Source: Acidimicrobiia bacterium | GTDB taxonomy: Bacteria > Actinomycetota > Acidimicrobiia > Spongiisociales > UBA5794 | NCBI GenBank assembly: GCA_041611095.1 | Contig: JBFINP010000003.1 | Span: forward strand, 2,800 to 66,799 | Length of the DNA: 64,000 bases | Reading direction: 5' to 3' | Shown here: one piece after another, positions 1-64,000 of the stretch | Numbering within the stretch: position 1 is the first letter of the stretch | How the letters are laid out: every line of letters begins with the position of its first letter | Notes under the pieces: model-generated | Seen by the model: the letters and a program-made list of their open reading frames with translations, nothing else | Told to the model about the DNA's origin: nothing | Database searches by the model: none | Position numbers and translations under genes: made by a program

Positions 1-952
1 GCAGCGCGGAGTAGTACGGCCCCCACACGCCCTCCACGTATCTCGGATCGGGTGACACCGCCATGTGACAGGTCGACGTGCCGCAGATCAGAGCGAGTCG
101 CTTGCTGAGATCGATCGCTTCACCGTCGCCGACGTCGGTGCCGAGGAGCCCGATTCCACCGGCGTGCGCATCGATCACCGGCACCGCCACTGCGATCCCT
201 GCTCGAAGGCCGAGTTGATCGGCGGCTTCTTCGCTGAGCGGGCCGTGCAGGTCCCCCACGGCGCTCACCGCAGAGCCGATGCGAGCGTATCCCTCTTCGG
301 CGAGGTCACCGAGGCCGATCGCTTCGAAGTAGGCCGCTCGCCAGCCCGGCTCTGCGCCGCGGGTCTCGCTGGCAACGTAGGTCCACTTGCAGACTGTCGT
401 GCACAGCGACCGGGCCGAGATTCCTGTGGCGCGCCACGCCAAGAAGTCTGCGAGGTCGAAGAATCCACCGGCACGTTGCCACACCTGCGGCATGTTCTGC
501 TTCAGCCACAGGAGCTTCGGGGTCTGCATCTCGGGCGACATCACGCCGCCTACGTAGCGCAGAACGTCGTCGCCGCCTCGGGTGATCGCGGCCGCCTGCT
601 CCGTGGCCCGGTGGTCCATCCACACGATCACGTTCCGGTCGTCGTCTCCAGACCGGCTGACGGTTACCGGTGCACCATCCGCATCCAGTACGACCAGCGA
701 ACACGCCGCATCGAACCCGACACCGGCGACGCCGGCCGGGTCGACATCGCCCGATTCGAGAGCGGCGCGTAGGGCGGCGACGACCGCATCCCAGATCTGG
801 TCTGAGGACTGCTCGTAGAAATCCGGCTCAGGATTCCACGTCTCGAAGGGCTGAACGCCGATGCCGTAGAGGCGACCGGAGCGGTCGAACACGCCGGCGC
901 GGGCACTGCCGGTTCCGACGTCGACTCCGACGTAGAACGATTGCTCCGTCAC
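1..952 (-). CDS. FGGY-family carbohydrate (pentulose/ribulose-type) kinase, N-terminal 317 codons only; 3' end lies beyond the window edge
   Basis: Absent from the ORF track because it is open at the window edge. My reverse-complement translation from GTG 952 (in-frame TGA two codons upstream) reads VTEQSFYVGVDVGTGSARAGVFDRSGRLYG...NVIVWMDHRA...MSPEMQTPKLLWLKQNMP...ICGTSTCHM. This carries the FGGY N-terminal DxGTxS block and family-typical motifs, with high GC3. Confidence 0.85.
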   Translation of the reverse strand, partial: MTEQSFYVGVDVGTGSARAGVFDRSGRLYGIGVQPFETWNPEPDFYEQSSDQIWDAVVAALRAALESGDVDPAGVAGVGFDAACSLVVLDADGAPVTVSRSGDDDRNVIVWMDHRATEQAAAITRGGDDVLRYVGGVMSPEMQTPKLLWLKQNMPQVWQRAGGFFDLADFLAWRATGISARSLCTTVCKWTYVASETRGAEPGWRAAYFEAIGLGDLAEEGYARIGSAVSAVGDLHGPLSEEAADQLGLRAGIAVAVPVIDAHAGGIGLLGTDVGDGEAIDLSKRLALICGTSTCHMAVSPDPRYVEGVWGPYYSAL

Positions 953-1111
953 CGCTCAGCCTCCGTCCAGGATCGATGCGAAAGCCTACCCAGACCACGT
1001 CGTGGCTGCCTTAGGCCGCAATGCGTGGGCCATCCCCGTCAACTAAGTTGTCCAGATGCACCGTGGGTTCCCGAACCGGACGGTGTTTGCTCCGCCACAA
1101 AAGGAGAGACA

Positions 1112-2668
1112 GTGAACCACCGACTGTCGAGATTCAGGTTTCTTGCCTTGATCGCCATCTTCGCCCTCATCGCTGCCGCCTGCAGCGGCGACGATGACAC
1201 CACGACCGGGGACGACACCGGAGACACCACGGCCGATACCGATGCCCCCGCGACGACGCAGGCTGCCGGCGACATGCAGTTCGATGGCGTCGAGGTCGAG
1301 GTGTTGACGTTCACCGGCCCCCAGATCGCCGAGCCGCTGCAGCGTCGGGCGCCCGATTTCGAGGCGTTGACGGGTGCCAGGGTCAACGTGACCACGGTCC
1401 CGTTCTCGGAGCTGTTCCAGAACATCCTGACCGACGCAGCAACGGGGACGAACAGCTTCGATGCTTGGGTCTTCGCTCCGCAATGGCTCGTCGACTTTGC
1501 GATCCCGGGTTACGTCGAGGACCTGACCGACCGAGTCAACAACGACCCCGACATCGCATGGGACGATGTGGCTCCCTTCTTCCGTGACTTCTCGGCGACC
1601 TACGAGGGCACGATTCGTGCGATTCCGCTCGACGGTGACTTCCACATGGTCTACTACCGGACGGACGTGCTGGAAGCGGCCGGGCTGGAGCCACCCCAGA
1701 CGTGGGACGACTACCTCGCCGTCGCGGCGGCAGTCAACGGTCAAGACATGAACGAGGACGGCGAGGCGGACTACGGAAGTTGCATCTCCAAGGCACGTGG
1801 TCAGCAGTCGTACTGGTGGATCACATCGATCGCAGCTCCGTTCATCCAGAGCCAAGGCACTGCGTCTGGGGCCTTCTTCGACCTCGAGACCTTCGACCCA
1901 CTCGTCAACAACGAGGGTTTCATCCGAGCCCTCGAGATCTACGGTGAGACGGGCGACTACGGGCCGCCCGATGAGTCCAACCTCGGTGTTGGCGATACTC
2001 GTGGCCTGTTCACCGCCGGTCGTTGTGCGCTGACACTCGACTGGGGTGACATCGGAACGCTGGCGCTCGATCCTGAGACATCCGTGGTCCAGGACAAAGT
2101 CGGTGCCGTGATCACTCCAGGCTCCACCCAGGTCATCGACGACAGCGGCGCTCTCGTCGACTGCGATGACACGACCTGCCCATTTGCCATCAACGGCGTC
2201 AACCATGCGCCATTTGCGTCCTTCGGCGGATGGTCGGGCGGGATCAACGCAGCCGCCGACCCTCAAGTCAAGGATGCGGCGTTTGCGTTCCTGTCGTACA
2301 TGACACAACCGGAACAGGCGAACTCCGATGTGACGATCGGCATCACCGGCTTCAATCCCTACCGGGTCTCACAGTTCGAAAACATGGACTTGTGGCTCGA
2401 GGCGGGGATGAGCGAGGCGGCGGCTGACAGCTATCTCGGGGCTATCGCCGATAGCCTGAACAACCCGAACATGGTTCTCGATCTGCGGGTCCCACAGAAC
2501 CAGCGTTATCAGCAGACGGTGCTCGACACGATCCTGGCGCAGTTCGTCGCCGGAGAGTTGACCGCAGCGGAGGCCGCCGCTGAGATCTTCAGCCAATGGC
2601 AAGAGATCACAGAAGAGCTCGGGCGCGACGCTCAGCTAGCGGCCTACAAGAGCACGCTCGGCTCGTGA
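1112..2668 (+). CDS. Sugar-type ABC transporter substrate-binding lipoprotein (family 1 solute-binding protein)
   Basis: Frame of track ORF 941..2668, trimmed to GTG 1112 behind RBS AAGGAGAG (1101-1108). The N-terminus VNHRLSRFRFLALIAIFALIAAAC is a signal peptide plus lipobox, followed by an SGDDD/T-rich linker and an SBP-like body. Confidence 0.9.
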   Translation: MNHRLSRFRFLALIAIFALIAAACSGDDDTTTGDDTGDTTADTDAPATTQAAGDMQFDGVEVEVLTFTGPQIAEPLQRRAPDFEALTGARVNVTTVPFSELFQNILTDAATGTNSFDAWVFAPQWLVDFAIPGYVEDLTDRVNNDPDIAWDDVAPFFRDFSATYEGTIRAIPLDGDFHMVYYRTDVLEAAGLEPPQTWDDYLAVAAAVNGQDMNEDGEADYGSCISKARGQQSYWWITSIAAPFIQSQGTASGAFFDLETFDPLVNNEGFIRALEIYGETGDYGPPDESNLGVGDTRGLFTAGRCALTLDWGDIGTLALDPETSVVQDKVGAVITPGSTQVIDDSGALVDCDDTTCPFAINGVNHAPFASFGGWSGGINAAADPQVKDAAFAFLSYMTQPEQANSDVTIGITGFNPYRVSQFENMDLWLEAGMSEAAADSYLGAIADSLNNPNMVLDLRVPQNQRYQQTVLDTILAQFVAGELTAAEAAAEIFSQWQEITEELGRDAQLAAYKSTLGS

Positions 2669-2729
2669 CGGTCGATCACTCGGGGCCCGGGCGCATCGCT
2701 TCCGGGCCCCGAGTGCCAACCCACCGCTG

Positions 2730-3884
2730 ATGGCTTTGCCCGATGCGATCGACGCTCGGCGTGCGCCGCGGAGCGCTGGGGAACGGACGCTGTTTCCTCG
2801 CGAAGCTTCCACCCGCCGCCTGCTGACTTCCCCGGCGGTGGTGCTGGTGATCCTGCTCAGCATCTTTCCGCTGATCATCTCGGCGTATCTGGCGTTCTCG
2901 CGGTTTCAGTTCGTATCCGACGGGTTCGACATCACGTTCACCGGGCTCGACAACTTCCGCAAGCTGCTGACGGGCAGCCAGAGCCGGCGATTCGTCGGAA
3001 GGATCGGCACGATCCCCTGGTGGGGGTGGCTTGCCCTGGTGGGCTTCGTCGGCTCCATGGCATGGACCGGGGTTCGGGCGGTTCGCTCGGCACCCGCGAA
3101 GCGGGTGCGCATCGCCGTCTCGCGAAGCGTGGTGACGATCGCAGGCACCGCGTTGCTGGCCCTGATGATCCAAACGCTCCAGGGTGACGGTCTGCCGGGA
3201 TCGGTCGTCGTCACTCTTGTCTTCGTTCTCGCCGGTGTGGCGCTCCAGTACACCTTGGGGCTCGGTCTGGCGATGGCCGCGTCCCAGCCGCTCCGTGGCA
3301 AGCGCTTCTTTCGCGCAGTGTTCCTGATACCGATGACGATCACACCGGTGGGCGCCGCCTACATGTTCCGCATGATCTCCGATACGGGGAAGGGGCCGCT
3401 CGAGCCTCTGTGGTCGTTCTTCTTCGGCGCCGGGCAATACACGTGGGTGGACAACCCCTGGGGCGCCAGGATCGCGATCATCGTGGCCGACACATGGCAG
3501 TGGACGCCCTTCATGTTCATCATCCTGGTGGCCGCGGTTGAGAGCGTGCCGGACGCGCTTCTCGAAGCGGCCAAGGTAGACGGTGCCAAGGCCTGGCATC
3601 AGTTCCGCTACGTCACCCTCCCGATGATTGCCCCGGTGTCGCTGACGCTGCTGCTCATCCGCTCGATCGAAGCGTTCAAGATCATCGATCTGCCACAGGT
3701 GCTCACCGGCGGCGGACCCGGCACGGCCACGGAGTCTCTGGCATTAGGGGCCGTGCTCGAGTGGCGGGCATTGAATCTGGGCGGCTCTGCCGCCATCTCG
3801 TACGCGATGCTCGTGCTCACGACCTTCTTCGCCCTCATCCTCGTCAACTACGGCCACCGTCGTGCGGTGGCCGCCATCTCATGA
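2730..3884 (+). CDS. ABC transporter permease (MalF/UgpA-like)
   Basis: Track ORF 2730..3884. Multiple hydrophobic helices and an EAA-type loop LEAAKVDGAKAWHQFRYVTLPMIAP. The start codon is not certain. Confidence 0.9.
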   Translation: MALPDAIDARRAPRSAGERTLFPREASTRRLLTSPAVVLVILLSIFPLIISAYLAFSRFQFVSDGFDITFTGLDNFRKLLTGSQSRRFVGRIGTIPWWGWLALVGFVGSMAWTGVRAVRSAPAKRVRIAVSRSVVTIAGTALLALMIQTLQGDGLPGSVVVTLVFVLAGVALQYTLGLGLAMAASQPLRGKRFFRAVFLIPMTITPVGAAYMFRMISDTGKGPLEPLWSFFFGAGQYTWVDNPWGARIAIIVADTWQWTPFMFIILVAAVESVPDALLEAAKVDGAKAWHQFRYVTLPMIAPVSLTLLLIRSIEAFKIIDLPQVLTGGGPGTATESLALGAVLEWRALNLGGSAAISYAMLVLTTFFALILVNYGHRRAVAAIS

Positions 3885-4939
3885 GTACCGCACCGACGGA
3901 GCTCCGCGAGACGGCTGCCGGTGCCACCAGGAGGCGGAGCGCGCTCGGCTTGTCGCGTCGCAGCACGGTCGGCGTGTACGTCGTACTCATCTTCTGGACG
4001 CTGGTCGTGCTGTTCCCGATCTACTGGATCGCAACGACATCGCTGAAATCGCCGCTCGACGTCAACTCGGGCCCCGTGTATCTGCCGGGGGTCGACTACG
4101 AGCCGACGCTCGATGCATGGGATTGGGCACTGAACACCGAGGGAAACCAAACCCGACGCGCCTTTGTGAATACCTTGGTCGTCGGTGTCGTGAGCGCAGT
4201 GATCACCGTAGCGGTTGGCGCTGCCGCGTCCTACGGGCTGTCCCGAATGCAGTATCGGCCGAGACTGTCTTCGGTCGCCGCCTTCATCGGATCCGGCGTC
4301 TTGGCCGTGTTCCTCATCGTGCTGGGCCTCCCGTGGCCAACTGCCGTACTCGTCTGGACCGCCGTGTTTGCCGCGTCGGTGGCGACATGGGCTCGGCGCT
4401 ACCAATTCCGCCTGACCAACGACGACATTGCGTTCTGGCTCATCTCGCAGCGCATCCTGCCTCCGATCGCCATCGTGCTCCCCCTCTTCGTGTTCTTCCA
4501 GCAGATCGACCTGCTCGACACCCAACTGGCCTTGATCATCACCTACGTCGGCGCCAACCTGCCAATTGCGATCTGGCTACTCCGCGACTTCTTCGCCAAC
4601 ATCCCGATCGACCTCGAGGAGGCGGCGGCGATCGAAGGCGCCACGCGCTTTCAGGCGCTGCGCAAGATCATCCTGCCCCTTGCGGTACCCGGCCTGGTGG
4701 CGACATTCCTGTTCATCCTTGTCTTTGCGTGGAACGAGTTCCTGATCGCAACAGTGCTCAGCTCGGCAGACGCTCAGACCATGCCGCTCCTGGTGGTGTC
4801 CCAGAACGCCACCCGGGGCCCACAATGGTGGAACATGTCGGTGCTGATAATCATCATGTCGGTGCCCGTCATCGCAATGGCGATCTTCCTGGAGCGCTAC
4901 ATCGCCCGCGGCCTTCTCGTGGGTGCCGTCAAGCACTGA
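3881..4939 (+). CDS. ABC transporter permease (MalG/UgpE-like)
   Basis: Frame of ORF 3761..4939, trimmed to ATG 3881, which overlaps the upstream TGA (ATGA). EAA loop LEEAAAIEGATRFQALRKIILPLAVP; 6-TM-like profile. Confidence 0.9.
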   Translation: MSTAPTELRETAAGATRRRSALGLSRRSTVGVYVVLIFWTLVVLFPIYWIATTSLKSPLDVNSGPVYLPGVDYEPTLDAWDWALNTEGNQTRRAFVNTLVVGVVSAVITVAVGAAASYGLSRMQYRPRLSSVAAFIGSGVLAVFLIVLGLPWPTAVLVWTAVFAASVATWARRYQFRLTNDDIAFWLISQRILPPIAIVLPLFVFFQQIDLLDTQLALIITYVGANLPIAIWLLRDFFANIPIDLEEAAAIEGATRFQALRKIILPLAVPGLVATFLFILVFAWNEFLIATVLSSADAQTMPLLVVSQNATRGPQWWNMSVLIIIMSVPVIAMAIFLERYIARGLLVGAVKH

Positions 4940-4944
4940 ACACG

Positions 4945-7404
4945 TCAGACCCCGGTGCGCCGTTGCCGAAGAATCTCGGCGTCTGTCTGCACGGTGGTCG
5001 TTTGATGTCCGGGAAGGGGAAGGATCCGCTCGTGGATGGCGTCGACGATCCACTCCTTCTGCGGGAAGTACTCGGGTTCGAGATCTGCCGGCGGAGCGAT
5101 CCAATTCCGTGCGCCGAGGACCACAACAGGCGCATCGAGATCGTCGAATGCCGCCCCAGCGATGGTCGTTGCCATCGTGTGCAGGAACGATCCTCGCTCT
5201 ACCGCATCCGCCGCCAACACCACCCTGCCGGTCTTCCGGACGGAATCGAGGATGGGCGTGTAGTCGAGCGGGTTCAGGAACCTGGCGTCGATCACCTCCG
5301 CAGAGAGGCCATACCGCTCTTCGAGCTCGCCGGCAGCTTCGAGGGCTCGATACAAGGTGGCGCCAATGGTCACGAGGGTGAGGTCGTCTCCGGTCCTGCG
5401 GCGGGCCGGTTGGCCGAGTTCGACGACGTAGTGGTCGACCGGGACGCCGCCCGGAACAAGCGTCTCCACCATCGGGTACAGCCGCTGGCTCTCGAAGAAC
5501 ACCACAGGATCCGTGCCTATCAGGGCGAGAGCCAGCATCCCCTTGGCGTCGTACGGCGTGGCCGGGTAGAAGACTCGGAGACCGGGCACGTGCGCCACCA
5601 TCGAGCTCCAGTCTTGCGAATGCTGGGCGCCGTACTTCGATCCGACGGAGACGCGAAGCACCAGCGGCATGGCGAGCTCACCTCCGGACATCGCTTGCCA
5701 CTTCGCCATCTGGTTGAAGATCTCGTCACCGGCGCGGCCGATGAAGTCGCTGTACATGAGCTCGACGACTGCTCGACCGCCGCTGATCGCGTAGCCAACG
5801 CCCGACCCGACGATCGCGGCTTCCGAGATCGACGTGTTGAACAGCCGGTGGTAGGGGAGGCACTCCGTCAACCCGCGGTACACGCCGAACGCTCCTCCCC
5901 AATCCCGGTTCTCCTCCCCGAAGCCCACCATCGTCGGGTCTTCGTAGAAGCGATGCACCATCGCCTCGAAGAGGGCTTCGGCGAAGGTGACCGCCATCCG
6001 CCCACTGCGAGGCTCACCTGCGTCGTCGAGGCCAAACCGATGTTTCGCTGCGGTCACGGCGAACCGAGTCTCGCCCAACGGGAGCAGGACATCCGGCTCA
6101 CCGTCGCCACAGCGAGCGGCCGTTGCCGTCGAGAACATCACGTCGGCGATCGAGGCGGTCGGCGGACCGGCTCGAGGTGACAGCGCAGGCGACACCGCCG
6201 CCTCGAAGATCTTGACCACCCGCTCTGCTGCGCTCGCCCTCATCTCGTCGAGCTCTGCACGGTCGGCATGGCCGTTGTCGATCAGGTAGTCGCCGAACGT
6301 ACGAAGTGGGTCGACGGCCGTCCACAGCTCGAGCTCCTCGGCGTCGCGATACGCGGACGCATCGGACGTCGAGTGGCCGGAGATCCGGTACGCGATCGTC
6401 TCGAGCAGCACCGGTCCCTGCCCGGCTTCCAAGATGGCCCGCTTGCGCCGGATCGCATCGGCCACCGCGAGCGGGTTGTACCCGTCGACCCGCTCGGCGT
6501 GCATGCCGTCGGGGTTGATGCCAAGACCGGCACGTGCGATCGGTCCCTGTCCCATGGTCTCGCCCTCGGGCTGGCCGCCCATCCCATAGAAGTTGTTGAC
6601 GAAGTTGAAGAGGATCGGTGGATTGCCCCCGAGCGCCGGATCCCACAACGTCCGGTACTGGTCCATCGCCGCCAAGGTCATCGCCTCCCACACCGGGCCC
6701 GTGCCGAGTGCCGAGTCTCCGACGTTGGCGATGACGATCCCGGGCCGGCGGTTGATCCGTTTGAACAGGGCTGCGCCGGTAGCGATGGGCGCCGAGCCGC
6801 CGACTATTGCGTTGTTCGGCATCACACCGAACGGCGTGATGAACGCATGCATCGAACCGCCGAGACCCCGGTTGAAGCCCGTGTCCTTTCCGAGGATCTC
6901 GGCCAGTAGGCCGTACAGCGCGAAGTCGATCGCCAAAGCGACTGGATCGTTTCCACCGAGGGACGCCACCACTTTGAAGACAGCCCCGTCGCGATAGTCC
7001 TCCATAGCGGCGAGGAGCGCTTCGGCGGAAAGCTGTCGACTGGCGGACAAGCTCTTGGCGAGCACTTCGCCATGGCTGCGATGCGACCCGAAGATCAGAT
7101 CGTCGACGCCCAGGGCGGCACTTTGGCCGACGGCGGCCGCCTCCTGCCCGATCGACAGGTGAGCGGGGCCCACGTACTCGCATGCGATGCCCTCATACCG
7201 TCCCGTGCGTTTGACCTGGTCGAGCGCCTCCTCGAACTCGCGAATCAGCGCCATGTCGCTGAACATCGTGGTCAGCCCGTCTCGACCGTATACCGCCGCT
7301 TCCTGAGCGGGATCGGACTGATACGCGTTGAGGGGCACCAGCGGTGCGTCGAGCACACCGGCGCGGCGCGCTTCCTCCGGGTCGACGCGAATTCGTTTCG
7401 TCAT
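4945..7404 (-). CDS. Thiamine-diphosphate-dependent 2-oxoacid/acetoin-type dehydrogenase E1 component, alpha and beta subunits fused (819 aa)
   Basis: Track ORF. The N-half has the TPP motif [14 protein letters not shown]...[10 protein letters not shown] (GDx...NN). The C-half has E1-beta blocks [38 protein letters not shown] and a transketolase-C-like tail. Confidence 0.9.
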
Positions 7405-8717
7405 CGCGGGCCCTTCAGGTCCTCACCGCCGTTGTGGGAGCCGGGAGCGTGGGCTCCAGCGTCACGGTCGGTTCGTGCCAGCTCGGGTGCGTTTTCCATG
7501 GCGTGAGCGAGCGTCGCCAAGAAGGCAGCCCCCGGCGCTCCGTCGACCACCTGGTGGTCGATCGTGAGCGAGAGGGGGATCTGGCGAGCCATCTGCAGGG
7601 TGCCGCCGGGGTCGACAGCCGGTCGTTCCGTCAACGCCCCGACCCCGAGAATCGCCACCTGGGGAGGATTGAGAATCGGCGTGAAGTACTCCACGCCGCT
7701 CGGGCCGAGATTGGACACTGTGAAGGTCCCACCGCCGAGCTCGTCCGGGCTGACGCTTCCCTCCAGACAGGCTGCGGAAAGCCGTTGCCGCTCCGACGCG
7801 AGTTCCGCCAGCGACATGCGATGGGCATTGCGAATGACCGGAGCCAGCAAGCCGCCCGGCGTGTCGATCGCGAATGCGAGATGCACCGCAGCGTGGCGGT
7901 AGAGAACGCCTTCGTCGAGCAATGCATTGAGCCCCGGTCGCTCCTGCAGCGCTCGTACCACCAACGCATGAATCAGGTCCGATAGGGTCACGGCGGCGGC
8001 TCCGGGCGTCGCGTCGCCCCGGGTGCGGTGCATGGCGTCGAACAAGCCGGTCGCATCGACTGTTCGATGGAGCGTCAGCTGGGCCGTCGTGTGGAGCGAG
8101 TCGAGCATGCGCTCGGCGATCACCCGGCGCGTACCTACGACCGGGTGCGCCTCGATGCCGGTCTGGGCCGTGGCACCAGCCGCCGCGGCCACGGCACCGT
8201 GCCGCGCATCGCCTCCCGCTCCTGAAGGCGATCCGGCGAGCACATCTCGCTCGATGATTCGCCCTTGGGGGCCGGAGCCGCTCACTCCGCCGACGTCGAT
8301 GCCCAGCTCGTCGGCGAGTCGCGCAGCTCGAGGCGACACTCCGGGTCTCGCGACACCTGCGACCGATCCGGTCGGAACCGATGCCGGTACGTGCGCGTGC
8401 CGGCTCTCTGGGCCACCGCGTGGTACGGCGTCACGTGCTCCCTGCCCCTGGGAAGGCGCAAAGCCAGAGATGTCGTCTCCCGGCTCGCCGATCACGCCGA
8501 CGACGGTGTGCTGGGGAACTTCGCTGGACGCCTCGCGCAGGATTGCCAGGAGGGTCCCCGACGCAGGGCTCTCGATGTCGACCGTTGCTTTGTCCGTGTC
8601 GAGCTGGAGCAACACCTCCCCGGCGGTGACCTCGTCACCTGGGCTCTTGAGCCACTCCAGGATCAGCACGTCGTCACCTGCGTTGCCGAGTTCGGGTATC
8701 ACGATGGGCGTCGGCAT
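7401..8717 (-). CDS. Dihydrolipoamide acyltransferase (E2 component)
   Basis: Lipoyl domain [19 protein letters not shown] (lipoyl-Lys), E3/E1-binding domain [32 protein letters not shown], catalytic motif [13 protein letters not shown]. Overlaps the E1 start by 4 nt. Confidence 0.9.
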
Positions 8718-8799
8718 GGAGCCTCCACGAGCATCGATCGCTGCACGTCAGCTTCGCCGGACGATCGGCTCTCGCCGCTCGGCCGCCGCTCGACGCGTC

Positions 8800-9876
8800 T
8801 CATGCTGAAGCCAGCTCTTCATCGAAGCACACTGCGACCTTCCCGCAGTCACCTGACGCCATCACGGCATACGCTTCCCCGGCTTGTTCGAGCGTGAAGC
8901 GATGTGTAACGAGTTCTGACGGATGCCGGTCCCAGCGTACGAGGCGGCCAACGAGGTCCTGCATCTTCCAGATGGACGTGACCCACGACCCGTACACGGT
9001 CTTCTGACCGTGGATCATGTCCGGAGAGGGGTTCACCTCCATCGAGCCACCCTCGCCGATGAGGGCGATGCGCCCCCATTTCCCCGTCGCTCGAATGGCA
9101 GCGGCGCGCGCCGCCGGATGCGCCGAGCACTCGACTGCCCGTTCGACCCCGCGTCCGGCGGTGAGCTCGAGGATCTCCTCGACGTTGCCGGGGCCTGCGG
9201 TGATGACCTCGTCGCACAGACCGAGATCGATCGCCAGGGCCATTCGCTCCGGCCTGACGTCGATCCCGATGATGTGGTTCGACCCCAACGCCCGGCAGAG
9301 CATCGCCGCGGCAAGACCGACAGGCCCCAGGCCGGTCACCAGCACCGCATCGTTGCCGGTGACACCGATCTTCTCCAAGCCCTCGTACACCGTGCCGAAT
9401 CCGCATGCGACCTGGGCGCCATCGACGTAGCTGAGCTCCTCGGGGAGAAGCACCAGGTCCTTCTCCTCGGCCACCATGTAATCCGCCATCCCGCCGTCAC
9501 GCTGCCAGCCGTACGCCCGCCGATACCTCTCGTCCGTGCAGGAGATCATGTATCCGCGGCGGCAGTCGTTGCACAACCCGCAGCCGGAGATGTGGTACAC
9601 GATGACGCGGTCGCCCGTCTCGAAGCGGCGGCATCCCTCTCCGGTCGCCACGATCTGCCCGGCAGGCTCGTGGCCGGCGATGACGCCTTGGTACGCCTCT
9701 GGACCACTCCCGAGGTGTTCGTGATAGATGGCGCGAATGTCCGAACCGCAGATCGTCGACGCTTTGGTGCGGATCAGCACTTCGCCGTGGCCGGGGACCG
9801 GGACATCGAACTCCCGCAACTGCGCCGAGCTGTCGCCTGGCAGCACGACGCCTCGCATGGTCTGTGGAAAGGTCAT
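8800..9876 (-). CDS. Zinc-dependent medium-chain alcohol/polyol dehydrogenase (sorbitol/threonine/butanediol dehydrogenase-like)
   Basis: Catalytic Zn motif CGSDIRAIY...GHEPAG, structural Zn motif GCGLCNDCRRG, Rossmann motif VLVTGLGPVGL. Confidence 0.9.
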   Translation of the reverse strand: MTFPQTMRGVVLPGDSSAQLREFDVPVPGHGEVLIRTKASTICGSDIRAIYHEHLGSGPEAYQGVIAGHEPAGQIVATGEGCRRFETGDRVIVYHISGCGLCNDCRRGYMISCTDERYRRAYGWQRDGGMADYMVAEEKDLVLLPEELSYVDGAQVACGFGTVYEGLEKIGVTGNDAVLVTGLGPVGLAAAMLCRALGSNHIIGIDVRPERMALAIDLGLCDEVITAGPGNVEEILELTAGRGVERAVECSAHPAARAAAIRATGKWGRIALIGEGGSMEVNPSPDMIHGQKTVYGSWVTSIWKMQDLVGRLVRWDRHPSELVTHRFTLEQAGEAYAVMASGDCGKVAVCFDEELASA

Positions 9877-9939
9877 CTCCGCTTTCGCCTCCTCCGGTCG
9901 GAGCGTACTGGCCCTCCGCTCCTCGAGGCCGGGGACGGA

Positions 9940-10983
9940 TCAGGGTGGCGTGATGTGGCCTTCGGGATCCCACAGGTCCTTCCAGTCCTGCCCCTCCTTC
10001 CAGAGGAACACCTGACCCTTGATGAGCCGGCATTGTCTGTCGGTGGCCGCGATCGCCCTCATCTCCTCGTCACTCAGCGGCGCAGAGACCACACTCTGGA
10101 GGTTGCTGAGGTAGTGGCGCGGCGTCACCGAGAACGGGATCGGAACCTGCCCGCGCTGGACCGCCCATTTGATGCATACGGTTGCCGGATGCCACCCGTG
10201 CCGCTCTGCGATGGACAGGATCACCTCGTCTTCCATGTCGACGGAGTCTGCCGGCGTGCGGTCTCTGTCCGGGCGACCAGGAGACCCGAGCGGCGAGTAT
10301 CCGATCGGAAGCATCCCGTGGCCGACGACGTAGTCGAACAGTTCTGGCTGCTGGAAGTGCGGATGGAGCTCCATCTCGTTGGCGGCGGGCTTGATCGATG
10401 CATCGCGGAGAACGAGCTCGAGCTTGGGAATCGTCATGTTGGAGGTACCTATGTGGCGGACGAGGCCCTCGTCGACGAGACGCTCCATCTGATGCCATGT
10501 CGCCATATAGGCCTCGTGGAGGTAGGGCTTGGCGTCTGGGCTACGCGACGTGACGTCGCTGCCGGGCGGGTGATGGTTGGGAAACGGCCAATGGACCAGG
10601 TAGAGGTCCAGGTAGTCGAGCTGTAGATCGCGAAGGGTCCGGTGGCATGAGATCAGTACATCGCCTTCACCGTGCATGTCGTTCCACAGCTTCGACGTCA
10701 CCCACAACTCCTCGCGGTTGACGCCGCGCGCCATCAGGTGCGTCAACGACTCGCCGATCAGGTGCTCGTTCCCGTATACGGAAGCGCAGTCGAAGTGGCG
10801 GCATCCCACCGCAGCTGCGCCGATGACCGCCTCGGCCACCTTCGCGCCCGGGACGTGATCAGATCCGAAGGTACCGAGGCCGATGGCGGGGATCGTGGCG
10901 CCGGTGTAGAGCGCCCGTTGCGGTACGAGCGCCGGTTCGACGGATCCTGCAGCGGATTGCGAGTCTGGCAGGTCGCTCCCCAT
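9940..10983 (-). CDS. Aldo/keto reductase
   Basis: IPAIGLGTFGSDH, HFDCASVYGNE, DYLDLYLVHWP, IGTSNM and GYSPLGS are AKR signature blocks. Confidence 0.9.
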   Translation of the reverse strand: MGSDLPDSQSAAGSVEPALVPQRALYTGATIPAIGLGTFGSDHVPGAKVAEAVIGAAAVGCRHFDCASVYGNEHLIGESLTHLMARGVNREELWVTSKLWNDMHGEGDVLISCHRTLRDLQLDYLDLYLVHWPFPNHHPPGSDVTSRSPDAKPYLHEAYMATWHQMERLVDEGLVRHIGTSNMTIPKLELVLRDASIKPAANEMELHPHFQQPELFDYVVGHGMLPIGYSPLGSPGRPDRDRTPADSVDMEDEVILSIAERHGWHPATVCIKWAVQRGQVPIPFSVTPRHYLSNLQSVVSAPLSDEEMRAIAATDRQCRLIKGQVFLWKEGQDWKDLWDPEGHITPP

Positions 10984-11022
10984 GGCGTTTCTCGGCCTCC
11001 TCGGGTCTACGCCGGTGCCGAT

Positions 11023-11463
11023 CTAGCGGTCGTCGACCGGTGTCACACCCTTCTTCAAGAGGATGTTGCCGTACTTGGCGGTCTCGCCGGTCATGACGAC
11101 GGCGAACGCCAGACGAGCCCGGTCGTAGAAAGCGAACCGGTCGATTCTGGCGATGGCGGGTGCGGCTGCGACGTGGCGGTCGATTGCTTCCCTGTAGGCC
11201 GCTTCGACGGCCGGGTCGAGCGTGTCTCCTTCGACGGCGCTCATCATCACCAACGGATCCTCGACGTAGCGGTCCAGCTCGAAGAGCGGCAGCATCGCAT
11301 CCAGGAGCGTTGGGATCTCGAGGCCATCGGCGCGCAGCACCAGCTCGTTCACCGAGTGGCCGGGGAAGTGGGCATCGGCGAGGACGATCTCGTCGCCGTG
11401 TCCCATCCGGTAGATCGTCGCCAGTAGCTCGGGCGAGAAGGCCGGAGATAATCCCTTGAGCAT
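11023..11463 (-). CDS. RbsD/FucU-family sugar mutarotase/transport-associated protein
   Basis: Frame of ORF 11023..11517, trimmed to ATG 11463. [34 protein letters not shown] is typical of the RbsD/FucU N-terminus. Confidence 0.85.
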
Positions 11464-11572
11464 GTCTTCCCTATGGCGTGGTGCGCCGGAGTAGGCCCGA
11501 CTGGCCCCGCTCGGCATGGACGAGGACTATAGGCCGCGTCACGTGGGAGCTACCGATGAGGTCGATGGGCGT

Positions 11573-12424
11573 TCAGGAGGACCGGCTCCAGCCGTCGGCG
11601 TGGAGTTGGTGCTTCGGGGCGTCGAAATCGGTGCGGTCGAGGAGCCCGGCGACATCATCGATCTCGAGGATCGGGCCGTAGTTGCGGAACTCGCTCCCGG
11701 AGGGGACGGTGAGGCTCCCGTCCGGGAAGACCATGGCGTAGAGCCGGTCGAGGGTCTCGTGGCTCAGCCAGTTGATGCGGTAGGCGTGGGGCGCCGCCTC
11801 TACGTCGCCGCGCAGGGCGGCGAACTCGGCGTCGCTGACGATCACCTGCGGCCAGTCCACGTTGGTGGACATCGAGCGGGGGAACGCCTGGAAGACGTTG
11901 TAGAAGAGGCGCCCCGGTAGCCGATCGGCCCATTGGTCGAGGAGGCGGGCGATGGTGGGTACGTCGTCGAGGTTGGACCGGGTGACCGGCGTCGCCACCT
12001 TGACGTCGATCCCGGGATGGCGCTCGAGCAGTGCGAGCGCCGCCATCACGGCGGCGAAGTGGCCCGGCTCTTTGGTGCGGCGGGACACCTCCTCGGTGGC
12101 GCCGTCTAGCGGCAACGAGATCAGGTCGATGTCATCCCCGTAGGTGTCGAGGAAGTCGGTTGTGAGCCGGTCGCCGGTGGTCGACACCGCCACCTCGAGA
12201 CCGTGGGCGGCGGCGTGGCGGATCAGCTCGCCGAGGTCGGCACGCTGGAGCGGATCGCCGCCGGTGAAGACGATCCGCCGGCTCCCCGTTGCGGCGATCT
12301 TGGCCACGATGGCAAGGGCGGTGGCGGTGTCGGCGCCCGGGATCCCCTGGGGGCCCCAGCAGTAGGCGCACGCCTGGCTGCACTCGGACGTGACATGGAA
12401 GTCGAAAGTGGCGACCGCAGCCAT
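11573..12424 (-). CDS. Radical SAM enzyme with a single [4Fe-4S] cluster; block order resembles viperin/pVip family (hypothesis)
   Basis: CX3CX2C motif in FHVTSECSQACAYCWG, GGE-like motif IVFTGGDPL, and no further Cys, so no SPASM or auxiliary cluster. By-eye collinearity with human viperin blocks: YGDDIDLISLPLDGATEEV vs YGEYLDILAISCDSFDEEV, YNVFQ vs WKVFQ, VIVSDAEFAAL vs FVIGDEEFERF, and a C-terminal ...ADGW. Confidence 0.85.
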   Translation of the reverse strand: MAAVATFDFHVTSECSQACAYCWGPQGIPGADTATALAIVAKIAATGSRRIVFTGGDPLQRADLGELIRHAAAHGLEVAVSTTGDRLTTDFLDTYGDDIDLISLPLDGATEEVSRRTKEPGHFAAVMAALALLERHPGIDVKVATPVTRSNLDDVPTIARLLDQWADRLPGRLFYNVFQAFPRSMSTNVDWPQVIVSDAEFAALRGDVEAAPHAYRINWLSHETLDRLYAMVFPDGSLTVPSGSEFRNYGPILEIDDVAGLLDRTDFDAPKHQLHADGWSRSS

Positions 12425-12526
12425 CCTGCGTCCTTTCCCTCAGAGATGCCTGGACAAGTATCGCGGAGCCCGGCCGGTTCGATATTGCGCAGCGCCTGAG
12501 GTCGCGCACGCTCGTTCGGACACCGG

Positions 12527-12637
12527 TCAGAGCGGCGAGGAGACGTCGCTCTTCACGTCGATGATGTCCCTCGGCTCGAGGAAGTAGCCATTGCCGGCGA
12601 GGAGGTCAGGGGTGGCCCCGTAGAGGTTCGGGGCCAT
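12527..12637 (-). CDS. Unannotated 36-codon ORF directly upstream of the radical SAM gene (MAPNLYGATPDLLAGNGYFLEPRDIIDVKSDVSSPL)
   Basis: Below the ORF-track size cut-off; found by hand. 33 of 35 sense codons after ATG end in G/C, which is a coding-like GC3 pattern. There is no good SD sequence upstream and no alternative start in the 22 upstream codons. It could be a real small protein or peptide, or a fragment of a decayed gene. Confidence 0.3.
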   Translation of the reverse strand: MAPNLYGATPDLLAGNGYFLEPRDIIDVKSDVSSPL

Positions 12638-12689
12638 GGGTACGGAAGCTGCGCGGCGGAGGGCTCCGCCGGCGTGTTCTTCCTTGGCC

Positions 12690-13838
12690 TCACGGCAGCG
12701 GGCGAGCTTCGCTGGGACGGCGGCGAGGAGCGGGCCGATCGCCGTTGAGCGCGGCGTTGCGCACGTCCTCGACGCGCCTGGCGATCACGTACTCGGTGAT
12801 GGCGATCTTCACGAGGGCGGCCACGGGCAGCGCCAGGAGCGCTCCGAGCGCCCCGGCGAGGCTGCCGCCGATCATCAGCGCAAGGATGACGGACGGTGGA
12901 CTCAGATCCACCGCCCGCTTCATCACTCTGGGAGCGATCACGTAGTTCTCGATCTGCTGGTAGACGACGATGAAAACGATGGCGGCGATCATCAGACCGG
13001 TGCCCTCGCTCGCCGCCAGCGCTACGACCGGTGCGGCGCCGAGGAAGACCCCAACTACGGGCACGAGGTCGGTGACACCGATCCACAGCGCAAGTGCAAG
13101 AGGGTACGGAATGCCCATCAGCCACAGCACGCCGAAAGAGACGCCGGTCGCGATCACCGAGACGGTCAGGTTGCCTGCAATGTATCCCGCGACTTTGTCG
13201 ACCGACTGGTTGACCATCCGCAGGAACTCGGGACGGTCTTCCCGGCGCAGCAGCCGCAGCATGAACTGCTTGATCGAGGGAAAGGCGTAAGCGAAGTACG
13301 GGGTGAGGATGAGGACGGTGACGGCGTTGAACGTGGCACCGGCGACGCCGCTGACCGCCGGGAGGAGGCCGGTTGGTCCGGCATCGACCATGGCCGTCCA
13401 ATCGAAGCGGTCGACCAGCGTGGCCAGCGGCCCACCGCCGGCGCGGACGTCGTCGAGGACGGCGGGCAGCGCGGCGATGATCTCGTCGATCTGGGCTATC
13501 AGCATCGGAACCAATGCCAGCAACACGGCCACTGCGGCGGCGACGCCACTCACGAGCACGACGCCCATTGCCTGCCAGCGAGCAAGACCGCGCCGCTCGA
13601 GCCACTCGAGGGATGGTTGCATGCCAAGCGCCAGCACGAACGACGCGATCACTACCAGCAACACGCCCTGGAGCTTCACTGCGAGCAGAACGGAGATGAC
13701 GATCCCGATGACACCGGCGGCGATCTCGAACCAATAACGAGGCGCCGGCCACCTGAGGCCCACCTGGGCCACATTGGGCTCGTCGATTCGATGGGCCTGG
13801 TCGATCATCTGCGGCAGCCCTCCCGGCTCGGCGAACAC
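12690..13838 (-). CDS. AI-2E family transporter (PerM/UPF0118)
   Basis: Track ORF. Polytopic membrane protein with a family-typical C-terminal block ...ALLALPVAALVKI... and a charged tail. Confidence 0.9.
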   Translation of the reverse strand: MFAEPGGLPQMIDQAHRIDEPNVAQVGLRWPAPRYWFEIAAGVIGIVISVLLAVKLQGVLLVVIASFVLALGMQPSLEWLERRGLARWQAMGVVLVSGVAAAVAVLLALVPMLIAQIDEIIAALPAVLDDVRAGGGPLATLVDRFDWTAMVDAGPTGLLPAVSGVAGATFNAVTVLILTPYFAYAFPSIKQFMLRLLRREDRPEFLRMVNQSVDKVAGYIAGNLTVSVIATGVSFGVLWLMGIPYPLALALWIGVTDLVPVVGVFLGAAPVVALAASEGTGLMIAAIVFIVVYQQIENYVIAPRVMKRAVDLSPPSVILALMIGGSLAGALGALLALPVAALVKIAITEYVIARRVEDVRNAALNGDRPAPRRRPSEARPLP

Positions 13839-14054
13839 CTACCCGTGGTCCGCTTCTGCCAAACGTGGACCCGGCGCGGCGCGGGCGCGGCCGTCGTCGA
13901 GTCGAAGACTGGCTCCACACCTTTTCGTGAGGCTCGCCGACACCCAAAGGAAAGGAGACGCTCCCCGGAACGAAGAGCGCCCGCGGAGTACGCTCCCCTG
14001 CACGGTCGGGCTCGCGGCCCGACACCGCGGCTCGCTGGAGAAAGGGACTGATCG

Positions 14055-15455
14055 ATGGCTGACAGGATGCTCATACGGGGCGGAATCGTGCTCACCCAGG
14101 ATCCCGATCTCGGCGAGATGGCGAATGGCGATGTGCTCATCGCGGGCGACACGATCGCCGCGGTCGGCCCGGATCTCGACGCCGGCGACGCCCGGGTCAT
14201 CGATGCGTCAGGCGACATCGTCATCCCCGGGTTCATCGACACCCACCGCCACACCTGGGAGACGTGCATCCGGACCTGCGCACCGGACTTCGCCCTCATC
14301 ACCTATTTCAGCGCGATCCTCGACAAGTTCGCCCCGCACTACCGGCCCGAAGACGTGCACTCGGCGACTCAGTGGGGAGCTCTCGAGTGCATCAACGCCG
14401 GGATCACGACACTGGTCGACTGGGCGCACATCATGAACACGCCTGAGCACGCCGACGCATCGGTGCGCGCATTGCAGGACACCGGGATCAGGTCGGTCTT
14501 CGCCTACGGGTTCCCCAACACATCCCTCGTCGACTGGTGGTTCGGTCCGGACTACGCCGGCAGCGTGCTCACCTCCGACGGCGACGAGGCTCGCCGGCTG
14601 CGCTCGCAGTACTTCAGCTCCGACGACGGCCGGGTCACCATGTCCCTCGCCACGCGGGGACCCGGCTTCTGCAAGCCCGACGTCGTTCGCCACGATTGGG
14701 AGCTCGCCAAGGAGCTCGGCATCAACATCACCGTGCACGTGGCGATGGACCGCTTCGGGTACACCAAAGGTCAGGTCACGACGCTGCGCGACATGGATCT
14801 CCTGTATCCCGGCACTACCTACATCCACGCTTGCCACCTGACCGACGAGGAGTGGGGGCTCGTCCGCGACTCCGGCGGGAACGTCAGCCTCGCTCCGCAG
14901 ATCGAGATCCAGATGGGCCACGGATGGGCGCCGGCGGCCATCGCAACGGACCACGGCGTACCGGTGGGGCTCTCGTCGGACGTGGCGACGACCGCATCGG
15001 CCGACCAGTTCACCCAGATGCACGCCGTGTTCGGATCGGAACGGGGACGCAAGCATCAGGATGCATGGGACAGCGATCTCGACGGCCAGGAGCCTTCGCC
15101 GGGTCTCGTCACCTCACGCCAGGCACTGGCGTGGGCCACCATCGGGGGAGCCGAGGTGGCGGGCATCGCCGACCGCACGGGGTCGCTCACTCCCGGCAAG
15201 AAGGCCGACGTCGTCGTCCTCGACGGGTCCGCGGTGAACATGGCCCCGATCATCGACCCGGTGGGTGCGGTCGTCTGCGCCGCCGACATCTCCAACGTGA
15301 AGACCGTGATCGTCGACGGCGAGGTGCTGAAGGAGGATTTCAAGCTCAAGGCGTCGCTCGATGCGCCCCGTCGTGCGGTCGAGGCATCGCGCGACTACCT
15401 GCTCTCCAAGTTCGGCGAACCCGAACCGGGGTGGCTACCCGCCGACTCGAGCTGA
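14055..15455 (+). CDS. Amidohydrolase-superfamily aminohydrolase (cytosine/guanine deaminase, chlorohydrolase-like)
   Basis: N-terminal LIRGGIVLT...DVLIAGDTIAAVG...IDASGDIVIPGFIDTHRHTWE (metal-binding HxH) and later HACHL and SSDV motifs. Confidence 0.9.
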   Translation: MADRMLIRGGIVLTQDPDLGEMANGDVLIAGDTIAAVGPDLDAGDARVIDASGDIVIPGFIDTHRHTWETCIRTCAPDFALITYFSAILDKFAPHYRPEDVHSATQWGALECINAGITTLVDWAHIMNTPEHADASVRALQDTGIRSVFAYGFPNTSLVDWWFGPDYAGSVLTSDGDEARRLRSQYFSSDDGRVTMSLATRGPGFCKPDVVRHDWELAKELGINITVHVAMDRFGYTKGQVTTLRDMDLLYPGTTYIHACHLTDEEWGLVRDSGGNVSLAPQIEIQMGHGWAPAAIATDHGVPVGLSSDVATTASADQFTQMHAVFGSERGRKHQDAWDSDLDGQEPSPGLVTSRQALAWATIGGAEVAGIADRTGSLTPGKKADVVVLDGSAVNMAPIIDPVGAVVCAADISNVKTVIVDGEVLKEDFKLKASLDAPRRAVEASRDYLLSKFGEPEPGWLPADSS

Positions 15456-15485
15456 ACGACCCCCGGAGCAGCGCACCGCAGCAGC

Positions 15486-16550
15486 TCAGTCGCCGCGCAT
15501 CGCCTCCACCACTGCGTCGAGGGGCATCGCATGAGCGGTCCGCCCCTCGTGGCCCGTCATCGTCTCGGCGGCGCAGAGCGAGTTGAGGATCGCCTCCTCG
15601 GTCGACTCGGCGGCGGCGGCGAAGACCCCGTCGAGCCGGGAGTGGTCCAGCATCTCGACGCTGCGCCGCCCTCGTGAACCGGCGGGCAGGTGGTTGCCGG
15701 TGGCGAAGGCCAGGAAGATGTCGCCGCTCGAGTTGTGGCCGATGCCGCCGACCCGCGCGAGACCCACCGTTGCCCGCTGCGCCACCCTCCGGCACTGGAC
15801 CGGGAGCAGCGGGGCGTCGGTGGCGATGACGACGATGATCGAGCCGGTCGTGCGCTCGGCGGGCCAGGGTGCCGGGACCACGTCGTGGCCGATCCGTTTG
15901 CCGACCGGCGCCCCACTGATGCGCAGCTGGCCGCGCACTCCATAGTTGGACTGCACGAGCGCACCCACCACGAAGTGCTCGTCACCAACGGTGACAACTC
16001 GTGACGCCGTGCCGATCCCGCCCTTGAACTCGTGGCAGATCATGCCCGTCCCGCCGCCGACGTTGCCCTCCGGGACGGGTCCGCCTCGGGCGGTGCGCAG
16101 CGCCTCGAGCGCATGGTCTTCGGTGACGGCGAACGCGGCGATGTCGTTGAGCCAGCCGTCCCAGGTCTCGGCCACGACGGGGAGGAAGAAGTCCTCAGGG
16201 GCATCGATCTCCACCGAGTGCCGCACGAGGGCATCGCGGACGATGCCCACCTGGTGGGTGTTGGTGATCCCGATGGCCGAACCCAGCATCCCCGATTCGG
16301 CGAGCCACAGGAGGCCCGTCGCCTCGCCGTTGCCGTTGAAGACGTGGTGCCCGGCGAAGGCGTAGTCGTGCCAGATCTCGCCGGCGCGGGGGACGACCAT
16401 GGTCACGCCGGTGCGGATGGTGCGGGGCTCGTCGGCCACCAGCGTGGCGTGGCCCACCTGCACCTCCGGTACGTCGGTGATCGCGTTGTGCTCACCCGTT
16501 GGGAGATCGCCGATCGTGATCCCGCGGTCACGGAGCCTTGGGTGCGTCAT
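15486..16550 (-). CDS. DmpA/BapA-type (peptidase family S58/P1) aminopeptidase
   Basis: Only the last 354 codons of the 957-aa track ORF look real. ATG 16550 begins MTHPRLRDRGITIGDLPTGEHNAITDV...TGVT...GNVGGGTGMICHEFKGGIGTAS (self-processing GG/T-S region) ...GGIGHNSSGDIFLAF. Confidence 0.9.
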   Translation of the reverse strand: MTHPRLRDRGITIGDLPTGEHNAITDVPEVQVGHATLVADEPRTIRTGVTMVVPRAGEIWHDYAFAGHHVFNGNGEATGLLWLAESGMLGSAIGITNTHQVGIVRDALVRHSVEIDAPEDFFLPVVAETWDGWLNDIAAFAVTEDHALEALRTARGGPVPEGNVGGGTGMICHEFKGGIGTASRVVTVGDEHFVVGALVQSNYGVRGQLRISGAPVGKRIGHDVVPAPWPAERTTGSIIVVIATDAPLLPVQCRRVAQRATVGLARVGGIGHNSSGDIFLAFATGNHLPAGSRGRRSVEMLDHSRLDGVFAAAAESTEEAILNSLCAAETMTGHEGRTAHAMPLDAVVEAMRGD

Positions 16551-16634
16551 CGCCGGCAAACCTACCGCTTTCCTCGCCGCACCGACCCCCGAGAGCACTA
16601 GCTTTCCGACGTGCGCGATCCAGGAGGGTCGGAA

Positions 16635-18200
16635 ATGAGCGACACCGCAGGATTCCGCGTCACGTACGCCACGATGGCGGCGGACGACGACTCCCTTCAC
16701 GAGGCCTACGACGAGGGGATCGAAGCGGCGCGCAGGAGGCTCGGCGCCGAGCATCCCTTCTACGTCGACGGCGAGGAGCGCATCGGGTCCGGGTTCCGCG
16801 CATCCACGTCCCCGATCGACCACGACGTCGTCGTCGGCGCCTTCGCCCAGGGAAAGGCGGGGGACGTCGCCGATGCGGTCTCGGCCGCCCGTGCCTTCCA
16901 GCCGCACTGGGCGGCGACCGGGTGGCAGGAGCGTGTGGTACTCCTGATGCGCGCCGCCGATCGGATCAGCGAGCGGCGCAACGAGCTGGCGGCCCTCATG
17001 GCCTTCGAGGTCGGTAAGAACCGCCTGGAGGCGCTCGGCGACGTCGAGGAGTCGGCCGACCTGATCCGCTACTACTGCCATGAGATGGAGGCACACGCCG
17101 GCTTCGACCAGCCGATGAAGCGCCTTTCGCCGGTCGAAGCAACCCGGGACGTCATGCTGCCGTACGGGGTGTGGGGGGTCATCTCGCCCTTCAACTTCCC
17201 GATGGCGCTGGCAGCCGGTCCCGCCGGGGCGGCCCTCGTCGCCGGCAACACCGTCGTCCTCAAGCCCTCCAACACCGGTGCGCTCAGCGGGCTCGAGCTG
17301 TGGCGAACGATGATCCAGGCCGGCGTTCCTCCAAGTGCGTTCCACGTCGTCACCGGTGCCGGTCCCGAGGCCGGCGCCGCCCTCGTCGAGCTCGTCGACG
17401 GCATCACCTTCACAGGTTCGTACGAGGTGGGCATGAGCGTGTACCGCACCTTCGCCGGCGCCTACCCGAAGCCCGCCATCTGCGAGATGGGCGGCAAGAA
17501 CCCGGCGATCGTCTCCCGCCACGCCGATCTCGATGTCGCCTCCGACGGCATCATGCGCTCCGCGTTCGGCTTCGGTGGTCAGAAGTGCTCGGCGTGCTCG
17601 CGGGTCTACGTCGAGGCGCCTGCGTACGACGAGCTCATGGACCGGCTCGTCGACAAGACCTCCCGGATCGTCGCCGGCGACCCACTCCAGCGCGGCGTCT
17701 ACCTGGGGCCGGTCATCGACGAAGCAGCGGTTGCGCGCTACCTCGAGGCCGTCACCGAGGTGGAGGGCATCGGGTCCGTGGTCACGGGGGGTCGGCGCCT
17801 CGTCGACGAGGAGATGGCCAAGGGCAGCTACGTCGCCCCCACCATCGTCGAGGCACCCCAGGACTCGTGGGTGTGGCGCCGGGAGTTGTTCGTTCCGTTT
17901 GTCGCCGTCGGCCGCATCGACGACCTCGACGAGGGCCTGGCCCGCGCCAACGACACCGAGTACGGGCTCACCGCCGGGTTCTTCAGCGAGGACGACGAAG
18001 AGATCGACCGCTTCCTCGGCGGCATCCATGCCGGTGTGGTCTACGTCAACCGGCGCGCCGGTGCCACGACAGGCGCCTGGCCCGCCGTGCAGCCATTCGG
18101 AGGGTGGAAGGGGTCGGGCACCGGCGGCAAGGCCGGGGGTGGTCCCTACTACATCGCTCAGTACATGCGGGAGCAGAGCCGGACGATCGTCGGAGGATGA
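16635..18200 (+). CDS. Aldehyde dehydrogenase, 1-pyrroline-5-carboxylate/glutamate-semialdehyde dehydrogenase (RocA/PruA)-like
   Basis: ATG 16635 behind RBS AGGAGG (16622-16627). Motifs ISPFNFP, ICEMGGKNPAIV (catalytic Glu) and FGFGGQKCSACSR (catalytic Cys). Confidence 0.9.
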   Translation: MSDTAGFRVTYATMAADDDSLHEAYDEGIEAARRRLGAEHPFYVDGEERIGSGFRASTSPIDHDVVVGAFAQGKAGDVADAVSAARAFQPHWAATGWQERVVLLMRAADRISERRNELAALMAFEVGKNRLEALGDVEESADLIRYYCHEMEAHAGFDQPMKRLSPVEATRDVMLPYGVWGVISPFNFPMALAAGPAGAALVAGNTVVLKPSNTGALSGLELWRTMIQAGVPPSAFHVVTGAGPEAGAALVELVDGITFTGSYEVGMSVYRTFAGAYPKPAICEMGGKNPAIVSRHADLDVASDGIMRSAFGFGGQKCSACSRVYVEAPAYDELMDRLVDKTSRIVAGDPLQRGVYLGPVIDEAAVARYLEAVTEVEGIGSVVTGGRRLVDEEMAKGSYVAPTIVEAPQDSWVWRRELFVPFVAVGRIDDLDEGLARANDTEYGLTAGFFSEDDEEIDRFLGGIHAGVVYVNRRAGATTGAWPAVQPFGGWKGSGTGGKAGGGPYYIAQYMREQSRTIVGG

Positions 18201-18204
18201 CCGC

Positions 18205-19119
18205 GTGAGCAAGGTCGCCTCGATGCGCGATGCGATTGCGGCGCTGGTGGGCGACGGAGACACGGTCGCCATCGAGGGCTTCACGCACCTCATCTCCTTC
18301 GCTGCCGGGCACGAGATCATCCGCCAGCGGCGCCGCGAGCTCACATTGTGCCGCCTCACCCCGGACCTCGTCTACGACCAGATGGTGGCGGCAGGTGTCG
18401 CCCGCAAGCTCGTCTTCTCGTGGATGGGGAACCCCGGGGTCGGCTCGCTGCACGCCCTGCGCCGGCGCATCGAGCACGCCGATCCTGCGCCTCTCGAGAT
18501 CGAGGAGTACAGCCACTTCGGGATGGTCGGCCGCTATACGGCCGGAGCCGCGGGCCTCCCCTTCTTTCCCCTCCGTAGCTACGCGGGGAGCGATCTCCCC
18601 GCCGCCAACGCCAACATCGTGCCGTTGCCGAGCCCCTATGGCGACGAGACCGTCTACGCCGTACCGCCGCTGAACCCCGACGTCACCATCGTCGCCGTGC
18701 AGCGAGCCACATCCGCCGGCGACGCCCAGGTGTGGGGCCTCACCGGCTGCCAGCAAGAGGCGGCCTTTGCGGCGAAGCGCGTCATCGTCGTGTGCGAGGA
18801 GCTCGTCGACGACGCCGTCGTGCGGGCGGACCCCAACCGCACCCTGATCCCCGGGCTGCTGGTCGATGCCGTCGTCGTCGCCCCACTTGGGTGCCACCCC
18901 TCCTACGCCCAGGGCTACTACGACCGGGACAACGCCTTCTACCTGGCGTGGGACGGCATCAGCCGCAACCCCGCGATCCTCGACCGCTGGCTCGACGAAT
19001 GGGTGTTCGCCCTCGCCGACCACGCCGACTACACCGCCAAGCTGGGCGAGGACCGCTGGCAGTCGCTGGCCCCGGTCCCGGCGCCGTCGGGCCGGGTCGA
19101 CTACGGGAGCTACCGATGA
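18205..19119 (+). CDS. CoA-transferase subunit A (family I, glutaconate/3-oxoacid type)
   Basis: Frame of ORF 17533..19119, trimmed to GTG 18205 behind GGAGGA (18192-18197). VSKVASMRDAIAALVGDGDTVAIEGF is the typical subunit-A N-terminus. Confidence 0.85.
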   Translation: MSKVASMRDAIAALVGDGDTVAIEGFTHLISFAAGHEIIRQRRRELTLCRLTPDLVYDQMVAAGVARKLVFSWMGNPGVGSLHALRRRIEHADPAPLEIEEYSHFGMVGRYTAGAAGLPFFPLRSYAGSDLPAANANIVPLPSPYGDETVYAVPPLNPDVTIVAVQRATSAGDAQVWGLTGCQQEAAFAAKRVIVVCEELVDDAVVRADPNRTLIPGLLVDAVVVAPLGCHPSYAQGYYDRDNAFYLAWDGISRNPAILDRWLDEWVFALADHADYTAKLGEDRWQSLAPVPAPSGRVDYGSYR

Positions 19120-19859
19120 GCGGCTGGTCTGAGACCGAGATGATGGTGATCGCCGCGGCGAGAAGGCTGACGACCGAGCGGGTGTGCTTTGTCGGCATCG
19201 GGTTGCCCAACATCGCATGTGCGCTCGCCAAGCGCACCGTCAATCCCGGGCTCGAGTTGGTCTACGAGTCGGGCGTGTACGGGGCCGATCCGGTGCGGCT
19301 GCCGCTCTCGATCGGCGACCCGACCCTGGCGAGCGGAGCGTCGGCGGTCACCGGGATGTTCCAGCTCTTCGCCTACTACCTGCAGGGCGGAATGGTCGAC
19401 GTGGCTTTCCTCGGTGCAGCCCAGATCGACCCGGTGGGCAACATCAACACGACGGTCATCGGGGACTACGCCGCACCGCAGGTGCGGCTCCCGGGCTCGG
19501 GAGGCGCCTGCGAGATCGGCATCAACGCCGGGAAGCTCTTCGTCGTCATGCGGCAGTCGGCACGTTCCTTCGTCCCGGTGGTCGACTTTGTCACCACGAC
19601 CGGCCATCCACCGGGTGGCCGCCCCCACGGGTGGGGGGCCGGTCCGACGCTCGTCGTCACCCAGCTCGGTGTCTACGAGTTCACCGGCGGTCGCATGCAG
19701 GTCGAGAGCATTCACCCGGGGGTCGCGCTCGACGACGTACGGGCGGCGTGCGGCTGGGACCTCGCCGTGCCGGCCACGGTGGCGGAGACACCGCCGCCCA
19801 CCGCCCCCGAACTCGCTGCAGTGCGGGACCTCGATCCGGATCGGACCTACCTCGGATGA
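19116..19859 (+). CDS. CoA-transferase subunit B
   Basis: ATG 19116 overlaps the upstream TGA (ATGA). Motifs MVIAAARRL...VCFVGIGLPN...LPGSGGACEI and AFLGAAQIDPVGNIN. Confidence 0.85.
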   Translation: MSGWSETEMMVIAAARRLTTERVCFVGIGLPNIACALAKRTVNPGLELVYESGVYGADPVRLPLSIGDPTLASGASAVTGMFQLFAYYLQGGMVDVAFLGAAQIDPVGNINTTVIGDYAAPQVRLPGSGGACEIGINAGKLFVVMRQSARSFVPVVDFVTTTGHPPGGRPHGWGAGPTLVVTQLGVYEFTGGRMQVESIHPGVALDDVRAACGWDLAVPATVAETPPPTAPELAAVRDLDPDRTYLG

Positions 19860-21166
19860 GCGGGGTCTTCCACCGCACCGCCGCCGAGCCGGTGCTCGCC
19901 GTGCGGGGGGAGGGCGCCTGGGTGATCGACGCCGCAGGCAACCGCTACCTCGACGCCGCCGGCGGAGCGATCGCCGTCGGCATCGGCCACGGCGACGCCA
20001 CTGTGGCCGCGGCGATGCAGGAGCAGGCCGGGAAGCTCGCCTACGTCCATGCCAGCGCCTTCACGACGCCTCCGGTGGAGGAGTACGCCGCGGCGCTGGC
20101 CGAGGTCCTGCCGGTGAGGGATCCGTACGTGTTCCCCGTCTCCGGCGGCGCCGAGGCGGTGGAGACGGCGTTGAAACTGGTGCGGGCGCACCACCTTGCC
20201 CGAGGCAAGCCGGACCGGCACGTGGTCGTGGCCCGCCTCGGCTCGTATCACGGCAACACCCGCGGCGCTCTCGACGCCTCGGGCCGTCCCGGGCTGCGGA
20301 ACCCCTACGAGCCGTGGCTGGGCAAAACGGTCCACGTCCCGCCGGTTTACGAGTACCGGTGCCCGAGCCCGGACCATCCGGCCGGCTGCGGGAAGTGGCA
20401 CGCCGACCGGCTCGTCGAGACGTTCGAGCGCATCGGGCCAGAACGGGTGGCGGCCTTCATGGCCGAGCCCATCGCCGGTGCGACCCTGGCCGCCGCCGTT
20501 CCGACAGAGGACTACTGGTCTGCGGTGGCGGCGGCGTGCCGGGAGCATGGCGTGCTGCTCATCGCCGACGAGGTGATGACCGGGTTCGGTCGCACCGGAA
20601 CGTGGTTCGGCGTCGACCAGTGGGGTGTGCAGCCCGACATCGTGGTGGCGGCCAAGGGCGCATCGAGCGGCTACTGGCCGCTGGGTCTGTGCGTCGCCTC
20701 GGGAGCGGTACACGACACCGTGGTCAAGGCGGGCTTCGTCCACGGGTACACGTGGTCGCACCACCCGGTCGGGGCCGCCGTCGGGCTCGCCGTGCTGCGG
20801 CGGCTCCAGCAGGACCGGCTGGTGGAGCGGGCGGCGGCGGTGGGGGACCGGCTGCGGGCCCGTCTCACGTCGGAGCTCTCGGGGGTCGCCGGCGACGTGC
20901 GGGGCAAGGGCATGCTCATCGGCGTCGAGCTAGTGGCCGATCCGGCGACGAAGGCGCCGTTCCCCCGCACGGCCCGCATCGCCGAGCAGGTGGTGGCGGC
21001 CGCCCGGCGGCGCGGTCTCCTCCTCTACTCGTCGACGGGGCACGTGGCCGGTGACGGCGACCTGCTGCTGGTCGGTCCGCCCTTCACCATCGACGAGGAG
21101 GAGGAGACGATGCTCGCCGACCGGCTCGGCGCCGCCATCCGCGACGTCGTGGAGTACACGCCGTGA
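19856..21166 (+). CDS. Class-III (omega/ornithine-type) PLP aminotransferase
   Basis: ATG 19856 overlaps the upstream TGA. Motifs SGGAEAVETALKL, LLIADEVMTGFGRTG and VVAAKGASSGYWPLG (PLP-Lys region). Confidence 0.9.
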   Translation: MSGVFHRTAAEPVLAVRGEGAWVIDAAGNRYLDAAGGAIAVGIGHGDATVAAAMQEQAGKLAYVHASAFTTPPVEEYAAALAEVLPVRDPYVFPVSGGAEAVETALKLVRAHHLARGKPDRHVVVARLGSYHGNTRGALDASGRPGLRNPYEPWLGKTVHVPPVYEYRCPSPDHPAGCGKWHADRLVETFERIGPERVAAFMAEPIAGATLAAAVPTEDYWSAVAAACREHGVLLIADEVMTGFGRTGTWFGVDQWGVQPDIVVAAKGASSGYWPLGLCVASGAVHDTVVKAGFVHGYTWSHHPVGAAVGLAVLRRLQQDRLVERAAAVGDRLRARLTSELSGVAGDVRGKGMLIGVELVADPATKAPFPRTARIAEQVVAAARRRGLLLYSSTGHVAGDGDLLLVGPPFTIDEEEETMLADRLGAAIRDVVEYTP

Positions 21167-22242
21167 GCGCCGGCTCCCTCGAGATTCCGGCGGTGTGGAC
21201 GGAGGCCCATCGTCGCCACGACCCGCATGGGGAGGTCTGGGTGGGGGTGCTCATCCCGCCGCTCGAGGTTCCGGCGCGAGGCGAGGTGATCCGGGAGGCG
21301 TTGGAGACGGCCGGAGCGGAGATCGTGGCGCCGGCGGCCCATCCCCGATCGGACCTCGCCGCGGTCCACGATCCTGCGTTCCTCGATCACATGGAGACCG
21401 CCCACGATCGCTGGCTCGGTGCCGGGTTTGCTGATGACCCGGGACAGGACCGCGTCGTCCCCTACGTGTTTCCGCTGCCGCAGAGCTTCGGTGCCGTGCC
21501 GCGGCGCCAGCCGGCCGCCGAGTCGGCCCGAGCCGGCTGGTACGCCATGGACACGACCACCCCGCTGGGTGCCGGCACCTGGGAAGCGGCCGTGGCGGCG
21601 GCCGACTGCGCACTCACCGCCGCCGACATGGTGCTGGCGGGGCGGCGTGCCGTCTATGCGGCGTGCCGGCCGCCCGGCCACCACGTGGGGCGCGATTTCT
21701 ACGGCGGTTCGTGCTACCTCAACAATGCCGCCATCGCTGCGGAGCGGTTGCGGAACGGCGGAGTCGCCCGGGTCGCGATCGTCGATCTCGACGCCCACCA
21801 CGGCAACGGCACCCAGGTGCTCTTCTACGAGCGCGCCGACGTCGTCTACGCATCCGTGCACATCGATCCCGATGCGGGATGGTTTCCCCACTTCATGGGC
21901 CGGATGGACGAGACGGGTGCCGGTGACGGCGCCGGCTTCACCGTGAACGTGCCGCTCCCGGAAGGAGCGGGTGACGACGAGTGGCTGGCCGGGGTCGACC
22001 GGCTCTGCGCGGCGGTTGCCGGCTGCGAGGCGCTGGTGGTGTCGCTCGGCGTCGATGGTCATGCCGACGATCCGGAGAGTCCCCTCGAGGTGAGCGCCGC
22101 GGGCTATGCCGAGGCGGGGCGCCGACTGGGGCGGCTCGGGCTGCCCGCCGTCTTGGTGCAGGAGGGCGGCTACGACCTCACCACCCTCGGTGGCCTGGTC
22201 GTGGGAACACTGACAGGATTCGAGGACGGGAGCGCTGAATGA
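21163..22242 (+). CDS. Histone-deacetylase-family amidohydrolase (acetylpolyamine/acetoin-utilisation AcuC-like deacetylase)
   Basis: GTG 21163 overlaps the upstream TGA. Motifs CRPPGHHV, IVDLDAHHGNGTQ and SLGVDGHADDP are HDAC metal and catalytic motifs. Confidence 0.9.
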   Translation: MSAGSLEIPAVWTEAHRRHDPHGEVWVGVLIPPLEVPARGEVIREALETAGAEIVAPAAHPRSDLAAVHDPAFLDHMETAHDRWLGAGFADDPGQDRVVPYVFPLPQSFGAVPRRQPAAESARAGWYAMDTTTPLGAGTWEAAVAAADCALTAADMVLAGRRAVYAACRPPGHHVGRDFYGGSCYLNNAAIAAERLRNGGVARVAIVDLDAHHGNGTQVLFYERADVVYASVHIDPDAGWFPHFMGRMDETGAGDGAGFTVNVPLPEGAGDDEWLAGVDRLCAAVAGCEALVVSLGVDGHADDPESPLEVSAAGYAEAGRRLGRLGLPAVLVQEGGYDLTTLGGLVVGTLTGFEDGSAE

Positions 22243-24053
22243 GCATGTGGGTCAACGTGGACGACCACCATGGCGTGCCGAGCCAGCCACGCCACGACGT
22301 CGCGCCGCCGCCGCACTGGAGGCTCGAGGCCATCGCCTCCCTGGGCCGGCCCCACGATCTCGCGATGTCGGCGGATGGCACCGAGGTTGCCCTCGTCCTC
22401 GACGACGGCGATCTGTCCGACGTGTGGGCAATGGGCACCGACGGGTCCGGCCTCCGCCGCCTCACCACGGGCCGCGGCCCCTATGCCTTCTGGGAGGACA
22501 CGACCCCGGCTTGGTCACCCGACGCTTCATCGGTGGCATACGCCCAGGATGGCTGGATCCACGTGGTACCCGCCGCAGGAGGAGCGCCGCGGCGGCTGGT
22601 CGAGGGCGGATCGCCGCTGTGGCTCGGCGACAACCACCTGCTGATCACCGTGGATCGCGACCGTGTGAACCGCCTCTGCCGCATCCCGGTCGACGACCCC
22701 TGGCCGGCGGCGCTGACCCCGCCGGACGGGCACGCCTCGGGTGCGTCGGTCGCCCCCGACGGACAGAGCGTCGTCTATGTCTACGCCCCCAAGGACGACC
22801 GCAGGCGCAGCGACATCCGGGTGCTCGACCTTTCCGGCGGCTCCGTGGCGACGGTGGTGTCGACCCCCGGTTTCTTCAACGCGGGCCCGGCCTACTCGCC
22901 GGACGGACGTCGCATCGTCTTCTCCTCGGAGCGCTCGGGCTGGAACGAGCTGTACCTGCTCGAGGACGGCACCGAGCGCCGGCTCACCCACGACGCCGCC
23001 GGGTTCACCACCATGCGCTGGAGCCCCTCAGGAACCCAGATCCTCGCCGTCCGCACCAGAGCCGGCGTCTCCGATCTGGTCACGGTCGACGCCACGAGCG
23101 GGGAGGTGAGCGTCCTCGCCTCGGGCGGCATCTGGTCCGATCCGGGGTGGACCGACGGTGGGGGAGTAGTCGCCCTCTACGAGGACCACCGCACGCCGCC
23201 GCAGATCATGCATGTGCGCGCATCTGCCGACTCGGCAACCCTGCTCGCCCGGATCCCGGCGGCGATCACGACGGCTCCTCACCACCCCCCGACGGCCGTC
23301 ACGTATCCCTCGGTCGACGGCTTGGAGATCCCCGGCTACCTCTTCGAGCCGCCCGCCGCCAAGGGGCGCTGCCCTGTCGTCGTCTATCCGCACGGCGGTC
23401 CCACCTCCCACTACGGCGACGAGTGGGACGGGCATGCGCAGTACTTCCTGGACAAGGGCTACGGCTGGTTCGCCATCAACTTCCGCGGCTCCACCAGCTA
23501 CGGCCTCGACTTCGAGCACGCCGAGCACGGAGAGTGGGGAGTCGCCGACACCGAGGACTGTCTCGCGGCGTACGACTACCTGGCGGGGCTCGACTGGGTC
23601 GATCCCGAGCGCGTCGCCATCTTCGGGGCCAGCTACGGGTCCTATCTCGCTGTCGCCGCCCTCGCCCGCGATCCGCATCACCGCTTCGCCTGTGGGGTGG
23701 CCAAGTACGGCGACTGCGACATCCTGACCTCGTGGGCGCAGGGGGATCAGGTCGGCGTCGAGGACCTCGAGCGGATGATGGGCCACCCCACCGAGAACCG
23801 AGCCGGCTACCGCGACGGATCCCCGGTGCATTGGGTGGCCGACATCGAGCGGCCCCTGTTGATCGCCCACGGCGAGCAGGACGAGCGGGTGAGCCCGAAA
23901 CAGTCCGAGCAGCTCGTCGCCGCGTTGCGAGAGCACGGCAAGACCTTCGAGTACGTCACGTACCCCACCGAGGGTCACGGGCTGCTGCGTAGGGGCCCTC
24001 AGATCCACTTCTACCAGCGGTTGGAGCGGTTCCTGGACTGGTACCTCATGTGA
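22239..24053 (+). CDS. S9-family serine peptidase (prolyl oligopeptidase/dipeptidyl aminopeptidase type) with N-terminal beta-propeller
   Basis: ATG 22239 overlaps the upstream TGA. WSPDxxxxxY-type propeller repeats, nucleophile elbow IFGASYGSYLA, and a C-terminal GEQDERV...YPTEGHG. Confidence 0.9.
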   Translation: MSMWVNVDDHHGVPSQPRHDVAPPPHWRLEAIASLGRPHDLAMSADGTEVALVLDDGDLSDVWAMGTDGSGLRRLTTGRGPYAFWEDTTPAWSPDASSVAYAQDGWIHVVPAAGGAPRRLVEGGSPLWLGDNHLLITVDRDRVNRLCRIPVDDPWPAALTPPDGHASGASVAPDGQSVVYVYAPKDDRRRSDIRVLDLSGGSVATVVSTPGFFNAGPAYSPDGRRIVFSSERSGWNELYLLEDGTERRLTHDAAGFTTMRWSPSGTQILAVRTRAGVSDLVTVDATSGEVSVLASGGIWSDPGWTDGGGVVALYEDHRTPPQIMHVRASADSATLLARIPAAITTAPHHPPTAVTYPSVDGLEIPGYLFEPPAAKGRCPVVVYPHGGPTSHYGDEWDGHAQYFLDKGYGWFAINFRGSTSYGLDFEHAEHGEWGVADTEDCLAAYDYLAGLDWVDPERVAIFGASYGSYLAVAALARDPHHRFACGVAKYGDCDILTSWAQGDQVGVEDLERMMGHPTENRAGYRDGSPVHWVADIERPLLIAHGEQDERVSPKQSEQLVAALREHGKTFEYVTYPTEGHGLLRRGPQIHFYQRLERFLDWYLM

Positions 24054-24192
24054 CGGCGGAGCGGCCGACGGCCCGTTCCGAGGACGGTTCGAGTCAGGCT
24101 CGATATCGGCCTGCGACACGCCGCCGGGGGACCGAAGCACGGCGCTCCCAGGCGCTCTAAGCTCGATCAATTTCTCTGCCCGGGAGGTTGAG

Positions 24193-25953
24193 ATGCGGCG
24201 CCTCGTCTCGTCGGTCGGCCTGACCGCAGCGCTCCTGTTCCTCGTCGTTCCGCTCGTCGCAGCCCAGGAGGATGGCGGCGACCTGGTCACCCTTCGCATC
24301 GGGCTCACCCAGGACTGGGAGACCCTCAATCCCACCGTCGGGTTCGCAGTCTCCGAGTACGAGATCTGGAACATCCACTACGCAACGCTCACCGACAAGG
24401 CGGCGGACGACTTCGAAACCATCCCCGGCCTCGCCGAGTCCTGGGAGACCTCGGACGACGGGCTCACCATCACCTACACCTTGCGCGAAGGACTGCAGTG
24501 GTCCGATGGCGAACCACTCACCGCGGAGGACGTGGCGTGGAACATCAACACCGCCCGCGACCAGGAGTGGGACAACATGATCTCGACCGTGGTCAACATC
24601 GAGGCCACGGTCATCGACGAGCGCACCGTTCAGCTCGTGTCGTCGGTGCCCGACCCGAAGCTCCCGACGATGGACGTCTACCTGCTGCCGCAGCACATCT
24701 GGGAGCCGATCGCCACGGACTACGACTCCACCACGCAGTACGACGCACTGGACGGGGTGGGAAGCGGCCCGTTCGTGGTCAGCGACTTCGCCAAAGGCCA
24801 ATCGGTGACGATGGTCGCCAACCCCAACTATTGGGGTTGGGAGGGCGAGGAGCCGCCCTACGACCAGATCATCTTCCAGCTCTTCGAGAACCCAGACGCC
24901 ATGGTGGCGGCGCTCCAGCAGGGCCAGCTCGATGCGATCCACGGCTTCCCGGCCGGTTCGGCCGAAGCGCTGGATGCCGATCCCAACATCGAAGTGGTCG
25001 CCGGCCAGCAGGGCGGCTTCGACGAGATCGCCATCAACGGAGGCGCCGCCGAGGGCCAGCCCCATCCGGCCCTTCTCGACCTCGAGGTGCGCCGGGCCAT
25101 CTCGTATGCGATCGATCGGGAAGCGGTGATCGAGGACCTCTGGTTCGGGCTCGCCTCCCCGCTCGAGACGATGAGCCCCGGCGCCGACACCAAGTGGATC
25201 CCGGACATCTCCGGCGACGGCGCCTTCACGTACGACCCGGAGAAAGCCCGTCAGATCCTCGACGACGCCGGCTACCTCGACACCGACGCCGACGGCATCC
25301 GCGAGATGCCGGACGGCACCAACCCGATCATTCTCCGTCATGCGGTGAACACCGACGGTGACCTCGCCGGACCGATCGGTGACCTGTTCAAGGGCTGGAT
25401 GGAGGACATCGGCATCGGGGTCGAGCTGGAGTCGTACGACCAGGATGCGCTGTTCGGGGTCATCGTCGACGGCACCTACGACACGTTCTTCTGGGGCTGG
25501 GTGCCCTTCGTCGACCCCGATCCGATGCTGTCGTACTTCACCGAGGCCGAGCTGGGCAACTACAACGACGCCAACTGGTTCGACCCCCAATTCGATCAGC
25601 TGTACCTGGAGCAGAAGGAGGAGCTCGATCCGGACCGGCGGCTCGACATCGTGCACGAGATGCTGACGATCCTCCACGACGCCGCCGTCTACATCCCGAT
25701 GTACCTGGGCCCCGATCTCCAGGCGTACCGAACCGACACGTTCGAGGGTTGGGTGCAGCAGCCGGCGGAGATCGGCCCGGTCATGTTCTCCAACTCGTCG
25801 CCGAGCTACGCCCGCCTCCGCCCCGTCGGTGCCGGCGGCGGCGACGACGGGGGTGTCAACTGGCTGCTCATCGGCAGCATCGCCGGCATCGTCGTGATCG
25901 GCGGCGCCCTGGTCATGACCAGGCGTCGCGCCTCTGCCGACGAGCGGGAGTGA
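24193..25953 (+). CDS. Family-5 (peptide/nickel/opine type) ABC substrate-binding protein with signal peptide and C-terminal transmembrane anchor
   Basis: MRRLVSSVGLTAALLFLVVPLVAAQE is a signal peptide without a lipobox Cys. SBP_bac_5 blocks include LAESWETSDDGLTITYTLREGLQWSDGEPLTAEDV. The C-terminus is GVNWLLIGSIAGIVVIGGALVMTRRRASADERE, a hydrophobic helix with a basic tail. Confidence 0.9.
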   Translation: MRRLVSSVGLTAALLFLVVPLVAAQEDGGDLVTLRIGLTQDWETLNPTVGFAVSEYEIWNIHYATLTDKAADDFETIPGLAESWETSDDGLTITYTLREGLQWSDGEPLTAEDVAWNINTARDQEWDNMISTVVNIEATVIDERTVQLVSSVPDPKLPTMDVYLLPQHIWEPIATDYDSTTQYDALDGVGSGPFVVSDFAKGQSVTMVANPNYWGWEGEEPPYDQIIFQLFENPDAMVAALQQGQLDAIHGFPAGSAEALDADPNIEVVAGQQGGFDEIAINGGAAEGQPHPALLDLEVRRAISYAIDREAVIEDLWFGLASPLETMSPGADTKWIPDISGDGAFTYDPEKARQILDDAGYLDTDADGIREMPDGTNPIILRHAVNTDGDLAGPIGDLFKGWMEDIGIGVELESYDQDALFGVIVDGTYDTFFWGWVPFVDPDPMLSYFTEAELGNYNDANWFDPQFDQLYLEQKEELDPDRRLDIVHEMLTILHDAAVYIPMYLGPDLQAYRTDTFEGWVQQPAEIGPVMFSNSSPSYARLRPVGAGGGDDGGVNWLLIGSIAGIVVIGGALVMTRRRASADERE

Positions 25954-25969
25954 TGGGCTGAGGAGCATC

Positions 25970-26956
25970 GTGCGGGGAGAGAGGAGGAGGCGAGGGCGGC
26001 TCGTAGGGCGCAAGGTCCTCGGGTCGGTCGTCACCCTCGTCTTCGTCCTCGTTTTCAACTTCTTCCTGTTCCGGGTGGTGCAGGCAGACCCGATCGCATC
26101 GCTGTTCCGCGGCCGCAACGTGCCGCAGCAGACCATCGACGATCTCCGGACGTCGTTCGGTCTCGACGAGCCGGCCCTCACCCAGTTTGCGTACTACCTG
26201 CGGGAGACCGCCCAGCTCAACCTGGGGATCTCGTACCAGAGCCGGCAGCCGGTGTGGGGCGAGATCACGAGCGCCGTGCCGGCCACGGTCGCTCTGGTGG
26301 GGATCTCGGCGGTTCTCTCGGCGGTGATCGGGACGACTCTCGGCATCGTCGCCGCCTGGCGCCGCAACACGTGGAAGGACCACACCATCACGTCGGGCAC
26401 GATGGTCTTCTACTCGATGCCCGACTTCTGGCTGGGGATGATCCTCCTCGTCGGCTTCGCCGTCGTGCTGGGGTGGTTCCCGGTCGGCGGGATCGTCGAC
26501 GCGGGGTCGCGAGCCACCGGTTTCGACCGATTGCTCGACCAGGCACACCACATCTTCCTGCCGGCGCTGACCCTGACCCTCGCCTACCTCGGTGAGTACG
26601 CCCTGATCGCCCGGAGCTCGCTCCTCGACGTGATGGGCGAGGACTACCTCGTGGTGGCGCGCGCCAAGGGCCTCCGCGACGCCGTAGTGCGCAACCGCCA
26701 TGCGGTACCCAATGCGGTCTTGCCGGTTGTGACGTTGACCGCCATCAACTTCGGGTTTGTCCTGTCGGGTGCGATCGCCGTCGAGGCCGTGTTCTCGTGG
26801 CCGGGTCTCGGCAAGGCGACGGCCGACGCCATCCGCGGTCCCGATTTACCGATGCTGCAGGGACTCTTCCTGCTCTTCAGCGCATCGGTGATCGTCTTCA
26901 ACCTGCTCGCCGATCTGGCGTACGTCTGGCTCGATCCTCGGGTGGAGGAGGTATGA
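25970..26956 (+). CDS. ABC permease (DppB/OppB-like)
   Basis: Track ORF. An N-terminal helix then LGLDEP, plus a conserved loop VVARAKGLRDAVVRNRHAVPNA. Confidence 0.9.
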   Translation: MRGERRRRGRLVGRKVLGSVVTLVFVLVFNFFLFRVVQADPIASLFRGRNVPQQTIDDLRTSFGLDEPALTQFAYYLRETAQLNLGISYQSRQPVWGEITSAVPATVALVGISAVLSAVIGTTLGIVAAWRRNTWKDHTITSGTMVFYSMPDFWLGMILLVGFAVVLGWFPVGGIVDAGSRATGFDRLLDQAHHIFLPALTLTLAYLGEYALIARSSLLDVMGEDYLVVARAKGLRDAVVRNRHAVPNAVLPVVTLTAINFGFVLSGAIAVEAVFSWPGLGKATADAIRGPDLPMLQGLFLLFSASVIVFNLLADLAYVWLDPRVEEV

Positions 26957-27843
26957 CGAGCATCGCGATGCAGCGCCGCAAGGCGACGGCCCTCCGAGTG
27001 TGGAAGCAGTTCCGCAGCTCCCGCCAGGGGATGATCGGCCTCGCCGTGCTCGGGGTGTTCGTGCTGCTGGCGCTCGCCGCCCCCCTGCTCGCCGAGATGC
27101 GGGAGCTCAATCCGGTGTTCGCCCGCGCCCAGGGCAATCCGCAATGGGGATCCCCGGGCGACTTCGGCCCGCTCGGCACCGATCACATCCGGCGCTCCGT
27201 CTGGGCGCAGTTCGTGTGGGGCTCACGGGTGAGCCTCTTCGTTGGGCTGGCGGCGACCGTGCTGACGATCTTCATCGGCTCGGTGGTCGGCATCGTCTCG
27301 GGGTTCTTCGGCGGACGCACGGACGCGATCCTCATGCGCATCACCGAGTGGTTCCTCGTCATCCCGTTTCTGCCGCTGGCGATCGTGCTCGCCTCGGTGC
27401 TGGGCCGCTCGATCTGGAACATCATCTTCGTGATCGGGGTCACCTCGTGGCCGTCCACGGCGCGGCTGGTGCGTGCCCAGGTCTTGATCGTGAAGCAGCG
27501 GCTCTTCGTCGACCGGGCGCGTTCGCTCGGGGCCGGCGGCGGACACATCGTGCTGCACCACATTCTTCCCAACATCAGCGGTCTCATCCTCGCAAACGCC
27601 ACCCTCGCGGTGCCGATCTCGATCCTCACGGAAACCACCCTGGCGTTCCTCGGTCTCGGCGATCCGTCGTCGGCGTCGTGGGGCAAGACGCTCGAGGAGG
27701 CATTCGTCAACGGGGCCATCGTGCGCAACGCCTGGTGGTATTTCGTTCCGGCGGGCATCGGGATCCTCACGGTCGTGCTCGCTTTCACGCTCATCGGCCG
27801 GACGCTCGAAGAGATCGCCAACCCGAGGCTGAGCAGGGGCTGA
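26953..27843 (+). CDS. ABC permease (DppC/OppC-like)
   Basis: ATG 26953 overlaps the upstream TGA behind GGAGGAGG. Motifs PLGTDHIRRSVWAQ and FVDRARSLGAGGGHIVLHHILPN. Confidence 0.9.
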   Translation: MTSIAMQRRKATALRVWKQFRSSRQGMIGLAVLGVFVLLALAAPLLAEMRELNPVFARAQGNPQWGSPGDFGPLGTDHIRRSVWAQFVWGSRVSLFVGLAATVLTIFIGSVVGIVSGFFGGRTDAILMRITEWFLVIPFLPLAIVLASVLGRSIWNIIFVIGVTSWPSTARLVRAQVLIVKQRLFVDRARSLGAGGGHIVLHHILPNISGLILANATLAVPISILTETTLAFLGLGDPSSASWGKTLEEAFVNGAIVRNAWWYFVPAGIGILTVVLAFTLIGRTLEEIANPRLSRG

Positions 27844-28805
27844 TGGACGACCCGATCCTGTCCGTCCGTGACCTCCACATCACCTACCACACGAGCGGCG
27901 GTCCGGTCCCGGCGGTTCGTGGCGTCGGGTTCGACCTCGAGCGGGGCGGCTCCCTGGGACTGGCGGGGGAGTCCGGCTGCGGCAAATCGACGCTGGCGAA
28001 CTCGTTGCTCCGCCTGTTGCCCTCCGATGCAGAGGTCGCCGGGAAGATCGTGCTCGACGGCCGCGACGTGCTCTCCTTGAATCCGGGGGGGCTGCGTGCG
28101 GTCCGCTGGACGTCGGGTGCGATCGTGTTCCAGGGTGCGCTGCACGCGCTCAACCCGGTGCAGACGGCCGGCGAGCAGATCGCTGAGCCGATGCTCGTCC
28201 ACGGGACGGCGAGTTCGGAGAAGGATGCTCGCGATCGGACGATCGAGCTGCTCGGGCGGGTCGGGCTAGCCGGGAAGCTGGCAGGCTCGTACCCGCACCA
28301 GCTCTCCGGGGGTCAGCGGCAACGGGTGCTCATCGCGATGGCCCTGGCGTGCGACCCGTTGCTCCTCATCGCCGACGAACCCACCACCGCCCTCGACCTC
28401 ATGGTTCAGGCTCAGGTGCTCGCTCTGCTCGACGAGCTGAAGCAGGAGCGCGGTCTCACATTGCTGTTCATCACGCACGACCTCTCGGTGCTGACGTATG
28501 CATGCCGCCGCCTGGCCATCATGTACGCCGGGCGCATCGTCGAGGAAGGACCGAGCTGGGAGGTCTTCGCGTCGCCGGCCCACCCCTACACCCGCGGATT
28601 GGCGGCGGCGTTCCCCACCATCGGCGACGCAGCCTCGCGGATGGCGCCCGCCGGGCTGGGCGGCGATCCACCCACACCGGACCGGCTACCCCCTGGCTGT
28701 CCCTTCAACCCGCGCTGCCCGCTCGCCCAGGAGGGCTGTCGGGACGCCGAGCCGGACCTGCGAGCTGCCGGACCCGAGAGGAGGGCGGCGTGCATCCTGG
28801 TGTGA
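27843..28805 (+). CDS. ABC ATPase (DppD/OppD-like)
   Basis: ATG 27843 abuts the upstream TGA. Walker A GESGCGKST, signature LSGGQRQR, Walker B LLIADEPTTALD, and a C-terminal oligopeptide-type Cys motif CPFNPRCP. Confidence 0.9.
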   Translation: MDDPILSVRDLHITYHTSGGPVPAVRGVGFDLERGGSLGLAGESGCGKSTLANSLLRLLPSDAEVAGKIVLDGRDVLSLNPGGLRAVRWTSGAIVFQGALHALNPVQTAGEQIAEPMLVHGTASSEKDARDRTIELLGRVGLAGKLAGSYPHQLSGGQRQRVLIAMALACDPLLLIADEPTTALDLMVQAQVLALLDELKQERGLTLLFITHDLSVLTYACRRLAIMYAGRIVEEGPSWEVFASPAHPYTRGLAAAFPTIGDAASRMAPAGLGGDPPTPDRLPPGCPFNPRCPLAQEGCRDAEPDLRAAGPERRAACILV

Positions 28806-29791
28806 GCCCACTCGTCGAGGTCGATCAGCTCCACGTGCACTTCGGAGCCGCTCGCGCCGTCGATGGAGCGTCGCTGCGGGTGTTCCCCGGCGAGGTGCTG
28901 GCGCTGGTCGGGGAGTCCGGCTCGGGCAAGACCACGCTGATCCGAGCCATCCAGGGTCTGCAGGCGCCCGCCTCGGGGACGATCCGTGTCGCGGGACGGC
29001 CCGTCGAGCGCGGGGGGGTTCGTGGCGGGCGCCATCACGGAACGGCCGCCGTTCAGATGGTCTTCCAGGACCCGACCGGTGCACTCAACCCGCGCCAGAC
29101 CATCTACGAGATCGTGGCCGAGGGTCTGCGCATTGCTCGGCGAGGCGGGGACGAGACCCAGCATGTGCTCGATGCGCTGGCCCGGGCGGGTCTGCGTCCC
29201 CCGGAGCGGTTCCTCCACATCTACCCACACGAGATCTCGGGAGGGCAGCGGCAGCGGGTCGTCATCGCCGGGGCGATGGTGATGGAACCGCGGCTGCTGC
29301 TCGCCGACGAGCCGGTGGCCAGCCTCGATGCCTCGATTCGCGGCGAGATCCTCGCCCTCATGCGACGTCTGGTAGAGGGCAGCGATCTCGCCATCCTCGC
29401 CGTCACCCACGATCTCGGTCTGGCCTGGAACATCGCCGACCGGGTGGCCGTGATGTATCTCGGGCGCATCGTCGAGAGCGGCCGCACCGAGGAGATCCTC
29501 GAAGATCCCAAGCACCCCTACACGCAGGCCTTGCTGTCGGTCGTGCCCGAGACCCGGGAGATGGAGCAGCAGATCCTGACCGGCGAGATCCCCGACTCGG
29601 CACGCATCCCGTCGGGCTGCCGCTTCCATCCCCGCTGTCCTCTGCTCAAGTCGGGGACGTTGGCCGACGAGATCGCCGCCCGCTGCCCGACCGCGGACCC
29701 GGGACCGGTGCCAGGCGATGCTCGCTCCGCCGCCGCCTGCTGGGCCGTTATCGGCGGGCGGGGCGTTCCGCCGGGCGGCTACACCATGTAG
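28802..29791 (+). CDS. ABC ATPase (DppF/OppF-like)
   Basis: GTG 28802 forms a GTGA overlap; GTG 28790 is an alternative start. Walker A GESGSGKTT, signature ISGGQRQR, Walker B LLLADEPVASLD, and CRFHPRCP. Confidence 0.9.
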   Translation: MSPLVEVDQLHVHFGAARAVDGASLRVFPGEVLALVGESGSGKTTLIRAIQGLQAPASGTIRVAGRPVERGGVRGGRHHGTAAVQMVFQDPTGALNPRQTIYEIVAEGLRIARRGGDETQHVLDALARAGLRPPERFLHIYPHEISGGQRQRVVIAGAMVMEPRLLLADEPVASLDASIRGEILALMRRLVEGSDLAILAVTHDLGLAWNIADRVAVMYLGRIVESGRTEEILEDPKHPYTQALLSVVPETREMEQQILTGEIPDSARIPSGCRFHPRCPLLKSGTLADEIAARCPTADPGPVPGDARSAAACWAVIGGRGVPPGGYTM

Positions 29792-29940
29792 GTGCGCATC
29801 GGGTCCGGCTCACGAAGGATGGCCCGGTCGGCGGCGAACGGGGTCAGGTCGATGGCGGTCGCACCGTCGACGACGAGATCGGCGAGGACCCGGCCGAGGA
29901 GCGAGGCGAACTTGAGGGCGTGGCCGGCACCAGACGGCGA
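29779..29940 (-). pseudogene. Start-less C-terminal relic (about 53 codons) of a sarcosine-oxidase/DAO-family FAD oxidoreductase
   Basis: My translation immediately after the zf-UBP TAG, in the same frame, reads SPSGAGHALKFASLLGRVLADLVVDGATAIDLTPFAADRAILREPDPMRTYMV*. This matches the SGHGFKF...G..LA.L...G.T..DL..F C-terminal block of the MSOX/SolA family. There is no ATG/GTG/TTG start until 6 codons before the stop. GC3 is still high. Confidence 0.6.
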
Positions 29941-30219
29941 CTACGCCGACTCCACGTCGAGCAGGGTCGCCCCGTGCTCGTAGCAGTAGGCCCACATCTC
30001 GCCCGGCTCTGCCGACCGGATCACCCGATGTCCCTCGGCTCTGGCGTGCTTGGAGGCATGCTGGTTCGGCGAGTCGTCGCAGCAGCGCACACCACCGCAT
30101 GCGACGCAGAAGCGCAGGTGGACCCACTCGTCGCCCGCGGCGAGACACTCGATGCAGCCTCCCTCGGGGGCCGGCCCTGGCCTGACGGCCATCAGGTCGA
30201 CACACGGCTTCGTCCTCAA
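29941..30219 (-). CDS. UBP-type zinc-finger (zf-UBP) domain protein
   Basis: CIECLAAGDEWVHLRFCVACGGVRCCDDSPNQHASKHARAEGHRVIRSAEPGEMWAYCY shows the Cys/His pattern of bacterial stand-alone zf-UBP proteins. Confidence 0.75.
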   Translation of the reverse strand: MRTKPCVDLMAVRPGPAPEGGCIECLAAGDEWVHLRFCVACGGVRCCDDSPNQHASKHARAEGHRVIRSAEPGEMWAYCYEHGATLLDVESA

Positions 30220-30285
30220 TGGTCCTCCTCGTTGAATCCACCTTATGCGTTCGCAGCCGCGGAGGTTTCGGCAATCGTGGCGACG

Positions 30286-31341
30286 TCAGCGGCCGAACTG
30301 CTCCGGCAGCAGCAGGCAAGAATCACCGAACTCATGCCATAGGTAGCCGCCGGCCAATGCCGCCGCGTAGGCGTCGGCGACGAGCTCGGCGCCTGCGACT
30401 GCTTCGAGGAGCTTCAGGTGCGACGCTTCCGGTGGGTGCCACCCGGTGATCAGCCCGTCGACGACCCTGCTGGGTCGCTCGCCGCTCATCACCAGGTCCG
30501 TCCAGCCGGAACCCGGAGCAACCCAGCCGTCGGGAGTGGCAACCGTCTCGAGCGCCCTCGTCACCGTGGTCCCGACGGCGACGACACGCCGGCCGGCACT
30601 CCGAGTGCGGTTGACGGCGTGGGCCGTCTGTGGCGTCACCAGGAACCGCTCCGGCTGGGGCGCCTCATGTGCCTCCTGTGAGGACACGCCCGCATGCAGC
30701 TCGATGGTGGCGATCCCGATGCCGCTGTGGCTGAGTCGATCGACGAGCCGACGGGTGAACGGTCGCGCCGCGCTGGGCATCTCGGCGCTGCCCGGCCAGC
30801 GCCGCAGATCCCCAAAGATGGTCTGATAGTGCTCGAGTGCCCACTCGCCGGCGACGTAGGCGTAGCTGATAGGGCGTCCATGTCTTCGGAGGTGGCGGCG
30901 TAGCCCACCTGGGATGGCGAGCCGGGCGCGCCACAGGCGGCCGGCGCCCGAGTCGACCGAGTCGAGGAGCAGTAGCCGGCCGCGTCTGAGCCGGACGTTG
31001 TCGCCGGGAGACGCCGACAAGATCGGGCCCGAGCGGTCAGGCCGGCGAAGTTCGATCACCCACGTCTCGGGGTCGAGCGGCGTGGAGAAGTGCACAACCA
31101 CGCTGCGGTGGAGCCACGTTCCGTCGACGGCCGCCGGCATGGTCGGGCTCGTGTTGACCACGAGGAGATCGCCCGGCTCGAGGTGTGCTCCGAGACGCCG
31201 GAAGTGTGTATCGACGGTGCCGGTCGGACGGGCGACCAGGAGCCGCACCTCGTCTCGGCGGAGGCCCCGGGCCTCCGCGGGCTCCGCTGCCACCAGCTCG
31301 GCGGGGAGCGCGAACTCGAAGTGCGCTGTTGCGGGCATCAC
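30286..31341 (-). CDS. queA: Divergent S-adenosylmethionine:tRNA ribosyltransferase-isomerase (QueA)-like protein
   Basis: FEFALPAELVAAEP...RDEVRLLV, GDLLVVNTS, RVVAVGTTVTRALE, LITGWHPPEASHLKLLEAVAG and WHEFGDSCLL are collinear with QueA. The central blocks (canonical GHMPLPPYI and APTAGLHF) are degenerate. Its start overlaps the SDR stop by 4 nt. Confidence 0.75.
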   Translation of the reverse strand: MMPATAHFEFALPAELVAAEPAEARGLRRDEVRLLVARPTGTVDTHFRRLGAHLEPGDLLVVNTSPTMPAAVDGTWLHRSVVVHFSTPLDPETWVIELRRPDRSGPILSASPGDNVRLRRGRLLLLDSVDSGAGRLWRARLAIPGGLRRHLRRHGRPISYAYVAGEWALEHYQTIFGDLRRWPGSAEMPSAARPFTRRLVDRLSHSGIGIATIELHAGVSSQEAHEAPQPERFLVTPQTAHAVNRTRSAGRRVVAVGTTVTRALETVATPDGWVAPGSGWTDLVMSGERPSRVVDGLITGWHPPEASHLKLLEAVAGAELVADAYAAALAGGYLWHEFGDSCLLLPEQFGR

Positions 31342-32021
31342 TCGGCGTGGGCCATGAAGTCAGCCGCGCTGTACCGGCCGCTCGGTGGCGCCAATCGGAG
31401 GAGCTCGAGCAGCGCCGGCACGACGGTCGCCGGCAACGGTCGATCCGAGATGTCCTCTCCGGGAAACGCCGCTTGGTGCATATCGGTTCTCATGTCGCCG
31501 GGATCGAACGCGTAGATCCTCAGACGGGGATGCTCTGCGGCGAGCACGGCGCTGAGCTGGTCGAGTGCAGCCTTCGACGCTCCGTAGCCACCCCAGCCCG
31601 GGTAGGCCTCGACTGCTGCATCCGAACTGAGGTTGACGATCACGCCGCTGCGTCGCTTCAGCGCCGGCAGCAAGGCCTGGGTCAGCCCGAGCGGGGCCGT
31701 TACGTTCACGTCGAGAATCTCACCGAATTCCTGTGCCGAGAGCTCGGCCAACGGTGGAAGCGGGCTCGGGCCGAGGCGGCTTGCGTTGTTCACGAGCAGG
31801 TCGAGTCCTCGGCCGACGGCTTCGGCGACCTGCCCTCGGTGGACTGGGTCCGCAACGTCGCCTTCGATGATCGTCACGCCGGTCGGGATCTGAGCGGCGG
31901 TCGCTTCCAACGTCGCCCTGGTCCGTCCGGTGATGACCACATTCCAGCCCCGGCGGCAGAGCTCGATGGCGAGGGCTCGTCCAAAGCCGCGGGAGCCTCC
32001 CGTGACGACTGCTGATGACAT
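31338..32021 (-). CDS. Short-chain dehydrogenase/reductase (SDR)
   Basis: Trimmed to ATG 32021 behind GGAGG. MSSAVVTGGSRGFGRAL (TGxxxGxG), NNAS, and YGASKAAL (YxxxK). Confidence 0.9.
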   Translation of the reverse strand: MSSAVVTGGSRGFGRALAIELCRRGWNVVITGRTRATLEATAAQIPTGVTIIEGDVADPVHRGQVAEAVGRGLDLLVNNASRLGPSPLPPLAELSAQEFGEILDVNVTAPLGLTQALLPALKRRSGVIVNLSSDAAVEAYPGWGGYGASKAALDQLSAVLAAEHPRLRIYAFDPGDMRTDMHQAAFPGEDISDRPLPATVVPALLELLRLAPPSGRYSAADFMAHAE

Positions 32022-32060
32022 GATGAACCTCCGGTGATACGTGGATGTCGACAAGGTACA

Positions 32061-32080
32061 ACTTGAAGTTGACTTCAAGT
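32061..32080. promoter_or_regulatory. SoxR-box palindrome ACTTGAAGT-TG-ACTTCAAGT inside a 19-bp-spacer promoter for the SDR/QueA-like operon
   Basis: Perfect 9-bp arms. On the minus strand, -35 TTGACT (32083-32078), an exactly 19-nt spacer (32077-32059) and -10 TACCTT (32058-32053) give the over-long spacer typical of MerR/SoxR-activated promoters. On the plus strand, TTGAAG (32063-32068), a 17-nt spacer and GATAAT (32086-32091) sit 7 nt before the soxR ATG, which suggests a leaderless mRNA. Confidence 0.75.
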
Positions 32081-32098
32081 CAAGAGATAATCCTCGAC

Positions 32099-32554
32099 AT
32101 GGAGGACGTCCTCACCATCAGCGAGGTAGCCACGCGAAGCGGGTTCTCCGCCTCGGCCCTGCGCTTCTACGAGAAGGAAGGCCTCATCACGGCAACCAGG
32201 ACCTCCGGGGGCCAGCGCCGCTTCCACCGCCACGAGCTGCGCCGCCTCGCTTTCATCGCCGCCGCCCGGCACGTCGGATTGACCTTGGACGAGATAGGCG
32301 AAGCGCTGGACCTGCTCCCGTCAGGTCGCACGCCGACGAAAGCCGACTGGTCCAAGATCACGCGCTCGTGGCGGAAGCGGCTCGACGAGGAGATCGCTGC
32401 GCTGGAGAGTCTGCGGGACGGGCTCGACAGCTGCATCGGCTGCGGCTGCCTGACACTGCAACGCTGCCGGCTGAGCAACCCGGCCGACATCGCCGCAACG
32501 AGGGGCTCAGGAGCCGTCTACCTCCCGAAACCGCTCCATCCCGACGCCGACTGA
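32099..32554 (+). CDS. soxR: Redox-sensitive MerR-family transcriptional activator SoxR
   Basis: Trimmed to ATG 32099. The HTH region is LTISEVATRSGFSASALRFYEKEGLI, and the [2Fe-2S] motif CIGCGCLTLQRCRLSNPAD is diagnostic of SoxR. Confidence 0.9.
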   Translation: MEDVLTISEVATRSGFSASALRFYEKEGLITATRTSGGQRRFHRHELRRLAFIAAARHVGLTLDEIGEALDLLPSGRTPTKADWSKITRSWRKRLDEEIAALESLRDGLDSCIGCGCLTLQRCRLSNPADIAATRGSGAVYLPKPLHPDAD

Positions 32555-32676
32555 CCCAGCTGGTCCATCCGGGCACTCACGGACCACGACGTCGAACCCG
32601 GTGCTGCCCCAGACCGAGGGGGAGCTCGGCACGAGGTGAGCCGCGTGGTTCGTCGACTGCTCCACGAGGTCCGTCG

Positions 32677-33447
32677 TCACTCCGGCGTGACGTACGCCGC
32701 CGAGATGCCGCCGTCGACGAGGAACTCGGTGCCGGTGACGTAGGAGGACTCGTCGGATGCGAGGAACAACGCCGCTTCCGCCATCTCCTCGGCGAGCCCG
32801 AAGCGTCCCATCGGGAGGTGCACCAACCGCCGCTGTCGCTTGGCGTCGGTGTCGAGGAACTTCATCAGGAGCTCGGTCTGGAGCGGACCGGGGCACAGCG
32901 CGTTCACCCTGATGCCCTCGCGGGCATGCACCACGGCCAGCTCCCGGGTCATCGAGAGCACCGCACCTTTCGATGCCGTGTAAGCGAGTTGAGGAGTGGC
33001 CGCACCCATGCGGGCCACGAACGACGCGGTGTTGATGATCGACCCGCCTCCCGCCTCACGGATCGCCGCTATGCCGAACTTGCACCCGAGGAACACGCCC
33101 TTGACGTTGACGGCGAAGGTCCTGTCCCACGTCTCCAAGTCCGTGCCTACCGCATCGGAGTCGTCCGACAGCATGATCCCGGCGTTGTTGAAGAGCACAT
33201 GGAGTGCGCCGTACCTACTCGTTGCCGCTTCGACCATGCGCTCACAGTCCTCCGGGGTGGAAACGTCGGCGCGGACGGCGAGAGCCCAGTCGGCACCGAT
33301 CTCGTCCCCAACCTGCTCCACGGCGGCCTCGTCGATATCGACCAGCACCACGGCGGCCCCCTCCTCGGCGAAGCGAAGCGCCGACGCTTTCCCGATCCCG
33401 CTTCCTGCTCCCGTGATCAGGGCGACCTTGCCGTCGAGTCGACCCAT
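32677..33447 (-). CDS. Short-chain dehydrogenase/reductase (3-oxoacyl-ACP reductase/glucose dehydrogenase-like)
   Basis: GKVALITGAGSGIGKA, NNAG and YTASKGAV are classical SDR motifs. Confidence 0.9.
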   Translation of the reverse strand: MGRLDGKVALITGAGSGIGKASALRFAEEGAAVVLVDIDEAAVEQVGDEIGADWALAVRADVSTPEDCERMVEAATSRYGALHVLFNNAGIMLSDDSDAVGTDLETWDRTFAVNVKGVFLGCKFGIAAIREAGGGSIINTASFVARMGAATPQLAYTASKGAVLSMTRELAVVHAREGIRVNALCPGPLQTELLMKFLDTDAKRQRRLVHLPMGRFGLAEEMAEAALFLASDESSYVTGTEFLVDGGISAAYVTPE

Positions 33448-33456
33448 CGTGTCCTC

Positions 33457-34821
33457 CTAGATCCGCTCGAAGTAGCGGCGGCGTTCCCAGTCGGTCACTG
33501 CGGCGTCGAAAGCATCGGCCTCGGTCGCGAAGAAGTGCGAGTAGTGCCGGTGCACGTCGCCGCCCAGGAACGATTCGGCGAACTCGCTGGCTCGGAATCG
33601 ATCGGTCGCGTCTCGCAGCGTCGTCGGCAGAGCGTCGAGATGGTCGGCCTCGTACATGTCGCCTACGAAAGGCTCGGGCATCGTCAGCCCCTCCTCGATC
33701 CCTTCTGCTCCCGCTGTAAGCAGCGCGGCATACGCCAGGTACGGGTTGCAGTCGGCGCCGGGCACCCGACACTCCACCCGCAGGCTCTCACGCTCGCCGA
33801 CGACCCTCAGCGCCGCGGTGCGGTTGTCCCGGCTCCACGCCAGCCGGGTCGGCGCCCACGAGCCGTGCTCGAAGCGTTTGTACGAGTTGATGGTGGGCGC
33901 CAGCAGGACCGTGATCTCCGGGAGTCGGCGCAACAGCCCGGCCACGAACCCTCCGAACTCGGCCGACGCCTCAGCACCGTCGGCGAACGCATTTTGCCCC
34001 TCCCGCCACAGGCTCAAGTGCATGTGGCAGCTCGAGCCCGCCTGGCCGGCGAAGGGTTTCGCCATGAACGTGGCGCTGATCCCGGCGGCATCGGCGATCT
34101 CCTTCATCGCCTCCTTCATCACGGTATGGCGGTCGGCCATCTGGTCGACGGCCGTGTATTTGATGTTCATCTCGTGCTGACCGCGTCCCCATTCCCCCTT
34201 CGAGTTCTCCACCGGAATGCCGGATCGAGCGAGATGGCGGCGAACTGCCCGGTTGTAGAACTCCTCGCGAGTGCCCTGCAGGATGTTGTAGTCCTCCAAA
34301 TACCACCCGAGGGGCGTGAGGTCGGCGTACCCTTGCTCGGCTGCCTGGCGATAGGAGTCGGTGAACAGGTAGTACTCGAGCTCCGACGCCGCCATCGCCG
34401 TGAGCCCGGATCCGGCGAGCCTCTCCACGGCACGCCGCAGCACCGTCCGCGGCGCCGGCGCCACATCGCCATGCCCCGTGGTGTGGAGATCGCACAGCAC
34501 CAGGGCCGTGGCCTCGAGCCACGTGGCCCGCCGCATCGTGGCCAGGTCGGGGACCATGTGGAAATCGCCGTAGCCGAGCTGCCAGTTGGCGAACTCGTAG
34601 CCGGGAACGGGCTCCATGTCGATGTCGGTGGTCAACAAGTAGTCGCAGCCATGGGTACCGGCGGAGGCAACGTGCTCGACGAAGAAGCTCGCATCGAAGC
34701 GCTTGCCCATGAGCCGTCCGTAGTGGTCGGGGAAAGCGACGATGACGGTGTCGATCTCGTCCGCCCCGGCGGCGCGCCGCAGGGCGTCGAGGCTCAGGTG
34801 AGGTTCGGTCTCGGCGGCCAT
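33457..34821 (-). CDS. Glutamine synthetase-family ligase (GlnA-like, gamma-glutamyl-amine synthetase type)
   Basis: Only the last 454 codons of the 648-aa ORF look real. ATG 34821 sits behind GAGGAG. Motifs NSKGEWGRGQHEMN, AGSSCHMHLSLW, NSYKRF and RDNRTAALRV are GS catalytic motifs. Confidence 0.9.
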   Translation of the reverse strand: MAAETEPHLSLDALRRAAGADEIDTVIVAFPDHYGRLMGKRFDASFFVEHVASAGTHGCDYLLTTDIDMEPVPGYEFANWQLGYGDFHMVPDLATMRRATWLEATALVLCDLHTTGHGDVAPAPRTVLRRAVERLAGSGLTAMAASELEYYLFTDSYRQAAEQGYADLTPLGWYLEDYNILQGTREEFYNRAVRRHLARSGIPVENSKGEWGRGQHEMNIKYTAVDQMADRHTVMKEAMKEIADAAGISATFMAKPFAGQAGSSCHMHLSLWREGQNAFADGAEASAEFGGFVAGLLRRLPEITVLLAPTINSYKRFEHGSWAPTRLAWSRDNRTAALRVVGERESLRVECRVPGADCNPYLAYAALLTAGAEGIEEGLTMPEPFVGDMYEADHLDALPTTLRDATDRFRASEFAESFLGGDVHRHYSHFFATEADAFDAAVTDWERRRYFERI

Positions 34822-34977
34822 GGCGCTCCTCGGGTCGGGGGGCAAGATACCGGCCGGGCGTTGAGGATGCCTTTCACCGGCGGCGGTGATGCTCGGCCCA
34901 GGACCGGGCCTTCGGACTCTTGGCAGGCCGAGGCGGCTGCGGTACAACGTCTTCACGACGCCACAAGGGAGGGTGTC

Positions 34978-35295
34978 ATGGCGGCGCAACCATCGCGACC
35001 AACGGGCAAGGAACCGCTTCGGGATGCGGCTCTGGAGCGAGCCGAGGAAGAGGCCGAGGGCGTAGCGGCCTTCGGCACGCCCCCGTCGATCGCCGGGGAA
35101 GTGGCCGAGCGCGAAGAGGCCCAGGGCGTTGAGGTGTTCGAGGACCCGGACGGCGTGATCCCGCGCGTCGAGCTGAGGAACGGCGCTCCAGGGGAGGAGA
35201 GTCTCGATCCGGACCGGCTCGGGCTCGACGATACGCTCGGGGAGGACGCCTACGACGCCGGCGTGCCGGAGTATCCCGAGGACCTGGAGCCCTAG
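34978..35295 (+). CDS. Small acidic hypothetical protein (105 aa)
   Basis: This is the tail of the spurious 1084-aa ORF. ATG 34978 sits behind GGGAGGG (34968-34974). It has high GC3 and is very Glu/Asp-rich (…EEEAEGVAAFGTPP…PEYPEDLEP). No recognisable family. Confidence 0.5.
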   Translation: MAAQPSRPTGKEPLRDAALERAEEEAEGVAAFGTPPSIAGEVAEREEAQGVEVFEDPDGVIPRVELRNGAPGEESLDPDRLGLDDTLGEDAYDAGVPEYPEDLEP

Positions 35296-35299
35296 CCGG

Positions 35300-36043
35300 C
35301 TACTCCACCTTCCACTGGCCCGGACAGCCCTCGCACTCCTGCCACCCCTGGATCGGTGGGGGACCGCTGAGTCGCACCTCGCCGTCGACCCGCCGGAGCG
35401 CACCGAGGAGCGTGCCCTGGGCCGTCGTCACGACCACGAGCTTCGTTCCTCGCTCGCCCATGCGATCGACCAGAGGCTGCAGCAGACCGTTCGGCCGGAC
35501 CGTGGTCGGCCCCGGCTCCATCACGTCGACCACGATGGCTACGTCGTCCTCGTCCCACGCCCCGTTACGGAGCCGTCCGACGACCGTATCGCCGCAGTCG
35601 ACGACCATGCACTCGTCCCAGGCGGCCGCGAAGGTCCGCCGACGGACCTCACCGATCGACTCGTCAGGGGTGCAGGTGGGCACGTCATCGCGGGCGGCGT
35701 CCATCACTCGCAGAACCGGCGCCGCCGTCCCTTCCATCGGGAGCCCCGCCGCCTTCCAGTCGGCGATGCCGAGGATGTAGTCGTAGACCTCTTCGAACCC
35801 AAGTGCTTCGAGCCGGCACGCGGCTCGCGGAGACATGTCTCACAAGCCGTCGTGTCAATAGACGACGACGGGTTTGTCCCGTCGTAGCTGCTCCGTCGTC
35901 GCCGCATCGAGCGTCTTCAGCGGGATGTTGACGGCACCGGGGATGTGACTCTCGGCGTACTCCCGTGCCGGCAGTACGTCCACGACGGTGGCGCCCTCGT
36001 CGATGAGCACCTCGAGGGTCGAGCGATCGATGGCGGTGACCAC
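35300..36043 (-). CDS. Rhodanese domain + CBS-pair protein, single reading frame interrupted only by two in-frame TGA codons (35855-35857, 35840-35842): candidate selenoprotein (U-x4-U) or very recent pseudogene
   Basis: GTG 36043 sits behind GAAGGAGGA (36049-36057). Translation: MVTAIDRSTLEVLIDEGATVVDVLPAREYAESHIPGAVNIPL...DKPVVVY-TGA-HDGL-TGA-DMSPRAACRLEALGFEEVYDY..ADWKAAGLP, then two CBS motifs. The ORF track splits this into 35855..36745 and 35300..35836. There is no frameshift between the halves. Confidence 0.55.
35810..35826 (-). other. SECIS-like hairpin 2, downstream of TGA#2
   Basis: The mRNA GAGCCG-CGUGC-CGGCUC forms 6 perfect bp with a 5-nt G/U-containing loop beginning 20 nt after UGA#2. 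It shares 5 nt with the 3' arm of hairpin 1, so the two folds are mutually exclusive. Confidence 0.35.
35822..35848 (-). other. SECIS-like hairpin 1, downstream of TGA#1 and containing TGA#2 in its 5' arm
   Basis: The mRNA GGCUUGUGAGA-CAUG-UCUC(C)GCGAGCC forms 11 bp (2 G-U pairs, 1 bulged C). The apical loop begins 18 nt after UGA#1. Confidence 0.35.
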
Positions 36044-36054
36044 GGCGTCCTCCT

Positions 36055-36525
36055 TCAGTAGGTCGATGGGAACCGGGTGCGGAAGTCGATGACGTTGACC
36101 CAGTCGGGCCGGACGGTGATGCGCGCCATACCGCGCATCGTGGCGTTCGCACGGTCGCGAAACCGGGCTCCGTCGGCCGGGCCCAGGTAGCGGAGCGCCG
36201 CATCGGCGTACTCGGGAACGGCGCCCTCGACGATCGTCACGTGCGCGTCGCCGCGCACGCCGAGGATCGCGTATGGAGCAGTCTCGGAGTCGATGGTGAC
36301 CGCAGCCCGCGGGTTGGTCTGGAGCGCCTCGACCTTGGGTGATGCCCCGGCGGCGCCGAACACCAGCTCGGTGCCGTTCCACGCAAACCACATGGGGCTG
36401 ACGCGAGGCGTGCCGTCGAGGGCGATGTACCCCAGGCGGGCCGGGATCGCCGAGCTCAGCAGCTCGACCGCGACGGGGTGCCGGAGCAGGGCGAGATCTC
36501 CCTGAGGCAGCGTGTCGAGCGTCAT
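36055..36525 (-). CDS. Pyridoxamine 5'-phosphate oxidase (PPOX)-family, probably F420/FMN-dependent, protein
   Basis: GYIALDGTPRVSPMWFAWNGTELVFGAAGASPKVEALQTNPRAAVTID is the PPOX split-barrel pattern. The start overlaps the upstream stop by 4 nt. Confidence 0.85.
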   Translation of the reverse strand: MTLDTLPQGDLALLRHPVAVELLSSAIPARLGYIALDGTPRVSPMWFAWNGTELVFGAAGASPKVEALQTNPRAAVTIDSETAPYAILGVRGDAHVTIVEGAVPEYADAALRYLGPADGARFRDRANATMRGMARITVRPDWVNVIDFRTRFPSTY

Positions 36526-36830
36526 CGGTCGGCCCCCGTGAGTGCGGCCGTGATCTGCTCGACGGTCGGTGAGCCGGCCGGACCTTCCGGCGTCTGGTAG
36601 ATGCGGCAGGAGAGCCCGACGGGTGCGCCGGGGTCGGCGAACGGGTCGACGCCGTCGAGGAGGATCGTCGGTGAGCCGTGGAAGGCGATGGCCTCTGCCA
36701 TCTCCGGCGTTGCCACGAGCTCGACCCGTACGTGGGCCGGGACACCGGTGGCTTCGACGGCGCGCTCGACTCGTTCGATCGTGGTGAGCCAGTTGGGGCA
36801 GTCGTTGAAGTGTTGCAGCGTGATCTGCAT
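36522..36830 (-). CDS. Small thioredoxin-fold protein (Thioredoxin_3-like) with CPNW in place of CxxC
   Basis: Trimmed to ATG 36830 behind GGAGG. MQITLQHFNDCPNW...VRVELV...AIAFHGSPTILLDG follows the beta-alpha-beta...cis-Pro layout of small redox-active Trx-like proteins. Confidence 0.7.
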   Translation of the reverse strand: MQITLQHFNDCPNWLTTIERVERAVEATGVPAHVRVELVATPEMAEAIAFHGSPTILLDGVDPFADPGAPVGLSCRIYQTPEGPAGSPTVEQITAALTGADR

Positions 36831-36841
36831 CCCGACCTCCG

Positions 36842-37231
36842 TCATGTGGTGGTGCGAGCTCGGGCGCTGTACTCGGAGAGTGCAGCCGTGAGCTGGTCGA
36901 GGCGTGCCGCGTTGATCGAGTAGTAGCTCCACCGGCCGCGCTTCTCCCGGTCGATGACGCCTGCGTCGAGCAGCGCTTTGAGGTGGTAGCTGACCGTCGA
37001 CTGCGCCAGCGGCAGGTGGCGTTCCACGTCCACCACGCACACGGGCTCGCCGGCGGAGTCGATCAGATGGACGATCGCCATCCGGTAGGGGTCTCCCAGC
37101 GCCCCGAACGCCTCGGCGAGGTCCTCGGCGCGGAGCGCATCGATCGGTTGGGCATCGAGCGCCACACAGCACGGCACCTCCGTGTCGCACTCACAGACGA
37201 CTCGAGCCAGCTTGGACGAAGATTGCATCAT
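36842..37231 (-). CDS. ArsR/SmtB-family metal(loid)-responsive repressor with Cys-rich N-terminus
   Basis: Trimmed to ATG 37231. The N-terminus CECDTEVPCC, then FGALGDPYRMAIVHLI...PVCVVDV...LAQSTVSYHLKAL, which is the ArsR wHTH. Confidence 0.9.
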   Translation of the reverse strand: MMQSSSKLARVVCECDTEVPCCVALDAQPIDALRAEDLAEAFGALGDPYRMAIVHLIDSAGEPVCVVDVERHLPLAQSTVSYHLKALLDAGVIDREKRGRWSYYSINAARLDQLTAALSEYSARARTTT

Positions 37232-37235
37232 GACA

Positions 37236-37265
37236 GAATAAATCGAAAACTCTCGATGTTTATTC
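37236..37265. promoter_or_regulatory. AT-rich imperfect inverted repeat (candidate ArsR operator) in the arsR/merB divergent region
   Basis: GAATAAATCGA-aaactc-TCGATGTTTATTC. The arms are complementary apart from a 2-nt insertion. It is the only AT-rich stretch in a GC-rich neighbourhood and lies between divergent starts 37231 and 37297. Confidence 0.55.
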
Positions 37266-37296
37266 CGGTGCACCACGCTGAGGAGAATGAGTTGCC

Positions 37297-37950
37297 ATGA
37301 GCAAGAGCGCCGACGCACCACTCGCCACAGGTGACAACGATGCCCTGGCCGGGATCCGGTCGCTCTCGGTGAACGAGGAGGCAGCCCGGGTTCGCTCGGC
37401 GGGGTTCCGGCTCCTCCTCGAGACCGGGTCTCGCGTGGAGCCGGCCGATCTAGCCGACGCCGTGGGGATCGACGTAGCGCGGGTGCGACAAGCGATCGCC
37501 AAGGCCACCGGCAGGGTCGAGACCGACGGTGACGGGCGCCTGCTCGGGATCGCCGGGCTCACGATCACGCCGACGTCACACGAGATCACCATCGGCGATC
37601 GGCGGCGCTGGACCTGGTGTGCCCTGGATGCGGTCGGAATCCTCGGGGCGCTCGAGAGCACCGGCACGATCCGCTCCACCGACCCCAGGACGGGAGAGGA
37701 GGTCCGTATCGAGTTCGTCTGCGGACGAGCCGAGGGCGACGCCACGATGTTCCTTCTTGGTGGGTCAGGCGGCGGGAACGTGCGTCAGAACTGGTGCCCC
37801 AACGTCAACTTCTTTGCGACGCGCGAGAGTGCCCAGGCCTGGGTCGCCGACCGGGATCTCAACGGGGACGTTGTCGCAGTGGCGGACATCGCCGACGAGG
37901 CCGCGACGATGTGGCGGCCGGTCGTCGATCCTTCGAGCGACCAGCCGTAG
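37297..37950 (+). CDS. merB: Organomercurial (alkylmercury) lyase MerB-family protein
   Basis: RRWTWCALDAVGILGAL matches the MerB Cys96/Asp99 block (WCALD). NWCPNVNFFATRESAQAW matches the Cys159 block (C..V.FFA....A..W). Confidence 0.85.
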   Translation: MSKSADAPLATGDNDALAGIRSLSVNEEAARVRSAGFRLLLETGSRVEPADLADAVGIDVARVRQAIAKATGRVETDGDGRLLGIAGLTITPTSHEITIGDRRRWTWCALDAVGILGALESTGTIRSTDPRTGEEVRIEFVCGRAEGDATMFLLGGSGGGNVRQNWCPNVNFFATRESAQAWVADRDLNGDVVAVADIADEAATMWRPVVDPSSDQP

Positions 37951-37970
37951 CCGGCTCGGCGTTGCTGTGG

Positions 37971-38444
37971 CTAGCCCCCGGCGCCTCTCAGCCAGAAGTG
38001 GATGAACGAACCACCGTCGCCCCGATCGACTACCTCGATCTCGCCGCGGGCGTTGGCGAAGGCTCCCGTGCCGCCGGTGACGGCGAACACGATGTCCTCC
38101 TCGAAGCTGAAGTCGAGTGGGCCGGCCGCAGTGATGTCGCCCCGGGGAAGGCGGACGACGAGCTCACACATCCACTGTGTGAGGGCCTCCGAGTCGGGGT
38201 CGAGATTGATGCAGCGCCCGCCGTCCCAACCGTCGACCGCCACGCCGTCGGTCGTCTCGAGGCGGTCGAGGAACGTGATGCCGCGCTCGATCTCGCCGAA
38301 GTGTTCTTGGAACGCCACGAGCGTGAAGCTCGGGTTACCTCTCGACTCACCGCTGGCGACGCCGCTGAGCGCGAGGAGGCCGAGCACGAGGGCAAGCGCC
38401 ACGATGCCGCTGCGCTTCCATTGCTTGACGGATCCCATGATCAC
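37971..38444 (-). CDS. Secreted hypothetical protein with dirigent/allene-oxide-cyclase-barrel-like motif
   Basis: Signal peptide MIMGSVKQWKRSGIVALALVLGLLALSGVASG. The C-terminal FAVTGGTGAFANARGEIEV resembles the (A/V)xGGTGxFxxAxG motif of the DIR/AOC barrel. Confidence 0.65.
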   Translation of the reverse strand: MIMGSVKQWKRSGIVALALVLGLLALSGVASGESRGNPSFTLVAFQEHFGEIERGITFLDRLETTDGVAVDGWDGGRCINLDPDSEALTQWMCELVVRLPRGDITAAGPLDFSFEEDIVFAVTGGTGAFANARGEIEVVDRGDGGSFIHFWLRGAGG

Positions 38445-38590
38445 CTCCGTCAGGGATGCGTACCGATACCGCTACCGGTGCCGGTACGGCGGAGCTAGAG
38501 GCCTCGGTCTCCCTGGGGCCCGAATCGCAGCCGAGGGCCAACCCGGGAGAGCACCCGTCCGCTAGAAACAATGCTGTGAGACGACCCCGC

Positions 38591-38980
38591 ATGCGCATCG
38601 TCGGCCCGGTCCTCGACGCCTCCGATCCCATCGCCCTGGCCGAGTTCTACGAGCGCCTGCTCGGCTGGACGATCGTCGAGCAAGAAGGCGCCCGCCCCGG
38701 CTATCCGGCGGAGGACGCCTGGGCCAAGCTCCGCTCACCCGACGGCGACATGAAGATCGAGATCCAATGGGAGGAGCACTACGTGCGGCCCACGTGGCCC
38801 GGGGCGGCGGGTGAGCAGCTGATGATGCTCCATCTCGACATCGAGGTCGACGACCTGGAGGCAGGCATGAGGTGGGCACAGGACGTCGGGGCGGTCCTGG
38901 CCGATCACCAGCCTCAGGACGACGTCCGGGTCATGCTGGATCCCGAGGGACACCCCTTCTGCCTGTTCCCCTCGAGCTGA
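38591..38980 (+). CDS. VOC-family (glyoxalase/bleomycin-resistance fold) protein
   Basis: Trimmed to ATG 38591; GTG 38576 is an alternative start. MRIVGPVLDASDPIALAEFYERLLGW...MLHLDIEVDDLEA...DPEGHPFCLF. Confidence 0.85.
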   Translation: MRIVGPVLDASDPIALAEFYERLLGWTIVEQEGARPGYPAEDAWAKLRSPDGDMKIEIQWEEHYVRPTWPGAAGEQLMMLHLDIEVDDLEAGMRWAQDVGAVLADHQPQDDVRVMLDPEGHPFCLFPSS

Positions 38981-39245
38981 CGCGGCCTGTGCCGGCCCAC
39001 CGAGCGTGCGCACCGGTTTGGTCGCGGCTGCCCGGAAGACGTGAGGCGGGTTGCGGCGGGCAATCCACGGCCACTGCTTGAGCCGCATCCTGCAACAACG
39101 CGAGGTGGGCGAGCATGAGGTCCTCCTGAGCTGCGGTGTCGTGATCCGACGGTCTGTCGATCCGCAGGCTCGGTTTCCAAGCTACGCCTCCGCGGCGTCA
39201 CTGCGGGCGCAACCTCCCTCATCATGTAGGTCGTATCATCTGGCC

Positions 39246-40151
39246 GTGCAGTGGGTGACTGACAACCTCGGGATCTCGGCGGGTGTCCAGGGCAACATCC
39301 TGGAATCGCTTGCGGTCGTCATCGGGCTGTGGCTGGTGCGCGGCATCGTCATCCACGCCGTCCGCACCCGGGTCGACGAGCCTCAAGTCGTCTACCAGAC
39401 ACGCAAGGGCGCCACCTACGTCGCCACCTTCATCGCCATCATCAGCCTTGCGTGGATCTGGGTCGACGCCTTCGACAGCCTGGCCACCTACCTCGGCCTG
39501 CTCTCCGCCGGTATCGCCATCGCCCTCTCCGACGTGTTACGAAACGTGGCCGGGTGGGTGTTCGTCCTCACTCGGCGGCCCTTCCGGCTCGGCGACCGGA
39601 TCGAGGTCGACGGCACTCGGGGCGATGTGGTGGACATCAGGCTCTTCAGGTTCTCGGTGATGGAGGTCGGCAACTGGGTGGACGCCGACCAATCGACCGG
39701 ACGCATGATCCACCTTCCCAACGGGCTCGTCTTCACCAGCCAGATCGCCAACTACACGGAGGGCTTCGGGTACGTGTGGCACGAGATCCCGGTGCTGATC
39801 ACCTTCGAGTCGGACTGGCGCAAAGCTCAGTCGATCATCCACAGTGTGCTCGCCGAACACGCCCCGCCCATCGAGCGGGAGGCCGGTCACCACATACGCG
39901 CCACCGCAGAGAGCTACCACATCAAGGTGGGAGCCCTCACGCCGACTGTCTACATGACCGTGCGCGACAGCGGGGTCTTGCTCACCGCCCGCTACCTCGT
40001 CGAGGCGCGTCAACGGCGGGGGGTGGAGGAGAAGATCTGGGGAGGAATCCTCGATTCGTTCAACTCGAGCTCGACGATCGAGCTGGCCTACCCGACGGTA
40101 CGCACATACTTCGAGGGTCCGGTCGCCCTCAGGAGCGAACCCGCCGACTGA
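39246..40151 (+). CDS. Mechanosensitive ion channel (MscS family)
   Basis: Trimmed to GTG 39246. TM helices then ALSDVLRNVAGWVFVLTRRPFRLGDRIEVDGTRGDVVDIRLFRFSVMEVGNW, the MscS beta-domain signature. Confidence 0.85.
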   Translation: MQWVTDNLGISAGVQGNILESLAVVIGLWLVRGIVIHAVRTRVDEPQVVYQTRKGATYVATFIAIISLAWIWVDAFDSLATYLGLLSAGIAIALSDVLRNVAGWVFVLTRRPFRLGDRIEVDGTRGDVVDIRLFRFSVMEVGNWVDADQSTGRMIHLPNGLVFTSQIANYTEGFGYVWHEIPVLITFESDWRKAQSIIHSVLAEHAPPIEREAGHHIRATAESYHIKVGALTPTVYMTVRDSGVLLTARYLVEARQRRGVEEKIWGGILDSFNSSSTIELAYPTVRTYFEGPVALRSEPAD

Positions 40152-40240
40152 GACGGCGCGAATTGCCGTGGGCCACGCACCGGGATCGCCCGTCAACTCC
40201 CTGATCCCAGGAGTACTGTCCGCAGCATCCACACGGAGGG

Positions 40241-40921
40241 GTGCGCATGATCGGGTACGGCGAGTCGGTCGACATCCTCGAACGGGAGCTCAACCAGGTC
40301 CTCGATGGATTTCGTCGGGTCACGGACGAACAGTGGTCGGCCCCGACCCGGCTGGAGCCGCTCGACCCCTCACTGAAGCACTGGACCGTGTTCGAGCTGG
40401 CCGGACATTTCGACATCTCGATCGGGCTCACCCGCATGCTCATCGCCGATCCGTCGCATGGCCAGCCGGGGAGAGATCGGGTCAGCTTCTTCATCTTCCC
40501 GCGGTCCGAGGTCGCCCCCGTCGTCTACGACTACGCCTACACGATGGTCGAGGGCAAGCAACCGAGCGACATGGTCGGCGTTCTCGAGGATGCGTTCGGC
40601 AAGACCATCGAAGAGAGCCGTGCCACGCCGCCAGAGACCGTGGGATCGGGTTACTACGCCCTCATGCGCCTCGACGAGTTCGTGCCTACGCGCGTCGTCG
40701 AGGCCGTTGTCCACGGGCTCGATCTCACCGATGCGCTCGGCTGGGATCCTGCGGCCACCCCGGAGGGCATCGCGCTGACTGCGGGGATTCTCGACGAGCT
40801 CCTCGCCCGCCGCACCGTGGCCGGTCGCCCCAGCGATCTCGGCGACGACCTCCGATGGATCAGGGCCGCCTCCGGGCGGAGTCTGGACCACGACGACCCC
40901 CGCTTGCCACTCATCGGGTAG
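40241..40921 (+). CDS. DinB/maleylpyruvate-isomerase N-terminal (mycothiol-dependent, TIGR03083-like) family protein
   Basis: LDGFRRVTDEQWSAPTRLEP...WTVFELAGHF and the later VVHGLDLTDALG are typical of the MDMPI_N family. Confidence 0.75.
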   Translation: MRMIGYGESVDILERELNQVLDGFRRVTDEQWSAPTRLEPLDPSLKHWTVFELAGHFDISIGLTRMLIADPSHGQPGRDRVSFFIFPRSEVAPVVYDYAYTMVEGKQPSDMVGVLEDAFGKTIEESRATPPETVGSGYYALMRLDEFVPTRVVEAVVHGLDLTDALGWDPAATPEGIALTAGILDELLARRTVAGRPSDLGDDLRWIRAASGRSLDHDDPRLPLIG

Positions 40922-40947
40922 CGTCGACCGTCGGTACTGAAGCGCGC

Positions 40948-41862
40948 TTACTTCAGGTGCCCGTCGAGGAAATCGATGACCGCGCCGATGGCTTCGCGCT
41001 GCACGTCGTCGACCTGGTAGTCGCCGTCGGGACCCCGCTCGGGATAGATGTACCCGTGGATGCGGTGGTCGTACGACACCCACGAGACCTCCTTGCCCAT
41101 CTCGGCGAGGAGGTCGTAGGTGGCGAGGAAGATCCCTTGCAGGTGGTCGTCCTCGCGTCCCATGACGAGGAGGGGAGTGGTGATCGGTGCGATGCGGGCG
41201 CGGGCCACGGCCTCGTCGATGCGGTTGCGCACCTTCTCGACCTCGGCCATCTGCATTCCCTCGATGTTGCGCAGCTTGGTGGTCTCGTCGACGAAGGCGG
41301 TGTCGTCGGGAGCGAGGGCGAGGAACTCGTGTGCGGCCGGCTCACTGGCGACGGCGGCGGCGACGTCGTCGTACTCGGAGGTGATCTTGAGCACCATCTC
41401 GCCGCCGTGGCTCATACCGATCAGCCCCACCCGCTCGGCGTCGACCCACGGCAGAGCTCTCAGGTGCTCGATGACGGCGATCTCGTCTTCGTACTCGAGC
41501 GGGGAGCGGTTGAAGAGGTCGCGCCCCTGGCGGATGTCACGCACGAGCGGCCCGCCTTCGTGGTAGCCGAGCTCCACCTCCGACCGGTACCGCAGCCATG
41601 CACAGGCGTAGCCCGCCTCCAGCAGGCGGTCCATGATGTACCCGCGGTTGGCGACTGCGTCGCGCACCCACGGCATGCCACCGCCGCCGTTGCCCGATGC
41701 CAGCAACACGATCGGAAACGGTCCCTCGCCGGGGGGCCGGCGCACGCCGATCGGGGTGTACAGCCCGTCCCACACCTCGATGTACATGAGGTGGACCGGA
41801 ATGTCGGACCCCGGCACCGGCTCGGTGATGACAACGTGCTCGGGATCGATCCGTGTGCTCAA
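40948..41862 (-). CDS. Alpha/beta hydrolase (dienelactone hydrolase / S9-like esterase)
   Basis: Nucleophile elbow GLIGMSHGG, then a downstream Asp/His region (...GREDDHL..., ...YDHRIHGY). Confidence 0.85.
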   Translation of the reverse strand: MSTRIDPEHVVITEPVPGSDIPVHLMYIEVWDGLYTPIGVRRPPGEGPFPIVLLASGNGGGGMPWVRDAVANRGYIMDRLLEAGYACAWLRYRSEVELGYHEGGPLVRDIRQGRDLFNRSPLEYEDEIAVIEHLRALPWVDAERVGLIGMSHGGEMVLKITSEYDDVAAAVASEPAAHEFLALAPDDTAFVDETTKLRNIEGMQMAEVEKVRNRIDEAVARARIAPITTPLLVMGREDDHLQGIFLATYDLLAEMGKEVSWVSYDHRIHGYIYPERGPDGDYQVDDVQREAIGAVIDFLDGHLK

Positions 41863-41872
41863 GGAACCCTCC

Positions 41873-43465
41873 TCATCGGTAGACCAGGGTCGATTCGTGA
41901 TCGGCGGCTATAGCGGCATCGATGCTGGAACCGAGGTCGTCGAGCATGACGATCGCGGCATTGCGCCCGGGCCCGGCCGACACCGAGCCTCCAGGGTGCG
42001 TCGTGGCGCCGGTCTGATACAACCCAGGGATCGGCGTGCGGTGCTCTCCCCAACCCGGTGCGGGTCGCAGCGCACCGCTCTGATCGGGGCTCATGTCTCC
42101 GCCGTGGCACGACCCGTGCCAGTTGTGGGCGTTCATCCGCTCGAGGTCGAGCGGACTCTTGAGTGCCGTCGCGAGGATCACGTCCTCGGTCAGGTTGGGT
42201 GCGTAACGGCGGAGGTGGGCGAGGTTGGCGGCCGCCACCTCGGGCATCAGGTCGTCCCAGCGATCGGGCCCGTCGGGCAGCTCGTACGGCTGGATCCCGA
42301 CGATCTTGAGGGTGTGTCGCCCGGCCGGGGCGCGGGTCGGGTCGACCACGGTCGGGCACAGCACGAGGAGCACCGGGTCGTCGAGGGCCACGTGACCCTT
42401 GGCGAAATCCTCCGCCACCCGCAGGACGCGCTCGGCCGACTCGGGTGTTCCCGAGGCGAGCGGGGCGAGCCCGCCGTCGAAGACCGGTGGCTCGGTCGTC
42501 GCATAGTGAGCGGCGCACATCGAGATTCCGGCCCGCCACGACGTCACCCCATAGGTGAAGGCGTCGCCCCACACCTGCGATGGCGCCATGGCGACGAGGT
42601 GCTTGATGTGGATGGTCGACAGGACCGCCCGCGTCGCCCAAAAACGCTCATCTGTGTCCGTCTCCACCCCAACGCACCGCTCGTCCTCCATGATCAGGCT
42701 GGAGACCCGCCGTCCGGTGAGCACCGTCCCCCCGTGGTCCTCGATGAGCCGGCCCAACGCGGTGGGGAGGGCCTGCGATCCGCCCTTGGGTAGGACCCAG
42801 GAATGACGTTGCCGCCCGAAGGCGAGGGCGTAGGCCAGCCGCCCCGTGCCGACCCGCTGGGGCGGCTGCATCGTCATCATCGCCATCCACATCATGAAGG
42901 CGCGGCTACGCCAGTCCTCGAAGTGCTCGAAGATGATCGAGGAGGCGGTGTGATGCCGGATCCGTTGCCAGCGATGGCCGTCCGGGAGCCGTGCGAGACG
43001 CTCGTCGAGCCCCGGGCCGCGACCGATCGGCGTGTACCGCCACCCGTTGAAGGCAGACGCCACCGCACCGTAGGCATCGATCATTCCCTTGTAGCTCGCC
43101 GCATCGGCGGCGGAGTATCTGGCGAACTCGGCCGCCGTCCGTTCGATGTCGCGCCACATCGTGATTGAGCTGCCGTCGGGAAGCGGGATGTGGACCACGG
43201 GGTCGGGCCTGATGTACTCCAAGCCGTAGTCGCCCAGCCGCAGCTCGTCGCGGGCGATGGTGGGGCTCGACTGAAGCAGCGTGTGGGCCGTGGAGCAGGA
43301 GTCGTGGAGGTAGCCGGGGAGCGTGAGCTCGCTCGTTGCGGTGTCACCCCCGATCCGCTCCTCTGCCTCCAGCACGATGACCTTGAAGCCCGCTTTGGCG
43401 AGGTAGGCGGCGCCGACGAGGCTGTTGTGCCCGGCTCCGGCAACGACCACGTCACAATCGCTCAT
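41873..43465 (-). CDS. FAD/NAD(P)-binding oxidoreductase of the phytoene-desaturase (CrtI/amine-oxidase) family
   Basis: MSDCDVVVAGAGHNSLVGAAYLAKAGFKVIVLEAEERIGG is a dinucleotide-binding motif. The C-terminal YQTGATTHPGGSVSAGPG is typical. Confidence 0.9.
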   Translation of the reverse strand: MSDCDVVVAGAGHNSLVGAAYLAKAGFKVIVLEAEERIGGDTATSELTLPGYLHDSCSTAHTLLQSSPTIARDELRLGDYGLEYIRPDPVVHIPLPDGSSITMWRDIERTAAEFARYSAADAASYKGMIDAYGAVASAFNGWRYTPIGRGPGLDERLARLPDGHRWQRIRHHTASSIIFEHFEDWRSRAFMMWMAMMTMQPPQRVGTGRLAYALAFGRQRHSWVLPKGGSQALPTALGRLIEDHGGTVLTGRRVSSLIMEDERCVGVETDTDERFWATRAVLSTIHIKHLVAMAPSQVWGDAFTYGVTSWRAGISMCAAHYATTEPPVFDGGLAPLASGTPESAERVLRVAEDFAKGHVALDDPVLLVLCPTVVDPTRAPAGRHTLKIVGIQPYELPDGPDRWDDLMPEVAAANLAHLRRYAPNLTEDVILATALKSPLDLERMNAHNWHGSCHGGDMSPDQSGALRPAPGWGEHRTPIPGLYQTGATTHPGGSVSAGPGRNAAIVMLDDLGSSIDAAIAADHESTLVYR

Positions 43466-43492
43466 CGGAGCTCCACGACACGGGTGCCTGCA

Positions 43493-43506
43493 TGCAATCG
43501 ATAGTA
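43493..43506. promoter_or_regulatory. Degenerate copy of the LacI-type operator (TGCAATCGATAGTA)
   Basis: 2 mismatches to the TGCAATCGATTGCA core. Lies 28 nt upstream of the oxidoreductase ATG (43465). Confidence 0.35.
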
Positions 43507-43544
43507 GGAAGCTGCGTGTGGGGGCGCACCAGGGCCAAATGGCA

Positions 43545-44426
43545 TCACCCGGCCCCCGTGAGCACGACGAGGACGGAGCCGCCGACGACGGCGACCATCC
43601 CGGCGATGAGCCTCCACGTGAGGTGCTCCATCTCCGTGCCTACCACGACCGGGGCGACGAACACGACCACCGGGGTAGCCAGTTGCATGAGCGTGATGGC
43701 GACGCTGATCTCGATGAGGTCGTAGGCGATCCACTGCGAGGCGATGGATGCGCCGACGATCACGGCTCCCAGCGCGATCCAGCCTCCGGCGCCTCGAGGA
43801 TCGACGCCCCCGACCCGCGGCAGCCCGAGCGCGAGCACCAAGGCGTACAGGGCGGTGGCGGCGGCGAGTCCGACGGTCACGCCGACGAGGGGAATCGGGA
43901 GCCCGGACAGACCCCATCGGATGAACAGCGGGCTGCTACCCCAAGACATCGCCGAACCGAGGGCGAACCACGGCACCTGCGTCTGGTGGAGTCCCTCGGG
44001 GTCGGCGCGGGTGGCGATGAGGGCCACGCCGATGACAACGGCGAGCACGCCGAGCGCAGTGAGTGGTGGAAGCGGCTCATGGAGCACGAGCGCCGCCATC
44101 ACGCTTCCGATGAGCGGCGTGGCGGCGATGGCGACGCCGGTGCGGGAGGCGCCGATGCGTTGCTGACTGAGGCCGAGGAAGGTCCATCCGAAGAAGAAGT
44201 GGACGATCCCGGCGGCGGCGAACGCGGCAAACGCCCACACGGGGGCCGATCCCACCGGACCGAGGTCCTGGGTGGTGACCGCCACCACGGCGAGGATCAG
44301 CACGGCGGCGAGGAGGAGCCGGAACGTACCCCGGTAGGCGTCGATCAGCTGGTTGGCCCGCCGGTTCACGGCCTGGAAGATGCCGAAGCCGATCCCGGCG
44401 GCCACCGCCGCCATGATGCCCGTCAC
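43545..44426 (-). CDS. EamA/DMT-superfamily transporter
   Basis: 10-TM-like profile with two EamA halves. The start is set to GTG 44426, which forms a GTGA overlap with the stop of the Mo-hydroxylase gene. ATG 44414 is an alternative start. Confidence 0.85.
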   Translation of the reverse strand: MTGIMAAVAAGIGFGIFQAVNRRANQLIDAYRGTFRLLLAAVLILAVVAVTTQDLGPVGSAPVWAFAAFAAAGIVHFFFGWTFLGLSQQRIGASRTGVAIAATPLIGSVMAALVLHEPLPPLTALGVLAVVIGVALIATRADPEGLHQTQVPWFALGSAMSWGSSPLFIRWGLSGLPIPLVGVTVGLAAATALYALVLALGLPRVGGVDPRGAGGWIALGAVIVGASIASQWIAYDLIEISVAITLMQLATPVVVFVAPVVVGTEMEHLTWRLIAGMVAVVGGSVLVVLTGAG

Positions 44427-46720
44427 GGTGCGGCGCCCCGCACCGCCGCCTCGTTGAGGGCATGCCACACCCGGTCGGCAGTGAGTGGGATCTGCAGCTC
44501 GGTGACGCCGTAGGGCTCGAGTGCGTCGAGCGTCGCATTGATGATCGCCGGGGGCATCCCGATGCAGCCACCCTCACCGGCTCCCTTGGCCCCGAGCGGG
44601 TTCGACGGCGCCGGGTGCGTGAGGTGACCGAGCGCCAGCGGTGCGTCGAGCGCCGACGAGGGGATCAGGTAGTCCATGAAGGTGGTGCTCAGCGGCTGGC
44701 CGAGCTCGTCGTAGCGCATCCGCTCATAGAGGGCGGCGCCGAGCCCCTGTGTCACGGAACCGCGGACCTGACCCGTCACGATCATCGAATCGAGCACGGT
44801 GCCCACGTCGTCGACTGCGACGAGGCGCAGCGGCCGTACCCGTCCCGTTTCGAGCTCCACCTCGACGATTGCGACATGGACGCCATAGGGGAAGGTCTGC
44901 GCACCCGGGGAATACCGCTCCTCGGCGTACAGGGCGATCTGGCGGCCTTGCGCCTCGGCTGCGATCTGCGCGAGGGTGACGCCGGCGTCGGGAACCCCGG
45001 CGACCTGGACCGCACCGCCGACGAAGACGAGATCGCCCGGGTCGGCTTCGAGGAGGTCGGCCGCGACGCGAGCGGCGACCATTCGCACCTCCTCTGCGCA
45101 TCGCACCACGGCACTGGCTCCGATCTGCGCCGACCGGCTGGCGAAGCTCCCGACGGAGTCGGGCACCTCGGCGGTGTCGCCAGTGCGGAGGTCGACGGCC
45201 TTCGCCTCGACGCCGAACATGGTGGCTATCAGCCGGCGCCATACGGTGGCGTGTCCCTGGCCGGCCGACGTCGCTCCGGTGCGGACCACCACCTGCCCTT
45301 CCGTGTCGATGGTCACCGCGCCGTACTCCCACGAGTCGGGGGCACCGCCCGCCCGCTCGATGAAGGCTCCGAGTCCGATGCCGACTGGATCCTCACCTGC
45401 TTGGCGACGCCTCATCTGTTCTTGCCGAACCTCCTCGTAGGCGGCGATGCGTAACGCCTGCTCGAGCGCGGCGGCGTAGTCGCCCGAGTCGTGCTTTGCG
45501 CCGGTCGGCGTGACGTGGGGGAGTCGAGCGATGAGGTTGCGTCGCCGCAGCTCGGCCGGGTCGATTCCGAGTCTGCGGGCGAGGGCATCGATCGCCCGCT
45601 CGATGGCCAGGGCCGCCTCCGGTCGCCCGGCGCCCCGGTACGGCGCAGTCGGGGGCAGGTTGGTGACGGCGGCGATCAGCTCGAACTCGACACGCGGGAT
45701 GTCGTAGAGGCCCGTCGCCACCAATCGGGAGAACTGGCCGATCTGTGCGCCAACGTGGGGGTAGGCCCCGGTGTCGGTGGTGAGAACGAACCGGGCCTCG
45801 CGGATGTGTCCTTCTGCGGTGGCGCAGAGCGTCACCTCGTGGCGCTGGCTGCGACCGTGACTCCCGGCGACGAAGAGATCGCGGCGGGGCTGCACCCATG
45901 CCACCGGCCGCCGGAGGCGCAAGGCGGCGGCGGCGATCACCGCGTACTCGGGGTGGAATCGCTTCATCCCGAAGGCACCTCCCACGTTCGGCACGGAGAT
46001 GCGGATCTGGTCCGGTTCGAGGCCGAGCACGAGGGCGAGCTCGTCGCGCAACCGGTGGGGAGCCTGGGTCCCGACATGGAGGTGCAGCGCATCGTCGGTC
46101 GGGGTGGCGAGTGCGGCGAGGGGTTCGATGGGCGACGGCGCCAGCCGCGGGTGCTCTACCGCCACCGTCACCTCGACGAGGCCGCCGACCGGCTCCGGGC
46201 CTACGGCGAGCGTCTCATGGAGCACGACGTTCGTGCCGGCCGCCGGGTGGACCAGGCGCTCGGTCCCGGTGGCCTCGGCCACCGTCAGCACAGGCTCGCC
46301 CAGATCGATGTCGGCGAACACGAGGCCGGCGGCATCCTCGGCCTGGGCGGGCCGCTCGGCGAGCACGACGGCCACGGCCTGGCCGACGTGGGTGACCCGG
46401 TCTCGGGCGAGCATGGGTCGGGCCATCCCGGGGTGGTCACGCCCGCCGATGCGGGCGGGGAGATCGCGCAGGTCGAGGTCGGTGGCCGTGATGACGTCCA
46501 CGACGCCCGGCATGGCGGCGGCCGTACCAACGTCGATGGCGAGGAGGTCGCCGCGGGCGAACGGGCTGCGGACGAACCATGCATGAAGCGCATCCGGCGG
46601 GACGAGGTCCGCTGTGAAGGGTCCACTCCCGGTGACGAGGGGAGGGTCTTCGATACGCCGGTGCGACCTCCCGACCGGACCGGGGTCGCCTGGGGACGTC
46701 ACGAAGCGCGGAGGAAGCAC
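44423..46720 (-). CDS. Xanthine-dehydrogenase/aldehyde-oxidase-family molybdopterin-binding large subunit (CoxL-like)
   Basis: VGRSHRRIEDPPLVTGSGPFTADL is the N-terminal a/b-hammerhead motif. Other family blocks are GGAFGMK, PYRGAGRPEA, SAGQGH and GAKGAGEGG. Confidence 0.9.
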   Translation of the reverse strand: MLPPRFVTSPGDPGPVGRSHRRIEDPPLVTGSGPFTADLVPPDALHAWFVRSPFARGDLLAIDVGTAAAMPGVVDVITATDLDLRDLPARIGGRDHPGMARPMLARDRVTHVGQAVAVVLAERPAQAEDAAGLVFADIDLGEPVLTVAEATGTERLVHPAAGTNVVLHETLAVGPEPVGGLVEVTVAVEHPRLAPSPIEPLAALATPTDDALHLHVGTQAPHRLRDELALVLGLEPDQIRISVPNVGGAFGMKRFHPEYAVIAAAALRLRRPVAWVQPRRDLFVAGSHGRSQRHEVTLCATAEGHIREARFVLTTDTGAYPHVGAQIGQFSRLVATGLYDIPRVEFELIAAVTNLPPTAPYRGAGRPEAALAIERAIDALARRLGIDPAELRRRNLIARLPHVTPTGAKHDSGDYAAALEQALRIAAYEEVRQEQMRRRQAGEDPVGIGLGAFIERAGGAPDSWEYGAVTIDTEGQVVVRTGATSAGQGHATVWRRLIATMFGVEAKAVDLRTGDTAEVPDSVGSFASRSAQIGASAVVRCAEEVRMVAARVAADLLEADPGDLVFVGGAVQVAGVPDAGVTLAQIAAEAQGRQIALYAEERYSPGAQTFPYGVHVAIVEVELETGRVRPLRLVAVDDVGTVLDSMIVTGQVRGSVTQGLGAALYERMRYDELGQPLSTTFMDYLIPSSALDAPLALGHLTHPAPSNPLGAKGAGEGGCIGMPPAIINATLDALEPYGVTELQIPLTADRVWHALNEAAVRGAAP

Positions 46721-46803
46721 ATGGCGAAGGGTCTAGAGGATGGCCGCGAGGGCGCAGGCCGGCTCTGAGGTTTGCTCGCCATGGGACCACCGTTGATACG
46801 CGA

Positions 46804-46817
46804 TGCAATCGATTGTA
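46804..46817. promoter_or_regulatory. LacI-type operator TGCAATCGATTGTA
   Basis: 1 mismatch to the palindrome. Lies in the divergent region between 46720 (-) and 46907 (+). It is the exact reverse complement of the site at 46869. Confidence 0.7.
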
Positions 46818-46868
46818 ACCCCGGCGGCCATGGCGTCTATGCCGGAGGCGAGGCCGGTCGACCTAGGA

Positions 46869-46882
46869 TACAATCGATTGCA
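46869..46882. promoter_or_regulatory. LacI-type operator TACAATCGATTGCA
   Basis: 1 mismatch. Centre-to-centre distance to the site at 46804 is 65 bp. Lies 25 nt upstream of ATG 46907. Confidence 0.7.
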
Positions 46883-46906
46883 GCCCGACCGGGAGGAGCA
46901 TCGTCG

Positions 46907-47830
46907 ATGGCAGCGGAACACCGACTCGGATGGATCGGCACCGGCCGGATGGGCTTTGCGCTGTGTCGGCGGCTCCTCGATGCGGGTAGCGATCTCTGGG
47001 TCTACAACCGAACGCGGAGCAAGGCTGAGCCGCTCGAGGAGTTGGGGGCGAAAGTCGTCGACTCCCCGGGCGACTTGGCCGGCTGCGACATCGTCTTCAC
47101 GATGGTCGGTGGACCCAAAGACGTGATAGAGGTCACCACCGGCCCCAATGGCGTACTCGCCGGGTCGACGCGGCCCGAGGTCCTCGTCGACTCCACGACG
47201 ATCGACCCGAACACGAGCTCTCAACTCCGCGACGAGGCCGAAGCGCTCGGAGTCGGTGTGCTCGCCGCACCGGTGAGCGGCAACGCCAAAGTCGTGAAGT
47301 CGGGAAAGCTCACCGTCGTCGCATCGGGACCTCGGCCGGCCTACGACGCTGCCTTGCCCCATCTCGAGGCTTTCGGCCGCCGCGTGACCTACGTCGGCGA
47401 ACGGGACGAGGCTCGACTCGTGAAGCTGTGCCACAACCTCCACTTGGGTGTCGTCACCCAGTCGCTGGCCGAGATCACGATGCTGGCCGAGGCGGCCGGA
47501 GTATCGCGACACGACTTCCTTGCGTTCCTCAACGACAGCGTCATGGGCTCGACCTTCACCACGTACAAGACGCCCGCCTTCGTCAACCTCGATTGGACGC
47601 CCACCTTCACCTGGCATTTGCTGCGGAAGGACCTCGAGCTCGGCCTGGCGACGGCACGCGAGCTCGACGTGCCGATGCACACGGCGGCGCTGGTCCACCA
47701 GCTCGTTCTGGACGGGATCGGGCGTGGTCTGGGCGAGATGGATTTCGGCGCCCTCCTCGAACTCGAGGCCGCAGCCGCCGGCCGCCCCCTCGAATCGGAG
47801 GATCGCGAGGTCTCTGATGGTCTGGGCTGA
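46907..47830 (+). CDS. NAD(P)-dependent beta-hydroxyacid dehydrogenase (3-hydroxyisobutyrate/tartronate-semialdehyde reductase family)
   Basis: Trimmed to ATG 46907 behind GGGAGGAG. LGWIGTGRMGFALCRRL (GxGxxG), SGNAKVVKSGKLTVVASG and the 6PGD-like C-domain. Confidence 0.9.
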   Translation: MAAEHRLGWIGTGRMGFALCRRLLDAGSDLWVYNRTRSKAEPLEELGAKVVDSPGDLAGCDIVFTMVGGPKDVIEVTTGPNGVLAGSTRPEVLVDSTTIDPNTSSQLRDEAEALGVGVLAAPVSGNAKVVKSGKLTVVASGPRPAYDAALPHLEAFGRRVTYVGERDEARLVKLCHNLHLGVVTQSLAEITMLAEAAGVSRHDFLAFLNDSVMGSTFTTYKTPAFVNLDWTPTFTWHLLRKDLELGLATARELDVPMHTAALVHQLVLDGIGRGLGEMDFGALLELEAAAAGRPLESEDREVSDGLG

Positions 47831-47842
47831 GGGCGCCGTGCC

Positions 47843-49306
47843 ATGAGCGGGGAGCTCTTGCGGCAGATCACGCGAAACGGTGCGGCGAGGCTCTACGTCG
47901 GCGGCGAATGGGTCCCGGCATCCGACGGCGCCACGATGGACGTGCTCGACCCGGCGACGGGAGAGCGACTCGCCGAGGTCGCAAGCGCATCGGTCGATGA
48001 TGCCCTGGCAGCGGTGGGGGTTGCCTACGAGGCATCCGCATCGTGGGCGGCAACGCCGCCCCGAACCCGGGGCGAGATCCTCCGCAAGGCGTTCGAGATC
48101 ATGAACGCAAGGGCCGACGAGCTCGCCGAGCTGATCGTGCTCGAGATGGGCAAGGCCCTCCCCGAGGCACGGGGCGAGGTCACCTATGCCGCCGAGTTCT
48201 TCCGGTGGTTCTCCGAGGAGGCGGTGCGCAACCGGGGGACGGTCGGCATCGCACCGGGCGGCGACAAGCGCATCATCTCGCTGCACCAGCCGATCGGTGT
48301 GTCGGTGCTCATCACGCCGTGGAATTTCCCCGCCGCGATGGCCACCCGCAAGATCGGACCGGCCTTCGCCGCAGGGTGCACCGTGATCCTCAAGCCGGCC
48401 TCAGACACCCCGTTGACGGCGCTGGTTCTGGCCCAGATCCTCGAGGAGGCCGGGGCTCCCCACGGGACGATCAGCGTCATCCCGAGCCGGCGATCGGGCG
48501 CCGTCGGTGAGGCGATGCTGACCGACCCCAGGGTGCGCAACCTCTCGTTCACCGGCTCGACGCAGGTCGGGCGCTCCCTCCTCGAGGTGACGGCCCGCCA
48601 TGTTGTCCGCGCCTCGATGGAGTTGGGTGGCAACGCCCCGTTCCTCGTCTTCGACGACGCCGACATCGAGGCGGCCGTCGCCGGGGCGATGATCGCCAAG
48701 CTCCGTAACGGGGGGCAGTCGTGCATCGCCGCCAACCGGATGATCGTCCACGAGGCCGTGGCCGACGAGTTCTCGGCCCAGCTCGCCGCCGCCATGGCGG
48801 CGGTCACCACCGGCCCGGGTCTCGACCCGGGCGTCGAGCTGGGCCCGATGATCAACCAGGGTGCCCAGGACGACATGAAAGATCTCGTGAGCGTCTCCAC
48901 CGGTGCGGGTTCCGCGGTGGCGACGGGTGGCGCGGCCCCCGAGCGTCCCGGCTTCTTCTTCGAACCGACCGTCCTCACCGGGGTTGGCCACGACGATCCC
49001 ATCCTCCACAGGGAGATCTTTGGGCCGCTGGCTCCCGTGACCCGGTTCGAGACCGAGGAGCAGGCGCTGGCGCTCGCCAACGACACCGAGCATGGTCTGG
49101 CCGCCTACCTCTACACCGGCGACCTCGCCAGAGGGATGCGAGTAGCGGAGGCGATCGAGGCGGGCATGGTCGGCATCAATCGCGGGCTCATCTCGGATCC
49201 GGCCGCGCCCTTCGGTGGTGTCAAGGAGAGCGGTCTCGGCCGCGAGGGCGGCGAGCACGGCATCTTCGAGTTCCTCGAGACCAAGTACATCGCGGCCGAC
49301 TGGTAG
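47843..49306 (+). CDS. NAD(P)+-dependent succinate-semialdehyde/aldehyde dehydrogenase (GabD-like)
   Basis: ITPWNFPAAM, MELGGNAPFLVF (catalytic Glu), RNGGQSCIAANR (catalytic Cys) and FGGVKESGLGREG. Confidence 0.9.
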   Translation: MSGELLRQITRNGAARLYVGGEWVPASDGATMDVLDPATGERLAEVASASVDDALAAVGVAYEASASWAATPPRTRGEILRKAFEIMNARADELAELIVLEMGKALPEARGEVTYAAEFFRWFSEEAVRNRGTVGIAPGGDKRIISLHQPIGVSVLITPWNFPAAMATRKIGPAFAAGCTVILKPASDTPLTALVLAQILEEAGAPHGTISVIPSRRSGAVGEAMLTDPRVRNLSFTGSTQVGRSLLEVTARHVVRASMELGGNAPFLVFDDADIEAAVAGAMIAKLRNGGQSCIAANRMIVHEAVADEFSAQLAAAMAAVTTGPGLDPGVELGPMINQGAQDDMKDLVSVSTGAGSAVATGGAAPERPGFFFEPTVLTGVGHDDPILHREIFGPLAPVTRFETEEQALALANDTEHGLAAYLYTGDLARGMRVAEAIEAGMVGINRGLISDPAAPFGGVKESGLGREGGEHGIFEFLETKYIAADW

Positions 49307-49325
49307 CCCGTCCAGTGCCCGGGGG

Positions 49326-49823
49326 CTACGCCCCGCCGGTCGGCTTGCGTAGCCACACCATCTCCGTCTTGACGCCGGCGTCGGTGATCAGATTGAAGAC
49401 GGGACAGCGCGCTTCGGTCTCGGCGACGATCGCGGCCAGCCGCTCTTCGCTCTCGTCGGTCGTCACGGTGGCCTGGAGACGCACGGTCTGGTAGTGCGCC
49501 CGGACATCCCGTTTCCCCATCCGCCCTCGGATGTCGATGGTGAACGCCGCCTCGAACTGGATGCCCTCGTAGGCGAACCCGAACTCGTCGGCGGCGCGCC
49601 GGAACGTGACCGCCTCGCATCCGCACAACGCCCCGAGCACAGTCTGCAACGGTGAAGGACCCTCGCCGGTGCCGCCATGGGCGACCGGCTCGTCCGTGAC
49701 GAAGTGCCCGTACTCGCCGAAGTCGATGATGGTCATCATCGTTGCCTCGGTGGACGCAGAGAGCGTCTTGCGGCGTACGATCGGCTCGATCAGGTCCTCG
49801 ACGTTCTTGATCTCGGTGCCCAA
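49326..49823 (-). CDS. OsmC/Ohr-family peroxiredoxin-like protein
   Basis: GPSPLQTVLGALCGCEAVT and ETEARCPVFNL are the two conserved Cys blocks of the OsmC family. Confidence 0.85.
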   Translation of the reverse strand: MGTEIKNVEDLIEPIVRRKTLSASTEATMMTIIDFGEYGHFVTDEPVAHGGTGEGPSPLQTVLGALCGCEAVTFRRAADEFGFAYEGIQFEAAFTIDIRGRMGKRDVRAHYQTVRLQATVTTDESEERLAAIVAETEARCPVFNLITDAGVKTEMVWLRKPTGGA

Positions 49824-49839
49824 GACGCACCTCCTCGTG

Positions 49840-51045
49840 TCATGGCGAATCGGATGAAGGGTGGGGTAGGCGGGCCGGCTCCCGCGTGTCGGGTACGAGA
49901 ACCGCCGCCATCACCGTCACGACGGCGACGAACACAATGAGCGGCAGCGTCGCCAGCCCCTTTCCCGACGTCTCGTAGAGCACTCCGGCCAGCAATGGCG
50001 CCGCCAGGAGAGCGACATCGCCCGTCAATCGGAACATCGCCAGCTGTGGGCCGAGCCGGGCACCTTCGCTGAGGTCGGCGAGGATGGTTGCTCCGACGTT
50101 GACCCCCGACGAGCCGAGCGATGTCAGGATGATCGCCAGCCACCAGCCGGTGAGGGAGCTCCAGGCGGCGAAGCATCCAAGGCCGACGAGCTGCATGGCG
50201 AGGCCCGGGAGCAGCGCCCAGCGCCTCGAATACGCATCGGAGATCCGGCCGCTGACGAGGGCGCCGACGAGTCGGAGGAGCCCGGCGACGCCGATGGCGG
50301 CACCGACGACGCCGACGCCGAGGCCGAACTCGCCGTCGCCGACGATGGGTACCAGTGTCTGTAGCAAGGCACCTCCGATGGCGAACTGGACGGCGGGGAG
50401 GAGGTAGAGGGCGAATCGCACCGACCGGCGGATCGCCGGCAGCTCCGAGTCCGACGCGGCCATTGGTCGCATCGTCTTGGTTGTGCGCGGTGGTCGCATC
50501 AAGAGCAGCGCCATCGCCAGACCGAGGACGGCAGCCGCACCGAACGCCACTCTCCAGCTCGAGAGCGCGGCGATGGCGCCGCCGAACGCCGGCCCCACCG
50601 CCTGACCCACCAGCAATGCCGTGGCGAATCCGGACATCGCCACCCCGCGCCGCTGGCGGGGCGCCTCGGCGAAGGCGGCGATGCCGGTCGTGTTTGTCCA
50701 GGCCGATCCGACGCCGAGCCCGAAGGCGGCGACGAAGGCAACGGCGCTCGTCGGTGCGGCGCCCGCCAGCAGACTCCCCGAGGCCACGATCGTCGCCGCG
50801 ATCGCCAGCATGGACCGGCTGGGCCGGCTGTCGGTGAGCCGTCCCGCCGGAATGTCGGCGATGATGCGGCCCAGAGCGAAGACGGCGACGAACGCACCGA
50901 GGGCGGCAGGACCCATAGCGAGATCGCGACCCATCTCGGGGAGGAGAGGTGCGCGGACGTGCGCCGCCACCGTGATCGTGAACACACCAACGCCGACGAA
51001 CACGAGGCTCGGCGGCAAGGGCGGACGCTCGTGCTCCCGACTCAC
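49840..51045 (-). CDS. MFS transporter
   Basis: Trimmed to GTG 51045, which forms a GTGA overlap with the LacI stop. 12-TM-like profile and an MFS loop motif GRLTDSRPSRSM / GRISDAYSRR. Confidence 0.85.
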   Translation of the reverse strand: MSREHERPPLPPSLVFVGVGVFTITVAAHVRAPLLPEMGRDLAMGPAALGAFVAVFALGRIIADIPAGRLTDSRPSRSMLAIAATIVASGSLLAGAAPTSAVAFVAAFGLGVGSAWTNTTGIAAFAEAPRQRRGVAMSGFATALLVGQAVGPAFGGAIAALSSWRVAFGAAAVLGLAMALLLMRPPRTTKTMRPMAASDSELPAIRRSVRFALYLLPAVQFAIGGALLQTLVPIVGDGEFGLGVGVVGAAIGVAGLLRLVGALVSGRISDAYSRRWALLPGLAMQLVGLGCFAAWSSLTGWWLAIILTSLGSSGVNVGATILADLSEGARLGPQLAMFRLTGDVALLAAPLLAGVLYETSGKGLATLPLIVFVAVVTVMAAVLVPDTREPARLPHPSSDSP

Positions 51046-52058
51046 CGCACCGGAGCCGTCGAGCCGCGGACGGTGAGCTTGGGTTCGAGATGGACGCTCT
51101 CGATGGAAGCATTGCGATCGCCGACGAGGGCAAGCAACGTCCTGGCGGCCAGCTCGCCCATGTGGCGATAGGGGACGCTGACTGTGGTGAGGGGCGGCTG
51201 CATCATGTCGACGAACGGCATGTCGTTGTAGCCCGTCACCGAAACGTCGTCGGGGACCCGCCGGCCGGCTTGGTGGACGGCGCCGACGGTCCCCAGCGCC
51301 AGGAGGTCGTTCCCCGCCACGATCGCGGTGATGTCGGGCTTGCGCTTCAGGAGGGCCGTCGCCGCCTGCGCCCCGGGCTGGACGCGGAACCACTCGGCGG
51401 CCTCGACAGCCCCCACCGTCGGCAACCCGTGCCGGCCCATGTGGTCGGCAAAGGCACGCGCCCGGCCGGCACCGGTGGAGAGACGCTGTGGCCCGGCGAC
51501 GTGGCCGATGACTCGGTGCCCGAGCTCCACCAGGTGGTCGACGGCGAGCCCGATTCCGACATCGTCGTCACCAACGATGGCAGGGATGGCGGGGTCCGTC
51601 GCCTCGCGGTTCACGAGCACCACGGGTGTCCCGCTTGCGGTCACCTCGGCCTCGAGCGGGCTCCCCAGCTCGGCCGTGGCGAGGATGAGCCCGTCGACGT
51701 GGCGGTCGAGCAACGTGCTGATCACGGCCTCCGTGTGCTCCTGCTCGTTGTCGGTGTTGCCGATCAGCAGTGAGTAACCCTCGTTGCCGAGCGCCCGCTC
51801 CGCACCACGCACGAGCGGCGGGAACAGCGGATTCTCCAGGTCGGGCACCACGATCCCCACGGTGAAGGTGCGTGCGGTCCGTAGGCCCCGTGCCATTGGA
51901 TTGGGGCGGTACCCGAGCCGTTGAGCGGCGGCGAGCACGCGCTCGACGGTGGGAGGGCTGACCACCGACCGCGTTGTCGGATTGAGGGCGCGTGACGCCG
52001 TGGATGCGTGTACTCCCGCCTCTCGAGCCACGTCCGCGAGGTTGACGCGCTCGTTCAT
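51042..52058 (-). CDS. LacI/GalR-family transcriptional repressor
   Basis: Trimmed to ATG 52058. The HTH region is MNERVNLADVAREAGVHASTASRALN, followed by YRPNPMARGLRT (hinge) and a periplasmic-binding-fold sugar/ligand domain. Confidence 0.9.
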   Translation of the reverse strand: MNERVNLADVAREAGVHASTASRALNPTTRSVVSPPTVERVLAAAQRLGYRPNPMARGLRTARTFTVGIVVPDLENPLFPPLVRGAERALGNEGYSLLIGNTDNEQEHTEAVISTLLDRHVDGLILATAELGSPLEAEVTASGTPVVLVNREATDPAIPAIVGDDDVGIGLAVDHLVELGHRVIGHVAGPQRLSTGAGRARAFADHMGRHGLPTVGAVEAAEWFRVQPGAQAATALLKRKPDITAIVAGNDLLALGTVGAVHQAGRRVPDDVSVTGYNDMPFVDMMQPPLTTVSVPYRHMGELAARTLLALVGDRNASIESVHLEPKLTVRGSTAPVR

Positions 52059-52116
52059 CGCGGACCGTCGGGGCGCGGCACTCGGCTCCCGGGTCCGGGG
52101 AGCCGGCCGTCGCCCG

Positions 52117-52542
52117 TCACGACGCCCGGCTCGGGCCGTCCGGGGTCGCCGGGGCGGCGGGGGCCCAGGTGCACCGATCATCGCCGATCCACACGGTCGC
52201 GGACGGCGCAGGCACCCACAACTCGATGAAGCTGAACTCCTCCTGATGAGGGTTGTCGAACCAGTGGACCTCGCCTTCGTCCACCAGTGCAACGTCGCCG
52301 GCTCCGAGCTGGATCGGAGTCCCGTCGGCATGAAGAGTGCCGCAGCCCGACAGGATGAGGAAGAAGTGCTTGGCGTCGCGGTGGAAGTGGGGCGCCGCCG
52401 TGTCGCCGGGGTGGTACGTGATCCGATCGGCACGGACGTCGGTCAGACCAAAGATGTCCTCGGTGATGAGGTCGACGCGGTCTCGAGTGTCTCGCGTCGA
52501 AGTGAGTTGCGGAAGCTGATCGGCGTGGACCACGCGGGCCAT
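52117..52542 (-). CDS. Cupin-domain protein
   Basis: GDTAAPHFHRDAKHFFLILSGCGTL...GDVALVDEGEVHWF contains cupin motifs 1 and 2 (HxH...H). Confidence 0.8.
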   Translation of the reverse strand: MARVVHADQLPQLTSTRDTRDRVDLITEDIFGLTDVRADRITYHPGDTAAPHFHRDAKHFFLILSGCGTLHADGTPIQLGAGDVALVDEGEVHWFDNPHQEEFSFIELWVPAPSATVWIGDDRCTWAPAAPATPDGPSRAS

Positions 52543-52585
52543 TGATCACCTCTGTGCGACGGCACCACAACGCTACTACGCTGAC

Positions 52586-52601
52586 CTGCAATCGTTTGCA
52601 G
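52586..52601. promoter_or_regulatory. LacI-type operator CTGCAATCGTTTGCAG
   Basis: 1 central mismatch to the palindrome. Lies between divergent starts 52542 (cupin-LacI-MFS-OsmC operon) and 52668/52701, which implies autoregulation. Confidence 0.7.
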
Positions 52602-52667
52602 GAGGCGGCGGACCTGTGTCCGAGGAGATCAACCGAGGGCCGTCCACCCCGGGCCACGGGGTGCGGC

Positions 52668-53834
52668 GTGCACCGTGAGGAGGCGATCGGCCTCCGCCTC
52701 ATGGGCCACTCGGACCTCGGAGGCTTCGGAGATGGCATGCAGCTCATGCGATCGGGTGACGCCCTCTACGTCGGCCATTTCGGGCCCAGCGGGATGGGCA
52801 CCTCGATTCTCGACGTCTCCGACCCGGCACACCCCGAGGTGGTGACCCAATGGCGAGCACCCCCTCATAGCCACACCCACAAGGTGCAGGTCGCCGACGG
52901 TCTGTTGCTGACCAATCACGAGCAGTTCCGGAGCGACGAGCCGTGGTCGGCGGGTATGGCGGTCTACGACCTGGCAGACCCCTTTGCACCGCAACGCATC
53001 GGCTTCTGGGAGAGCAGCGGGCGCGGGGTTCACAGGATCGTCTACGAGGGTGGCCGGTACGCCTACGCATCGGCGACCCCCGAGGGCTTCACCAGCAGGA
53101 TCTGGGTGATCATCGACCTCGCCGATCCGGAGCACCCCGTCGAGGTCGGCCGCTGGTGGTGGCCCGGTCAATGGTCTGCCGGGGGAGAGCGGCCCACGTG
53201 GCCCGAAGGCGAGGATTGGAACACCCACCACGCCATGGTGAACGGGGAGCGCGCCTACCTGGGGTTGTGGGACGGTGGCATGGTGATCCTCGACATCGGC
53301 GACCTCGCGGCGCCGACCCTCGTCTCCCACCTCACCTGGCGGGAAGGCGGCGAGACTCATACCTGCCTGCCGCTCCCCAGCCGCGACCTCGTGGTCGTCA
53401 CCGACGAGGCCACGTCCGACGGATGTACCGGTCCACCGCACATGGTGCGGGTGGTCGATGTCAGCGACGAGACGGCGCCGGCCGTGCTCGCGACATGTCC
53501 CGAGCCTGTGGGCGACTTCTGTGATCGCGGTCTTCGCTTTGGATCCCACTGCCTCCACGAGAACAGGCCAGGCAGCTACCGCAGCGAGGAGCTCGTGTTC
53601 GTGACCTACTTCAACGCCGGGTTGCGGGTGTACGACCTCGCCGACCCCGCGGCGCCCGTCGAAGTCGCTTCATACGTGCCGCGCTGCCCGTCTGGACAGC
53701 AGGCGATCCAGATCAACGACGTGTGGGTCGGCGACGACCACGTGATCTACATCACCGACCGCATTCGTGGAGGCGTGTACATCCTGGAGCCCGACCCGGC
53801 GCTGGACGCCCGTATGACCGAGGCTGCTGCGTGA
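52668..53834 (+). CDS. LVIVD-repeat beta-propeller protein
   Basis: Repeated ...(I/V)(L/Y)D(V/L)(S/A)DPxxP... units: SILDVSDPAHPEVV, AVYDLADPFAPQRI, VIIDLADPEHPVEV, VILDIGDLAAPTLV, RVVDVSDETAPAVL, RVYDLADPAAPVEV. The start is uncertain (GTG 52668 or ATG 52701). Confidence 0.8.
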   Translation: MHREEAIGLRLMGHSDLGGFGDGMQLMRSGDALYVGHFGPSGMGTSILDVSDPAHPEVVTQWRAPPHSHTHKVQVADGLLLTNHEQFRSDEPWSAGMAVYDLADPFAPQRIGFWESSGRGVHRIVYEGGRYAYASATPEGFTSRIWVIIDLADPEHPVEVGRWWWPGQWSAGGERPTWPEGEDWNTHHAMVNGERAYLGLWDGGMVILDIGDLAAPTLVSHLTWREGGETHTCLPLPSRDLVVVTDEATSDGCTGPPHMVRVVDVSDETAPAVLATCPEPVGDFCDRGLRFGSHCLHENRPGSYRSEELVFVTYFNAGLRVYDLADPAAPVEVASYVPRCPSGQQAIQINDVWVGDDHVIYITDRIRGGVYILEPDPALDARMTEAAA

Positions 53835-54826
53835 GCGCGAGCATCGACGTCCACGCCCACTGTGTACCGGCCGAGCTGATGGCGGCGCTCGCCGCCGACG
53901 GCGCCGACTTCGGTATCGAGCTGACGGAGGACCGGCGTGCGGTCATCGCCGGGGGCAGACCAACCCTGCCCATCAGGGACGACCTCGTCGACTTCGACCT
54001 GCGCCTGGCGTCGATGGACCGCGCCGGCATCGAGCTCCAAGCGCTCTCGAGCTGGGTCAACCTGACGGCGTATGGCCTCGATGCCGCCCCCGGAGCGAGG
54101 TGGTCGCGCCGCGTCAACGAGGCACTTGCCGTAGAGGCCGCCCGCCGCCCCGACAGGTTCGTGGCCTTGGCGACGGTACCGCTGCAGGATCCCGACGTAG
54201 CAGCCGCCGAGCTGGCCTACGCAGTGGGTGACCTGGGCATGGTGGGTGTCGAGATCGCGACCAGGGTCGGAGCGACAGATCTCGTCACGGCGGATCTCGA
54301 CCCCTTCTGGGCGGCTGCCGAGCGGCTGGGCAGTCTCGTGTTGCTGCATCCCATGGATCCGCTCCCCGGCATCGACCTCAAGCGCCATTTCCTCCACAAC
54401 ATGGTGGGCCGCCCCGCCGAGACGACCATTGCGATCGCCCGCCTCGTCATGGCCGGCGTCTTCGACCGCTACCCGAAGCTCAAGGTCTGCGTGGTCCACG
54501 GAGGAGGGTTTCTGCCCTATCAGATCGGCCGCATGCAGCAGGGATGGCGGGCCATGCCGGGTGTCGCCGACACCGATCTGAGGACACCACCGCTCGAGAC
54601 GCTGCGCCGCCTCTACTTCGACACGGTCCTGCACAACCCTCAGGCGCTCCGCTACCTCATCGACCTCGTCGGCGCCGACCGCATCATGATCGGGACCGAC
54701 TATCCCTTCGAGGCCGGTGACCACGACCCGCTCGCCACGATCGAAGCCATACCCCGGCTGACCGGGGACGAACGCACCATGATCCTGTCGGGCACTGCAC
54801 GGACCCTGATCGGAGGACAACCATGA
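53831..54826 (+). CDS. Amidohydrolase_2 (ACMSD / gamma-resorcylate decarboxylase-like) metal-dependent hydrolase/decarboxylase
   Basis: GTG 53831 forms a GTGA overlap. IDVHAHCVP (HxH), VLLHPMDP, VCVVHGGGFLPYQIGR and MIGTDYPF are family hallmarks. Confidence 0.9.
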   Translation: MSASIDVHAHCVPAELMAALAADGADFGIELTEDRRAVIAGGRPTLPIRDDLVDFDLRLASMDRAGIELQALSSWVNLTAYGLDAAPGARWSRRVNEALAVEAARRPDRFVALATVPLQDPDVAAAELAYAVGDLGMVGVEIATRVGATDLVTADLDPFWAAAERLGSLVLLHPMDPLPGIDLKRHFLHNMVGRPAETTIAIARLVMAGVFDRYPKLKVCVVHGGGFLPYQIGRMQQGWRAMPGVADTDLRTPPLETLRRLYFDTVLHNPQALRYLIDLVGADRIMIGTDYPFEAGDHDPLATIEAIPRLTGDERTMILSGTARTLIGGQP

Positions 54827-55962
54827 CCAGCACGCTCGGGTTCGCCCCCAGCGAAGACCCGTTCGTCGTGGAGCATGGCGGCTTCTACCGGCGATGGTTG
54901 TCGATGATCGACGACATGTCCGAACTCGAGACCCTCGTGGGTCGGCTCGAGGGAACGACGGAGGACAAGTGGGTACCGGTGTGGCGTTCGGCGGGTCGCC
55001 GCCACGAGGACGCCGGGGATGCGCTCGAGGAGACCGGAGATCTCGCCGGGGCGCGCACGGCCTACCTCCAGGCTAAGACCTACTACGCGATCGCCCGCTT
55101 CCCCGGCGAGATCACCCCGCTCAAGGCCGAGGTCAGCGCCGAGTGCGCTCGTGCGTACCGCAAGGCCTGCCGCCATCTCGACCCTCCCTTGGAGATCGCC
55201 GCCGTCGATTGCGAGGGCCAGACGATCACGACCCACTTCCGTGCCCCTCCGGGCTCGGGTCCCGACAATCCGGCCCCCGCCGTCCTGGTCATGTGCGGAG
55301 CCGACGTCTTCAAGGAAGACCGCGGCTGGGCAGGGGAGATGGCCCTCGACGAAGGGCTGGCTTCACTCGTCATGGATGGCCCCGGCACGGGTGAGAACCC
55401 CTTTCCGTGGGACCCGGCCTCGGTGAGAGCATGGGTCGCCGCCATCGACTACCTGGCGGGTCGGACCGAGGTGGATGCCGACCGCATCGCCGCGTTCGGG
55501 ATCAGCCGCGGCGGCTATTCGGTGATGCAACTCGCCGGAACTCATCCGGAGCGGGTCAAGGCGGTCGTGGCCATCGCCGGTCACCCGTTCGGCTACCAGA
55601 TGACGGACGCAGAGCTGGATGAGTACATCGCGGCGCTCAACAGACGCTCTTCCTTCGTGTTCGGAGAGCCCGGCGGTCCGCCTTCGTTCCCGACGTGGTC
55701 GCGCAAGAAGGATCGCGAGATGTTCGACAGGTGGGCGCTGTCCAAGCTCGGGGTCCTCGAGGCGATCACCCAGCCAATCCTGATGATCAACGGCAAGCAC
55801 GACCATCTGGCGCCGATCGGCAACATCTACTTCATGCTCGAGCACGGCCCGGTGACCGGGCGGGAGGCCCGGGTCTACCCGGACGCCGGTCATTGCGCCT
55901 TCAAGTACTTCCGGGAGTGGGCTCCGGCCTCCTTTGCGTGGATCCGGCGGAAGCTCGGTTGA
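54823..55962 (+). CDS. Alpha/beta hydrolase, FrsA/DUF1100-like esterase
   Basis: ATG overlaps the upstream TGA. TAYLQAKTYYAIARFP is the FrsA-like N-domain. GISRGG is the nucleophile elbow. Also INGKHDHLAP...GHC. Confidence 0.85.
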   Translation: MTSTLGFAPSEDPFVVEHGGFYRRWLSMIDDMSELETLVGRLEGTTEDKWVPVWRSAGRRHEDAGDALEETGDLAGARTAYLQAKTYYAIARFPGEITPLKAEVSAECARAYRKACRHLDPPLEIAAVDCEGQTITTHFRAPPGSGPDNPAPAVLVMCGADVFKEDRGWAGEMALDEGLASLVMDGPGTGENPFPWDPASVRAWVAAIDYLAGRTEVDADRIAAFGISRGGYSVMQLAGTHPERVKAVVAIAGHPFGYQMTDAELDEYIAALNRRSSFVFGEPGGPPSFPTWSRKKDREMFDRWALSKLGVLEAITQPILMINGKHDHLAPIGNIYFMLEHGPVTGREARVYPDAGHCAFKYFREWAPASFAWIRRKLG

Positions 55963-55968
55963 GCCCGG

Positions 55969-56811
55969 TCAGCGCAGCGGGGCGAGCGCGGCGGCGATGA
56001 CGGGGACGGGGTCCGCCTCAACCGGTGGGAACTTGGTGACCAGGATGTGTGAAGCGCCTGCCTCCAGGAAGCGGCCGGCCAGCTCGGTGAGCTCGCCCGG
56101 CGACTCCGGCATGCGGATCTGCACCGACACCTCGATGTCGCCGGCGTCCCGACCGATCTCGGCGCACAGCTCGCGCAGCAGCTCGTGGTGCTGCACCAGG
56201 GTCTCCGGTGGCTCCTCCGGGTTGAAGTAGTTCCAGTGGTCGGCCCAGCGGGCGACGAGCGGCATCGTGCGACGGGGGCCGATGCCGCCGATGACGAGCG
56301 GGGGGCGCGGCTTCTGCACCGGCTTCGTCATCAGCGTGGCGCCGGACAGGCGGAAGTGGGTGCCGTCGAAGCTGAAGGTGTCCCGGGTCAGGAGGCCGTC
56401 CACGATCTCGAGGGCTTCGGCGAGCCTTGCCCACCGCTCGGCAGGGCTTCCCAGATCGATGCCAAAAGCATCGTGCTCGGCCTCGTGCCAGCCTGCGCCC
56501 AGTCCGATCTCGAGCCGTCCCCCGGAGATCCGATCGACAGAGACCGCCATGTGGGCGAGCAACGCCGGGTGGCGGAACGTGTTGGAGCTCACCATCACGC
56601 CGATCCGGAGCCGCGACGTGATGGCGGCCAGCGATGCCAGCGTGGTCCACGACTCCCACATCGGCCGGATGGGGCCGCGCGGCGGGTAGAAATGGTCGAA
56701 GAGCCAGCCGGCATCGAAGAACCCGGCGGCATCGGCGTCTCGCCAGCTCGCCGACAGATCCGGCCACGAGATGTCGACCGGGGCGATCTTGAAGGAGAAC
56801 TTGGGAGTCAC
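55969..56811 (-). CDS. LLM-class (luciferase-like) flavin/F420-dependent oxidoreductase
   Basis: Trimmed to GTG 56811 (GTGA overlap). LFDHFYPP, RLRIGVMVSSNTFRHPALLA and GRLEIGLGAGW. Confidence 0.85.
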   Translation of the reverse strand: MTPKFSFKIAPVDISWPDLSASWRDADAAGFFDAGWLFDHFYPPRGPIRPMWESWTTLASLAAITSRLRIGVMVSSNTFRHPALLAHMAVSVDRISGGRLEIGLGAGWHEAEHDAFGIDLGSPAERWARLAEALEIVDGLLTRDTFSFDGTHFRLSGATLMTKPVQKPRPPLVIGGIGPRRTMPLVARWADHWNYFNPEEPPETLVQHHELLRELCAEIGRDAGDIEVSVQIRMPESPGELTELAGRFLEAGASHILVTKFPPVEADPVPVIAAALAPLR

Positions 56812-57863
56812 GACAGGCCGGCACCTTCGAGCAGGGGGGCGACGTCGACGGCACGCCCGTCCCGGACCGACGACTCGAGGGCGGCCCGCACCACCGCCAG
56901 CGCCCTCATTGCCTCGTCGATGCCGACCTCTACGTCGGCCCGGCCCCGAATGGCCAGGCCGAACTCGTCGAGCTGCTCCCGGAACATGTCGGTGGTCGGC
57001 AAGGGAACGATCTTGCGCGTCATGTCCCGGTAGCTCTGGGAGACCAAGGTGCTCCACTCGTCGGCCTCGTGAGAGGCGTCCCAATGGGTGAAGTCGAGGT
57101 CGTACATGAGGTTGGCCTTGGTGCCTTGGAGCCGGAGCTGATAGATCCCGGGGGAGGCCCACCCACAACCGATGTAGCCGAGCGCCCCCGATTCGAACTC
57201 GAGGATCGCCATGACCGCATCGGGCACCTCGGACGCGGTGTAGAGCTTGCGGGCGTGCGCCGTGACCCGGGCGACGGGACCGAGGAGGTACTGCAGGTTG
57301 TCGGCGTGGTGCACGCCGAGCTGGATGAACGTGCCCCCCGGGCTCTTGTCCGCATACCACCGCCAGGTCTCCGGGGTGAGCTCGAGACCTCGCTCGTTGG
57401 AGAAGTTGGCCTCGGCGAGGGAGACGTCTCCGAGCGAGCCCGATTCGATCCACTCCCTCATCACCCTACTCCCGGCCAAGCGCCGGGCGCTGTGTCCCAC
57501 GGCGAAGACGCCTCCCGAGGCGGAAACCGCGTTCCGCACGTCGAGGGCGTGCTCGAGCGTGTGGGTGATCGGCTTGTCGGTATAAACCGCCTTCCCGGCC
57601 TCGAGTGCGGCGATGATGAGGTCGCGGTGGGTGTCGTTCGGGGTGGTGATGATCACGCCCTCGACGTCGTCGTCGTGCAGCAGCTCGTCCAAGGTCTCCG
57701 CTGCCTTGGGGACCCCGAACTCCTCTTGGAAGGCATCGCGGCGGTCCGCCGAGCGGCTGAAGCAGGAGTGCAGCTCGATGACATCGCCACGCTGGGCCCC
57801 GCGGGCGAGCACCTTCGCCCAGCGCCCGAGACCGATGGATGCCAGCCGTACCTTGTCGTTCAT
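56808..57863 (-). CDS. Gfo/Idh/MocA-family NAD(P)-dependent oxidoreductase
   Basis: VRLASIGLGRWA (Rossmann), VIITTPNDTHRDLIIAALEAGKAVYTDKP (EKP-like motif). Confidence 0.9.
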   Translation of the reverse strand: MNDKVRLASIGLGRWAKVLARGAQRGDVIELHSCFSRSADRRDAFQEEFGVPKAAETLDELLHDDDVEGVIITTPNDTHRDLIIAALEAGKAVYTDKPITHTLEHALDVRNAVSASGGVFAVGHSARRLAGSRVMREWIESGSLGDVSLAEANFSNERGLELTPETWRWYADKSPGGTFIQLGVHHADNLQYLLGPVARVTAHARKLYTASEVPDAVMAILEFESGALGYIGCGWASPGIYQLRLQGTKANLMYDLDFTHWDASHEADEWSTLVSQSYRDMTRKIVPLPTTDMFREQLDEFGLAIRGRADVEVGIDEAMRALAVVRAALESSVRDGRAVDVAPLLEGAGLS

Positions 57864-58267
57864 CGGTGGTCCCTTGGTGTGTCGTGGTCCGTCATCTTGG
57901 CGTCCGTGGTGACATCGATGGTGGTCTCCTCCATGTTGTCGGCCAGTTGGGGGTGAGGGAAGAAGCAGACGAGCTCCATGACCTCATCGTCGTTGGGGAT
58001 GGTGGCGTGAGCGGCTCCGACCGGGACGTGGATCGTGTCGCCGGCGCGCACCGGCGTTCGCTCTCCGTCGATGTACACGACGCCGGATCCCTTGCGTACG
58101 AACACGACCTCCTCACTGGCGGGATGGCGGTGGGCGAACCGGCGCCGGCCCGGAGCCAGCTCCACGATGCGAACGCTCGATGCGGCCGGAACGTCCCGTA
58201 GCGGGTCGGCTGAGCGGCGTCCGGGGAGCTCGGCGAAGGGCACGTCATCGCCTCCGATCACCGCCAT
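57860..58267 (-). CDS. Cupin-domain protein
   Basis: Trimmed to ATG 58267. FAHRHPASEEVVFVRKGSGVV...GDTIHVPVGAAHA are cupin motifs. The stop overlaps the Gfo start (ATGA). Confidence 0.8.
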   Translation of the reverse strand: MAVIGGDDVPFAELPGRRSADPLRDVPAASSVRIVELAPGRRRFAHRHPASEEVVFVRKGSGVVYIDGERTPVRAGDTIHVPVGAAHATIPNDDEVMELVCFFPHPQLADNMEETTIDVTTDAKMTDHDTPRDHR

Positions 58268-59016
58268 GAGCGCAGCTCGAAGATGTTGCGGACATGGCCG
58301 ACGATGTCGTTGGCCACCGTTGCGGCGAAGCCGGCGGCGAGCTCCTCGGTGGCCCATGCGGGATCGCCGTACCAACCTGCCGGATCGATCTCGGTGACAT
58401 CGGTGATGTAGCCGTAGACGTCTCGGCGGCGGCGCATGGCATCCATGGCTGCGGCCCGATCCGATCGTGTGGTCTCCTCCACCAGCTCGCCGTGGACGAG
58501 TGCCGGGTCGTAGGCGAGCACCGCAAGCGCCTCGAGTCCTCCACCGTGGGTGAGCTCGCCGCCGTCTTCGGCGTAGAGCCGCTGCGCCACGTAACAGGCC
58601 TGGGCCGCCACCACCTGCACGTCCGGGTGGCGGGTCTGCAGGCTCGTGGCGACGGCATCGAGCGCGGCGATGTTGCCTTCGTGCCAGTTGACGAACACGA
58701 AGCTGCGCGCCCCCATGGCGACGAGCTCGTCGCACACGTCGGTGACGAGGGCCTCGAACGTCTCGCGCCGGAGGCTCACGGTGCCTGGATGGCCGGCGTG
58801 GATGGGCGTGATGCCGTAGGGGGCGAAGGCCACGAGGAGGGCGTCGAGGCCGGCGGCGACCTCGGCGGCGACGAGCTCGGCGGCGATGGTATCCGTCCCC
58901 GCGGGAAGGTGCGGACCGTGTTGCTCGACGCTGCCGAAGGGCAGCACCGCCACCGGTGAGCGGCTGAGCACCGCCGCCACCTCGGGGCTCGTCATGTGGA
59001 AGAGCGAGCGACTCAC
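58258..59016 (-). CDS. Creatininase-family amidohydrolase
   Basis: Start GTG 59016 (GTGA overlap, GAGGAGG upstream) or ATG 58995. LPFGSVEQHGPHLPAGTD, FVNWHEGN and THGGGLE are creatininase metal-site motifs. Confidence 0.85.
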   Translation of the reverse strand: MSRSLFHMTSPEVAAVLSRSPVAVLPFGSVEQHGPHLPAGTDTIAAELVAAEVAAGLDALLVAFAPYGITPIHAGHPGTVSLRRETFEALVTDVCDELVAMGARSFVFVNWHEGNIAALDAVATSLQTRHPDVQVVAAQACYVAQRLYAEDGGELTHGGGLEALAVLAYDPALVHGELVEETTRSDRAAAMDAMRRRRDVYGYITDVTEIDPAGWYGDPAWATEELAAGFAATVANDIVGHVRNIFELRSWR

Positions 59017-59969
59017 GACACCTCCTCGGGGATCACGGGGTTGTGGACGGGTTGGCCCTCGAGGATGCGGCGGGCCTCGGCGGCGGCCTTCGTGCGCAGA
59101 TCCCGCTCCGACTCCTCGGTGTACCAGGCCATGTGGGGGGTCAGCAGCAACCGATCCATGACCGTGGCGAACTGCGTCGGGTCCGGTGGCTCCGGCTGGA
59201 AGACGTCGAGCGCAGCGTATGCGGGACGCCCGAGTTGGAGCGCCGACACCAAAGACTCGGTGTCGACCAGGGAGCCGCGCGCGGTGTTGACCAGGATGCT
59301 GCCCGGTTTCATGCGTGCCAGCTCGGCACGCCCGAGGAGGGGCGTCCCGTCGCCGGGAGCCGGGGCGTGCAGTGTGACGACATCCGACTCCGCGAGGAGT
59401 TGAGACCACGAGGCCGGCTCGACGCCGGGCACGTCGACCGGACTCCCCGGATCGTGGGCCAGCACCCGTCCGAACCCGAGGCTGCTGAGATGGGCGGCCG
59501 TGCGCCGTCCGATCCGGCCGAATCCGACGATCCCGACGGTGAGGGCGGATGGGAGATGGACCGGCCCGAGTCCGGCGATGTCCCATGCGCCGGCCTTCAC
59601 CAGCCGATCTGCGTCGGGCAGGCGACGCACCAAAGCCAGGACGAGCGCGACGGCGTGGTTGGCCACGGCGTCGGTGCCGTAGTCGGGAACGATGGCGACG
59701 ACGATGCCCAGCCGGTGGGCGGCGACGATGTCGATGTTGTCGTGACCGACGCCGTAACGGACGATGCCCCGGCAGGTGAGCCGGGCGAGCGTGTCGGCGT
59801 CGAAGCGAGGGTGCGGGCCGGCGAGGATCACCTCTGCGCCACCGGTCGCATTCACGATCTCGTCCCGGGTCGCGCCTGCGCTACGGGCGATCTGGTCGGA
59901 ACCGAGATTGAGAACGCCACACTCGATGTCCGCATCCGGCCATCGGGCTCCCAGGATCGCCACCGGCAT
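59013..59969 (-). CDS. D-isomer-specific 2-hydroxyacid dehydrogenase
   Basis: Trimmed to ATG 59969 behind GGAGGTGGA. VGIVGFGRIGRR (GxGxxG), NTARGSLVD and TPHMAW (catalytic His). Confidence 0.9.
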   Translation of the reverse strand: MPVAILGARWPDADIECGVLNLGSDQIARSAGATRDEIVNATGGAEVILAGPHPRFDADTLARLTCRGIVRYGVGHDNIDIVAAHRLGIVVAIVPDYGTDAVANHAVALVLALVRRLPDADRLVKAGAWDIAGLGPVHLPSALTVGIVGFGRIGRRTAAHLSSLGFGRVLAHDPGSPVDVPGVEPASWSQLLAESDVVTLHAPAPGDGTPLLGRAELARMKPGSILVNTARGSLVDTESLVSALQLGRPAYAALDVFQPEPPDPTQFATVMDRLLLTPHMAWYTEESERDLRTKAAAEARRILEGQPVHNPVIPEEVS

Positions 59970-60004
59970 CACTCCACCTCCGGTGCGACACAGTAGCCGA
60001 CGGT

Positions 60005-60020
60005 CTGCAATCGATTGCAG
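60005..60020. promoter_or_regulatory. LacI-type operator, perfect 16-bp palindrome CTGCAATCGATTGCAG
   Basis: Perfect dyad, 36 nt upstream of ATG 59969 on the minus-strand operon side. Confidence 0.75.
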
Positions 60021-60048
60021 ACGCAGATCACGAGAACGCAGATCACGA
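60021..60048. repeat. Tandem direct repeat ACGCAGATCACGA (x2, period 15) abutting the operator
   Basis: 60021-60033 and 60036-60048 are identical 13-mers separated by GA. Confidence 0.6.
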
Positions 60049-60123
60049 CACAGGGGTGCGGGGTCGGACGAGCGGCGCATCGTTTGACATGGCTTCATTG
60101 GACACCGTATGTTCTGGAGAGAG

Positions 60124-60139
60124 CTGCAATCGATTGCAG
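60124..60139. promoter_or_regulatory. LacI-type operator, perfect 16-bp palindrome CTGCAATCGATTGCAG
   Basis: Second perfect copy, 119 bp from the first (centre to centre). It sits just downstream of a candidate promoter, TTGACA (60084-60089), 18 nt, TATGTT (60108-60113), for the ABC operon. Confidence 0.75.
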
Positions 60140-60197
60140 CCCCCAGCAGCAATCGGGGGCTCACGAGGCACCCCCGGTGTGAGGAAGGGTATGCCGG

Positions 60198-62003
60198 ATG
60201 CGAGTGACACGAAACAGCAAGCCCGGCCGCAGCCGATTCTTGCTCGTGGTTATGTTGGCCCTGGCGCTCATCGCCACGGCGTGTAGCGGCGACGACGACG
60301 CCGGCGAAGCGCCGGCGACCACAGCCGACGGCGGCGAGGCACCGGCGACGACAACGGACGGAGGCGAGGCGCCGGCGACGACCGCCGATGGCGGCACGGC
60401 GACGACCGCGGCTCCCGACGCCGGGGGCGTGAACAATCCGGGCGTGTTCGTGCATGCCGCCGACGACGAGCCGACGACCCTCGACCCCGCACAGGTCGAG
60501 CCCGGAGAGGGAGGCGAGACCGTGATCCTCCAGGTCTACGAGCGGCTGCTCGAGATCGGGACGGAGGGTCCGGACCCCGTACCCGCACTGGCCACGGAGG
60601 TGCCGTCGCTGGAGAATGGACGCATCACGGACGATGGGCTGACCTACACGTTCCCCATCCGTGAGAACGTCACCTTCCACGATGGATCTCCCCTCACTGC
60701 CGACGACGTGCTCTTCTCATGGGAGCGGGTCATGACGATGGACCTCCCCGACGGGGCGGCGAGCGTGCTCAGCGACACGGTCGACTCCATGCAGGTCGTC
60801 GACGACTTCACCTTCGAGGTGACCTTGCAGGAGCCGAACGCGGCGTTCCTCAACGCCGTGGTTCCGGCGATGGTCTCGTCGATCGTCAGTCGAGAAGTGG
60901 TGGAGGCGAACGGCGGTGTCGTGCCCGGAGAGCCAAACGAGTTCATGTCGGGCAATCCCGTGGGCACAGGTCCTTACAGCTTCATTGCCTGGAACCGAGG
61001 CGAGGACCTCCAGTTCGCGGTCTACGAGAACTACTGGGGCACCCCGGCCAACCTCGACCTCCGGATCGAGATCGGAGCCGACCCGGACGTGCGGGTCCTC
61101 GGTCTGCGGGCCGGCGATTTCGACACGATCGAGACCGACCCGTCCTTCATCCGCGACATCGAAGGCGCCGAGGGCGTGACGATCTTCGCCGAGGGTCTCA
61201 CCGTCGAGCCGATCCACATCGCCTTCAACATGCGGTTCAATCCGGACGACCTGCCGGACTCCGACAACATCCCTGCGGACTTCTTCCAAGATCCTCGGAT
61301 CCGGCAGGCCTTCAACTACGCCTTCAACTACGAGGCCTTCGTCCAGGGTGCGCTTGGTGGGTTCGGTGACTTCAACCCGCACTACATCCCGATCGGGATC
61401 TTCGGCTACGACCCGAACGCCCCCGTGTACAACCAGCAGGACCTGGCGAGGGCGGAGGAGCTGTTCCGGGAGGCCGGCGTCTGGGACACCGGGTTCTCCA
61501 TCTCGGTCGTGACCGAGGAGGCCAACCTCTTCGAGGTGGCGGCCATCGTGCTGAAAGACTCGATCGACCAGCTCGGCAACCCCAACTTCACCATCACCGT
61601 CGCCTCGGTCGCCGAGGCGGTCTTCGACGAGGCCCATGCCTCCGACCCGGTGCCGTACGCGATGTGGGTGAAGAACGCCGATCCGTTCGCCGATCCTCAT
61701 GCGTATGTCGACTCGTACACCCATCCCGACGGGGAGTGGGGTGAGATTCACGGATTCCGCGATGCGTACGTGAACCCGGACCAGATCGCAGATCTCATCG
61801 ACCAGGCCAAGGTCGAGCTGGATCCGGACGTACGCGCCGCGCTCTATTCCGAGTTGCAGCAGTTGCTCTTCGAGGACCCGATGTGGATCATCGCCGCCCA
61901 GGAGGGTGTCGTTTCGGCCCGGCGGGACTGGGTGCAGGGGTTCGTGTCGAATCCGCTGTGGCCACGGCCGAGCCTCAAGTTCGCCCTGATGGACAAGGGG
62001 TGA
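60198..62003 (+). CDS. Family-5 (peptide/nickel/opine type) ABC substrate-binding lipoprotein
   Basis: RBS GAGGAAGGG. MRVTRNSKPGRSRFLLVVMLALALIATAC is a signal peptide plus lipobox, followed by a repeat linker and then SBP_bac_5 blocks (LATEVPSLENGRITDDGLTYTFPIRENVTFHDGSPLTADDV). Confidence 0.9.
   Translation: MRVTRNSKPGRSRFLLVVMLALALIATACSGDDDAGEAPATTADGGEAPATTTDGGEAPATTADGGTATTAAPDAGGVNNPGVFVHAADDEPTTLDPAQVEPGEGGETVILQVYERLLEIGTEGPDPVPALATEVPSLENGRITDDGLTYTFPIRENVTFHDGSPLTADDVLFSWERVMTMDLPDGAASVLSDTVDSMQVVDDFTFEVTLQEPNAAFLNAVVPAMVSSIVSREVVEANGGVVPGEPNEFMSGNPVGTGPYSFIAWNRGEDLQFAVYENYWGTPANLDLRIEIGADPDVRVLGLRAGDFDTIETDPSFIRDIEGAEGVTIFAEGLTVEPIHIAFNMRFNPDDLPDSDNIPADFFQDPRIRQAFNYAFNYEAFVQGALGGFGDFNPHYIPIGIFGYDPNAPVYNQQDLARAEELFREAGVWDTGFSISVVTEEANLFEVAAIVLKDSIDQLGNPNFTITVASVAEAVFDEAHASDPVPYAMWVKNADPFADPHAYVDSYTHPDGEWGEIHGFRDAYVNPDQIADLIDQAKVELDPDVRAALYSELQQLLFEDPMWIIAAQEGVVSARRDWVQGFVSNPLWPRPSLKFALMDKG
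60303..60392 (+). repeat. Three tandem 30-nt coding repeats (GEAPATT[A/T]DG) in the lipoprotein linker
   Basis: GEAPATTADG / GEAPATTTDG / GEAPATTADG read in the SBP frame, followed by a degenerate fourth unit. Confidence 0.8.
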
Positions 62004-62088
62004 TCCGAGACTGACGGTGCTGCGCGGTCTCCGGGACGTTGCGGAGACCGCGCGGTAACGTCGACGTAGCGCCGACGAGGGGACAGGG

Positions 62089-63102
62089 ATGCAGATCCGG
62101 GACTACATCGTCAGGCGGCTGATGGTGCTGCCGCTGCTGATCGTCGGCGTCTCGATCATCGTATTCACGCTCACCCGGGTCGGCGGATCCCCGATCGGGA
62201 TCTACCTCTCCCACGAGATGTCCCAGGAGGAAGTCGCTGAGCTCGAGGAGCGTTTCCACCTGAACGATCCGTTGCCGGTGCAGTACGCCTACTGGGCGGC
62301 GGGCGTGGTCCGCGGCGACCTCGGTTGGTCGGGCGTGGCGGCCGCTCCCGTCACCGATGTGTTTCTACCGAAGCTGGCGGCGACGATGGAGCTCGCCGTA
62401 TCGGCCGCGGTCGTGGCCGTGATTCTCGGCATCGCCCTCGGGACGTTCGCCGGTGCGCGCCGCAACCGGCTCCCCGATCACCTCACCCGCGTGTTCTCGA
62501 TCAGCGGTGCCGCAATGCCCCTGTTCTGGTTCGCCATCCTGCTGCTGATCGTGTTCTGGGTCTACCTCGGGTGGTTTCCCAATGGGCGCAGTACCCCAGA
62601 GGTGTACGCCCGAATCGCACACCCGACGAACCTGTATACCGTGGATGCGATCCTCGCCGGGGATCTCGGGGCGTTCCGCGACGCCGTCTGGCACCTCGTG
62701 CTGCCGGCCGTGGCCCTCGGCTACGGGGCGACCGCGATCATCGCGCGCATGATGCGGTCCTCGCTCGTGGAGGAGCTCCAGGAAGACTACGTCGATGCTG
62801 CTCGAGCCAAGGGGTTGCCGGAGCGACTGGTGCTCCGCCGCCACGCCCGGCGCAACGCACTGATCCCGACCGTGACGGTCATCGGGCTCAGTTTCGGGTT
62901 CCTCCTCCAGGGCAGCGTGGTCGCCGAGATCATCTTCCAATGGCCCGGGCTGGGGCGTTGGATGGCCGACTCCGTGCTCCGTGGCGATCAGGCCACGATC
63001 ATGGCTTACGTGCTGTTCACCTCGGTCCTCTTCCTGGTGGTGAATCTCGCCGTCGACGTGATCTACGCATACCTCGATCGCCGCGTCGTGCTGGGGCAGT
63101 GA
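62089..63102 (+). CDS. ABC permease (DppB/OppB-like)
   Basis: Track ORF. MQIRDYIVRRLMVLPLLIVGVSIIVF, and the conserved loop YVDAARAKGLPERLVLRRHARRNALIP. Confidence 0.9.
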   Translation: MQIRDYIVRRLMVLPLLIVGVSIIVFTLTRVGGSPIGIYLSHEMSQEEVAELEERFHLNDPLPVQYAYWAAGVVRGDLGWSGVAAAPVTDVFLPKLAATMELAVSAAVVAVILGIALGTFAGARRNRLPDHLTRVFSISGAAMPLFWFAILLLIVFWVYLGWFPNGRSTPEVYARIAHPTNLYTVDAILAGDLGAFRDAVWHLVLPAVALGYGATAIIARMMRSSLVEELQEDYVDAARAKGLPERLVLRRHARRNALIPTVTVIGLSFGFLLQGSVVAEIIFQWPGLGRWMADSVLRGDQATIMAYVLFTSVLFLVVNLAVDVIYAYLDRRVVLGQ

Positions 63103-63104
63103 GC

Positions 63105-64000
63105 ATGGTCGACGAAGCCGCTCCCGTCACCACCCGAGCCGCCGCCGACTCGGCATGGCGGGTTCGTCTGCAACGGGGAGGCGAGCTCAGCGGCGCGCTC
63201 CTCAAGAACCCCACGACGGTGACCGGCCTGGTGTTCATCGTGCTCATGATCGGCATGGCGCTGCTCGCCCCGGTCCTCACGGAACCCAACACGCCGGATC
63301 CCTACCAAATGCCGCGAGATTGGGAGGCGCTCGCCGTGCCGCCAGGCTCCCCGGGCCATCCGCTGGGGACGACCAACGTCGGCGGCGACGTGCTCTACGG
63401 CATGATCTGGGGGGCGCGAACCTCGCTGCGCCTCTCGCTCATCGTCGTATCGCTCACCGTCATCGTCGGTGTCACCGTGGGCAGCGTCGCCGGGTTCCGT
63501 GGAGGGAAAGTCGACGAGTTCCTGATGCGCATCGTCGACGTGTTCCTGTCGATCCCGGAGCTGATCTTCGCACTGGCGATCGCCGCCGTGCTCGGACCGT
63601 CGTTCCGCAACATCATCCTCGCCCTGGCCGTCGTGTTTTGGGTGAAGTACGCACGCATCATGCGCGCCCAGATCATCCATGTGAAGGAGAACGAGTACGT
63701 GGATGCGGCGCGCATGATCGGCGACTCGCCGTGGCGAATCTACCGCAGAGACGTGCTGCCCAACTCGATCACGCCCGTCGTGGTGCAGGCCACCTTGGAC
63801 ATGGGCAACATCGTCCTCGTTGGAGCGACGTTGAGCTTCATCGGTCTCTCCGAGGCGGGCATCGCCGAGTGGGGCGTGCTGGTCTCCGAGGGCCAGGCCG
63901 GCATATCCGCAGGACGCTGGTGGGCCTCGACCTTCCCCGGGCTGATGGTGTTCCTCTGGGCGTTGGCGTTCAACCTCTTCGGGGACGGGCTCCGCGACGT
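63105..64000 (+). CDS. ABC permease (DppC/OppC-like), 3' end beyond the window
   Basis: Absent from the ORF track because it is open-ended. ATG 63105 lies 2 nt after the upstream TGA. My translation includes HPLGTTNVGGDVLYGMIWGART and YVDAARMIGDSPWRIYRRDVLPNS. Confidence 0.9.
   Translation, partial: MVDEAAPVTTRAAADSAWRVRLQRGGELSGALLKNPTTVTGLVFIVLMIGMALLAPVLTEPNTPDPYQMPRDWEALAVPPGSPGHPLGTTNVGGDVLYGMIWGARTSLRLSLIVVSLTVIVGVTVGSVAGFRGGKVDEFLMRIVDVFLSIPELIFALAIAAVLGPSFRNIILALAVVFWVKYARIMRAQIIHVKENEYVDAARMIGDSPWRIYRRDVLPNSITPVVVQATLDMGNIVLVGATLSFIGLSEAGIAEWGVLVSEGQAGISAGRWWASTFPGLMVFLWALAFNLFGDGLRD

Follow-up and report, generated by a model that had tools for sequence, protein, structure and literature searches.

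A stand-alone radical SAM protein from an Acidimicrobiia bacterium has the viperin fold and probably belongs to a distinct, uncharacterised enzyme family

A stand-alone radical SAM gene lies on the minus strand at positions 11573..12424 of the window, the 64,000-nt stretch of Acidimicrobiia DNA analysed here, and a 36-codon open reading frame precedes it on the same strand (12527..12637). The earlier note had called the enzyme viperin-like, and the locus raises the question of whether it is a prokaryotic viperin (pVip) that makes ddhNTPs and whether the small frame belongs with it. The open frame of the enzyme encodes a 283-aa protein whose only cysteines, C15, C19 and C22, all lie within SECSQACAYCWG and form a C15-x3-C19-x2-C22 cluster motif; a SAM motif, GGDP, is present at residues 55-58. 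With 68.2 bits on the Pfam Radical_SAM model (PF04055; gathering cut-off 29.5), the protein is a member of the radical SAM superfamily, and this is the sole domain that Pfam finds in the 283 aa, with no SPASM or twitch domain. Translation and Pfam thus bear out the earlier description of a single CX3CX2C cluster with no further Cys and no SPASM or twitch domain. The motif blocks by which the protein had been likened to viperin are also seen, namely FHVT, FTGGDP, YNVFQ (residues 175-179, the counterpart of viperin WKVFQ) and the C-terminal GW, which ends an FDAPKHxxHxxGW tail.

The small frame exists as it had been described, with 33 of its 35 internal codons ending in G or C (GC3 0.92) and no purine-rich Shine-Dalgarno sequence before it. 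The earlier note offered three options for it: a substrate peptide, a small partner protein or a fresh gene remnant. The first two would make the enzyme a RiPP maturase or another peptide-modifying enzyme with the 36-aa product as its precursor or partner, and the position of the frame, co-directional and ~100 nt upstream, its GC3 and weak matches of the enzyme's N-terminal core to sactipeptide and SPASM maturase models would fit this. The maturase matches, however, cover only the generic core (residues 9-164) and stay far under the model cut-offs (77 bits where 625 are required), and the enzyme lacks both a SPASM or twitch domain and auxiliary cysteines. In addition to the missing Shine-Dalgarno sequence, tblastn with the 36-aa peptide gave no match in the vicinity of the enzyme at any of 80 loci, and relatives at 88% and 84% identity lack the frame. 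Because it is absent beside the enzyme in every relative examined, neither a substrate nor a partner peptide is supported, and we regard a peptide-modifying role with this partner as extremely improbable. The candidate of a RiPP maturase with a 36-aa precursor is effectively refuted by the domain content and the non-conserved peptide.

The third option fared better. Residues 8-29 of the peptide (nt 12551-12616) are 60-68% identical to the corresponding C-terminal position of three Guanylate_cyc proteins, at E values per genome of 3.9e-4, 3.8e-3 and 4.9e-3 for a short stretch of 22 residues. Pairwise BLASTP gave E = 3e-07, and the L127 protein is Guanylate_cyc at 6e-60. Pfam gave no match for the fragment itself, which is too short for it, nor for the open frame of 85 aa that surrounds the small ORF. 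The resemblance to the C-terminal end of an adenylate cyclase speaks against a peptide precursor and makes a gene remnant most likely. Judged from its sequence, the 36-codon ORF is most likely a decaying, non-functional 3'-end piece of a gene for a class III adenylate/guanylate cyclase (PF00211), and most likely without relation to the enzyme. A coding-like GC3 in a high-GC genome can therefore be a pseudogene fossil.

The AlphaFold (AF2) model of the enzyme (pLDDT 94.3, pTM 0.92) matches viperin structures over the full length, with a partial (beta-alpha)6 barrel closed by a C-terminal extension. In a Foldseek search against the PDB, the best 20 matches are all viperins or viperin-like proteins (TM 0.81-0.87, rmsd 2.5-2.8, ~290 columns), and SkfB, DesII and MoaA come after them (TM 0.6-0.7). 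Viperin is also the sole NCBIfam/PADLOC model with a full-length alignment to the enzyme, and the PADLOC pVip models cover it from one end to the other (E = 1.9e-24 and 1.9e-22). The complete fold and the pVip matches are consistent with a divergent but genuine pVip, that is, a stand-alone ddhNTP synthase that turns CTP, UTP or GTP into chain terminators against phages. On the NCBIfam viperin model NF038283, however, the enzyme aligns over the full length and yet reaches only 68 bits, against a curated equivalog cut-off of 180; MoaA proteins reach 60-72 bits with this model, so the enzyme does no better than this noise. None of the 301 genomes of the class encodes a true viperin above the cut-off. 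In genome G000, a separate MoaA-type match (C110:171-671, 62 bits) is confined to the N-terminal half. The term viperin-like therefore holds for the fold, on the Foldseek matches and the full-length models, while membership of the viperins is contradicted by the score as well as by the tree and the residues.

In a tree with 14 reference viperins (3 PDB, 5 Asgard and 6 bacterial, covering three domains), taken from PDB alignments and the supplement of Shomar et al. 2023, and with MoaA as outgroup, the viperins form one clade and the enzyme's family another, each with an SH-aLRT support of 100%. The enzyme thus falls outside the viperin clade, which argues against a divergent pVip. The branches between the clades are weak (80-89%) and leave the family either as a sister of viperin or as one of many viperin-like lineages.

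The active site differs as well. With residue counterparts set by sequence alignment to 5VSL/6Q2P numbering (mouse numbering), residues that are invariant in the 14 viperins are replaced in the enzyme: N77D, N222A, R245F, W246Y, K247N and D306F, where N222, R245 and K247 correspond to A144, F174 and N176. The RGGxYxW tail, also invariant in the 14 viperins, is replaced by KHxxHxxGW. The replacements at R245, K247, N222, N77, D306 and the tail are non-equivalent and invariant within the enzyme's family; S180P and N222A/C also set the enzyme apart from viperin. Fenwick et al. 2020 (6Q2P) reportedly assigned K120, K220, N222, R245 and K247 to binding of the NTP triphosphate. Of these, the enzyme keeps K120 (as R50) and K220 (K142) and has lost N222, R245 and K247. 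Other viperin counterparts are kept, such as H79 (H10), D182, N229 and the catalytic Tyr302, which corresponds to Y229 and is found in all 14 viperins and in 31 of 32 family rows, being invariant in the 30-sequence family alignment. Retention of the equivalents of Y302, K120, K220 and H79 would suit a divergent pVip, and the retained basic residues R50, K142, K271, H272, H275 and R183 could, to judge from the sequence, bind a triphosphate in another geometry. The loss, in contrast, of residues that viperins of three domains all share argues against it, as does the nucleobase loop. In the beta-8 loop, the site aligned with C314 is Pro241 in the enzyme (Pro in 30 of 32 family rows) and Asn or Cys in viperins, and the site aligned with K319 is Phe or Tyr in the family. 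C314 and K319 are nucleobase contacts of viperin, and the pocket types described are Cys314/Lys319, Arg, Asn and Asp (Shomar et al. 2023), none of which resembles a Pro loop. The earlier note had itself named a best HMM or tree placement in a non-viperin radical SAM family and missing nucleotide-binding residues as signs against its family call, and the HMM score, the tree and the replaced residues are largely of this kind. The claim that the enzyme makes ddhNTPs is accordingly not supported.

We also compared the neighbourhood of the gene. Upstream lies an AI-2E family transporter gene (12690..13838, minus strand; Pfam), which we regard as context rather than a partner because same-genus genomes have no close ortholog of it (31% identity). 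Downstream, a gene for an L-fucose mutarotase (FucU/RbsD; 11023..11517, minus strand) is the first of a sugar/2-oxoacid operon, and it is likewise context since it adjoins the enzyme in no relative. The same-strand genes downstream of the enzyme encode this FucU mutarotase, an aldo-keto reductase, a Zn-ADH and a 2-oxoacid dehydrogenase E2, and no kinase is found near the enzyme in the window. The neighbourhood is therefore as the earlier note had it, with the AI-2E transporter on one side, a sugar-type operon on the other and the kinase absent. All-vs-all clustering of 731 neighbour ORFs revealed no conserved operon partner, with a maximum of 14 of 80 loci per cluster. At ~70 loci, about 10 of 128 flanking genes match PADLOC and none encodes a kinase, so that neither a defence island nor a kinase accompanies the family; this counts against a divergent pVip, although PADLOC does include a model for viperins without kinase association.

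Some neighbours recur within lineages. Ferritin, a TPR/C39-like protein and a second radical SAM protein are found at Anaerolineales loci, a PlsC-like acyltransferase, heliorhodopsin and an ABC ATPase in some Actinomycetota, and LysA at Gemmatimonadota loci, each as lineage-specific synteny.

Upstream of the enzyme gene, a ribosome-binding site, GGGAAAGGA, is located 6 nt 5' of the ATG (12431..12439, minus strand), and its AAGGA is kept in relatives at 88%, 84% and 76% identity despite differing upstream genes. A −10-like hexamer, GATACT, lies ~33 nt upstream of the start codon (12457..12462, minus strand); this hexamer or a variant of it (CATACT, TACAGT, TAGACT, TATACT) is present at equal distance in most relatives, and the Anaerolineales copies have a complete TTGACA-N17-TATACT. 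The recurrence of the hexamer and the Anaerolineales promoter point to a promoter of the gene's own, and we infer that the enzyme gene is a one-gene unit with this putative promoter and its ribosome-binding site. A G+C-rich inverted repeat, CGGCGGAGGGCTCCGCCG, just past the AI-2E stop codon (12654..12671), could be the terminator hairpin of the upstream gene, with no U-tract on the minus strand.

The family is large, conserved and patchily distributed. It comprises more than 1000 clusters at 90% identity and is carried by 289 species genomes, with 50-77% identity across phyla, 60 invariant columns in 30 family sequences and a dN/dS of 0.13-0.19, which indicates purifying selection. Among 41 relatives, 5 have the enzyme, as do ~7 of 301 genomes of the class (~2%); one same-genus genome, 93% complete, lacks it. 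The flanking DNA differs from locus to locus as far as the promoter on one side and the stop codon on the other, and this is so even inside a genus. Horizontal transfer has carried the gene between Acidimicrobiia, Anaerolineales, Gemmatimonadota and other phyla; no family member was found on sequenced plasmids or phages. No empty site was identified in same-genus genomes, where neither the intergenic DNA nor the AI-2E gene has a close counterpart. A patchy, horizontally transferred single gene resembles the stand-alone pVips, while the unusually high sequence conservation between phyla speaks against one. With the score, the tree, the pocket and the neighbourhood set against the fold and the retained residues, we consider it unlikely that the enzyme is a divergent pVip.

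One core-family representative (P0121) carries an N-terminal PNPOx-like FMN-binding domain; this is a single case and either a fusion or a gene-calling read-through.

The strong purifying selection and very high conservation, the metabolic genes next to the enzyme and the one member with a PNPOx-like domain, be it a fusion or a read-through, might instead suggest an unannotated radical SAM enzyme of housekeeping or cofactor biosynthesis, similar to MoaA or of a comparable kind. We find little room for this reading and regard it as quite improbable, because an essential pathway does not fit an enzyme so rare among relatives and in the class and missing from a near-complete genome of its own genus. 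No pathway neighbour is conserved, class genomes including G000 have a separate MoaA-type match, and the fold match to MoaA is far poorer (TM ~0.6, rmsd >8).

Viperin, RSAD2 and the pVips (NF038283; 5VSL, 6Q2P, 7N7H, 7N7I, 9DFN, 9DGW) share with the enzyme a length of ~280 aa, one CX3CX2C cluster, GG(E/D)P, the (W/Y)xVFQ strand motif and the fold with its barrel-closing C-terminal extension, and they too can be one-gene units. MoaA, the GTP 3',8-cyclase, has a radical SAM core whose N-terminal 160 residues align with the enzyme. This core acts on a nucleotide, and MoaA serves as outgroup of viperin phylogenies; unlike the enzyme, it binds a second [4Fe-4S] cluster in its C-terminal part, and its C-terminal domain is of another kind. 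Most genomes of the class have a MoaA-type match; the enzyme family, in contrast, is rare.

Viperin-related radical SAM proteins are also known from outside the viperin clade, such as OpnA in the anti-jumbo-phage system Ophion (bioRxiv 10.1101/2025.09.30.679545) and the radical SAM protein of an E. coli IncF-plasmid operon (NZ_CP045714.1) that also encodes a deoxynucleoside kinase and NudI. The OpnA/IncF-type proteins and the enzyme are part of one broad viperin-like radiation. Like the enzyme, they are ~280 aa long, find viperin as their best curated model yet stay below its cut-off (91-170 bits), and contain the PLDG and xxVFQ/YQF strand motifs. They differ in that they keep W-(K/R), with a basic residue at the K247 site in 71 of 77 representatives, where the enzyme family has Y-N, and their operons hold nucleotide-handling partners (PHP, PRTase, kinase, Nudix), where the enzyme family has none. 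Their identity to the enzyme is ~25% only.

In summary, we think that the enzyme probably represents a separate, still uncharacterised group of radical SAM enzymes with the viperin fold and is not a viperin. What chemistry such a family would perform can be proposed from its fold and residues. The reduced cluster would cleave SAM, and the resulting 5'-deoxyadenosyl radical would take a hydrogen from a small anionic molecule bound inside the barrel, probably a nucleotide- or sugar-phosphate-like compound with fewer phosphates than an NTP. Y229 might then quench or reduce the substrate radical, on the model proposed for viperin dehydration, and the reaction would yield a modified metabolite of the nucleotide type that differs from a canonical ddhNTP. 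A single gene that is under purifying selection and horizontally moved suggests an accessory role for which common metabolites and a general reductant suffice.

A more speculative idea, which we hold possible though doubtful, goes further. The family may make a new modified nucleotide or antimetabolite as a one-gene antiviral or allelopathic effector, or may be the non-immune metabolic lineage that was the source of viperin immunity. In the former case, the radical and Tyr chemistry of viperin might act on a nucleoside, NMP, NDP or NDP-sugar, and the effector would be self-sufficient and spread horizontally among soil and sediment bacteria.

Viperin is among the few immune enzymes that animals have in common with bacteria and archaea, and the compounds it makes are antiviral nucleotide leads. 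A widespread, conserved and mobile family that keeps the fold and the catalytic Tyr and has a rebuilt pocket is therefore a candidate for new radical SAM nucleotide chemistry. Permissive defence-finder models (PADLOC pVip, E = 1e-24) call such proteins viperins, whereas curated cut-offs and active-site residues disagree. On this family one can also test how far beyond ddhNTP synthesis the viperin-like enzymes reach.

The radical SAM gene of the window (11573-12424, minus strand) is an open frame of 283 residues whose only cysteines, C15, C19 and C22, lie within SECSQACAYCWG. The sole Pfam domain of the protein is the generic Radical_SAM (68 bits); SPASM and twitch domains are absent. A conserved ribosome-binding site, GGGAAAGGA (12439-12431, minus strand), lies ahead of its ATG. 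The gene is located between an upstream AI-2E family transporter (12690-13838, minus strand) and a downstream operon (4945-11463, minus strand) that encodes L-fucose mutarotase (FucU), aldo-keto reductase, Zn-dependent alcohol dehydrogenase and 2-oxoacid dehydrogenase E2, all four confirmed by Pfam, together with further genes. The gap separating transporter and enzyme holds a 36-codon ORF (12527-12637, minus strand), in which 33 of the 35 internal codons end in G or C and which has no Shine-Dalgarno sequence ahead of it. When the ORFs, Pfam domains and codons were rechecked, this arrangement proved to be as the earlier note had described it in every detail.

We built an AlphaFold2 model of the enzyme with a 30-sequence family alignment (mean pLDDT 94.3, pTM 0.92). 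The top 20 Foldseek matches in the PDB are all viperins or viperin-like enzymes, among them mouse 6Q2P and 5VSL, Nematostella 7N7H, and Trichoderma 7N7I, 9DFN and 9DGW, with TM-scores of 0.81-0.87 by both normalisations and an rmsd of 2.5-2.8 Å over ~290 columns, while the next-best folds, SkfB, DesII and MoaA, reach a TM-score of only 0.6-0.7 with an rmsd of >6 Å. Among curated sequence models, too, only viperin aligns with the enzyme over its full length (residues 6-271 for NF038283 and 8-271 for PADLOC pVip); SPASM maturase, AhbD, MoaA and the rest match just the generic core at residues 9-165. The predicted fold of the enzyme is viperin-like.

The NCBIfam viperin model NF038283 gives the enzyme 68 bits, short of its curated cut-off of 180. 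Ordinary MoaA proteins in the 301 genomes of the class that we scanned score 60-72 bits with their N-terminal half, so that 68 bits alone is at noise level, and no match above the cut-off was found in these genomes. In a tree from a quick search with SH-aLRT support only, we combined the window-enzyme family, MoaA outgroups, 77 representatives of the nearest sequence space, which an exhaustive profile search had supplied, and 14 reference viperins (three crystallised eukaryotic enzymes, with five Asgard and six bacterial ones taken from Shomar et al. 2023). The viperins and the window-enzyme family are each a clade of their own with 100% support. Because the branches between the clades are weak (80-89%), the family may be either the sister of the viperins or one among many viperin-like lineages. 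For all 79 nearest representatives the best NCBIfam model is viperin, with every one tested below the cut-off (91-170 bits), and the window-enzyme family is the most divergent among them.

For the active site, we set the window-enzyme family against every column on which all 14 viperins agree, residue roles resting on the alignment. In mouse viperin numbering, the family keeps H79 (H10 in the window enzyme), K120 (as R50), K220 (K142), D182, N229 and Tyr302 (Y229), the last being the tyrosine proposed to deliver an electron and a proton during dehydration (PMC9642334). Other positions are replaced, N77 by D8, S180 by P105, N222 by A or C at 144, R245 by F174, W246 by Y175, K247 by N176, D306 by F233 and the tail RGGxYxW by KHxxHxxGW; in nearly every case, the replacing residue is invariant in the family. 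The nucleobase-contacting Cys/Asn314 position is occupied by Pro241, which fits none of the described pocket types, namely Cys/Lys, Arg, Asn and Asp (Shomar et al. 2023). The K247 position carries a basic residue in 71 of the 77 non-viperin representatives and in MoaA as well, indicating that its loss is peculiar to the window-enzyme family. In the 6Q2P structure, K120, K220, R245, K247 and the tail reportedly clamp the triphosphate; if these roles are right, half of the clamp would be gone. HMM score, tree placement and active-site residues, three tests at the sequence level, thus place the enzyme outside the viperins. Of the viperin-like call in the earlier note, the fold stands, and viperin membership and ddhNTP chemistry are not supported.

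The family comprises >1000 clusters at 90% identity, with relatives in 289 of ~185,000 species genomes, including Acidimicrobiia, Anaerolineales, Gemmatimonadota, Ignavibacteria, Armatimonadota and others. Members are 50-77% identical across phyla, and an alignment of 30 diverse ones has 60 invariant columns. Against relatives of 88%, 84% and 76% identity, dN/dS is 0.13-0.19. The distribution is nevertheless patchy: the gene is present in only 5 of the 41 nearest genomes and ~7 of the 301 genomes of the class, and is missing from a same-genus genome that is 93% complete in nine contigs. Nitroreductase and PCMT-type methyltransferase genes come after it in the 88% relative and in the other genome of the genus; in the 84% relative a sulfotransferase gene precedes it. 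Flank similarity among relatives ends ~45 nt upstream of the ATG and exactly at the stop codon; the ribosome-binding site and a −10-like hexamer ~33 nt upstream (GATACT, 12462-12457, minus strand), which recurs as TACAGT, TAGACT or CATACT in other lineages, travel with the ORF. Anaerolineales copies have a textbook TTGACA-N17-TATACT upstream. Since the flanks change even within the genus while these signals go with the ORF, the gene is a self-contained, horizontally mobile one-gene unit. No copies were found on sequenced plasmids or phages.

Three loci (L008, L018, L050) lie on contigs labelled Saprospiraceae, Aggregatilineales and Gammaproteobacteria and encode enzymes 65-75% identical to Acidimicrobiia copies; either the gene was transferred horizontally in recent times or the MAG contigs were mis-binned, which bears on how far the cross-phylum distribution can be taken at face value. 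The L050 copy (L050:5001-5849) has a local out-of-frame stretch (alignment columns ~101-145) with good matches on either side, and the copy at L049:3382-4221 is split into ORFs of 93 and 123 aa; both are either assembly errors or pseudogenes. One core-family protein, P0121 (439 aa), has an N-terminal PNPOx-like FMN-binding domain (PF01243, E = 1.2e-12) that runs straight into the radical SAM domain; it may be a genuine fusion, which would point to flavin as reductant or substrate, or a product of gene-calling read-through.

Clustering of 731 neighbouring ORFs from 80 loci revealed no conserved partner: each cluster is confined to 14 loci at most, and those that recur reflect lineage-specific synteny. 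About 10 of 128 immediately flanking genes match any PADLOC model, none of them a nucleotide kinase. The commonest Pfam neighbour, ferritin, is confined to Anaerolineales, where a convergent ferritin gene and a downstream TPR/peptidase-C39-like gene consistently flank the enzyme (L036-L054, e.g. L037:3952-6460) and nine loci carry upstream a second radical SAM protein of ~400 aa with a helix-hairpin-helix tail; this synteny was not seen in other phyla. In five Actinomycetota loci (L019, L025, L028, L031, L060), a PlsC-type acyltransferase gene overlaps the enzyme stop codon by 4 nt, which suggests translational coupling. Four of these loci have a divergent heliorhodopsin gene upstream, and L019 has an unclustered 186-aa ORF at that position.

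Viperin-like relatives elsewhere do have partners. On two E. coli IncF plasmids, a viperin-like gene 25% identical to that of the window shares an operon with genes for NudI and a deoxynucleoside kinase, and toxin-antitoxin modules lie on either side. On the conjugative plasmid NZ_CP045714.1 (20793-22790, = L139:4980-6977), the radical SAM gene overlaps the kinase gene by 4 nt, nudI follows 1 nt later, and the operon is flanked by RelE/Phd and Doc/Phd pairs; the radical SAM protein retains a W-R pair at the W246/K247 positions. This looks like a nucleotide-modifying, defence-type operon. Likewise, in the recently described Ophion system, PHP and PRTase proteins accompany a radical SAM protein related to viperin. 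From these two cases, partners that handle nucleotides are frequent in the wider viperin-like radiation, and the window-enzyme family is without them.

The 36-codon ORF had been proposed as a substrate peptide, a partner or a fresh gene remnant. The peptide-partner option is not supported: tblastn against 80 loci found nothing at the corresponding position, and the ORF is missing in the relatives of 88% and 84% identity, where the upstream DNA is unrelated. The surrounding intergenic DNA is unmatched in same-genus genomes. When 41 related genomes were searched in six frames, three matches emerged (E = 3.9e-4 to 4.9e-3 per genome), all in the last ~25 residues of 358-427-aa open frames whose sequence includes the ATxxLLAGNGYxFExRGxIxVKGKG end of class III adenylate/guanylate cyclases; one matched protein hits Pfam Guanylate_cyc at 6e-60. 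Pairwise BLASTP gave 15/22 identities (E = 3e-07). The frame is open for 85 codons, its start overlapping the 3' end of the AI-2E transporter, and the resemblance is limited to the last ~30. Since the matches fall at the C-terminal cyclase end and the ORF is not conserved with the enzyme, the coding-like GC3 is best explained as a fossil of a cyclase gene 3' end, which bears out the remnant option; we consider this likely rather than certain, because the match is short and not visible to Pfam. The AI-2E transporter is only 31% identical in the two other genomes of the genus, without a close ortholog, and its best match (44%) comes from another genus. Together with the unmatched intergenic DNA and the cyclase fossil, this suggests a variable, rearranged stretch of chromosome.

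With its cluster and SAM motifs, viperin fold, retained tyrosine and two basic residues, and rebuilt pocket, the enzyme would cleave SAM reductively, and the 5'-deoxyadenosyl radical would take a hydrogen atom from a small, negatively charged substrate that probably resembles a nucleotide or sugar phosphate and bears less charge than an NTP. Y229 may help quenching, and the product would be a modified metabolite and not a canonical ddhNTP. The gene is autonomous, mobile and under purifying selection. The distribution of the family disfavours a housekeeping role, and the genomic context disfavours a classical defence island; the role could be antiviral, antimetabolite or a niche metabolic function. 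The enzyme is a reasonable target for enzymology.

Follow-up and report, generated by a model that had tools for sequence, protein, structure and literature searches.

A rhodanese-CBS gene with two in-frame TGA codons and candidate SECIS hairpins in a MerB-linked actinobacterial family

Can a gene whose active-site loop is broken by two in-frame TGA codons, both at cysteine positions, encode a single protein, and how would two UGA codons so close together be decoded? The question is raised by a rhodanese-CBS locus on the minus strand of the 64-kb stretch of Acidimicrobiia DNA analysed here (the window). Our analysis strongly supports the interpretation that this locus, 35300-36043, is one intact selenoprotein gene in which both TGA codons encode selenocysteine (Sec). 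Taken as a whole, an intact 247-residue di-Sec rhodanese-CBS selenoprotein with hairpin-aided recoding, together with the evolution and function proposed for it below, is the best explanation of the locus and in our judgement a probable one.

One reading frame and two TGA columns

The minus-strand frame runs from GTG at 36043-36041 to TAG at 35302-35300 and contains exactly two internal stops, both TGA (hereafter TGA1 and TGA2):

35300..36043, minus strand: complete rhodanese-CBS gene, read as a selenoprotein gene; 247 codons plus TAG, GTG start, two in-frame TGA codons; colinear with 81 orthologous loci
36049..36054, minus strand: AGGAGG ribosome-binding site, read from the sequence, 5 nt 5' of GTG 36043
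35855..35857, minus strand: TGA1, residue 63, predicted Sec; TGA in 48 of 81 loci, TGC or TGT in 33
35840..35842, minus strand: TGA2, residue 68 (loop position +5), predicted Sec; TGA in 80 of 81 loci, TGT in locus L042

The single-frame product reads ...DKPVVVY-TGA-HDGL-TGA-DMSPRAACRLEALGF..., and with Sec at both stops the active-site loop becomes Y-U-HDGL-U-DMS. The AGGAGG (36054-36049) is directly preceded by the TGA stop (36057-36055) of the upstream PNPOx-like gene. With this motif in place and the two TGA codons the only stops, the original prediction of a one-frame read-through from GTG 36043 behind a strong ribosome-binding site is borne out.

The orthologous loci, 81 from different species, show how the two codons behave as alignment columns. 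The pair is TGA/TGA in 48 loci, Cys/TGA in 32 and Cys/Cys in one, so that within the orthologues the columns alternate between TGA, TGC and TGT; none of the 81 carries an extra stop or a frameshift. Among 52 distant full-length homologues nearly all have Cys at both columns, within the motif C-x4-C-D-[LM]-S, and Cys at both columns is also found in homologues P0002-P0004 and in the copy of Nonomuraea gerenzanensis (11.85-Mb record). The earlier proposals that both TGA codons occupy Cys positions, and that they reflect Sec recoding and not decay, thus agree with homologues that carry Cys there, orthologues with TGA at one of them or at both, and reading frames free of further lesions. Of the two columns, only the second is near-universal as Sec; Sec at the first is confined to one Acidimicrobiia clade.

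Candidate SECIS hairpins

Downstream of the two codons, two predicted RNA hairpins follow one another:

35829..35843, minus strand: hairpin 1, with a G-C closing pair, a bulged U (the U of TGA2), a GAGA/UCUC stem and a CAUG loop; starts 11 nt after TGA1
35809..35827, minus strand: hairpin 2, CGAGCCG-CGUGC-CGGCUCG, which begins 12 nt downstream of TGA2 (27 nt downstream of TGA1) and is the main SECIS candidate

Hairpin 2 has a 7-bp stem (GAGCCG-CGUGC-CGGCUC, extended), carries GU in its CGUGC loop and folds at -11.0 kcal/mol (z -2.9). Its synonymous sites are frozen (GCC, GCG and CGG each in 78/78 sequences, CTC in 77/78) in a gene that is otherwise saturated, and its cells are paired at 100% in the di-Sec genes and 98.6% in the Cys/Sec genes. 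All single changes are wobble-compatible, and one compensatory change, C-G to U-A, occurs in loci L028 and L047 from different parts of the tree. The element is near-invariant; covariation amounts to that one pair, seen in two sequences, and against shuffled controls the signal is only marginal. It also remains in the Cys/Cys revertant L042, as a fossil. The comparative data show that this predicted hairpin is placed and shaped like a bacterial SECIS element and is present wherever TGA2 is; the SECIS-like hairpin originally proposed after TGA2 is therefore upheld by its frozen synonymous sites and by the compensatory change. A gathering-threshold scan of the window gave no match in Rfam, a database that covers bacterial SECIS elements poorly. 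A second candidate selenoprotein, a TGA-containing membrane protein, adjoins the rhodanese-CBS gene in 12 loci and has a frozen hairpin of its own, with the loop GGUCU. No Pfam or NCBIfam model matches this membrane protein, whose motifs would tentatively make it CcdA/DsbD-like.

The pattern at hairpin 1 differs between the groups: 93% of its cells are paired in di-Sec genes against 57% in Cys/Sec genes, its Leu codon is NTG in 45/48 di-Sec genes against 10/32 Leu codons in the others, and its Ser codon is TCT in 39/48 against 3/33, a contrast that is partly phylogenetic because the di-Sec genes mostly form one clade. Within that clade G24 is kept at 94% and U36 at 81-83%, while the other synonymous sites there are saturated. 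When the RNA lying outside a ribosome parked on TGA1 was folded, both hairpins formed in 32/48 di-Sec genes, and hairpin 1 formed in only 1/33 of the others.

A longer hairpin around TGA2 had originally been put forward as the element that serves TGA1. It exists in the window RNA, where it is the minimum-free-energy fold of a 58-nt stretch (-23.9 kcal/mol, z -2.5), but as a conserved element it was ruled out: its lower stem is not maintained, with 52-74% of the di-Sec sequences paired at variable positions. From ribosome geometry we also assume that this lower stem would sit inside the ribosome while TGA1 is decoded. What is conserved of it is the apical core, 35843-35829, with G24, the bulged U25 and GAGA/UCUC. 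Because only this core is kept, conserved hairpins 1 and 2 are adjacent; the claim that the two hairpins share nucleotides falls away, since the overlap came from the unconserved lower stem. Separately, columns 56-60 pair with columns 70-74 more often in di-Sec genes, a possible third hairpin that overlaps hairpin 2; this pairing may reflect simple amino-acid conservation.

Like the E. coli fdhF-type SECIS, the candidate elements are stem-loops within the coding sequence, some 11 nt after the UGA, with G/U in the apical loop. Hairpin 1, as we see it, resembles the minimal fdhF element in its closing G-C pair, in a U bulged out of the 5' strand, and in its 4 bp and tetraloop. Unlike fdhF, two predicted elements stand here in tandem, 15 nt apart, with the second UGA inside the first stem; hairpin 2 lacks the bulged U and hairpin 1 lacks the loop GU. 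The spacings are alike, 11 nt from TGA1 to hairpin 1 and 12 nt from TGA2 to hairpin 2.

How the hairpins would be used can be read in two ways. The first has hairpin 2 alone serving both TGA codons, at 12 nt and 27 nt, with the hairpin 1 pattern owed to ancestry or local codon context; we regard this as a serious possibility, if short of a probable one. It fits the fact that hairpin 2 is the only strong and invariant element and shares its loop GU with the hairpin of the neighbouring membrane protein, whereas hairpin 1 is thermodynamically weak by itself (-2.2 kcal/mol, z -0.7), has no GU in its CAUG loop, and suffers an A-C mismatch, through TCC, in 8/48 di-Sec genes, as well as AGT in locus L062. 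That selenoproteins with UxxU and UxU motifs are already catalogued, and that the di-Sec genes belong mostly to one clade, also favour it. Yet G24 and U36 persist in a clade that is saturated elsewhere, for example at the GGN codon two codons upstream; three of the four independent revertants to Cys have lost one or both of these bases; and the distance from TGA1 to hairpin 1 mirrors that from TGA2 to hairpin 2. SECIS spacing is tight in E. coli, which likewise counts against one element serving both codons.

In the second reading both hairpins take part. With TGA1 in the ribosomal A site, hairpins 1 and 2 would be next to each other where the mRNA enters; hairpin 1 would then either recruit SelB directly or take up 15 nt by folding and so bring hairpin 2 to a working distance. 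Five codons on, hairpin 1 would be unwound and hairpin 2 would serve TGA2 at standard spacing. The full form of this proposal combines tandem SECIS elements with a diselenol (U-x4-U) product. The UGAs, 15 nt apart and the second of them in the stem of hairpin 1, would each have a hairpin of their own at 11-12 nt, and hairpin 1 would have been gained and lost together with the first UGA over dozens of lineages; the rhodanese-CBS protein would join MerB and a DF-family partner in the capture or processing of Hg(II) or organometal species. We advance it tentatively, as something that may hold but that we would not call likely.

Readings without selenocysteine

The current annotation implies two products, a 62-residue rhodanese N-fragment ending at TGA1 and a CBS protein re-initiated at ATG 35836. 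Gene callers split the gene in the sampled metagenome-assembled genomes, RefSeq records two CDS even in the cultured Pseudonocardia autotrophica, and about 115 of the best 120 database homologues are called as shortened proteins that start MSPRAAC, right after TGA2; the ATG two codons after TGA2 that the gene callers use is near-invariant. However, this Met is the residue of the D-[ML]-S motif in the loop of Cys homologues, no ribosome-binding site precedes ATG 35836 (the sequence there is GGCTTGTGAGAC), and splitting the gene here would break the rhodanese fold in the active-site loop, while full-length Cys forms exist. The HDGL between the two stops and both flanks are kept as protein, with synonymous sites saturated through the gene and a GGN codon that uses all four bases; because the amino acids of HDGL are kept while its synonymous sites vary, the codons between the stops must be translated. 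We therefore consider separate products very unlikely.

Equally improbable is read-through that inserts something other than Sec, whether by reassignment or suppression of UGA to Trp, Gly or Cys or by near-cognate bypass. In its favour, Sec here is predicted from sequence, and the genes for its insertion were not found nearby: ARAGORN detected no tRNA-Sec in the 64-kb window and 60 related loci, and tblastn with E. coli SelA, SelB and SelD gave no credible match to selA, selB or selD in the window and 80 loci (about 700 kb of related loci). One match in locus L038, to the first 61 residues of SelB (the GTPase region) at a contig end after tRNA-Thr/Met genes, is probably an ordinary elongation-factor gene and was set aside. 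On the other hand, TGA is the dominant ordinary stop, ending 30 of 40 confident genes in the window, which argues against codon reassignment, and a crude scan of the window for in-frame TGA codons with coding-like flanks gave no convincing candidate for a further selenoprotein gene. Moreover, Cys is all that the recoded sites align with, a stem-loop is conserved at the distance of a SECIS, and Sec use is documented in related lineages: Actinomarinales, an order within Acidimicrobiia, reportedly have selA/B/C/D, and Rubrobacter xylanophilus is listed with five selenoproteins.

Decay of a former C-x4-C rhodanese gene by two independent nonsense mutations, to which the split annotation and the lack of visible Sec machinery in the 64-kb window might point, is scarcely credible given TGA at the same columns across species-level loci (both in 48/81, the second in 80/81), no other stops or frameshifts, strong protein conservation on either side of and between the TGA codons, and a conserved downstream hairpin.

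Domains, relatives and a possible link to mercury

The di-Sec protein that we favour would combine three parts:

35745..36016, minus strand: rhodanese homology domain (residues 10-99), which holds the U-HDGL-U loop; Pfam PF00581, 65.5 bits, cut-off 22.2, 6.5e-18
35382..35701, minus strand: probable CBS pair (residues ~115-220); Pfam PF00571, 22.1 bits, just below the cut-off of 24
35312..35335, minus strand: C-terminal CxxCPGxW tail, CEGCPGQW (residues 237-244), present in 54 of 81 loci

The VVVY strand leads into column 1, which aligns with the first loop Cys of BH2092 from Bacillus halodurans as well as with the domain 4 Cys of 1yt8; we take it to be the position that holds the catalytic Cys in canonical rhodanese loops. 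Many orthologues have a precomputed PF00571 match, and an AlphaFold2 model shows two alpha/beta repeats with confidence over residues ~110-230, with pLDDT of 83-94 in the CBS region. All 54 loci with the CxxCPGxW tail belong to the HDGL clade, which includes the di-Sec forms; neither the WDxL Cys/Sec clade nor the distant Cys/Cys homologues, which share the rhodanese-CBS architecture, have the tail. In the model (pTM 0.51) the relative domain orientation is not fixed and the tail is disordered (pLDDT about 40), and as it is placed with such low confidence, a contact between tail and loop is conjecture.

BH2092 (PDB 3nhv/3o3w; loop YCWGPACNGATKAA) is the closest solved relative of the rhodanese domain; the PDB labels it only as 'BH2092 protein'. 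It and the Actinomycetota Cys/Cys rhodanese-CBS proteins are C-x4-C rhodaneses with the same fold and the loop Y-C-x4-C-x-x-[ST]-x-x-AA, in which Cys replaces Sec and no SECIS function is present.

A di-Sec loop fused to CBS domains in an ArsR/MerB-linked operon was originally put forward as something not known to be described, but two Sec residues in a rhodanese loop are not new in themselves. TsoB (NF045694; WP_332113227.1), a rhodanese/DsbD fusion-like selenoprotein with the motif UxxxxU and two Sec residues, is already catalogued in a review that attributes it to Haft & Tolstoy 2025 (PMC13188914, 2026). For the evolution of a second Sec beside a first there is likewise a precedent, the UxU rhodanese form described from Olavius symbionts in 2007. 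Compared by its listed motif, TsoB shares with the window protein the rhodanese domain, the UxxxxU motif (here U-HDGL-U), the two Sec residues and the loop spacing, and its system includes an ArsR/SmtB-type regulator, TsoR, whose model the window ArsR matches weakly (27.4 bits, cut-off 115). The two proteins are nevertheless distinct: the window protein scores 35.9 bits against the TsoB cut-off of 805, over the rhodanese part only, and is soluble, with 247 residues and a CBS pair and CxxC tail instead of the fused DsbD-like membrane domain; TsoB also comes from a phylum other than Actinomycetota.

Other catalogued rhodanese selenoproteins are forms 1-4, with the motifs UxxS, UxxG, CxU/NF041203 and UxxG, form 1 (WP_010941598.1) being found in Geobacter. 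These and the UxU form have Sec in or near the active-site loop, as here, and the window protein reads U-H-D-G (UxxG) at column 1 and U-D-M-S (UxxS) at column 2, like the motifs of these forms (form 1 was compared by motif only). With the rhodanese_LYCAU (seleno)protein model NF041203 the window protein reaches 32.7 bits (cut-off 115), and the loop here, U/C-x4-U, does not have the CxU motif of that model. Unlike the window protein, the catalogued rhodanese forms are listed without a CBS domain; families that contain one are missing altogether from the 2026 catalogue of prokaryotic selenoproteins (PMC13188914), no curated model matches the CBS-fused, MerB-linked rhodanese family and no NCBIfam model covers it.

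Upstream of the gene lie the following:

36055..36525, minus strand: PNPOx-like gene, directly upstream; Pfam PF01243, 40.2 bits; an occasional neighbour, in 7 of 81 loci
36522..36830, minus strand: DF family (seleno)protein, Cys form (MQITLQHFNDCPNW...GLSCRIY); NCBIfam NF049942, 69.8 bits, cut-off 70
36842..37231, minus strand: ArsR/SmtB metalloregulator with a Cys-rich N-terminus (CECDTEVPCC); NCBIfam NF033788, 79.5 bits, cut-off 55; Pfam HTH_5/HTH_20
37297..37950, plus strand: alkylmercury lyase MerB, divergent; Pfam PF03243, 81.3 bits; homologue in the flanks of 22 of 81 loci

Neighbours were counted by tblastn in the fetched flanks, up to 6 kb on each side, of the 81 loci. The DF family is the commonest (49/81), typically directly upstream, while ArsR occurs in the flanks of 15 and MerR in those of 39; on a Pseudonocardia autotrophica plasmid, MerR, MerB, DF and rhodanese/CBS form one tight operon. 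The rhodanese-CBS gene is a member of a widespread actinobacterial selenoprotein family that often adjoins mercury-resistance genes. Matches came from 175 GTDB species, metagenomic homologues run into the hundreds, and cultured carriers include Pseudonocardia autotrophica NBRC 12743, Rubrobacter marinus SCSIO 52915, Actinomycetospora lemnae DW7H6 and Micromonospora coerulea JCM 3175. Comparable clusters of selenoproteins with MerB-like lyases and metal handling are known from the Sao system (with the MerB-like SaoL), the MerT-type proteins and the UxxU metal-binding proteins (PMC13188914). These share the genomic link between Sec proteins, MerB-type lyases and metal-responsive regulators, but involve other protein families and phyla; here MerB itself has Cys in the ordinary way, and it is the rhodanese-CBS fusion that would carry Sec.

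The near-universal Sec stands at +5 and not at the canonical catalytic position, a placement that suggests selenenylsulfide or diselenide chemistry, or the chelation of a soft metal, in place of classical persulfide transfer. A selenol/selenol or thiol/selenol pair could form a reversible Se-Se or S-Se bond or chelate a soft metal, and might work with the neighbouring DF-family protein and the protein's own CxxC tail. Handling of Hg(II) or of an organometal product released by MerB is the role we consider most likely, albeit with low confidence.

The order in which the Sec columns arose was read from an NJ tree. Second-column Sec, found in Acidimicrobiia, Thermoleophilia, Rubrobacter, Pseudonocardia, Micromonospora and Actinomycetospora, appears to be the older state. 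Sec at the catalytic column seems to have arisen within one Acidimicrobiia clade, which also has the CxxC tail, and we infer that it has reverted to Cys at least four times.

Some genomes hold three copies of the gene, and recognition of the rhodanese-CBS family would correct many annotations, with two Sec codons added per copy. The family offers a natural graded series, Cys/Cys, Cys/Sec and Sec/Sec, with matched changes in mRNA structure, on which the insertion of two Sec residues five codons apart and the birth of a SECIS-like element within a coding sequence become directly testable. From the recurrence of an operon with MerB, MerR or ArsR and the DF family, selenium may have a part in how abundant Actinomycetota of the sea and of sediments deal with mercury or organometals. 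If tandem SECIS elements and a diselenol protein acting with MerB are indeed what this locus encodes, they would constitute a selenium-based branch of mercury resistance in Acidimicrobiia.

Two in-frame TGA codons in a rhodanese-CBS gene

When the window is read directly, the original prediction of a single frame that carries two TGA codons and encodes rhodanese and CBS domains proves accurate. On the minus strand the upstream gene ends in TAC TGA and is followed by AGGAGG, ACGCC and a GTG start codon at 36043, from which the frame runs to TAG at 35302-35300. Its sole interruptions are TGA codons at 35857-35855 (TGA#1, column 1, the canonical catalytic-Cys position) and 35842-35840 (TGA#2, column 2, loop position +5), and the product reads ...DKPVVVY-TGA-HDGL-TGA-DMSPRAACRLEALGF... 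With Cys substituted at both positions, Pfam identifies a rhodanese domain at residues 10-99 (6.5e-18) and a sub-threshold CBS match (22.1 bits; cut-off 24). In an AlphaFold2 model of a Cys homologue (60% identical), the rhodanese fold is followed by a badly predicted linker, a confident region resembling a CBS pair, and a disordered C-terminal tail.

From 5.8 billion proteins, 447 homologues were recovered. Among the best 120, about 115 are proteins of 164-196 residues, and all those inspected start at MSPRAAC, with the Met two codons past TGA#2; only three are full-length, reading VVVYCHDGLCDMSPRAAC. This shared start indicates that gene callers have cut one gene at an identical point in very many assemblies. 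We fetched 80 loci, each from a different GTDB species, and read both codons directly in these and in the window: columns 1 and 2 are TGA/TGA in 48 of the 81 loci, TGC or TGT/TGA in 32, and TGC/TGT in one.

These columns speak for recoding of both codons, as originally proposed, and against decay. The pseudogene reading is highly improbable, since no extra stop or frameshift was found in any orthologous locus and the amino acids flanking both TGAs are kept despite gene-wide saturation of synonymous sites (Ala, Gly, Pro, Val, and Arg columns take three to six codons each in the codon alignment). We give equally little credence to a split gene: HDGL between the TGAs is constant while its Gly codon takes all four third bases, so the tetrapeptide is translated; termination at TGA#1 with re-initiation is thereby excluded. 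Genome-wide reassignment of the codon is just as remote, because TGA is the ordinary stop in the window, where it ends 30 of 40 confident genes. The anticipated homologues with Cys at both columns also exist, as nearly all distant full-length homologues (40-49% identity) read C-x4-C-D-[LM]-S. We regard the window gene as a real finding; its reading as a selenoprotein gene is strongly supported by comparative evidence, short of proof. The near-universal predicted Sec sits at loop position +5, away from the canonical catalytic position.

Hairpins downstream of the two codons

In a 72-nt alignment around the loop (columns 10-12, codon 1; columns 25-27, codon 2), two hairpins are located as follows.

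35827-35809 (minus strand; columns 40-58): hairpin 2, after TGA#2, CGAGCCG-CGUGC-CGGCUCG
35843-35829 (minus strand): hairpin 1, after TGA#1 and enclosing TGA#2, pairs G24-C38, G26-C37, A27-U36, G28-C35, A29-U34

The nucleotides directly past TGA#2 are almost invariant, with R-A-A-C-R-L encoded by CGA/CGG GCC GCG TGC/TGT CGG CTC; in the codon alignment GCC, GCG, and CGG are each fixed (78/78) and CTC is nearly so (77/78). Hairpin 2 is paired in all cells of genes with TGA at both columns (di-Sec genes) and in 98.6% of those in the others (Cys/TGA or Cys/Cys). Single changes are all compatible with pairing (A-U to G-U sixteen times, G-C to G-U once), and a compensatory C-G to U-A change (GCT...CAG), at the cost of an Arg-to-Gln substitution, occurs in L028 and L047, two loci from separate regions of the NJ tree. 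With so little variation in the element, true covariation is thin. Its folding energy in the window is -11.0 kcal/mol (z -2.9), it begins 12 nt past TGA#2, and its loop includes GU; in form and position it resembles a bacterial SECIS, and we predict that it is one. The hairpin originally proposed after TGA#2 is thus conserved, with frozen codons and one compensatory change in two loci. It is intact at L042:638-709, the sole Cys/Cys orthologue of the 81 loci (encoding the full-length homologue P0004), where it is apparently a fossil SECIS, hinting that Sec gave way to Cys not long ago.

An inverted repeat, UCGAA...UUCGA (35793-35811; columns 56-60 with 70-74), shares nucleotides with the 3' arm of hairpin 2 and is paired at 83-100% in di-Sec genes versus 48-97% in others. 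Di-Sec genes favor GAA at E79 and GGA at G82 (GGA in 35/46 versus 8/32), and the repeat may be only a by-product of amino-acid conservation. Separately, the Cys/Cys copy of Nonomuraea gerenzanensis (L089, NZ_LT559118.1, an 11.85-Mb record filed as 'plasmid I' and almost unannotated in the plasmid collection) retains the stem (CGGGCCG...CGGCUCG) but has another loop, CGCAC.

For TGA#1, a long hairpin around TGA#2 had been proposed. For the window RNA (a 58-nt stretch) it is the fold of lowest free energy (-23.9 kcal/mol, z -2.5), and its apex is conserved; its lower stem is not maintained across di-Sec genes (pair 21-43 in 52%, pair 22-42 in 74%), and the long form was rejected as the conserved element. 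While TGA#1 occupies the A site, this lower stem would lie inside the ribosome. Hairpin 1 begins 11 nt past TGA#1, with loop CAUG and a bulged U25 that is the U of TGA#2. Its cells are paired in 93% of cases in di-Sec genes and 57% in others, the Leu codon ends in G (G24) in 45/48 versus 10/32 Leu codons, and the Ser codon is TCT in 39/48 versus 3/33. Di-Sec genes fall mainly in one Acidimicrobiia clade of the NJ tree, inside which Cys has returned four times (L011, L025, L037, L055), and G24 or U36 is gone in three of these four. When only columns 24-72, the RNA left free by a ribosome stationed on TGA#1, were folded, both hairpins formed in 32/48 di-Sec genes and hairpin 1 in 1/33 others.

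We conclude from this comparison that hairpin 1 is probably a genuine trait of di-Sec genes in particular. It may act either as another SelB site or as a spacer whose collapse puts hairpin 2 in range. It is possible, if on balance doubtful, that hairpin 2 alone serves both UGAs: hairpin 1 is weak by itself (-2.2 kcal/mol), its loop lacks GU, its stem is mismatched (A-C) in eight di-Sec genes, and common ancestry links most di-Sec genes. Against this stand the enrichment of its pairing, G24, and TCT in di-Sec genes and the loss of G24 or U36 in three of four revertants. The preferred reading is of apparent tandem hairpins for two UGAs 15 nt apart.

Probable selenocysteine use and gene neighborhood

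Neither the window nor ~700 kb of related loci yielded a tRNA-Sec, selA, selB, or selD. Three indirect lines support Sec use in these lineages. A second gene with an in-frame TGA adjoins the rhodanese-CBS gene in 12 loci (L001, L002, L003, L004, L010, L016, L021, L038, L056, L058, L059, L061), usually ~0.1-1 kb upstream (for example L059:4072-4924), and is absent from the window. It encodes a multi-pass membrane protein without a Pfam or NCBIfam match, reading ...FFSPCSFPLL...GFGYLLAGFG-TGA-TGPLLAGLA..., and its TGA is followed by a frozen GCC GGT CTG GC, which forms a hairpin with loop GGUCU, making it a second candidate selenoprotein. Within the class Acidimicrobiia, selA, selB, selC, and selD are reported from all 84 complete Actinomarina genomes (2026 preprint). 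Five selenoproteins are listed for Rubrobacter xylanophilus, and the Cys/Sec form of the rhodanese-CBS gene occurs on a plasmid of Rubrobacter marinus.

Several assemblies hold two or three paralogous copies (L007 and L023, L006 and L024, L032 and L045, L037 and L046, L063 and L072); the MAG JAZFTN01 BS2bin.34 has three di-Sec copies (L002, L015, L030), or six predicted Sec codons.

The window neighbors are listed here.

36055-36525 (minus strand): PNPOx-like gene
36522-36830 (minus strand): DF-family gene
36842-37231 (minus strand, as the selenoprotein gene): ArsR
37297-37950 (divergently transcribed): MerB

Across the 81 loci, with flanks of up to 6 kb on each side, the commonest neighbor is a DF family (seleno)protein (49 loci) of ~100 residues, mostly directly upstream, followed by a MerR-family regulator (39), a MerB homologue (22), and a Cys-rich ArsR regulator (15). 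The window DF-family protein (MQITLQHFNDCPNW...GLSCRIY) scores 69.8 bits against NCBIfam NF049942 (cut-off 70), and the CPNW Cys codon is of the Cys form wherever readable (27 loci and the window). On the mobilizable plasmid pPA12743CP of the cultured Pseudonocardia autotrophica NBRC 12743, an operon runs in the order MerR, MerB, DF family, rhodanese(C-WDGL-TGA)/CBS, and stops and starts overlap among its first three genes. A C-terminal CxxCPGxW tail is confined to the clade holding the di-Sec forms. Based on these neighbors, the tail, and Sec at +5, we tentatively suggest a redox or chelating center, built on a selenol-thiol or diselenol pair, for which the CxxC tail and the DF-family protein would be exchange partners; its target might be Hg(II) or an organometal that MerB produces, and the CBS pair might confer ligand control.

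Some 2.7 kb downstream of the selenoprotein gene, a MerR-family regulator with a CIGCGCLTLQRC motif (32027-32552, plus strand) presumably resembles SoxR. A 1084-aa ORF (32041-35295, plus strand) lies antisense to a glutamine-synthetase-like gene (33457 to ~34800, minus strand) and an SDR gene; judging by its translation, rich in Arg, Pro, and Gly, it is probably a spurious ORF of high-GC DNA.

Relation to known rhodanese selenoproteins

The original belief that a di-Sec rhodanese loop was undescribed is wrong, since a UxU form was described in 2007 and the fifth of five rhodanese forms in a 2026 review of prokaryotic selenoproteins, the rhodanese/DsbD fusion TsoB, has UxxxxU with two Sec (PMC13188914). 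The window protein belongs neither to TsoB (35.9 bits, cut-off 805) nor to NF041203 (32.7 bits, cut-off 115), and reaches the cut-off of no curated NCBIfam model. Form 1 (UxxS), compared by motif alone, may carry Sec at the same +5 position, and the closest solved structure, BH2092, is a Cys-type C-x4-C rhodanese. No CBS-containing selenoprotein is in the review's list (PMC13188914), and our literature search returned no paper joining selenoprotein, rhodanese, and 'CBS domain'. We therefore propose a selenoprotein of the rhodanese family whose architecture and host lineage are both new. Its gene is systematically mis-annotated: even on pPA12743CP, RefSeq splits the Cys/Sec orthologue (L087:6001-6669) at the TGA into a 66-aa 'rhodanese-like domain-containing protein' (WP_158092367.1) and a 154-aa 'CBS domain-containing protein' (WP_085916618.1).

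Follow-up and report, generated by a model that had tools for sequence, protein, structure and literature searches.

The PUR box of E. coli PurR and the RbsR/CytR/CcpA-type operators have the form TGnAAnCGnTTnCA; PurR requires a corepressor, and most members of the LacI family are released by an inducer. Catabolic clusters of the nicotine/pyridine-ring and kynurenine types comprise a Mo-hydroxylase, an FAD amine oxidase, a DHPON C–C hydrolase, ACMSD, and succinate semialdehyde dehydrogenase, and, to our knowledge, these pathways make no use of LacI-type regulators. LacI-family operators are, as a rule, even palindromes with a central CG, located mostly 30–140 bp before start codons; 72% of the regulators are autoregulated, 96% of the groups with an assigned pathway control carbohydrate use, and regulons are small, with 93% containing 20 genes or fewer and most between two and seven (PMC4052901). 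In the locus described here, six palindromes are very probably the operators of a LacI-family repressor that would switch about 23 genes of an accessory island, including its own.

The window, i.e., the whole stretch of 64,000 nucleotides of Acidimicrobiia DNA that was analyzed, carries in this cluster a single transcription factor gene, whose product combines HTH and effector domains:

51042–52058, minus strand: LacI-family repressor gene, 338 aa; Pfam LacI, Peripla_BP_3, and Peripla_BP_1

The LacI-type HTH (PF00356) spans residues 7–53 and scores 46.8 bits against a cut-off of 27, and the effector domain has the periplasmic-binding-protein fold (Peripla_BP_3, 129.7 bits; Peripla_BP_1, 111.2 bits). 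The protein matches solved structures over its full length, with RbsR, CcpA, and PurR being the best by sequence (E from 1e-41 to 1e-46). All 19 NCBIfam matches stay under the equivalog cut-offs, the best one being RbsR with 210 bits against a cut-off of 382; the named equivalogs tested and missed were RbsR, PurR, CytR, GntR, CcpA, UriR, GalR/S, and others. The recognition helix starts with GVHASTASRALN and the HTH is followed by the hinge NPMARGLRT, whose leucine is kept in all orthologues and, by analogy with the family, may insert into DNA. The GVH signature of the recognition helix is common to all orthologues and GVHxST(A/V)SRAL is kept throughout the orthologous group, whereas the other three LacI-family genes of the genome lack GVH and have the ordinary GVS start instead. 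No description of this orthologous group or of its effector was found in the literature.

The putative operators of this repressor are two perfect copies of the 16-mer CTGCAATCGATTGCAG, 119 bp apart, and four imperfect ones:

43493–43506 (16-mer 43492–43507): Operator A, TGCAATCGATAGTA, read on the minus strand as TACTATCGATTGCA; three mismatches, 25.6 bits with the PWM
46804–46817 (16-mer 46803–46818): Operator B, TGCAATCGATTGTA; three mismatches, facing the Mo-hydroxylase gene start at 46720
46869–46882 (16-mer 46868–46883): Operator C, TACAATCGATTGCA; two mismatches, carrying a -10-like TACAAT
52586–52601: Operator D, CTGCAATCGTTTGCAG; one mismatch, common to the divergent cupin-LacI-MFS-OsmC and LVIVD-decarboxylase-hydrolase operons
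60005–60020: Operator E; perfect palindrome, upstream of the 2-hydroxyacid dehydrogenase operon
60124–60139: Operator F; perfect palindrome, downstream of the predicted ABC importer promoter at 10 nt from its -10

The 14-mer cores of Operators B and C are exact reverse complements of each other, 65 bp apart. Seven matches to CTGCAATCGATTGCAG were found in the window versus 0.15 expected from dinucleotide-preserving shuffles; the seventh, at 39300 inside the MscS gene, has three mismatches and 12 bits and is attributed to chance. Gene calls based on GC3 frame analysis and Pfam place all six sites between genes, in a region (43466–60197) where intergenic DNA accounts for about 729 of the 16,732 bases (4.4%). 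The original prediction had placed palindromes of LacI/GalR-type design, even and with a central CG, in three divergent control regions and in the gap upstream of the FAD oxidoreductase gene, always outside genes, and it holds in all these respects.

When the 3.55-Mb assembly (~93% complete, 157 contigs) was scanned with a symmetrised PWM built from the same six sites that it scores, these obtained 25.6–29.7 bits and the next-best matches 18.2, 18.0, and 15.5 bits, two of which lie inside coding frames while the third lacks the central CG. No site with two or fewer mismatches was found outside the cluster in this assembly, and the six palindromes are the only strong matches to the motif in it. 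This exclusivity bears on the idea that the palindrome might be a generic repeat of intergenic DNA (REP/MITE-like) or a palindrome of the restriction type without regulatory role, for which its several copies and the common restriction palindrome ATCGAT contained in it could speak. Such an origin is extremely improbable, since no strong copy exists in the 3.55 Mb beyond the 17-kb stretch, the copies keep fixed positions with respect to start codons and promoters, and they are conserved in distant phyla but the flanking DNA is not, the flanks being, moreover, unrepeated.

Orthologues of the repressor, with 42–73% identity, occur in about 90 other genomes of Acidimicrobiia, Gaiellaceae, and Alpha-, Beta-, and Gammaproteobacteria; the comparison set comprised those from 13 of 40 related genomes together with 80 public loci from several phyla. 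Near the orthologues, the motif TGCAAWCGWTTGCA is found at 129 sites with up to two mismatches in 1.35 Mb versus 2–4 in shuffles; the central CG is invariant (100%) in these sites, which have TGCAAWCGWTTGCA as their consensus, and 51 of the 129 are found no more than 300 bp upstream of the gene for the regulator. Allowing three mismatches, a site is present at 20 of 20 Acidimicrobiia-type loci and at 56 of 60 other loci. Most sites are located upstream of the regulator or of orthologues of the window's genes (HIBADH, OsmC, cupin/LVIVD, FADox, EamA, MoCo, 2HADH, and SBP5), even where the gene order is rearranged, and five of seven paralogue loci taken as negative controls have no site. The gammaproteobacterial orthologue loci L070, L072–L074, and L076 contain no recognizable site, thus the coupling between motif and regulator is imperfect. 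These few loci could favor binding of the palindrome by another regulator, either a LacI paralogue or a member of another family, or else a role of the LacI protein as an activator; the genome contains three more LacI-family genes, and the pairing of the cluster's LacI protein with the palindrome is predicted from sequence. Nevertheless, across phyla the motif accompanies this orthologous group, the recognition helices of the three paralogues differ, and sites placed over the -10 or the transcription start fit repression rather than activation, which makes these options very unlikely.

Control by the cluster's own LacI-family repressor would extend to a predicted regulon of about 23 genes in seven transcription units:

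40948–43465, minus strand: Unit 1, CrtI/amine-oxidase-like flavoprotein (41873–43465) and S9/DLH-type alpha/beta hydrolase (40948–41862)
43545–46720, minus strand: Unit 2, molybdenum-hydroxylase large subunit (44423–46720) and EamA transporter (43545–44468)
46907–49306, plus strand: Unit 3, beta-hydroxyacid (HIBADH-family) dehydrogenase (46907–47830) and succinate-semialdehyde-dehydrogenase-like aldehyde dehydrogenase (47843–49306)
49326–52542, minus strand: Unit 4, cupin (52117–52542), LacI, MFS transporter (49840–51039), and OsmC-like protein (49326–49823)
52668–55962, plus strand: Unit 5, LVIVD beta-propeller, ACMSD-like decarboxylase (53831–54826), and Ayg1/DHPON-hydrolase-like alpha/beta hydrolase (54823–55962)
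55969–59969, minus strand: Unit 6, D-2-hydroxyacid dehydrogenase, creatininase-family hydrolase, cupin, Gfo/Idh/MocA oxidoreductase, and F420-type luciferase-like oxidoreductase
60198–64000 and on to ~66693 outside the window, plus strand: Unit 7, Dpp/Opp-type ABC importer of five genes, i.e., family-5 binding protein (60198–62003), permease 1 (62089–63102), permease 2 (~63105–64031), and two ATPases (to ~66693)

A single local regulon had been predicted from the outset and is retained, with no strong site elsewhere in the genome, but its six units and roughly 20 genes become seven and about 23, because the ABC importer operon has five genes and reaches ~66693, beyond the window. The whole regulon lies within a 27.7-kb accessory island that is absent from a same-genus genome and encodes the importer together with a decarboxylase, oxidoreductases, and hydrolases that are not enzymes of carbohydrate metabolism; kinases, aldolases, isomerases, and glycosidases are lacking among the regulon genes. 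The LacI-family gene is inside one of the controlled operons and is therefore likely autoregulated, as originally proposed. Operator D, unchanged over a 15-nt block when aligned with L035, L037, and L038, lies between the divergent starts 52542 and 52668 and is the predicted autoregulatory site; no site occurs in the 58 bp that separate the cupin gene from the LacI gene.

In the upstream alignments, only operators, the ribosome-binding site, and promoter hexamers are conserved, the hexamers of the region being consensus matches only. The importer has the following predicted promoter:

60084–60113, plus strand: predicted sigma-70-type importer promoter, -35 TTGACA and -10 TATGTT (TTGACA-18-TATGTT), conserved in L037

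The predicted start of importer transcription falls within Operator F, and both this operator and the promoter hexamers are kept in L037. Operator E lies 8 nt upstream of a conserved -10-like TACTGT (complement of 59991–59996) that belongs to the 2-hydroxyacid dehydrogenase operon and occupies the spacer/-35 zone of the putative promoter there, and CACAGTAGCC and Operator E are both kept in L037. In Operators A, B, and C, the operator itself includes the -10-like hexamer, TACAAT or TACTAT, for the gene that it faces. On the minus strand, 27 nt separate Operator A from the ATG of the FAD oxidoreductase gene that follows it; in G017 (L024 17079), a better copy precedes the FADox orthologue by 37 nt, and L054 also has a better copy. 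The minus-strand reading of Operator B begins with TACAAT, a -10-like hexamer toward the Mo-hydroxylase gene (TAGACG-16-TACAAT on that strand), and the site is kept as a block in five relatives. Operator C forms a conserved island in the alignment, and 24 nt separate its end from the downstream ATG of the beta-hydroxyacid dehydrogenase gene; the proximal site toward the orthologue of this gene reads TACAATCG(A/T)TTGCA in every Acidimicrobiia locus with an adjoining site, at 24–31 or 52–63 nt before its start. The TACAAT variant represents 25% of half-sites in Acidimicrobiia versus 1% elsewhere and, at the HIBADH gene, is always oriented toward the gene.

Each operator overlaps or abuts a predicted -10 or transcription start, thus simple repression is likely. 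A repressor dimer would occupy each TGCAAWCGWTTGCA site, with, by family analogy, its two recognition helices reading the GCAA half-sites and its hinge-helix leucines entering the central CpG. Since every site overlaps or abuts a predicted promoter, the bound repressor would shut RNA polymerase out of the seven units, its own included, until released by a small-molecule effector, for which the imported substrate or an intermediate is the probable candidate. The original prediction had also considered the operator pairs compatible with looping, where one repressor oligomer would bridge the sites 65 bp apart at 46.8 kb, or 119 bp apart at 60 kb, and the DNA loop would repress both divergent promoters cooperatively. 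Two sites are indeed present in two of the three divergent regions, and paired sites recur upstream of the HIBADH orthologue in relatives. However, the match to the LacI subfamily model NF007075 stops at position 334 of 358 and the C-terminal tetramerization segment, the heptad helix of loop-forming LacI, is therefore missing from the 338-aa protein, and the pair spacings (56, 65, 65, 67, 78, 78, 87, 97, and 119 bp) show no helical phasing. Looping is thus left unsupported by the missing tail and the 56–119 bp variation and seems unlikely; moreover, each member of a pair overlaps its own promoter of the divergent genes, which explains the pairing without it.

Phylogenetic footprinting in relatives, named as a check in the original prediction, was strongly positive, the motif following both the regulator and the target orthologues. 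The gene pair of Unit 1 and its upstream site are also found in G017; sites precede MoCo or EamA orthologues in L038, L040, L053, G017, G023, and G010, orthologous blocks of Unit 6 in L037, L045, L063, and L075, and orthologous importers in L037 and the alphaproteobacterial L097, L100, and L105. Of the 80 loci, 57 have an HIBADH orthologue beside the regulator and 21 have an ALDH orthologue there; Unit 3 is the conserved core of the regulon. In Unit 5, the decarboxylase (amidohydrolase_2 family) reaches 207 bits to human ACMSD, and the hydrolase matches Ayg1 (8qd7) and DHPON hydrolase (2jbw). Tentatively, a distinct multi-phylum LacI clade, defined by GVHxST(A/V)SRAL and TGCAAWCGWTTGCA, could govern one or more undescribed non-carbohydrate catabolic pathways with HIBADH and the succinate-semialdehyde-type ALDH as core. 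This core would be joined, depending on the lineage, by creatinase-like M24 hydrolases, FrsA/Ayg1-like C–C hydrolases, thiamine-dependent E1/E2 enzymes, or ring-cleavage dioxygenases, and in the Acidimicrobiia island the regulon would have grown to about 23 genes, possibly funneling a nitrogen-containing or ring compound to succinate semialdehyde. If so, a new and widespread nutrient pathway would be defined once the effector is identified.

The switch is of an ordinary kind, although its repressor–operator pair recurs across several phyla; as a textbook local repressor regulon, it does not change how such switches are understood. It does, however, bring together 23 poorly annotated genes, from an uncultured actinobacterial lineage of sea or soil, as one functional unit whose borders are defined. 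Such a bounded regulon is a strong handle for finding the substrate, and the core of the pathway is found again in many bacteria of soil, marine, and plant-associated habitats. The locus provides a clear case of a LacI-family regulator over non-carbohydrate catabolism, of the expansion of a regulon from a two-gene divergon in Proteobacteria to seven operons, and of operators with the -10 hexamer inside a half-site.

In enzyme content alone, the island resembles nicotine/pyridine-ring and kynurenine-type clusters. It encodes the large subunit of a Mo-hydroxylase but neither the small nor the medium one, together with an amine-oxidase/CrtI-like flavoprotein, a relative of DHPON hydrolase and Ayg1, a decarboxylase similar to ACMSD, and a succinate-semialdehyde-type ALDH. 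None of its enzymes matches an enzyme of those pathways at the equivalog level. With PurR/RbsR/CytR/CcpA-type systems it shares the GCAA-N-CG-N-TTGC core of the operator and the hinge-helix leucine, whereas the recognition helix starts with His and not Ser/Thr, the identity is only ~30–35%, and all equivalog cut-offs are missed. As in E. coli LacI with lacO1/O2/O3, control regions carry several operators, one of which (Operator F) lies over a predicted transcription start; in contrast, the protein lacks the tetramerization helix, the spacing is not conserved, and each operator serves its own promoter. The system also resembles the local LacI/GalR regulons that Ravcheev et al. 2014 (PMC4052901) reconstructed by comparative genomics, which have the same HTH and periplasmic-binding-protein-fold effector domain, the same even central-CG palindrome tens of bases before start codons, and the same autoregulation and clustering of regulator and targets. 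Here, an even operator with a central CG, within the 14–20 bp usual in the family, likewise lies in the regulator's own and neighboring promoters and is conserved with the regulator. Unlike the regulons of Ravcheev et al., where carbohydrate or nucleoside utilization is typical of the family, not defining, the targets of the island are not carbohydrate, nucleoside, or purine genes, and about 23 genes in seven units would place this regulon in the top few percent by size.

The palindrome CTGCAATCGATTGCAG was matched seven times in the window in a mismatch-tolerant search, compared with 0.15 matches expected from dinucleotide-preserving shuffles, and six of these matches are putative LacI-type operators:

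60005-60020, operator E, perfect match
60124-60139, operator F, perfect match
52586-52601, operator D, one mismatch
46868-46883, operator C, two mismatches
46803-46818, operator B, three mismatches
43492-43507, operator A, three mismatches

Direct reading confirmed the positions named in the original prediction, including the perfect pair E and F, 119 bp apart, and the cores at 46804-46817 and 46869-46882, which are exact reverse complements of each other, 65 bp apart. The seventh match, at 39300 with three mismatches, lies inside a mechanosensitive-channel gene (MscS) and was taken as chance. All six sites are intergenic, as had been claimed, although intergenic DNA makes up about 4.4% of the segment 43466-60197, and every promoter-bearing gap of the cluster holds at least one operator. 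In the whole assembly (3.55 Mb, 67.7% G+C, 157 contigs; the window is C3:2800-66799) there is no further 16-mer with two or fewer mismatches to the palindrome. With a symmetrised position weight matrix (PWM), the six sites score 25.6-29.7 bits and the rest of the assembly does not exceed 18.2, and thus neither the rest of the assembly nor coding DNA carries the motif at a comparable density. The best PWM matches outside the cluster (C52:18996, C5:9002 and C101:5434), considered as remote regulon members, were rejected together with 39300, since each either falls within a coding frame or has no central CG.

Gene calls, based on GC3 frame analysis and on Pfam, NCBIfam and PDB sequence searches, arrange the cluster in seven transcription units:

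Unit 1, 40948-43465, minus strand: CrtI/amine-oxidase-like flavoprotein; S9/DLH-type hydrolase
Unit 2, 43545-46720, minus strand: Mo-hydroxylase large subunit; EamA transporter
Unit 3, 46907-49306, plus strand: HIBADH-family (beta-hydroxyacid) dehydrogenase; succinate-semialdehyde-dehydrogenase-like aldehyde dehydrogenase
Unit 4, 49326-52542, minus strand: cupin; LacI; MFS transporter; OsmC-like protein
Unit 5, 52668-55962, plus strand: LVIVD propeller; ACMSD-like decarboxylase; Ayg1/DHPON-hydrolase-like alpha/beta hydrolase
Unit 6, 55969-59969, minus strand: D-2-hydroxyacid dehydrogenase; creatininase-family hydrolase; cupin; Gfo/Idh/MocA oxidoreductase; F420-type luciferase-like oxidoreductase
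Unit 7, 60198 to about 66693, plus strand (final two and a half genes past the window end): family-5 binding protein; two permeases; two ATPases

The proposal of a single regulon is supported, its extent being seven units and about 23 genes in place of the six units and roughly 20 genes first counted. The 58 bp that separate the cupin gene from the LacI gene carry no operator; the regulator is therefore probably transcribed as part of the unit governed by operator D, in agreement with its earlier assignment to one of the controlled operons. In the PDB sequence search, the unit 3 dehydrogenase is nearest to the succinate-semialdehyde/glyoxylate reductases of Geobacter and Arabidopsis (3pef, 3pdu and 3doj), and the unit 5 decarboxylase scores 207 bits against human ACMSD. 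The first ATPase of the importer (C3 ~66827-68155; window-equivalent 64028-65356, mostly past the window) has a Cys-rich insert, CPECDGHGCGRCHGSGRVPSACETCGGAGCDGCGDTGHH, which sits in the OppD-type nucleotide-binding domain and resembles DnaJ-type CxxCxGxG zinc-finger repeats.

The motif travels with the regulator across phyla. Orthologues of the repressor occur in 13 of 40 related genomes, which belong to the same order but to different genera and families (50-71% identity), and in 80 fetched public loci (42-73% identity) from Acidimicrobiia MAGs, Candidatus Spongiisociaceae, Gaiellaceae and many Alpha-, Beta- and Gammaproteobacteria, with Chelativorans, Amorphus coralli, Devosia enhydra, Inquilinus and Iodidimonas among the cultured carriers. 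Near these orthologues, 129 copies of the 14-mer core with two or fewer mismatches were counted in 1.35 Mb, versus 2-4 in shuffled sequence, and 51 of them lie no more than 300 bp upstream of the regulator gene. At least one site with up to three mismatches is present in all 20 Acidimicrobiia-type loci and in 56 of the 60 other loci; the consensus across orthologue loci is TGCAAWCGWTTGCA, with an invariant central CG. The sites accompany orthologues of HIBADH, OsmC, cupin/LVIVD, flavoprotein, EamA, Mo-hydroxylase, the 2-hydroxyacid dehydrogenase block and the importer, an association kept despite rearranged gene order, and each of the seven units is backed by at least two other genomes. Moreover, the recognition helix GVHxST(A/V)SRAL, with His in place of the Ser usual in the family, is kept in all orthologues and is absent from the other three LacI-family genes of the genome. 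No site was found in five of seven loci that contain more distant LacI paralogues. A gammaproteobacterial subgroup of orthologues is likewise without a recognisable site, and is the chief flaw in the correlation between motif and regulator. Upstream of the cupin orthologue in a related genome (locus L023, G017:C39, 17502-17541), half an operator seems to have been duplicated locally in tandem, as three operator-like copies (TGACAATCGTTTGCAG, CAATCGTTTGCAG and CAATGGTTTGCAG) overlap there with a period of 13 bp.

Phylogenetic footprinting, proposed as a check in the original prediction, showed the operators to be conserved: in an alignment of the region upstream of HIBADH from eight genomes, conservation is confined to the two operators and the ribosome-binding site. 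Toward the gene, the proximal operator reads TACAATCG(A/T)TTGCA in the five Acidimicrobiia loci nearest the window (L035, L037, L038, L040 and L041), where it lies 24-31 nt from the ATG; the distance is 52-63 nt in L042, L044 and L045. The distal operator has TACAAT facing the divergent gene, a variant that accounts for 25% of half-sites in the Acidimicrobiia group versus 1% elsewhere, and operator A likewise reads TACTAT toward its own gene. These half-sites fit an actinobacterial -10 element of the form TANNNT, which would be built into the operator. A second start of the Mo-hydroxylase gene, hinted at by a conserved CCAT near operator B, was dropped because it is out of frame. The predicted importer promoter (TTGACA-18-TATGTT), conserved in L037, ends 10 nt before operator F, so that this operator would cover the predicted transcription start; for the 2-hydroxyacid dehydrogenase operon, operator E is followed after 8 nt by a conserved TACTGT, and operator D is an invariant block between two divergent starts. 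Site-to-start distances of 24-83 nt agree with the norm for the family (PMC4052901). Operators placed on predicted promoters and starts in this way would be expected to act by steric repression. A direct repeat, ACGCAGATCACGA(GA)ACGCAGATCACGA, with 13-bp units at 60021-60048, is directly adjacent to operator E; its lack of conservation in L037, the nearest relative with the same intergenic region, makes a role as a conserved regulatory element improbable.

Looping between paired sites, with which the spacings had been considered compatible, is not supported. At 338 aa the repressor is about as long as PurR, and its alignment with the LacI subfamily model stops at position 334 of 358, indicating that the tetramerisation segment is missing. 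The spacings in relatives (56, 65, 65, 67, 78, 78, 87 and 97 bp) and the 119 bp in this genome share no common helical phase, and the pairing is explained by the overlap of each member with its own predicted promoter. The original interpretation therefore holds except for looping and the numbers of units and genes.

The regulon is nearly co-extensive with an accessory island. The orthologous regulator is absent from two genomes of the same genus, and in G002 (same genus, nine contigs) the orthologue of MscS has, 29 bp after it, that of an ABC exporter which lies in the present genome at window-equivalent 67918-70110; synteny continues downstream of this exporter. The intervening 27.7 kb (40152-67917) are thus an insertion or deletion relative to G002, and contain, besides the 23 regulon genes, one or two small genes at the right end and a gene resembling mycothiol isomerase at the left end; no genes for [2Fe-2S] or FAD subunits were found across the island to accompany the Mo-hydroxylase large subunit (44423-46720). 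The importer binding protein and permease (60198-63102) and two alpha/beta hydrolases (40948-41862 and 54823-55962) are 62-85% identical to alphaproteobacterial loci (L097, L100 and L105), where the homologues also adjoin an orthologous regulator and operator. Since regulator identity in the same comparison is 42-44%, far below that of these modules, their recent transfer between phyla is suggested.

Regarding what the regulon may catabolise, none of its enzymes reaches an NCBIfam equivalog cut-off and none is typical of sugar pathways, the PDB sequence searches providing only leads (succinate-semialdehyde/glyoxylate reductases, ACMSD, Ayg1/DHPON hydrolase and creatininase). The commonest conserved partner is the HIBADH-family dehydrogenase (57 of 80 loci), often together with the succinate-semialdehyde-dehydrogenase-like aldehyde dehydrogenase, a pair that suggests oxidation of a hydroxy acid via a semialdehyde to a dicarboxylate, possibly succinate. 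Creatinine/creatine, ectoine, pantothenate, 4-guanidinobutyrate, nicotine-, kynurenine- and phloroglucinol-type pathways were considered, and none fits the full gene set. Proteobacterial versions with the same operator add creatinase-like M24 hydrolases, FrsA/Ayg1-like hydrolases, 2-oxoacid dehydrogenase E1/E2 components, a DAO-type flavoprotein, amidohydrolases, glutathione transferase and several ABC importers. Plasmids of Bosea and Rhizobium encode a LacI homologue 47-48% identical, with the same helix (GVHPSTVSRAL) and the same operator:

11908-11935, operator of L115, Bosea vaviloviae plasmid NZ_CP017148.1
11720 and 17274, operators of L116, Rhizobium leguminosarum plasmid CP050554.1

The operon facing the homologue, predicted to be under its control, encodes an intradiol dioxygenase, an SDR, a 3-keto-5-aminohexanoate-cleavage-family (beta-keto-acid cleavage) enzyme, a Zn-alcohol dehydrogenase, a cupin and an amidohydrolase, a set that we take to recall phloroglucinol/hydroxyquinol breakdown. 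Judging by gene content, we conclude that this LacI clade would control the catabolism of small compounds other than carbohydrates, with nitrogen and/or a ring.

In the literature, the operator core matched unrelated primers only, nothing relevant was found on LacI with the enzyme families of the regulon or with Acidimicrobiia, and no description of the orthologous group of the repressor or of its motif was found; the regulon is a plausible route to a new pathway. The predicted mechanism is the same as in the local regulons of the LacI/GalR family, and standard for that kind (PMC4052901). However, carbohydrate use is the controlled function in 96% of the LacI/GalR groups to which a pathway has been assigned, and 93% of the regulons contain no more than 20 genes (PMC4052901), whereas the regulon described here differs in its content, which is not carbohydrate use, in its size of about 23 genes, and in its promoter design, with an apparent -10 hexamer inside the operator.
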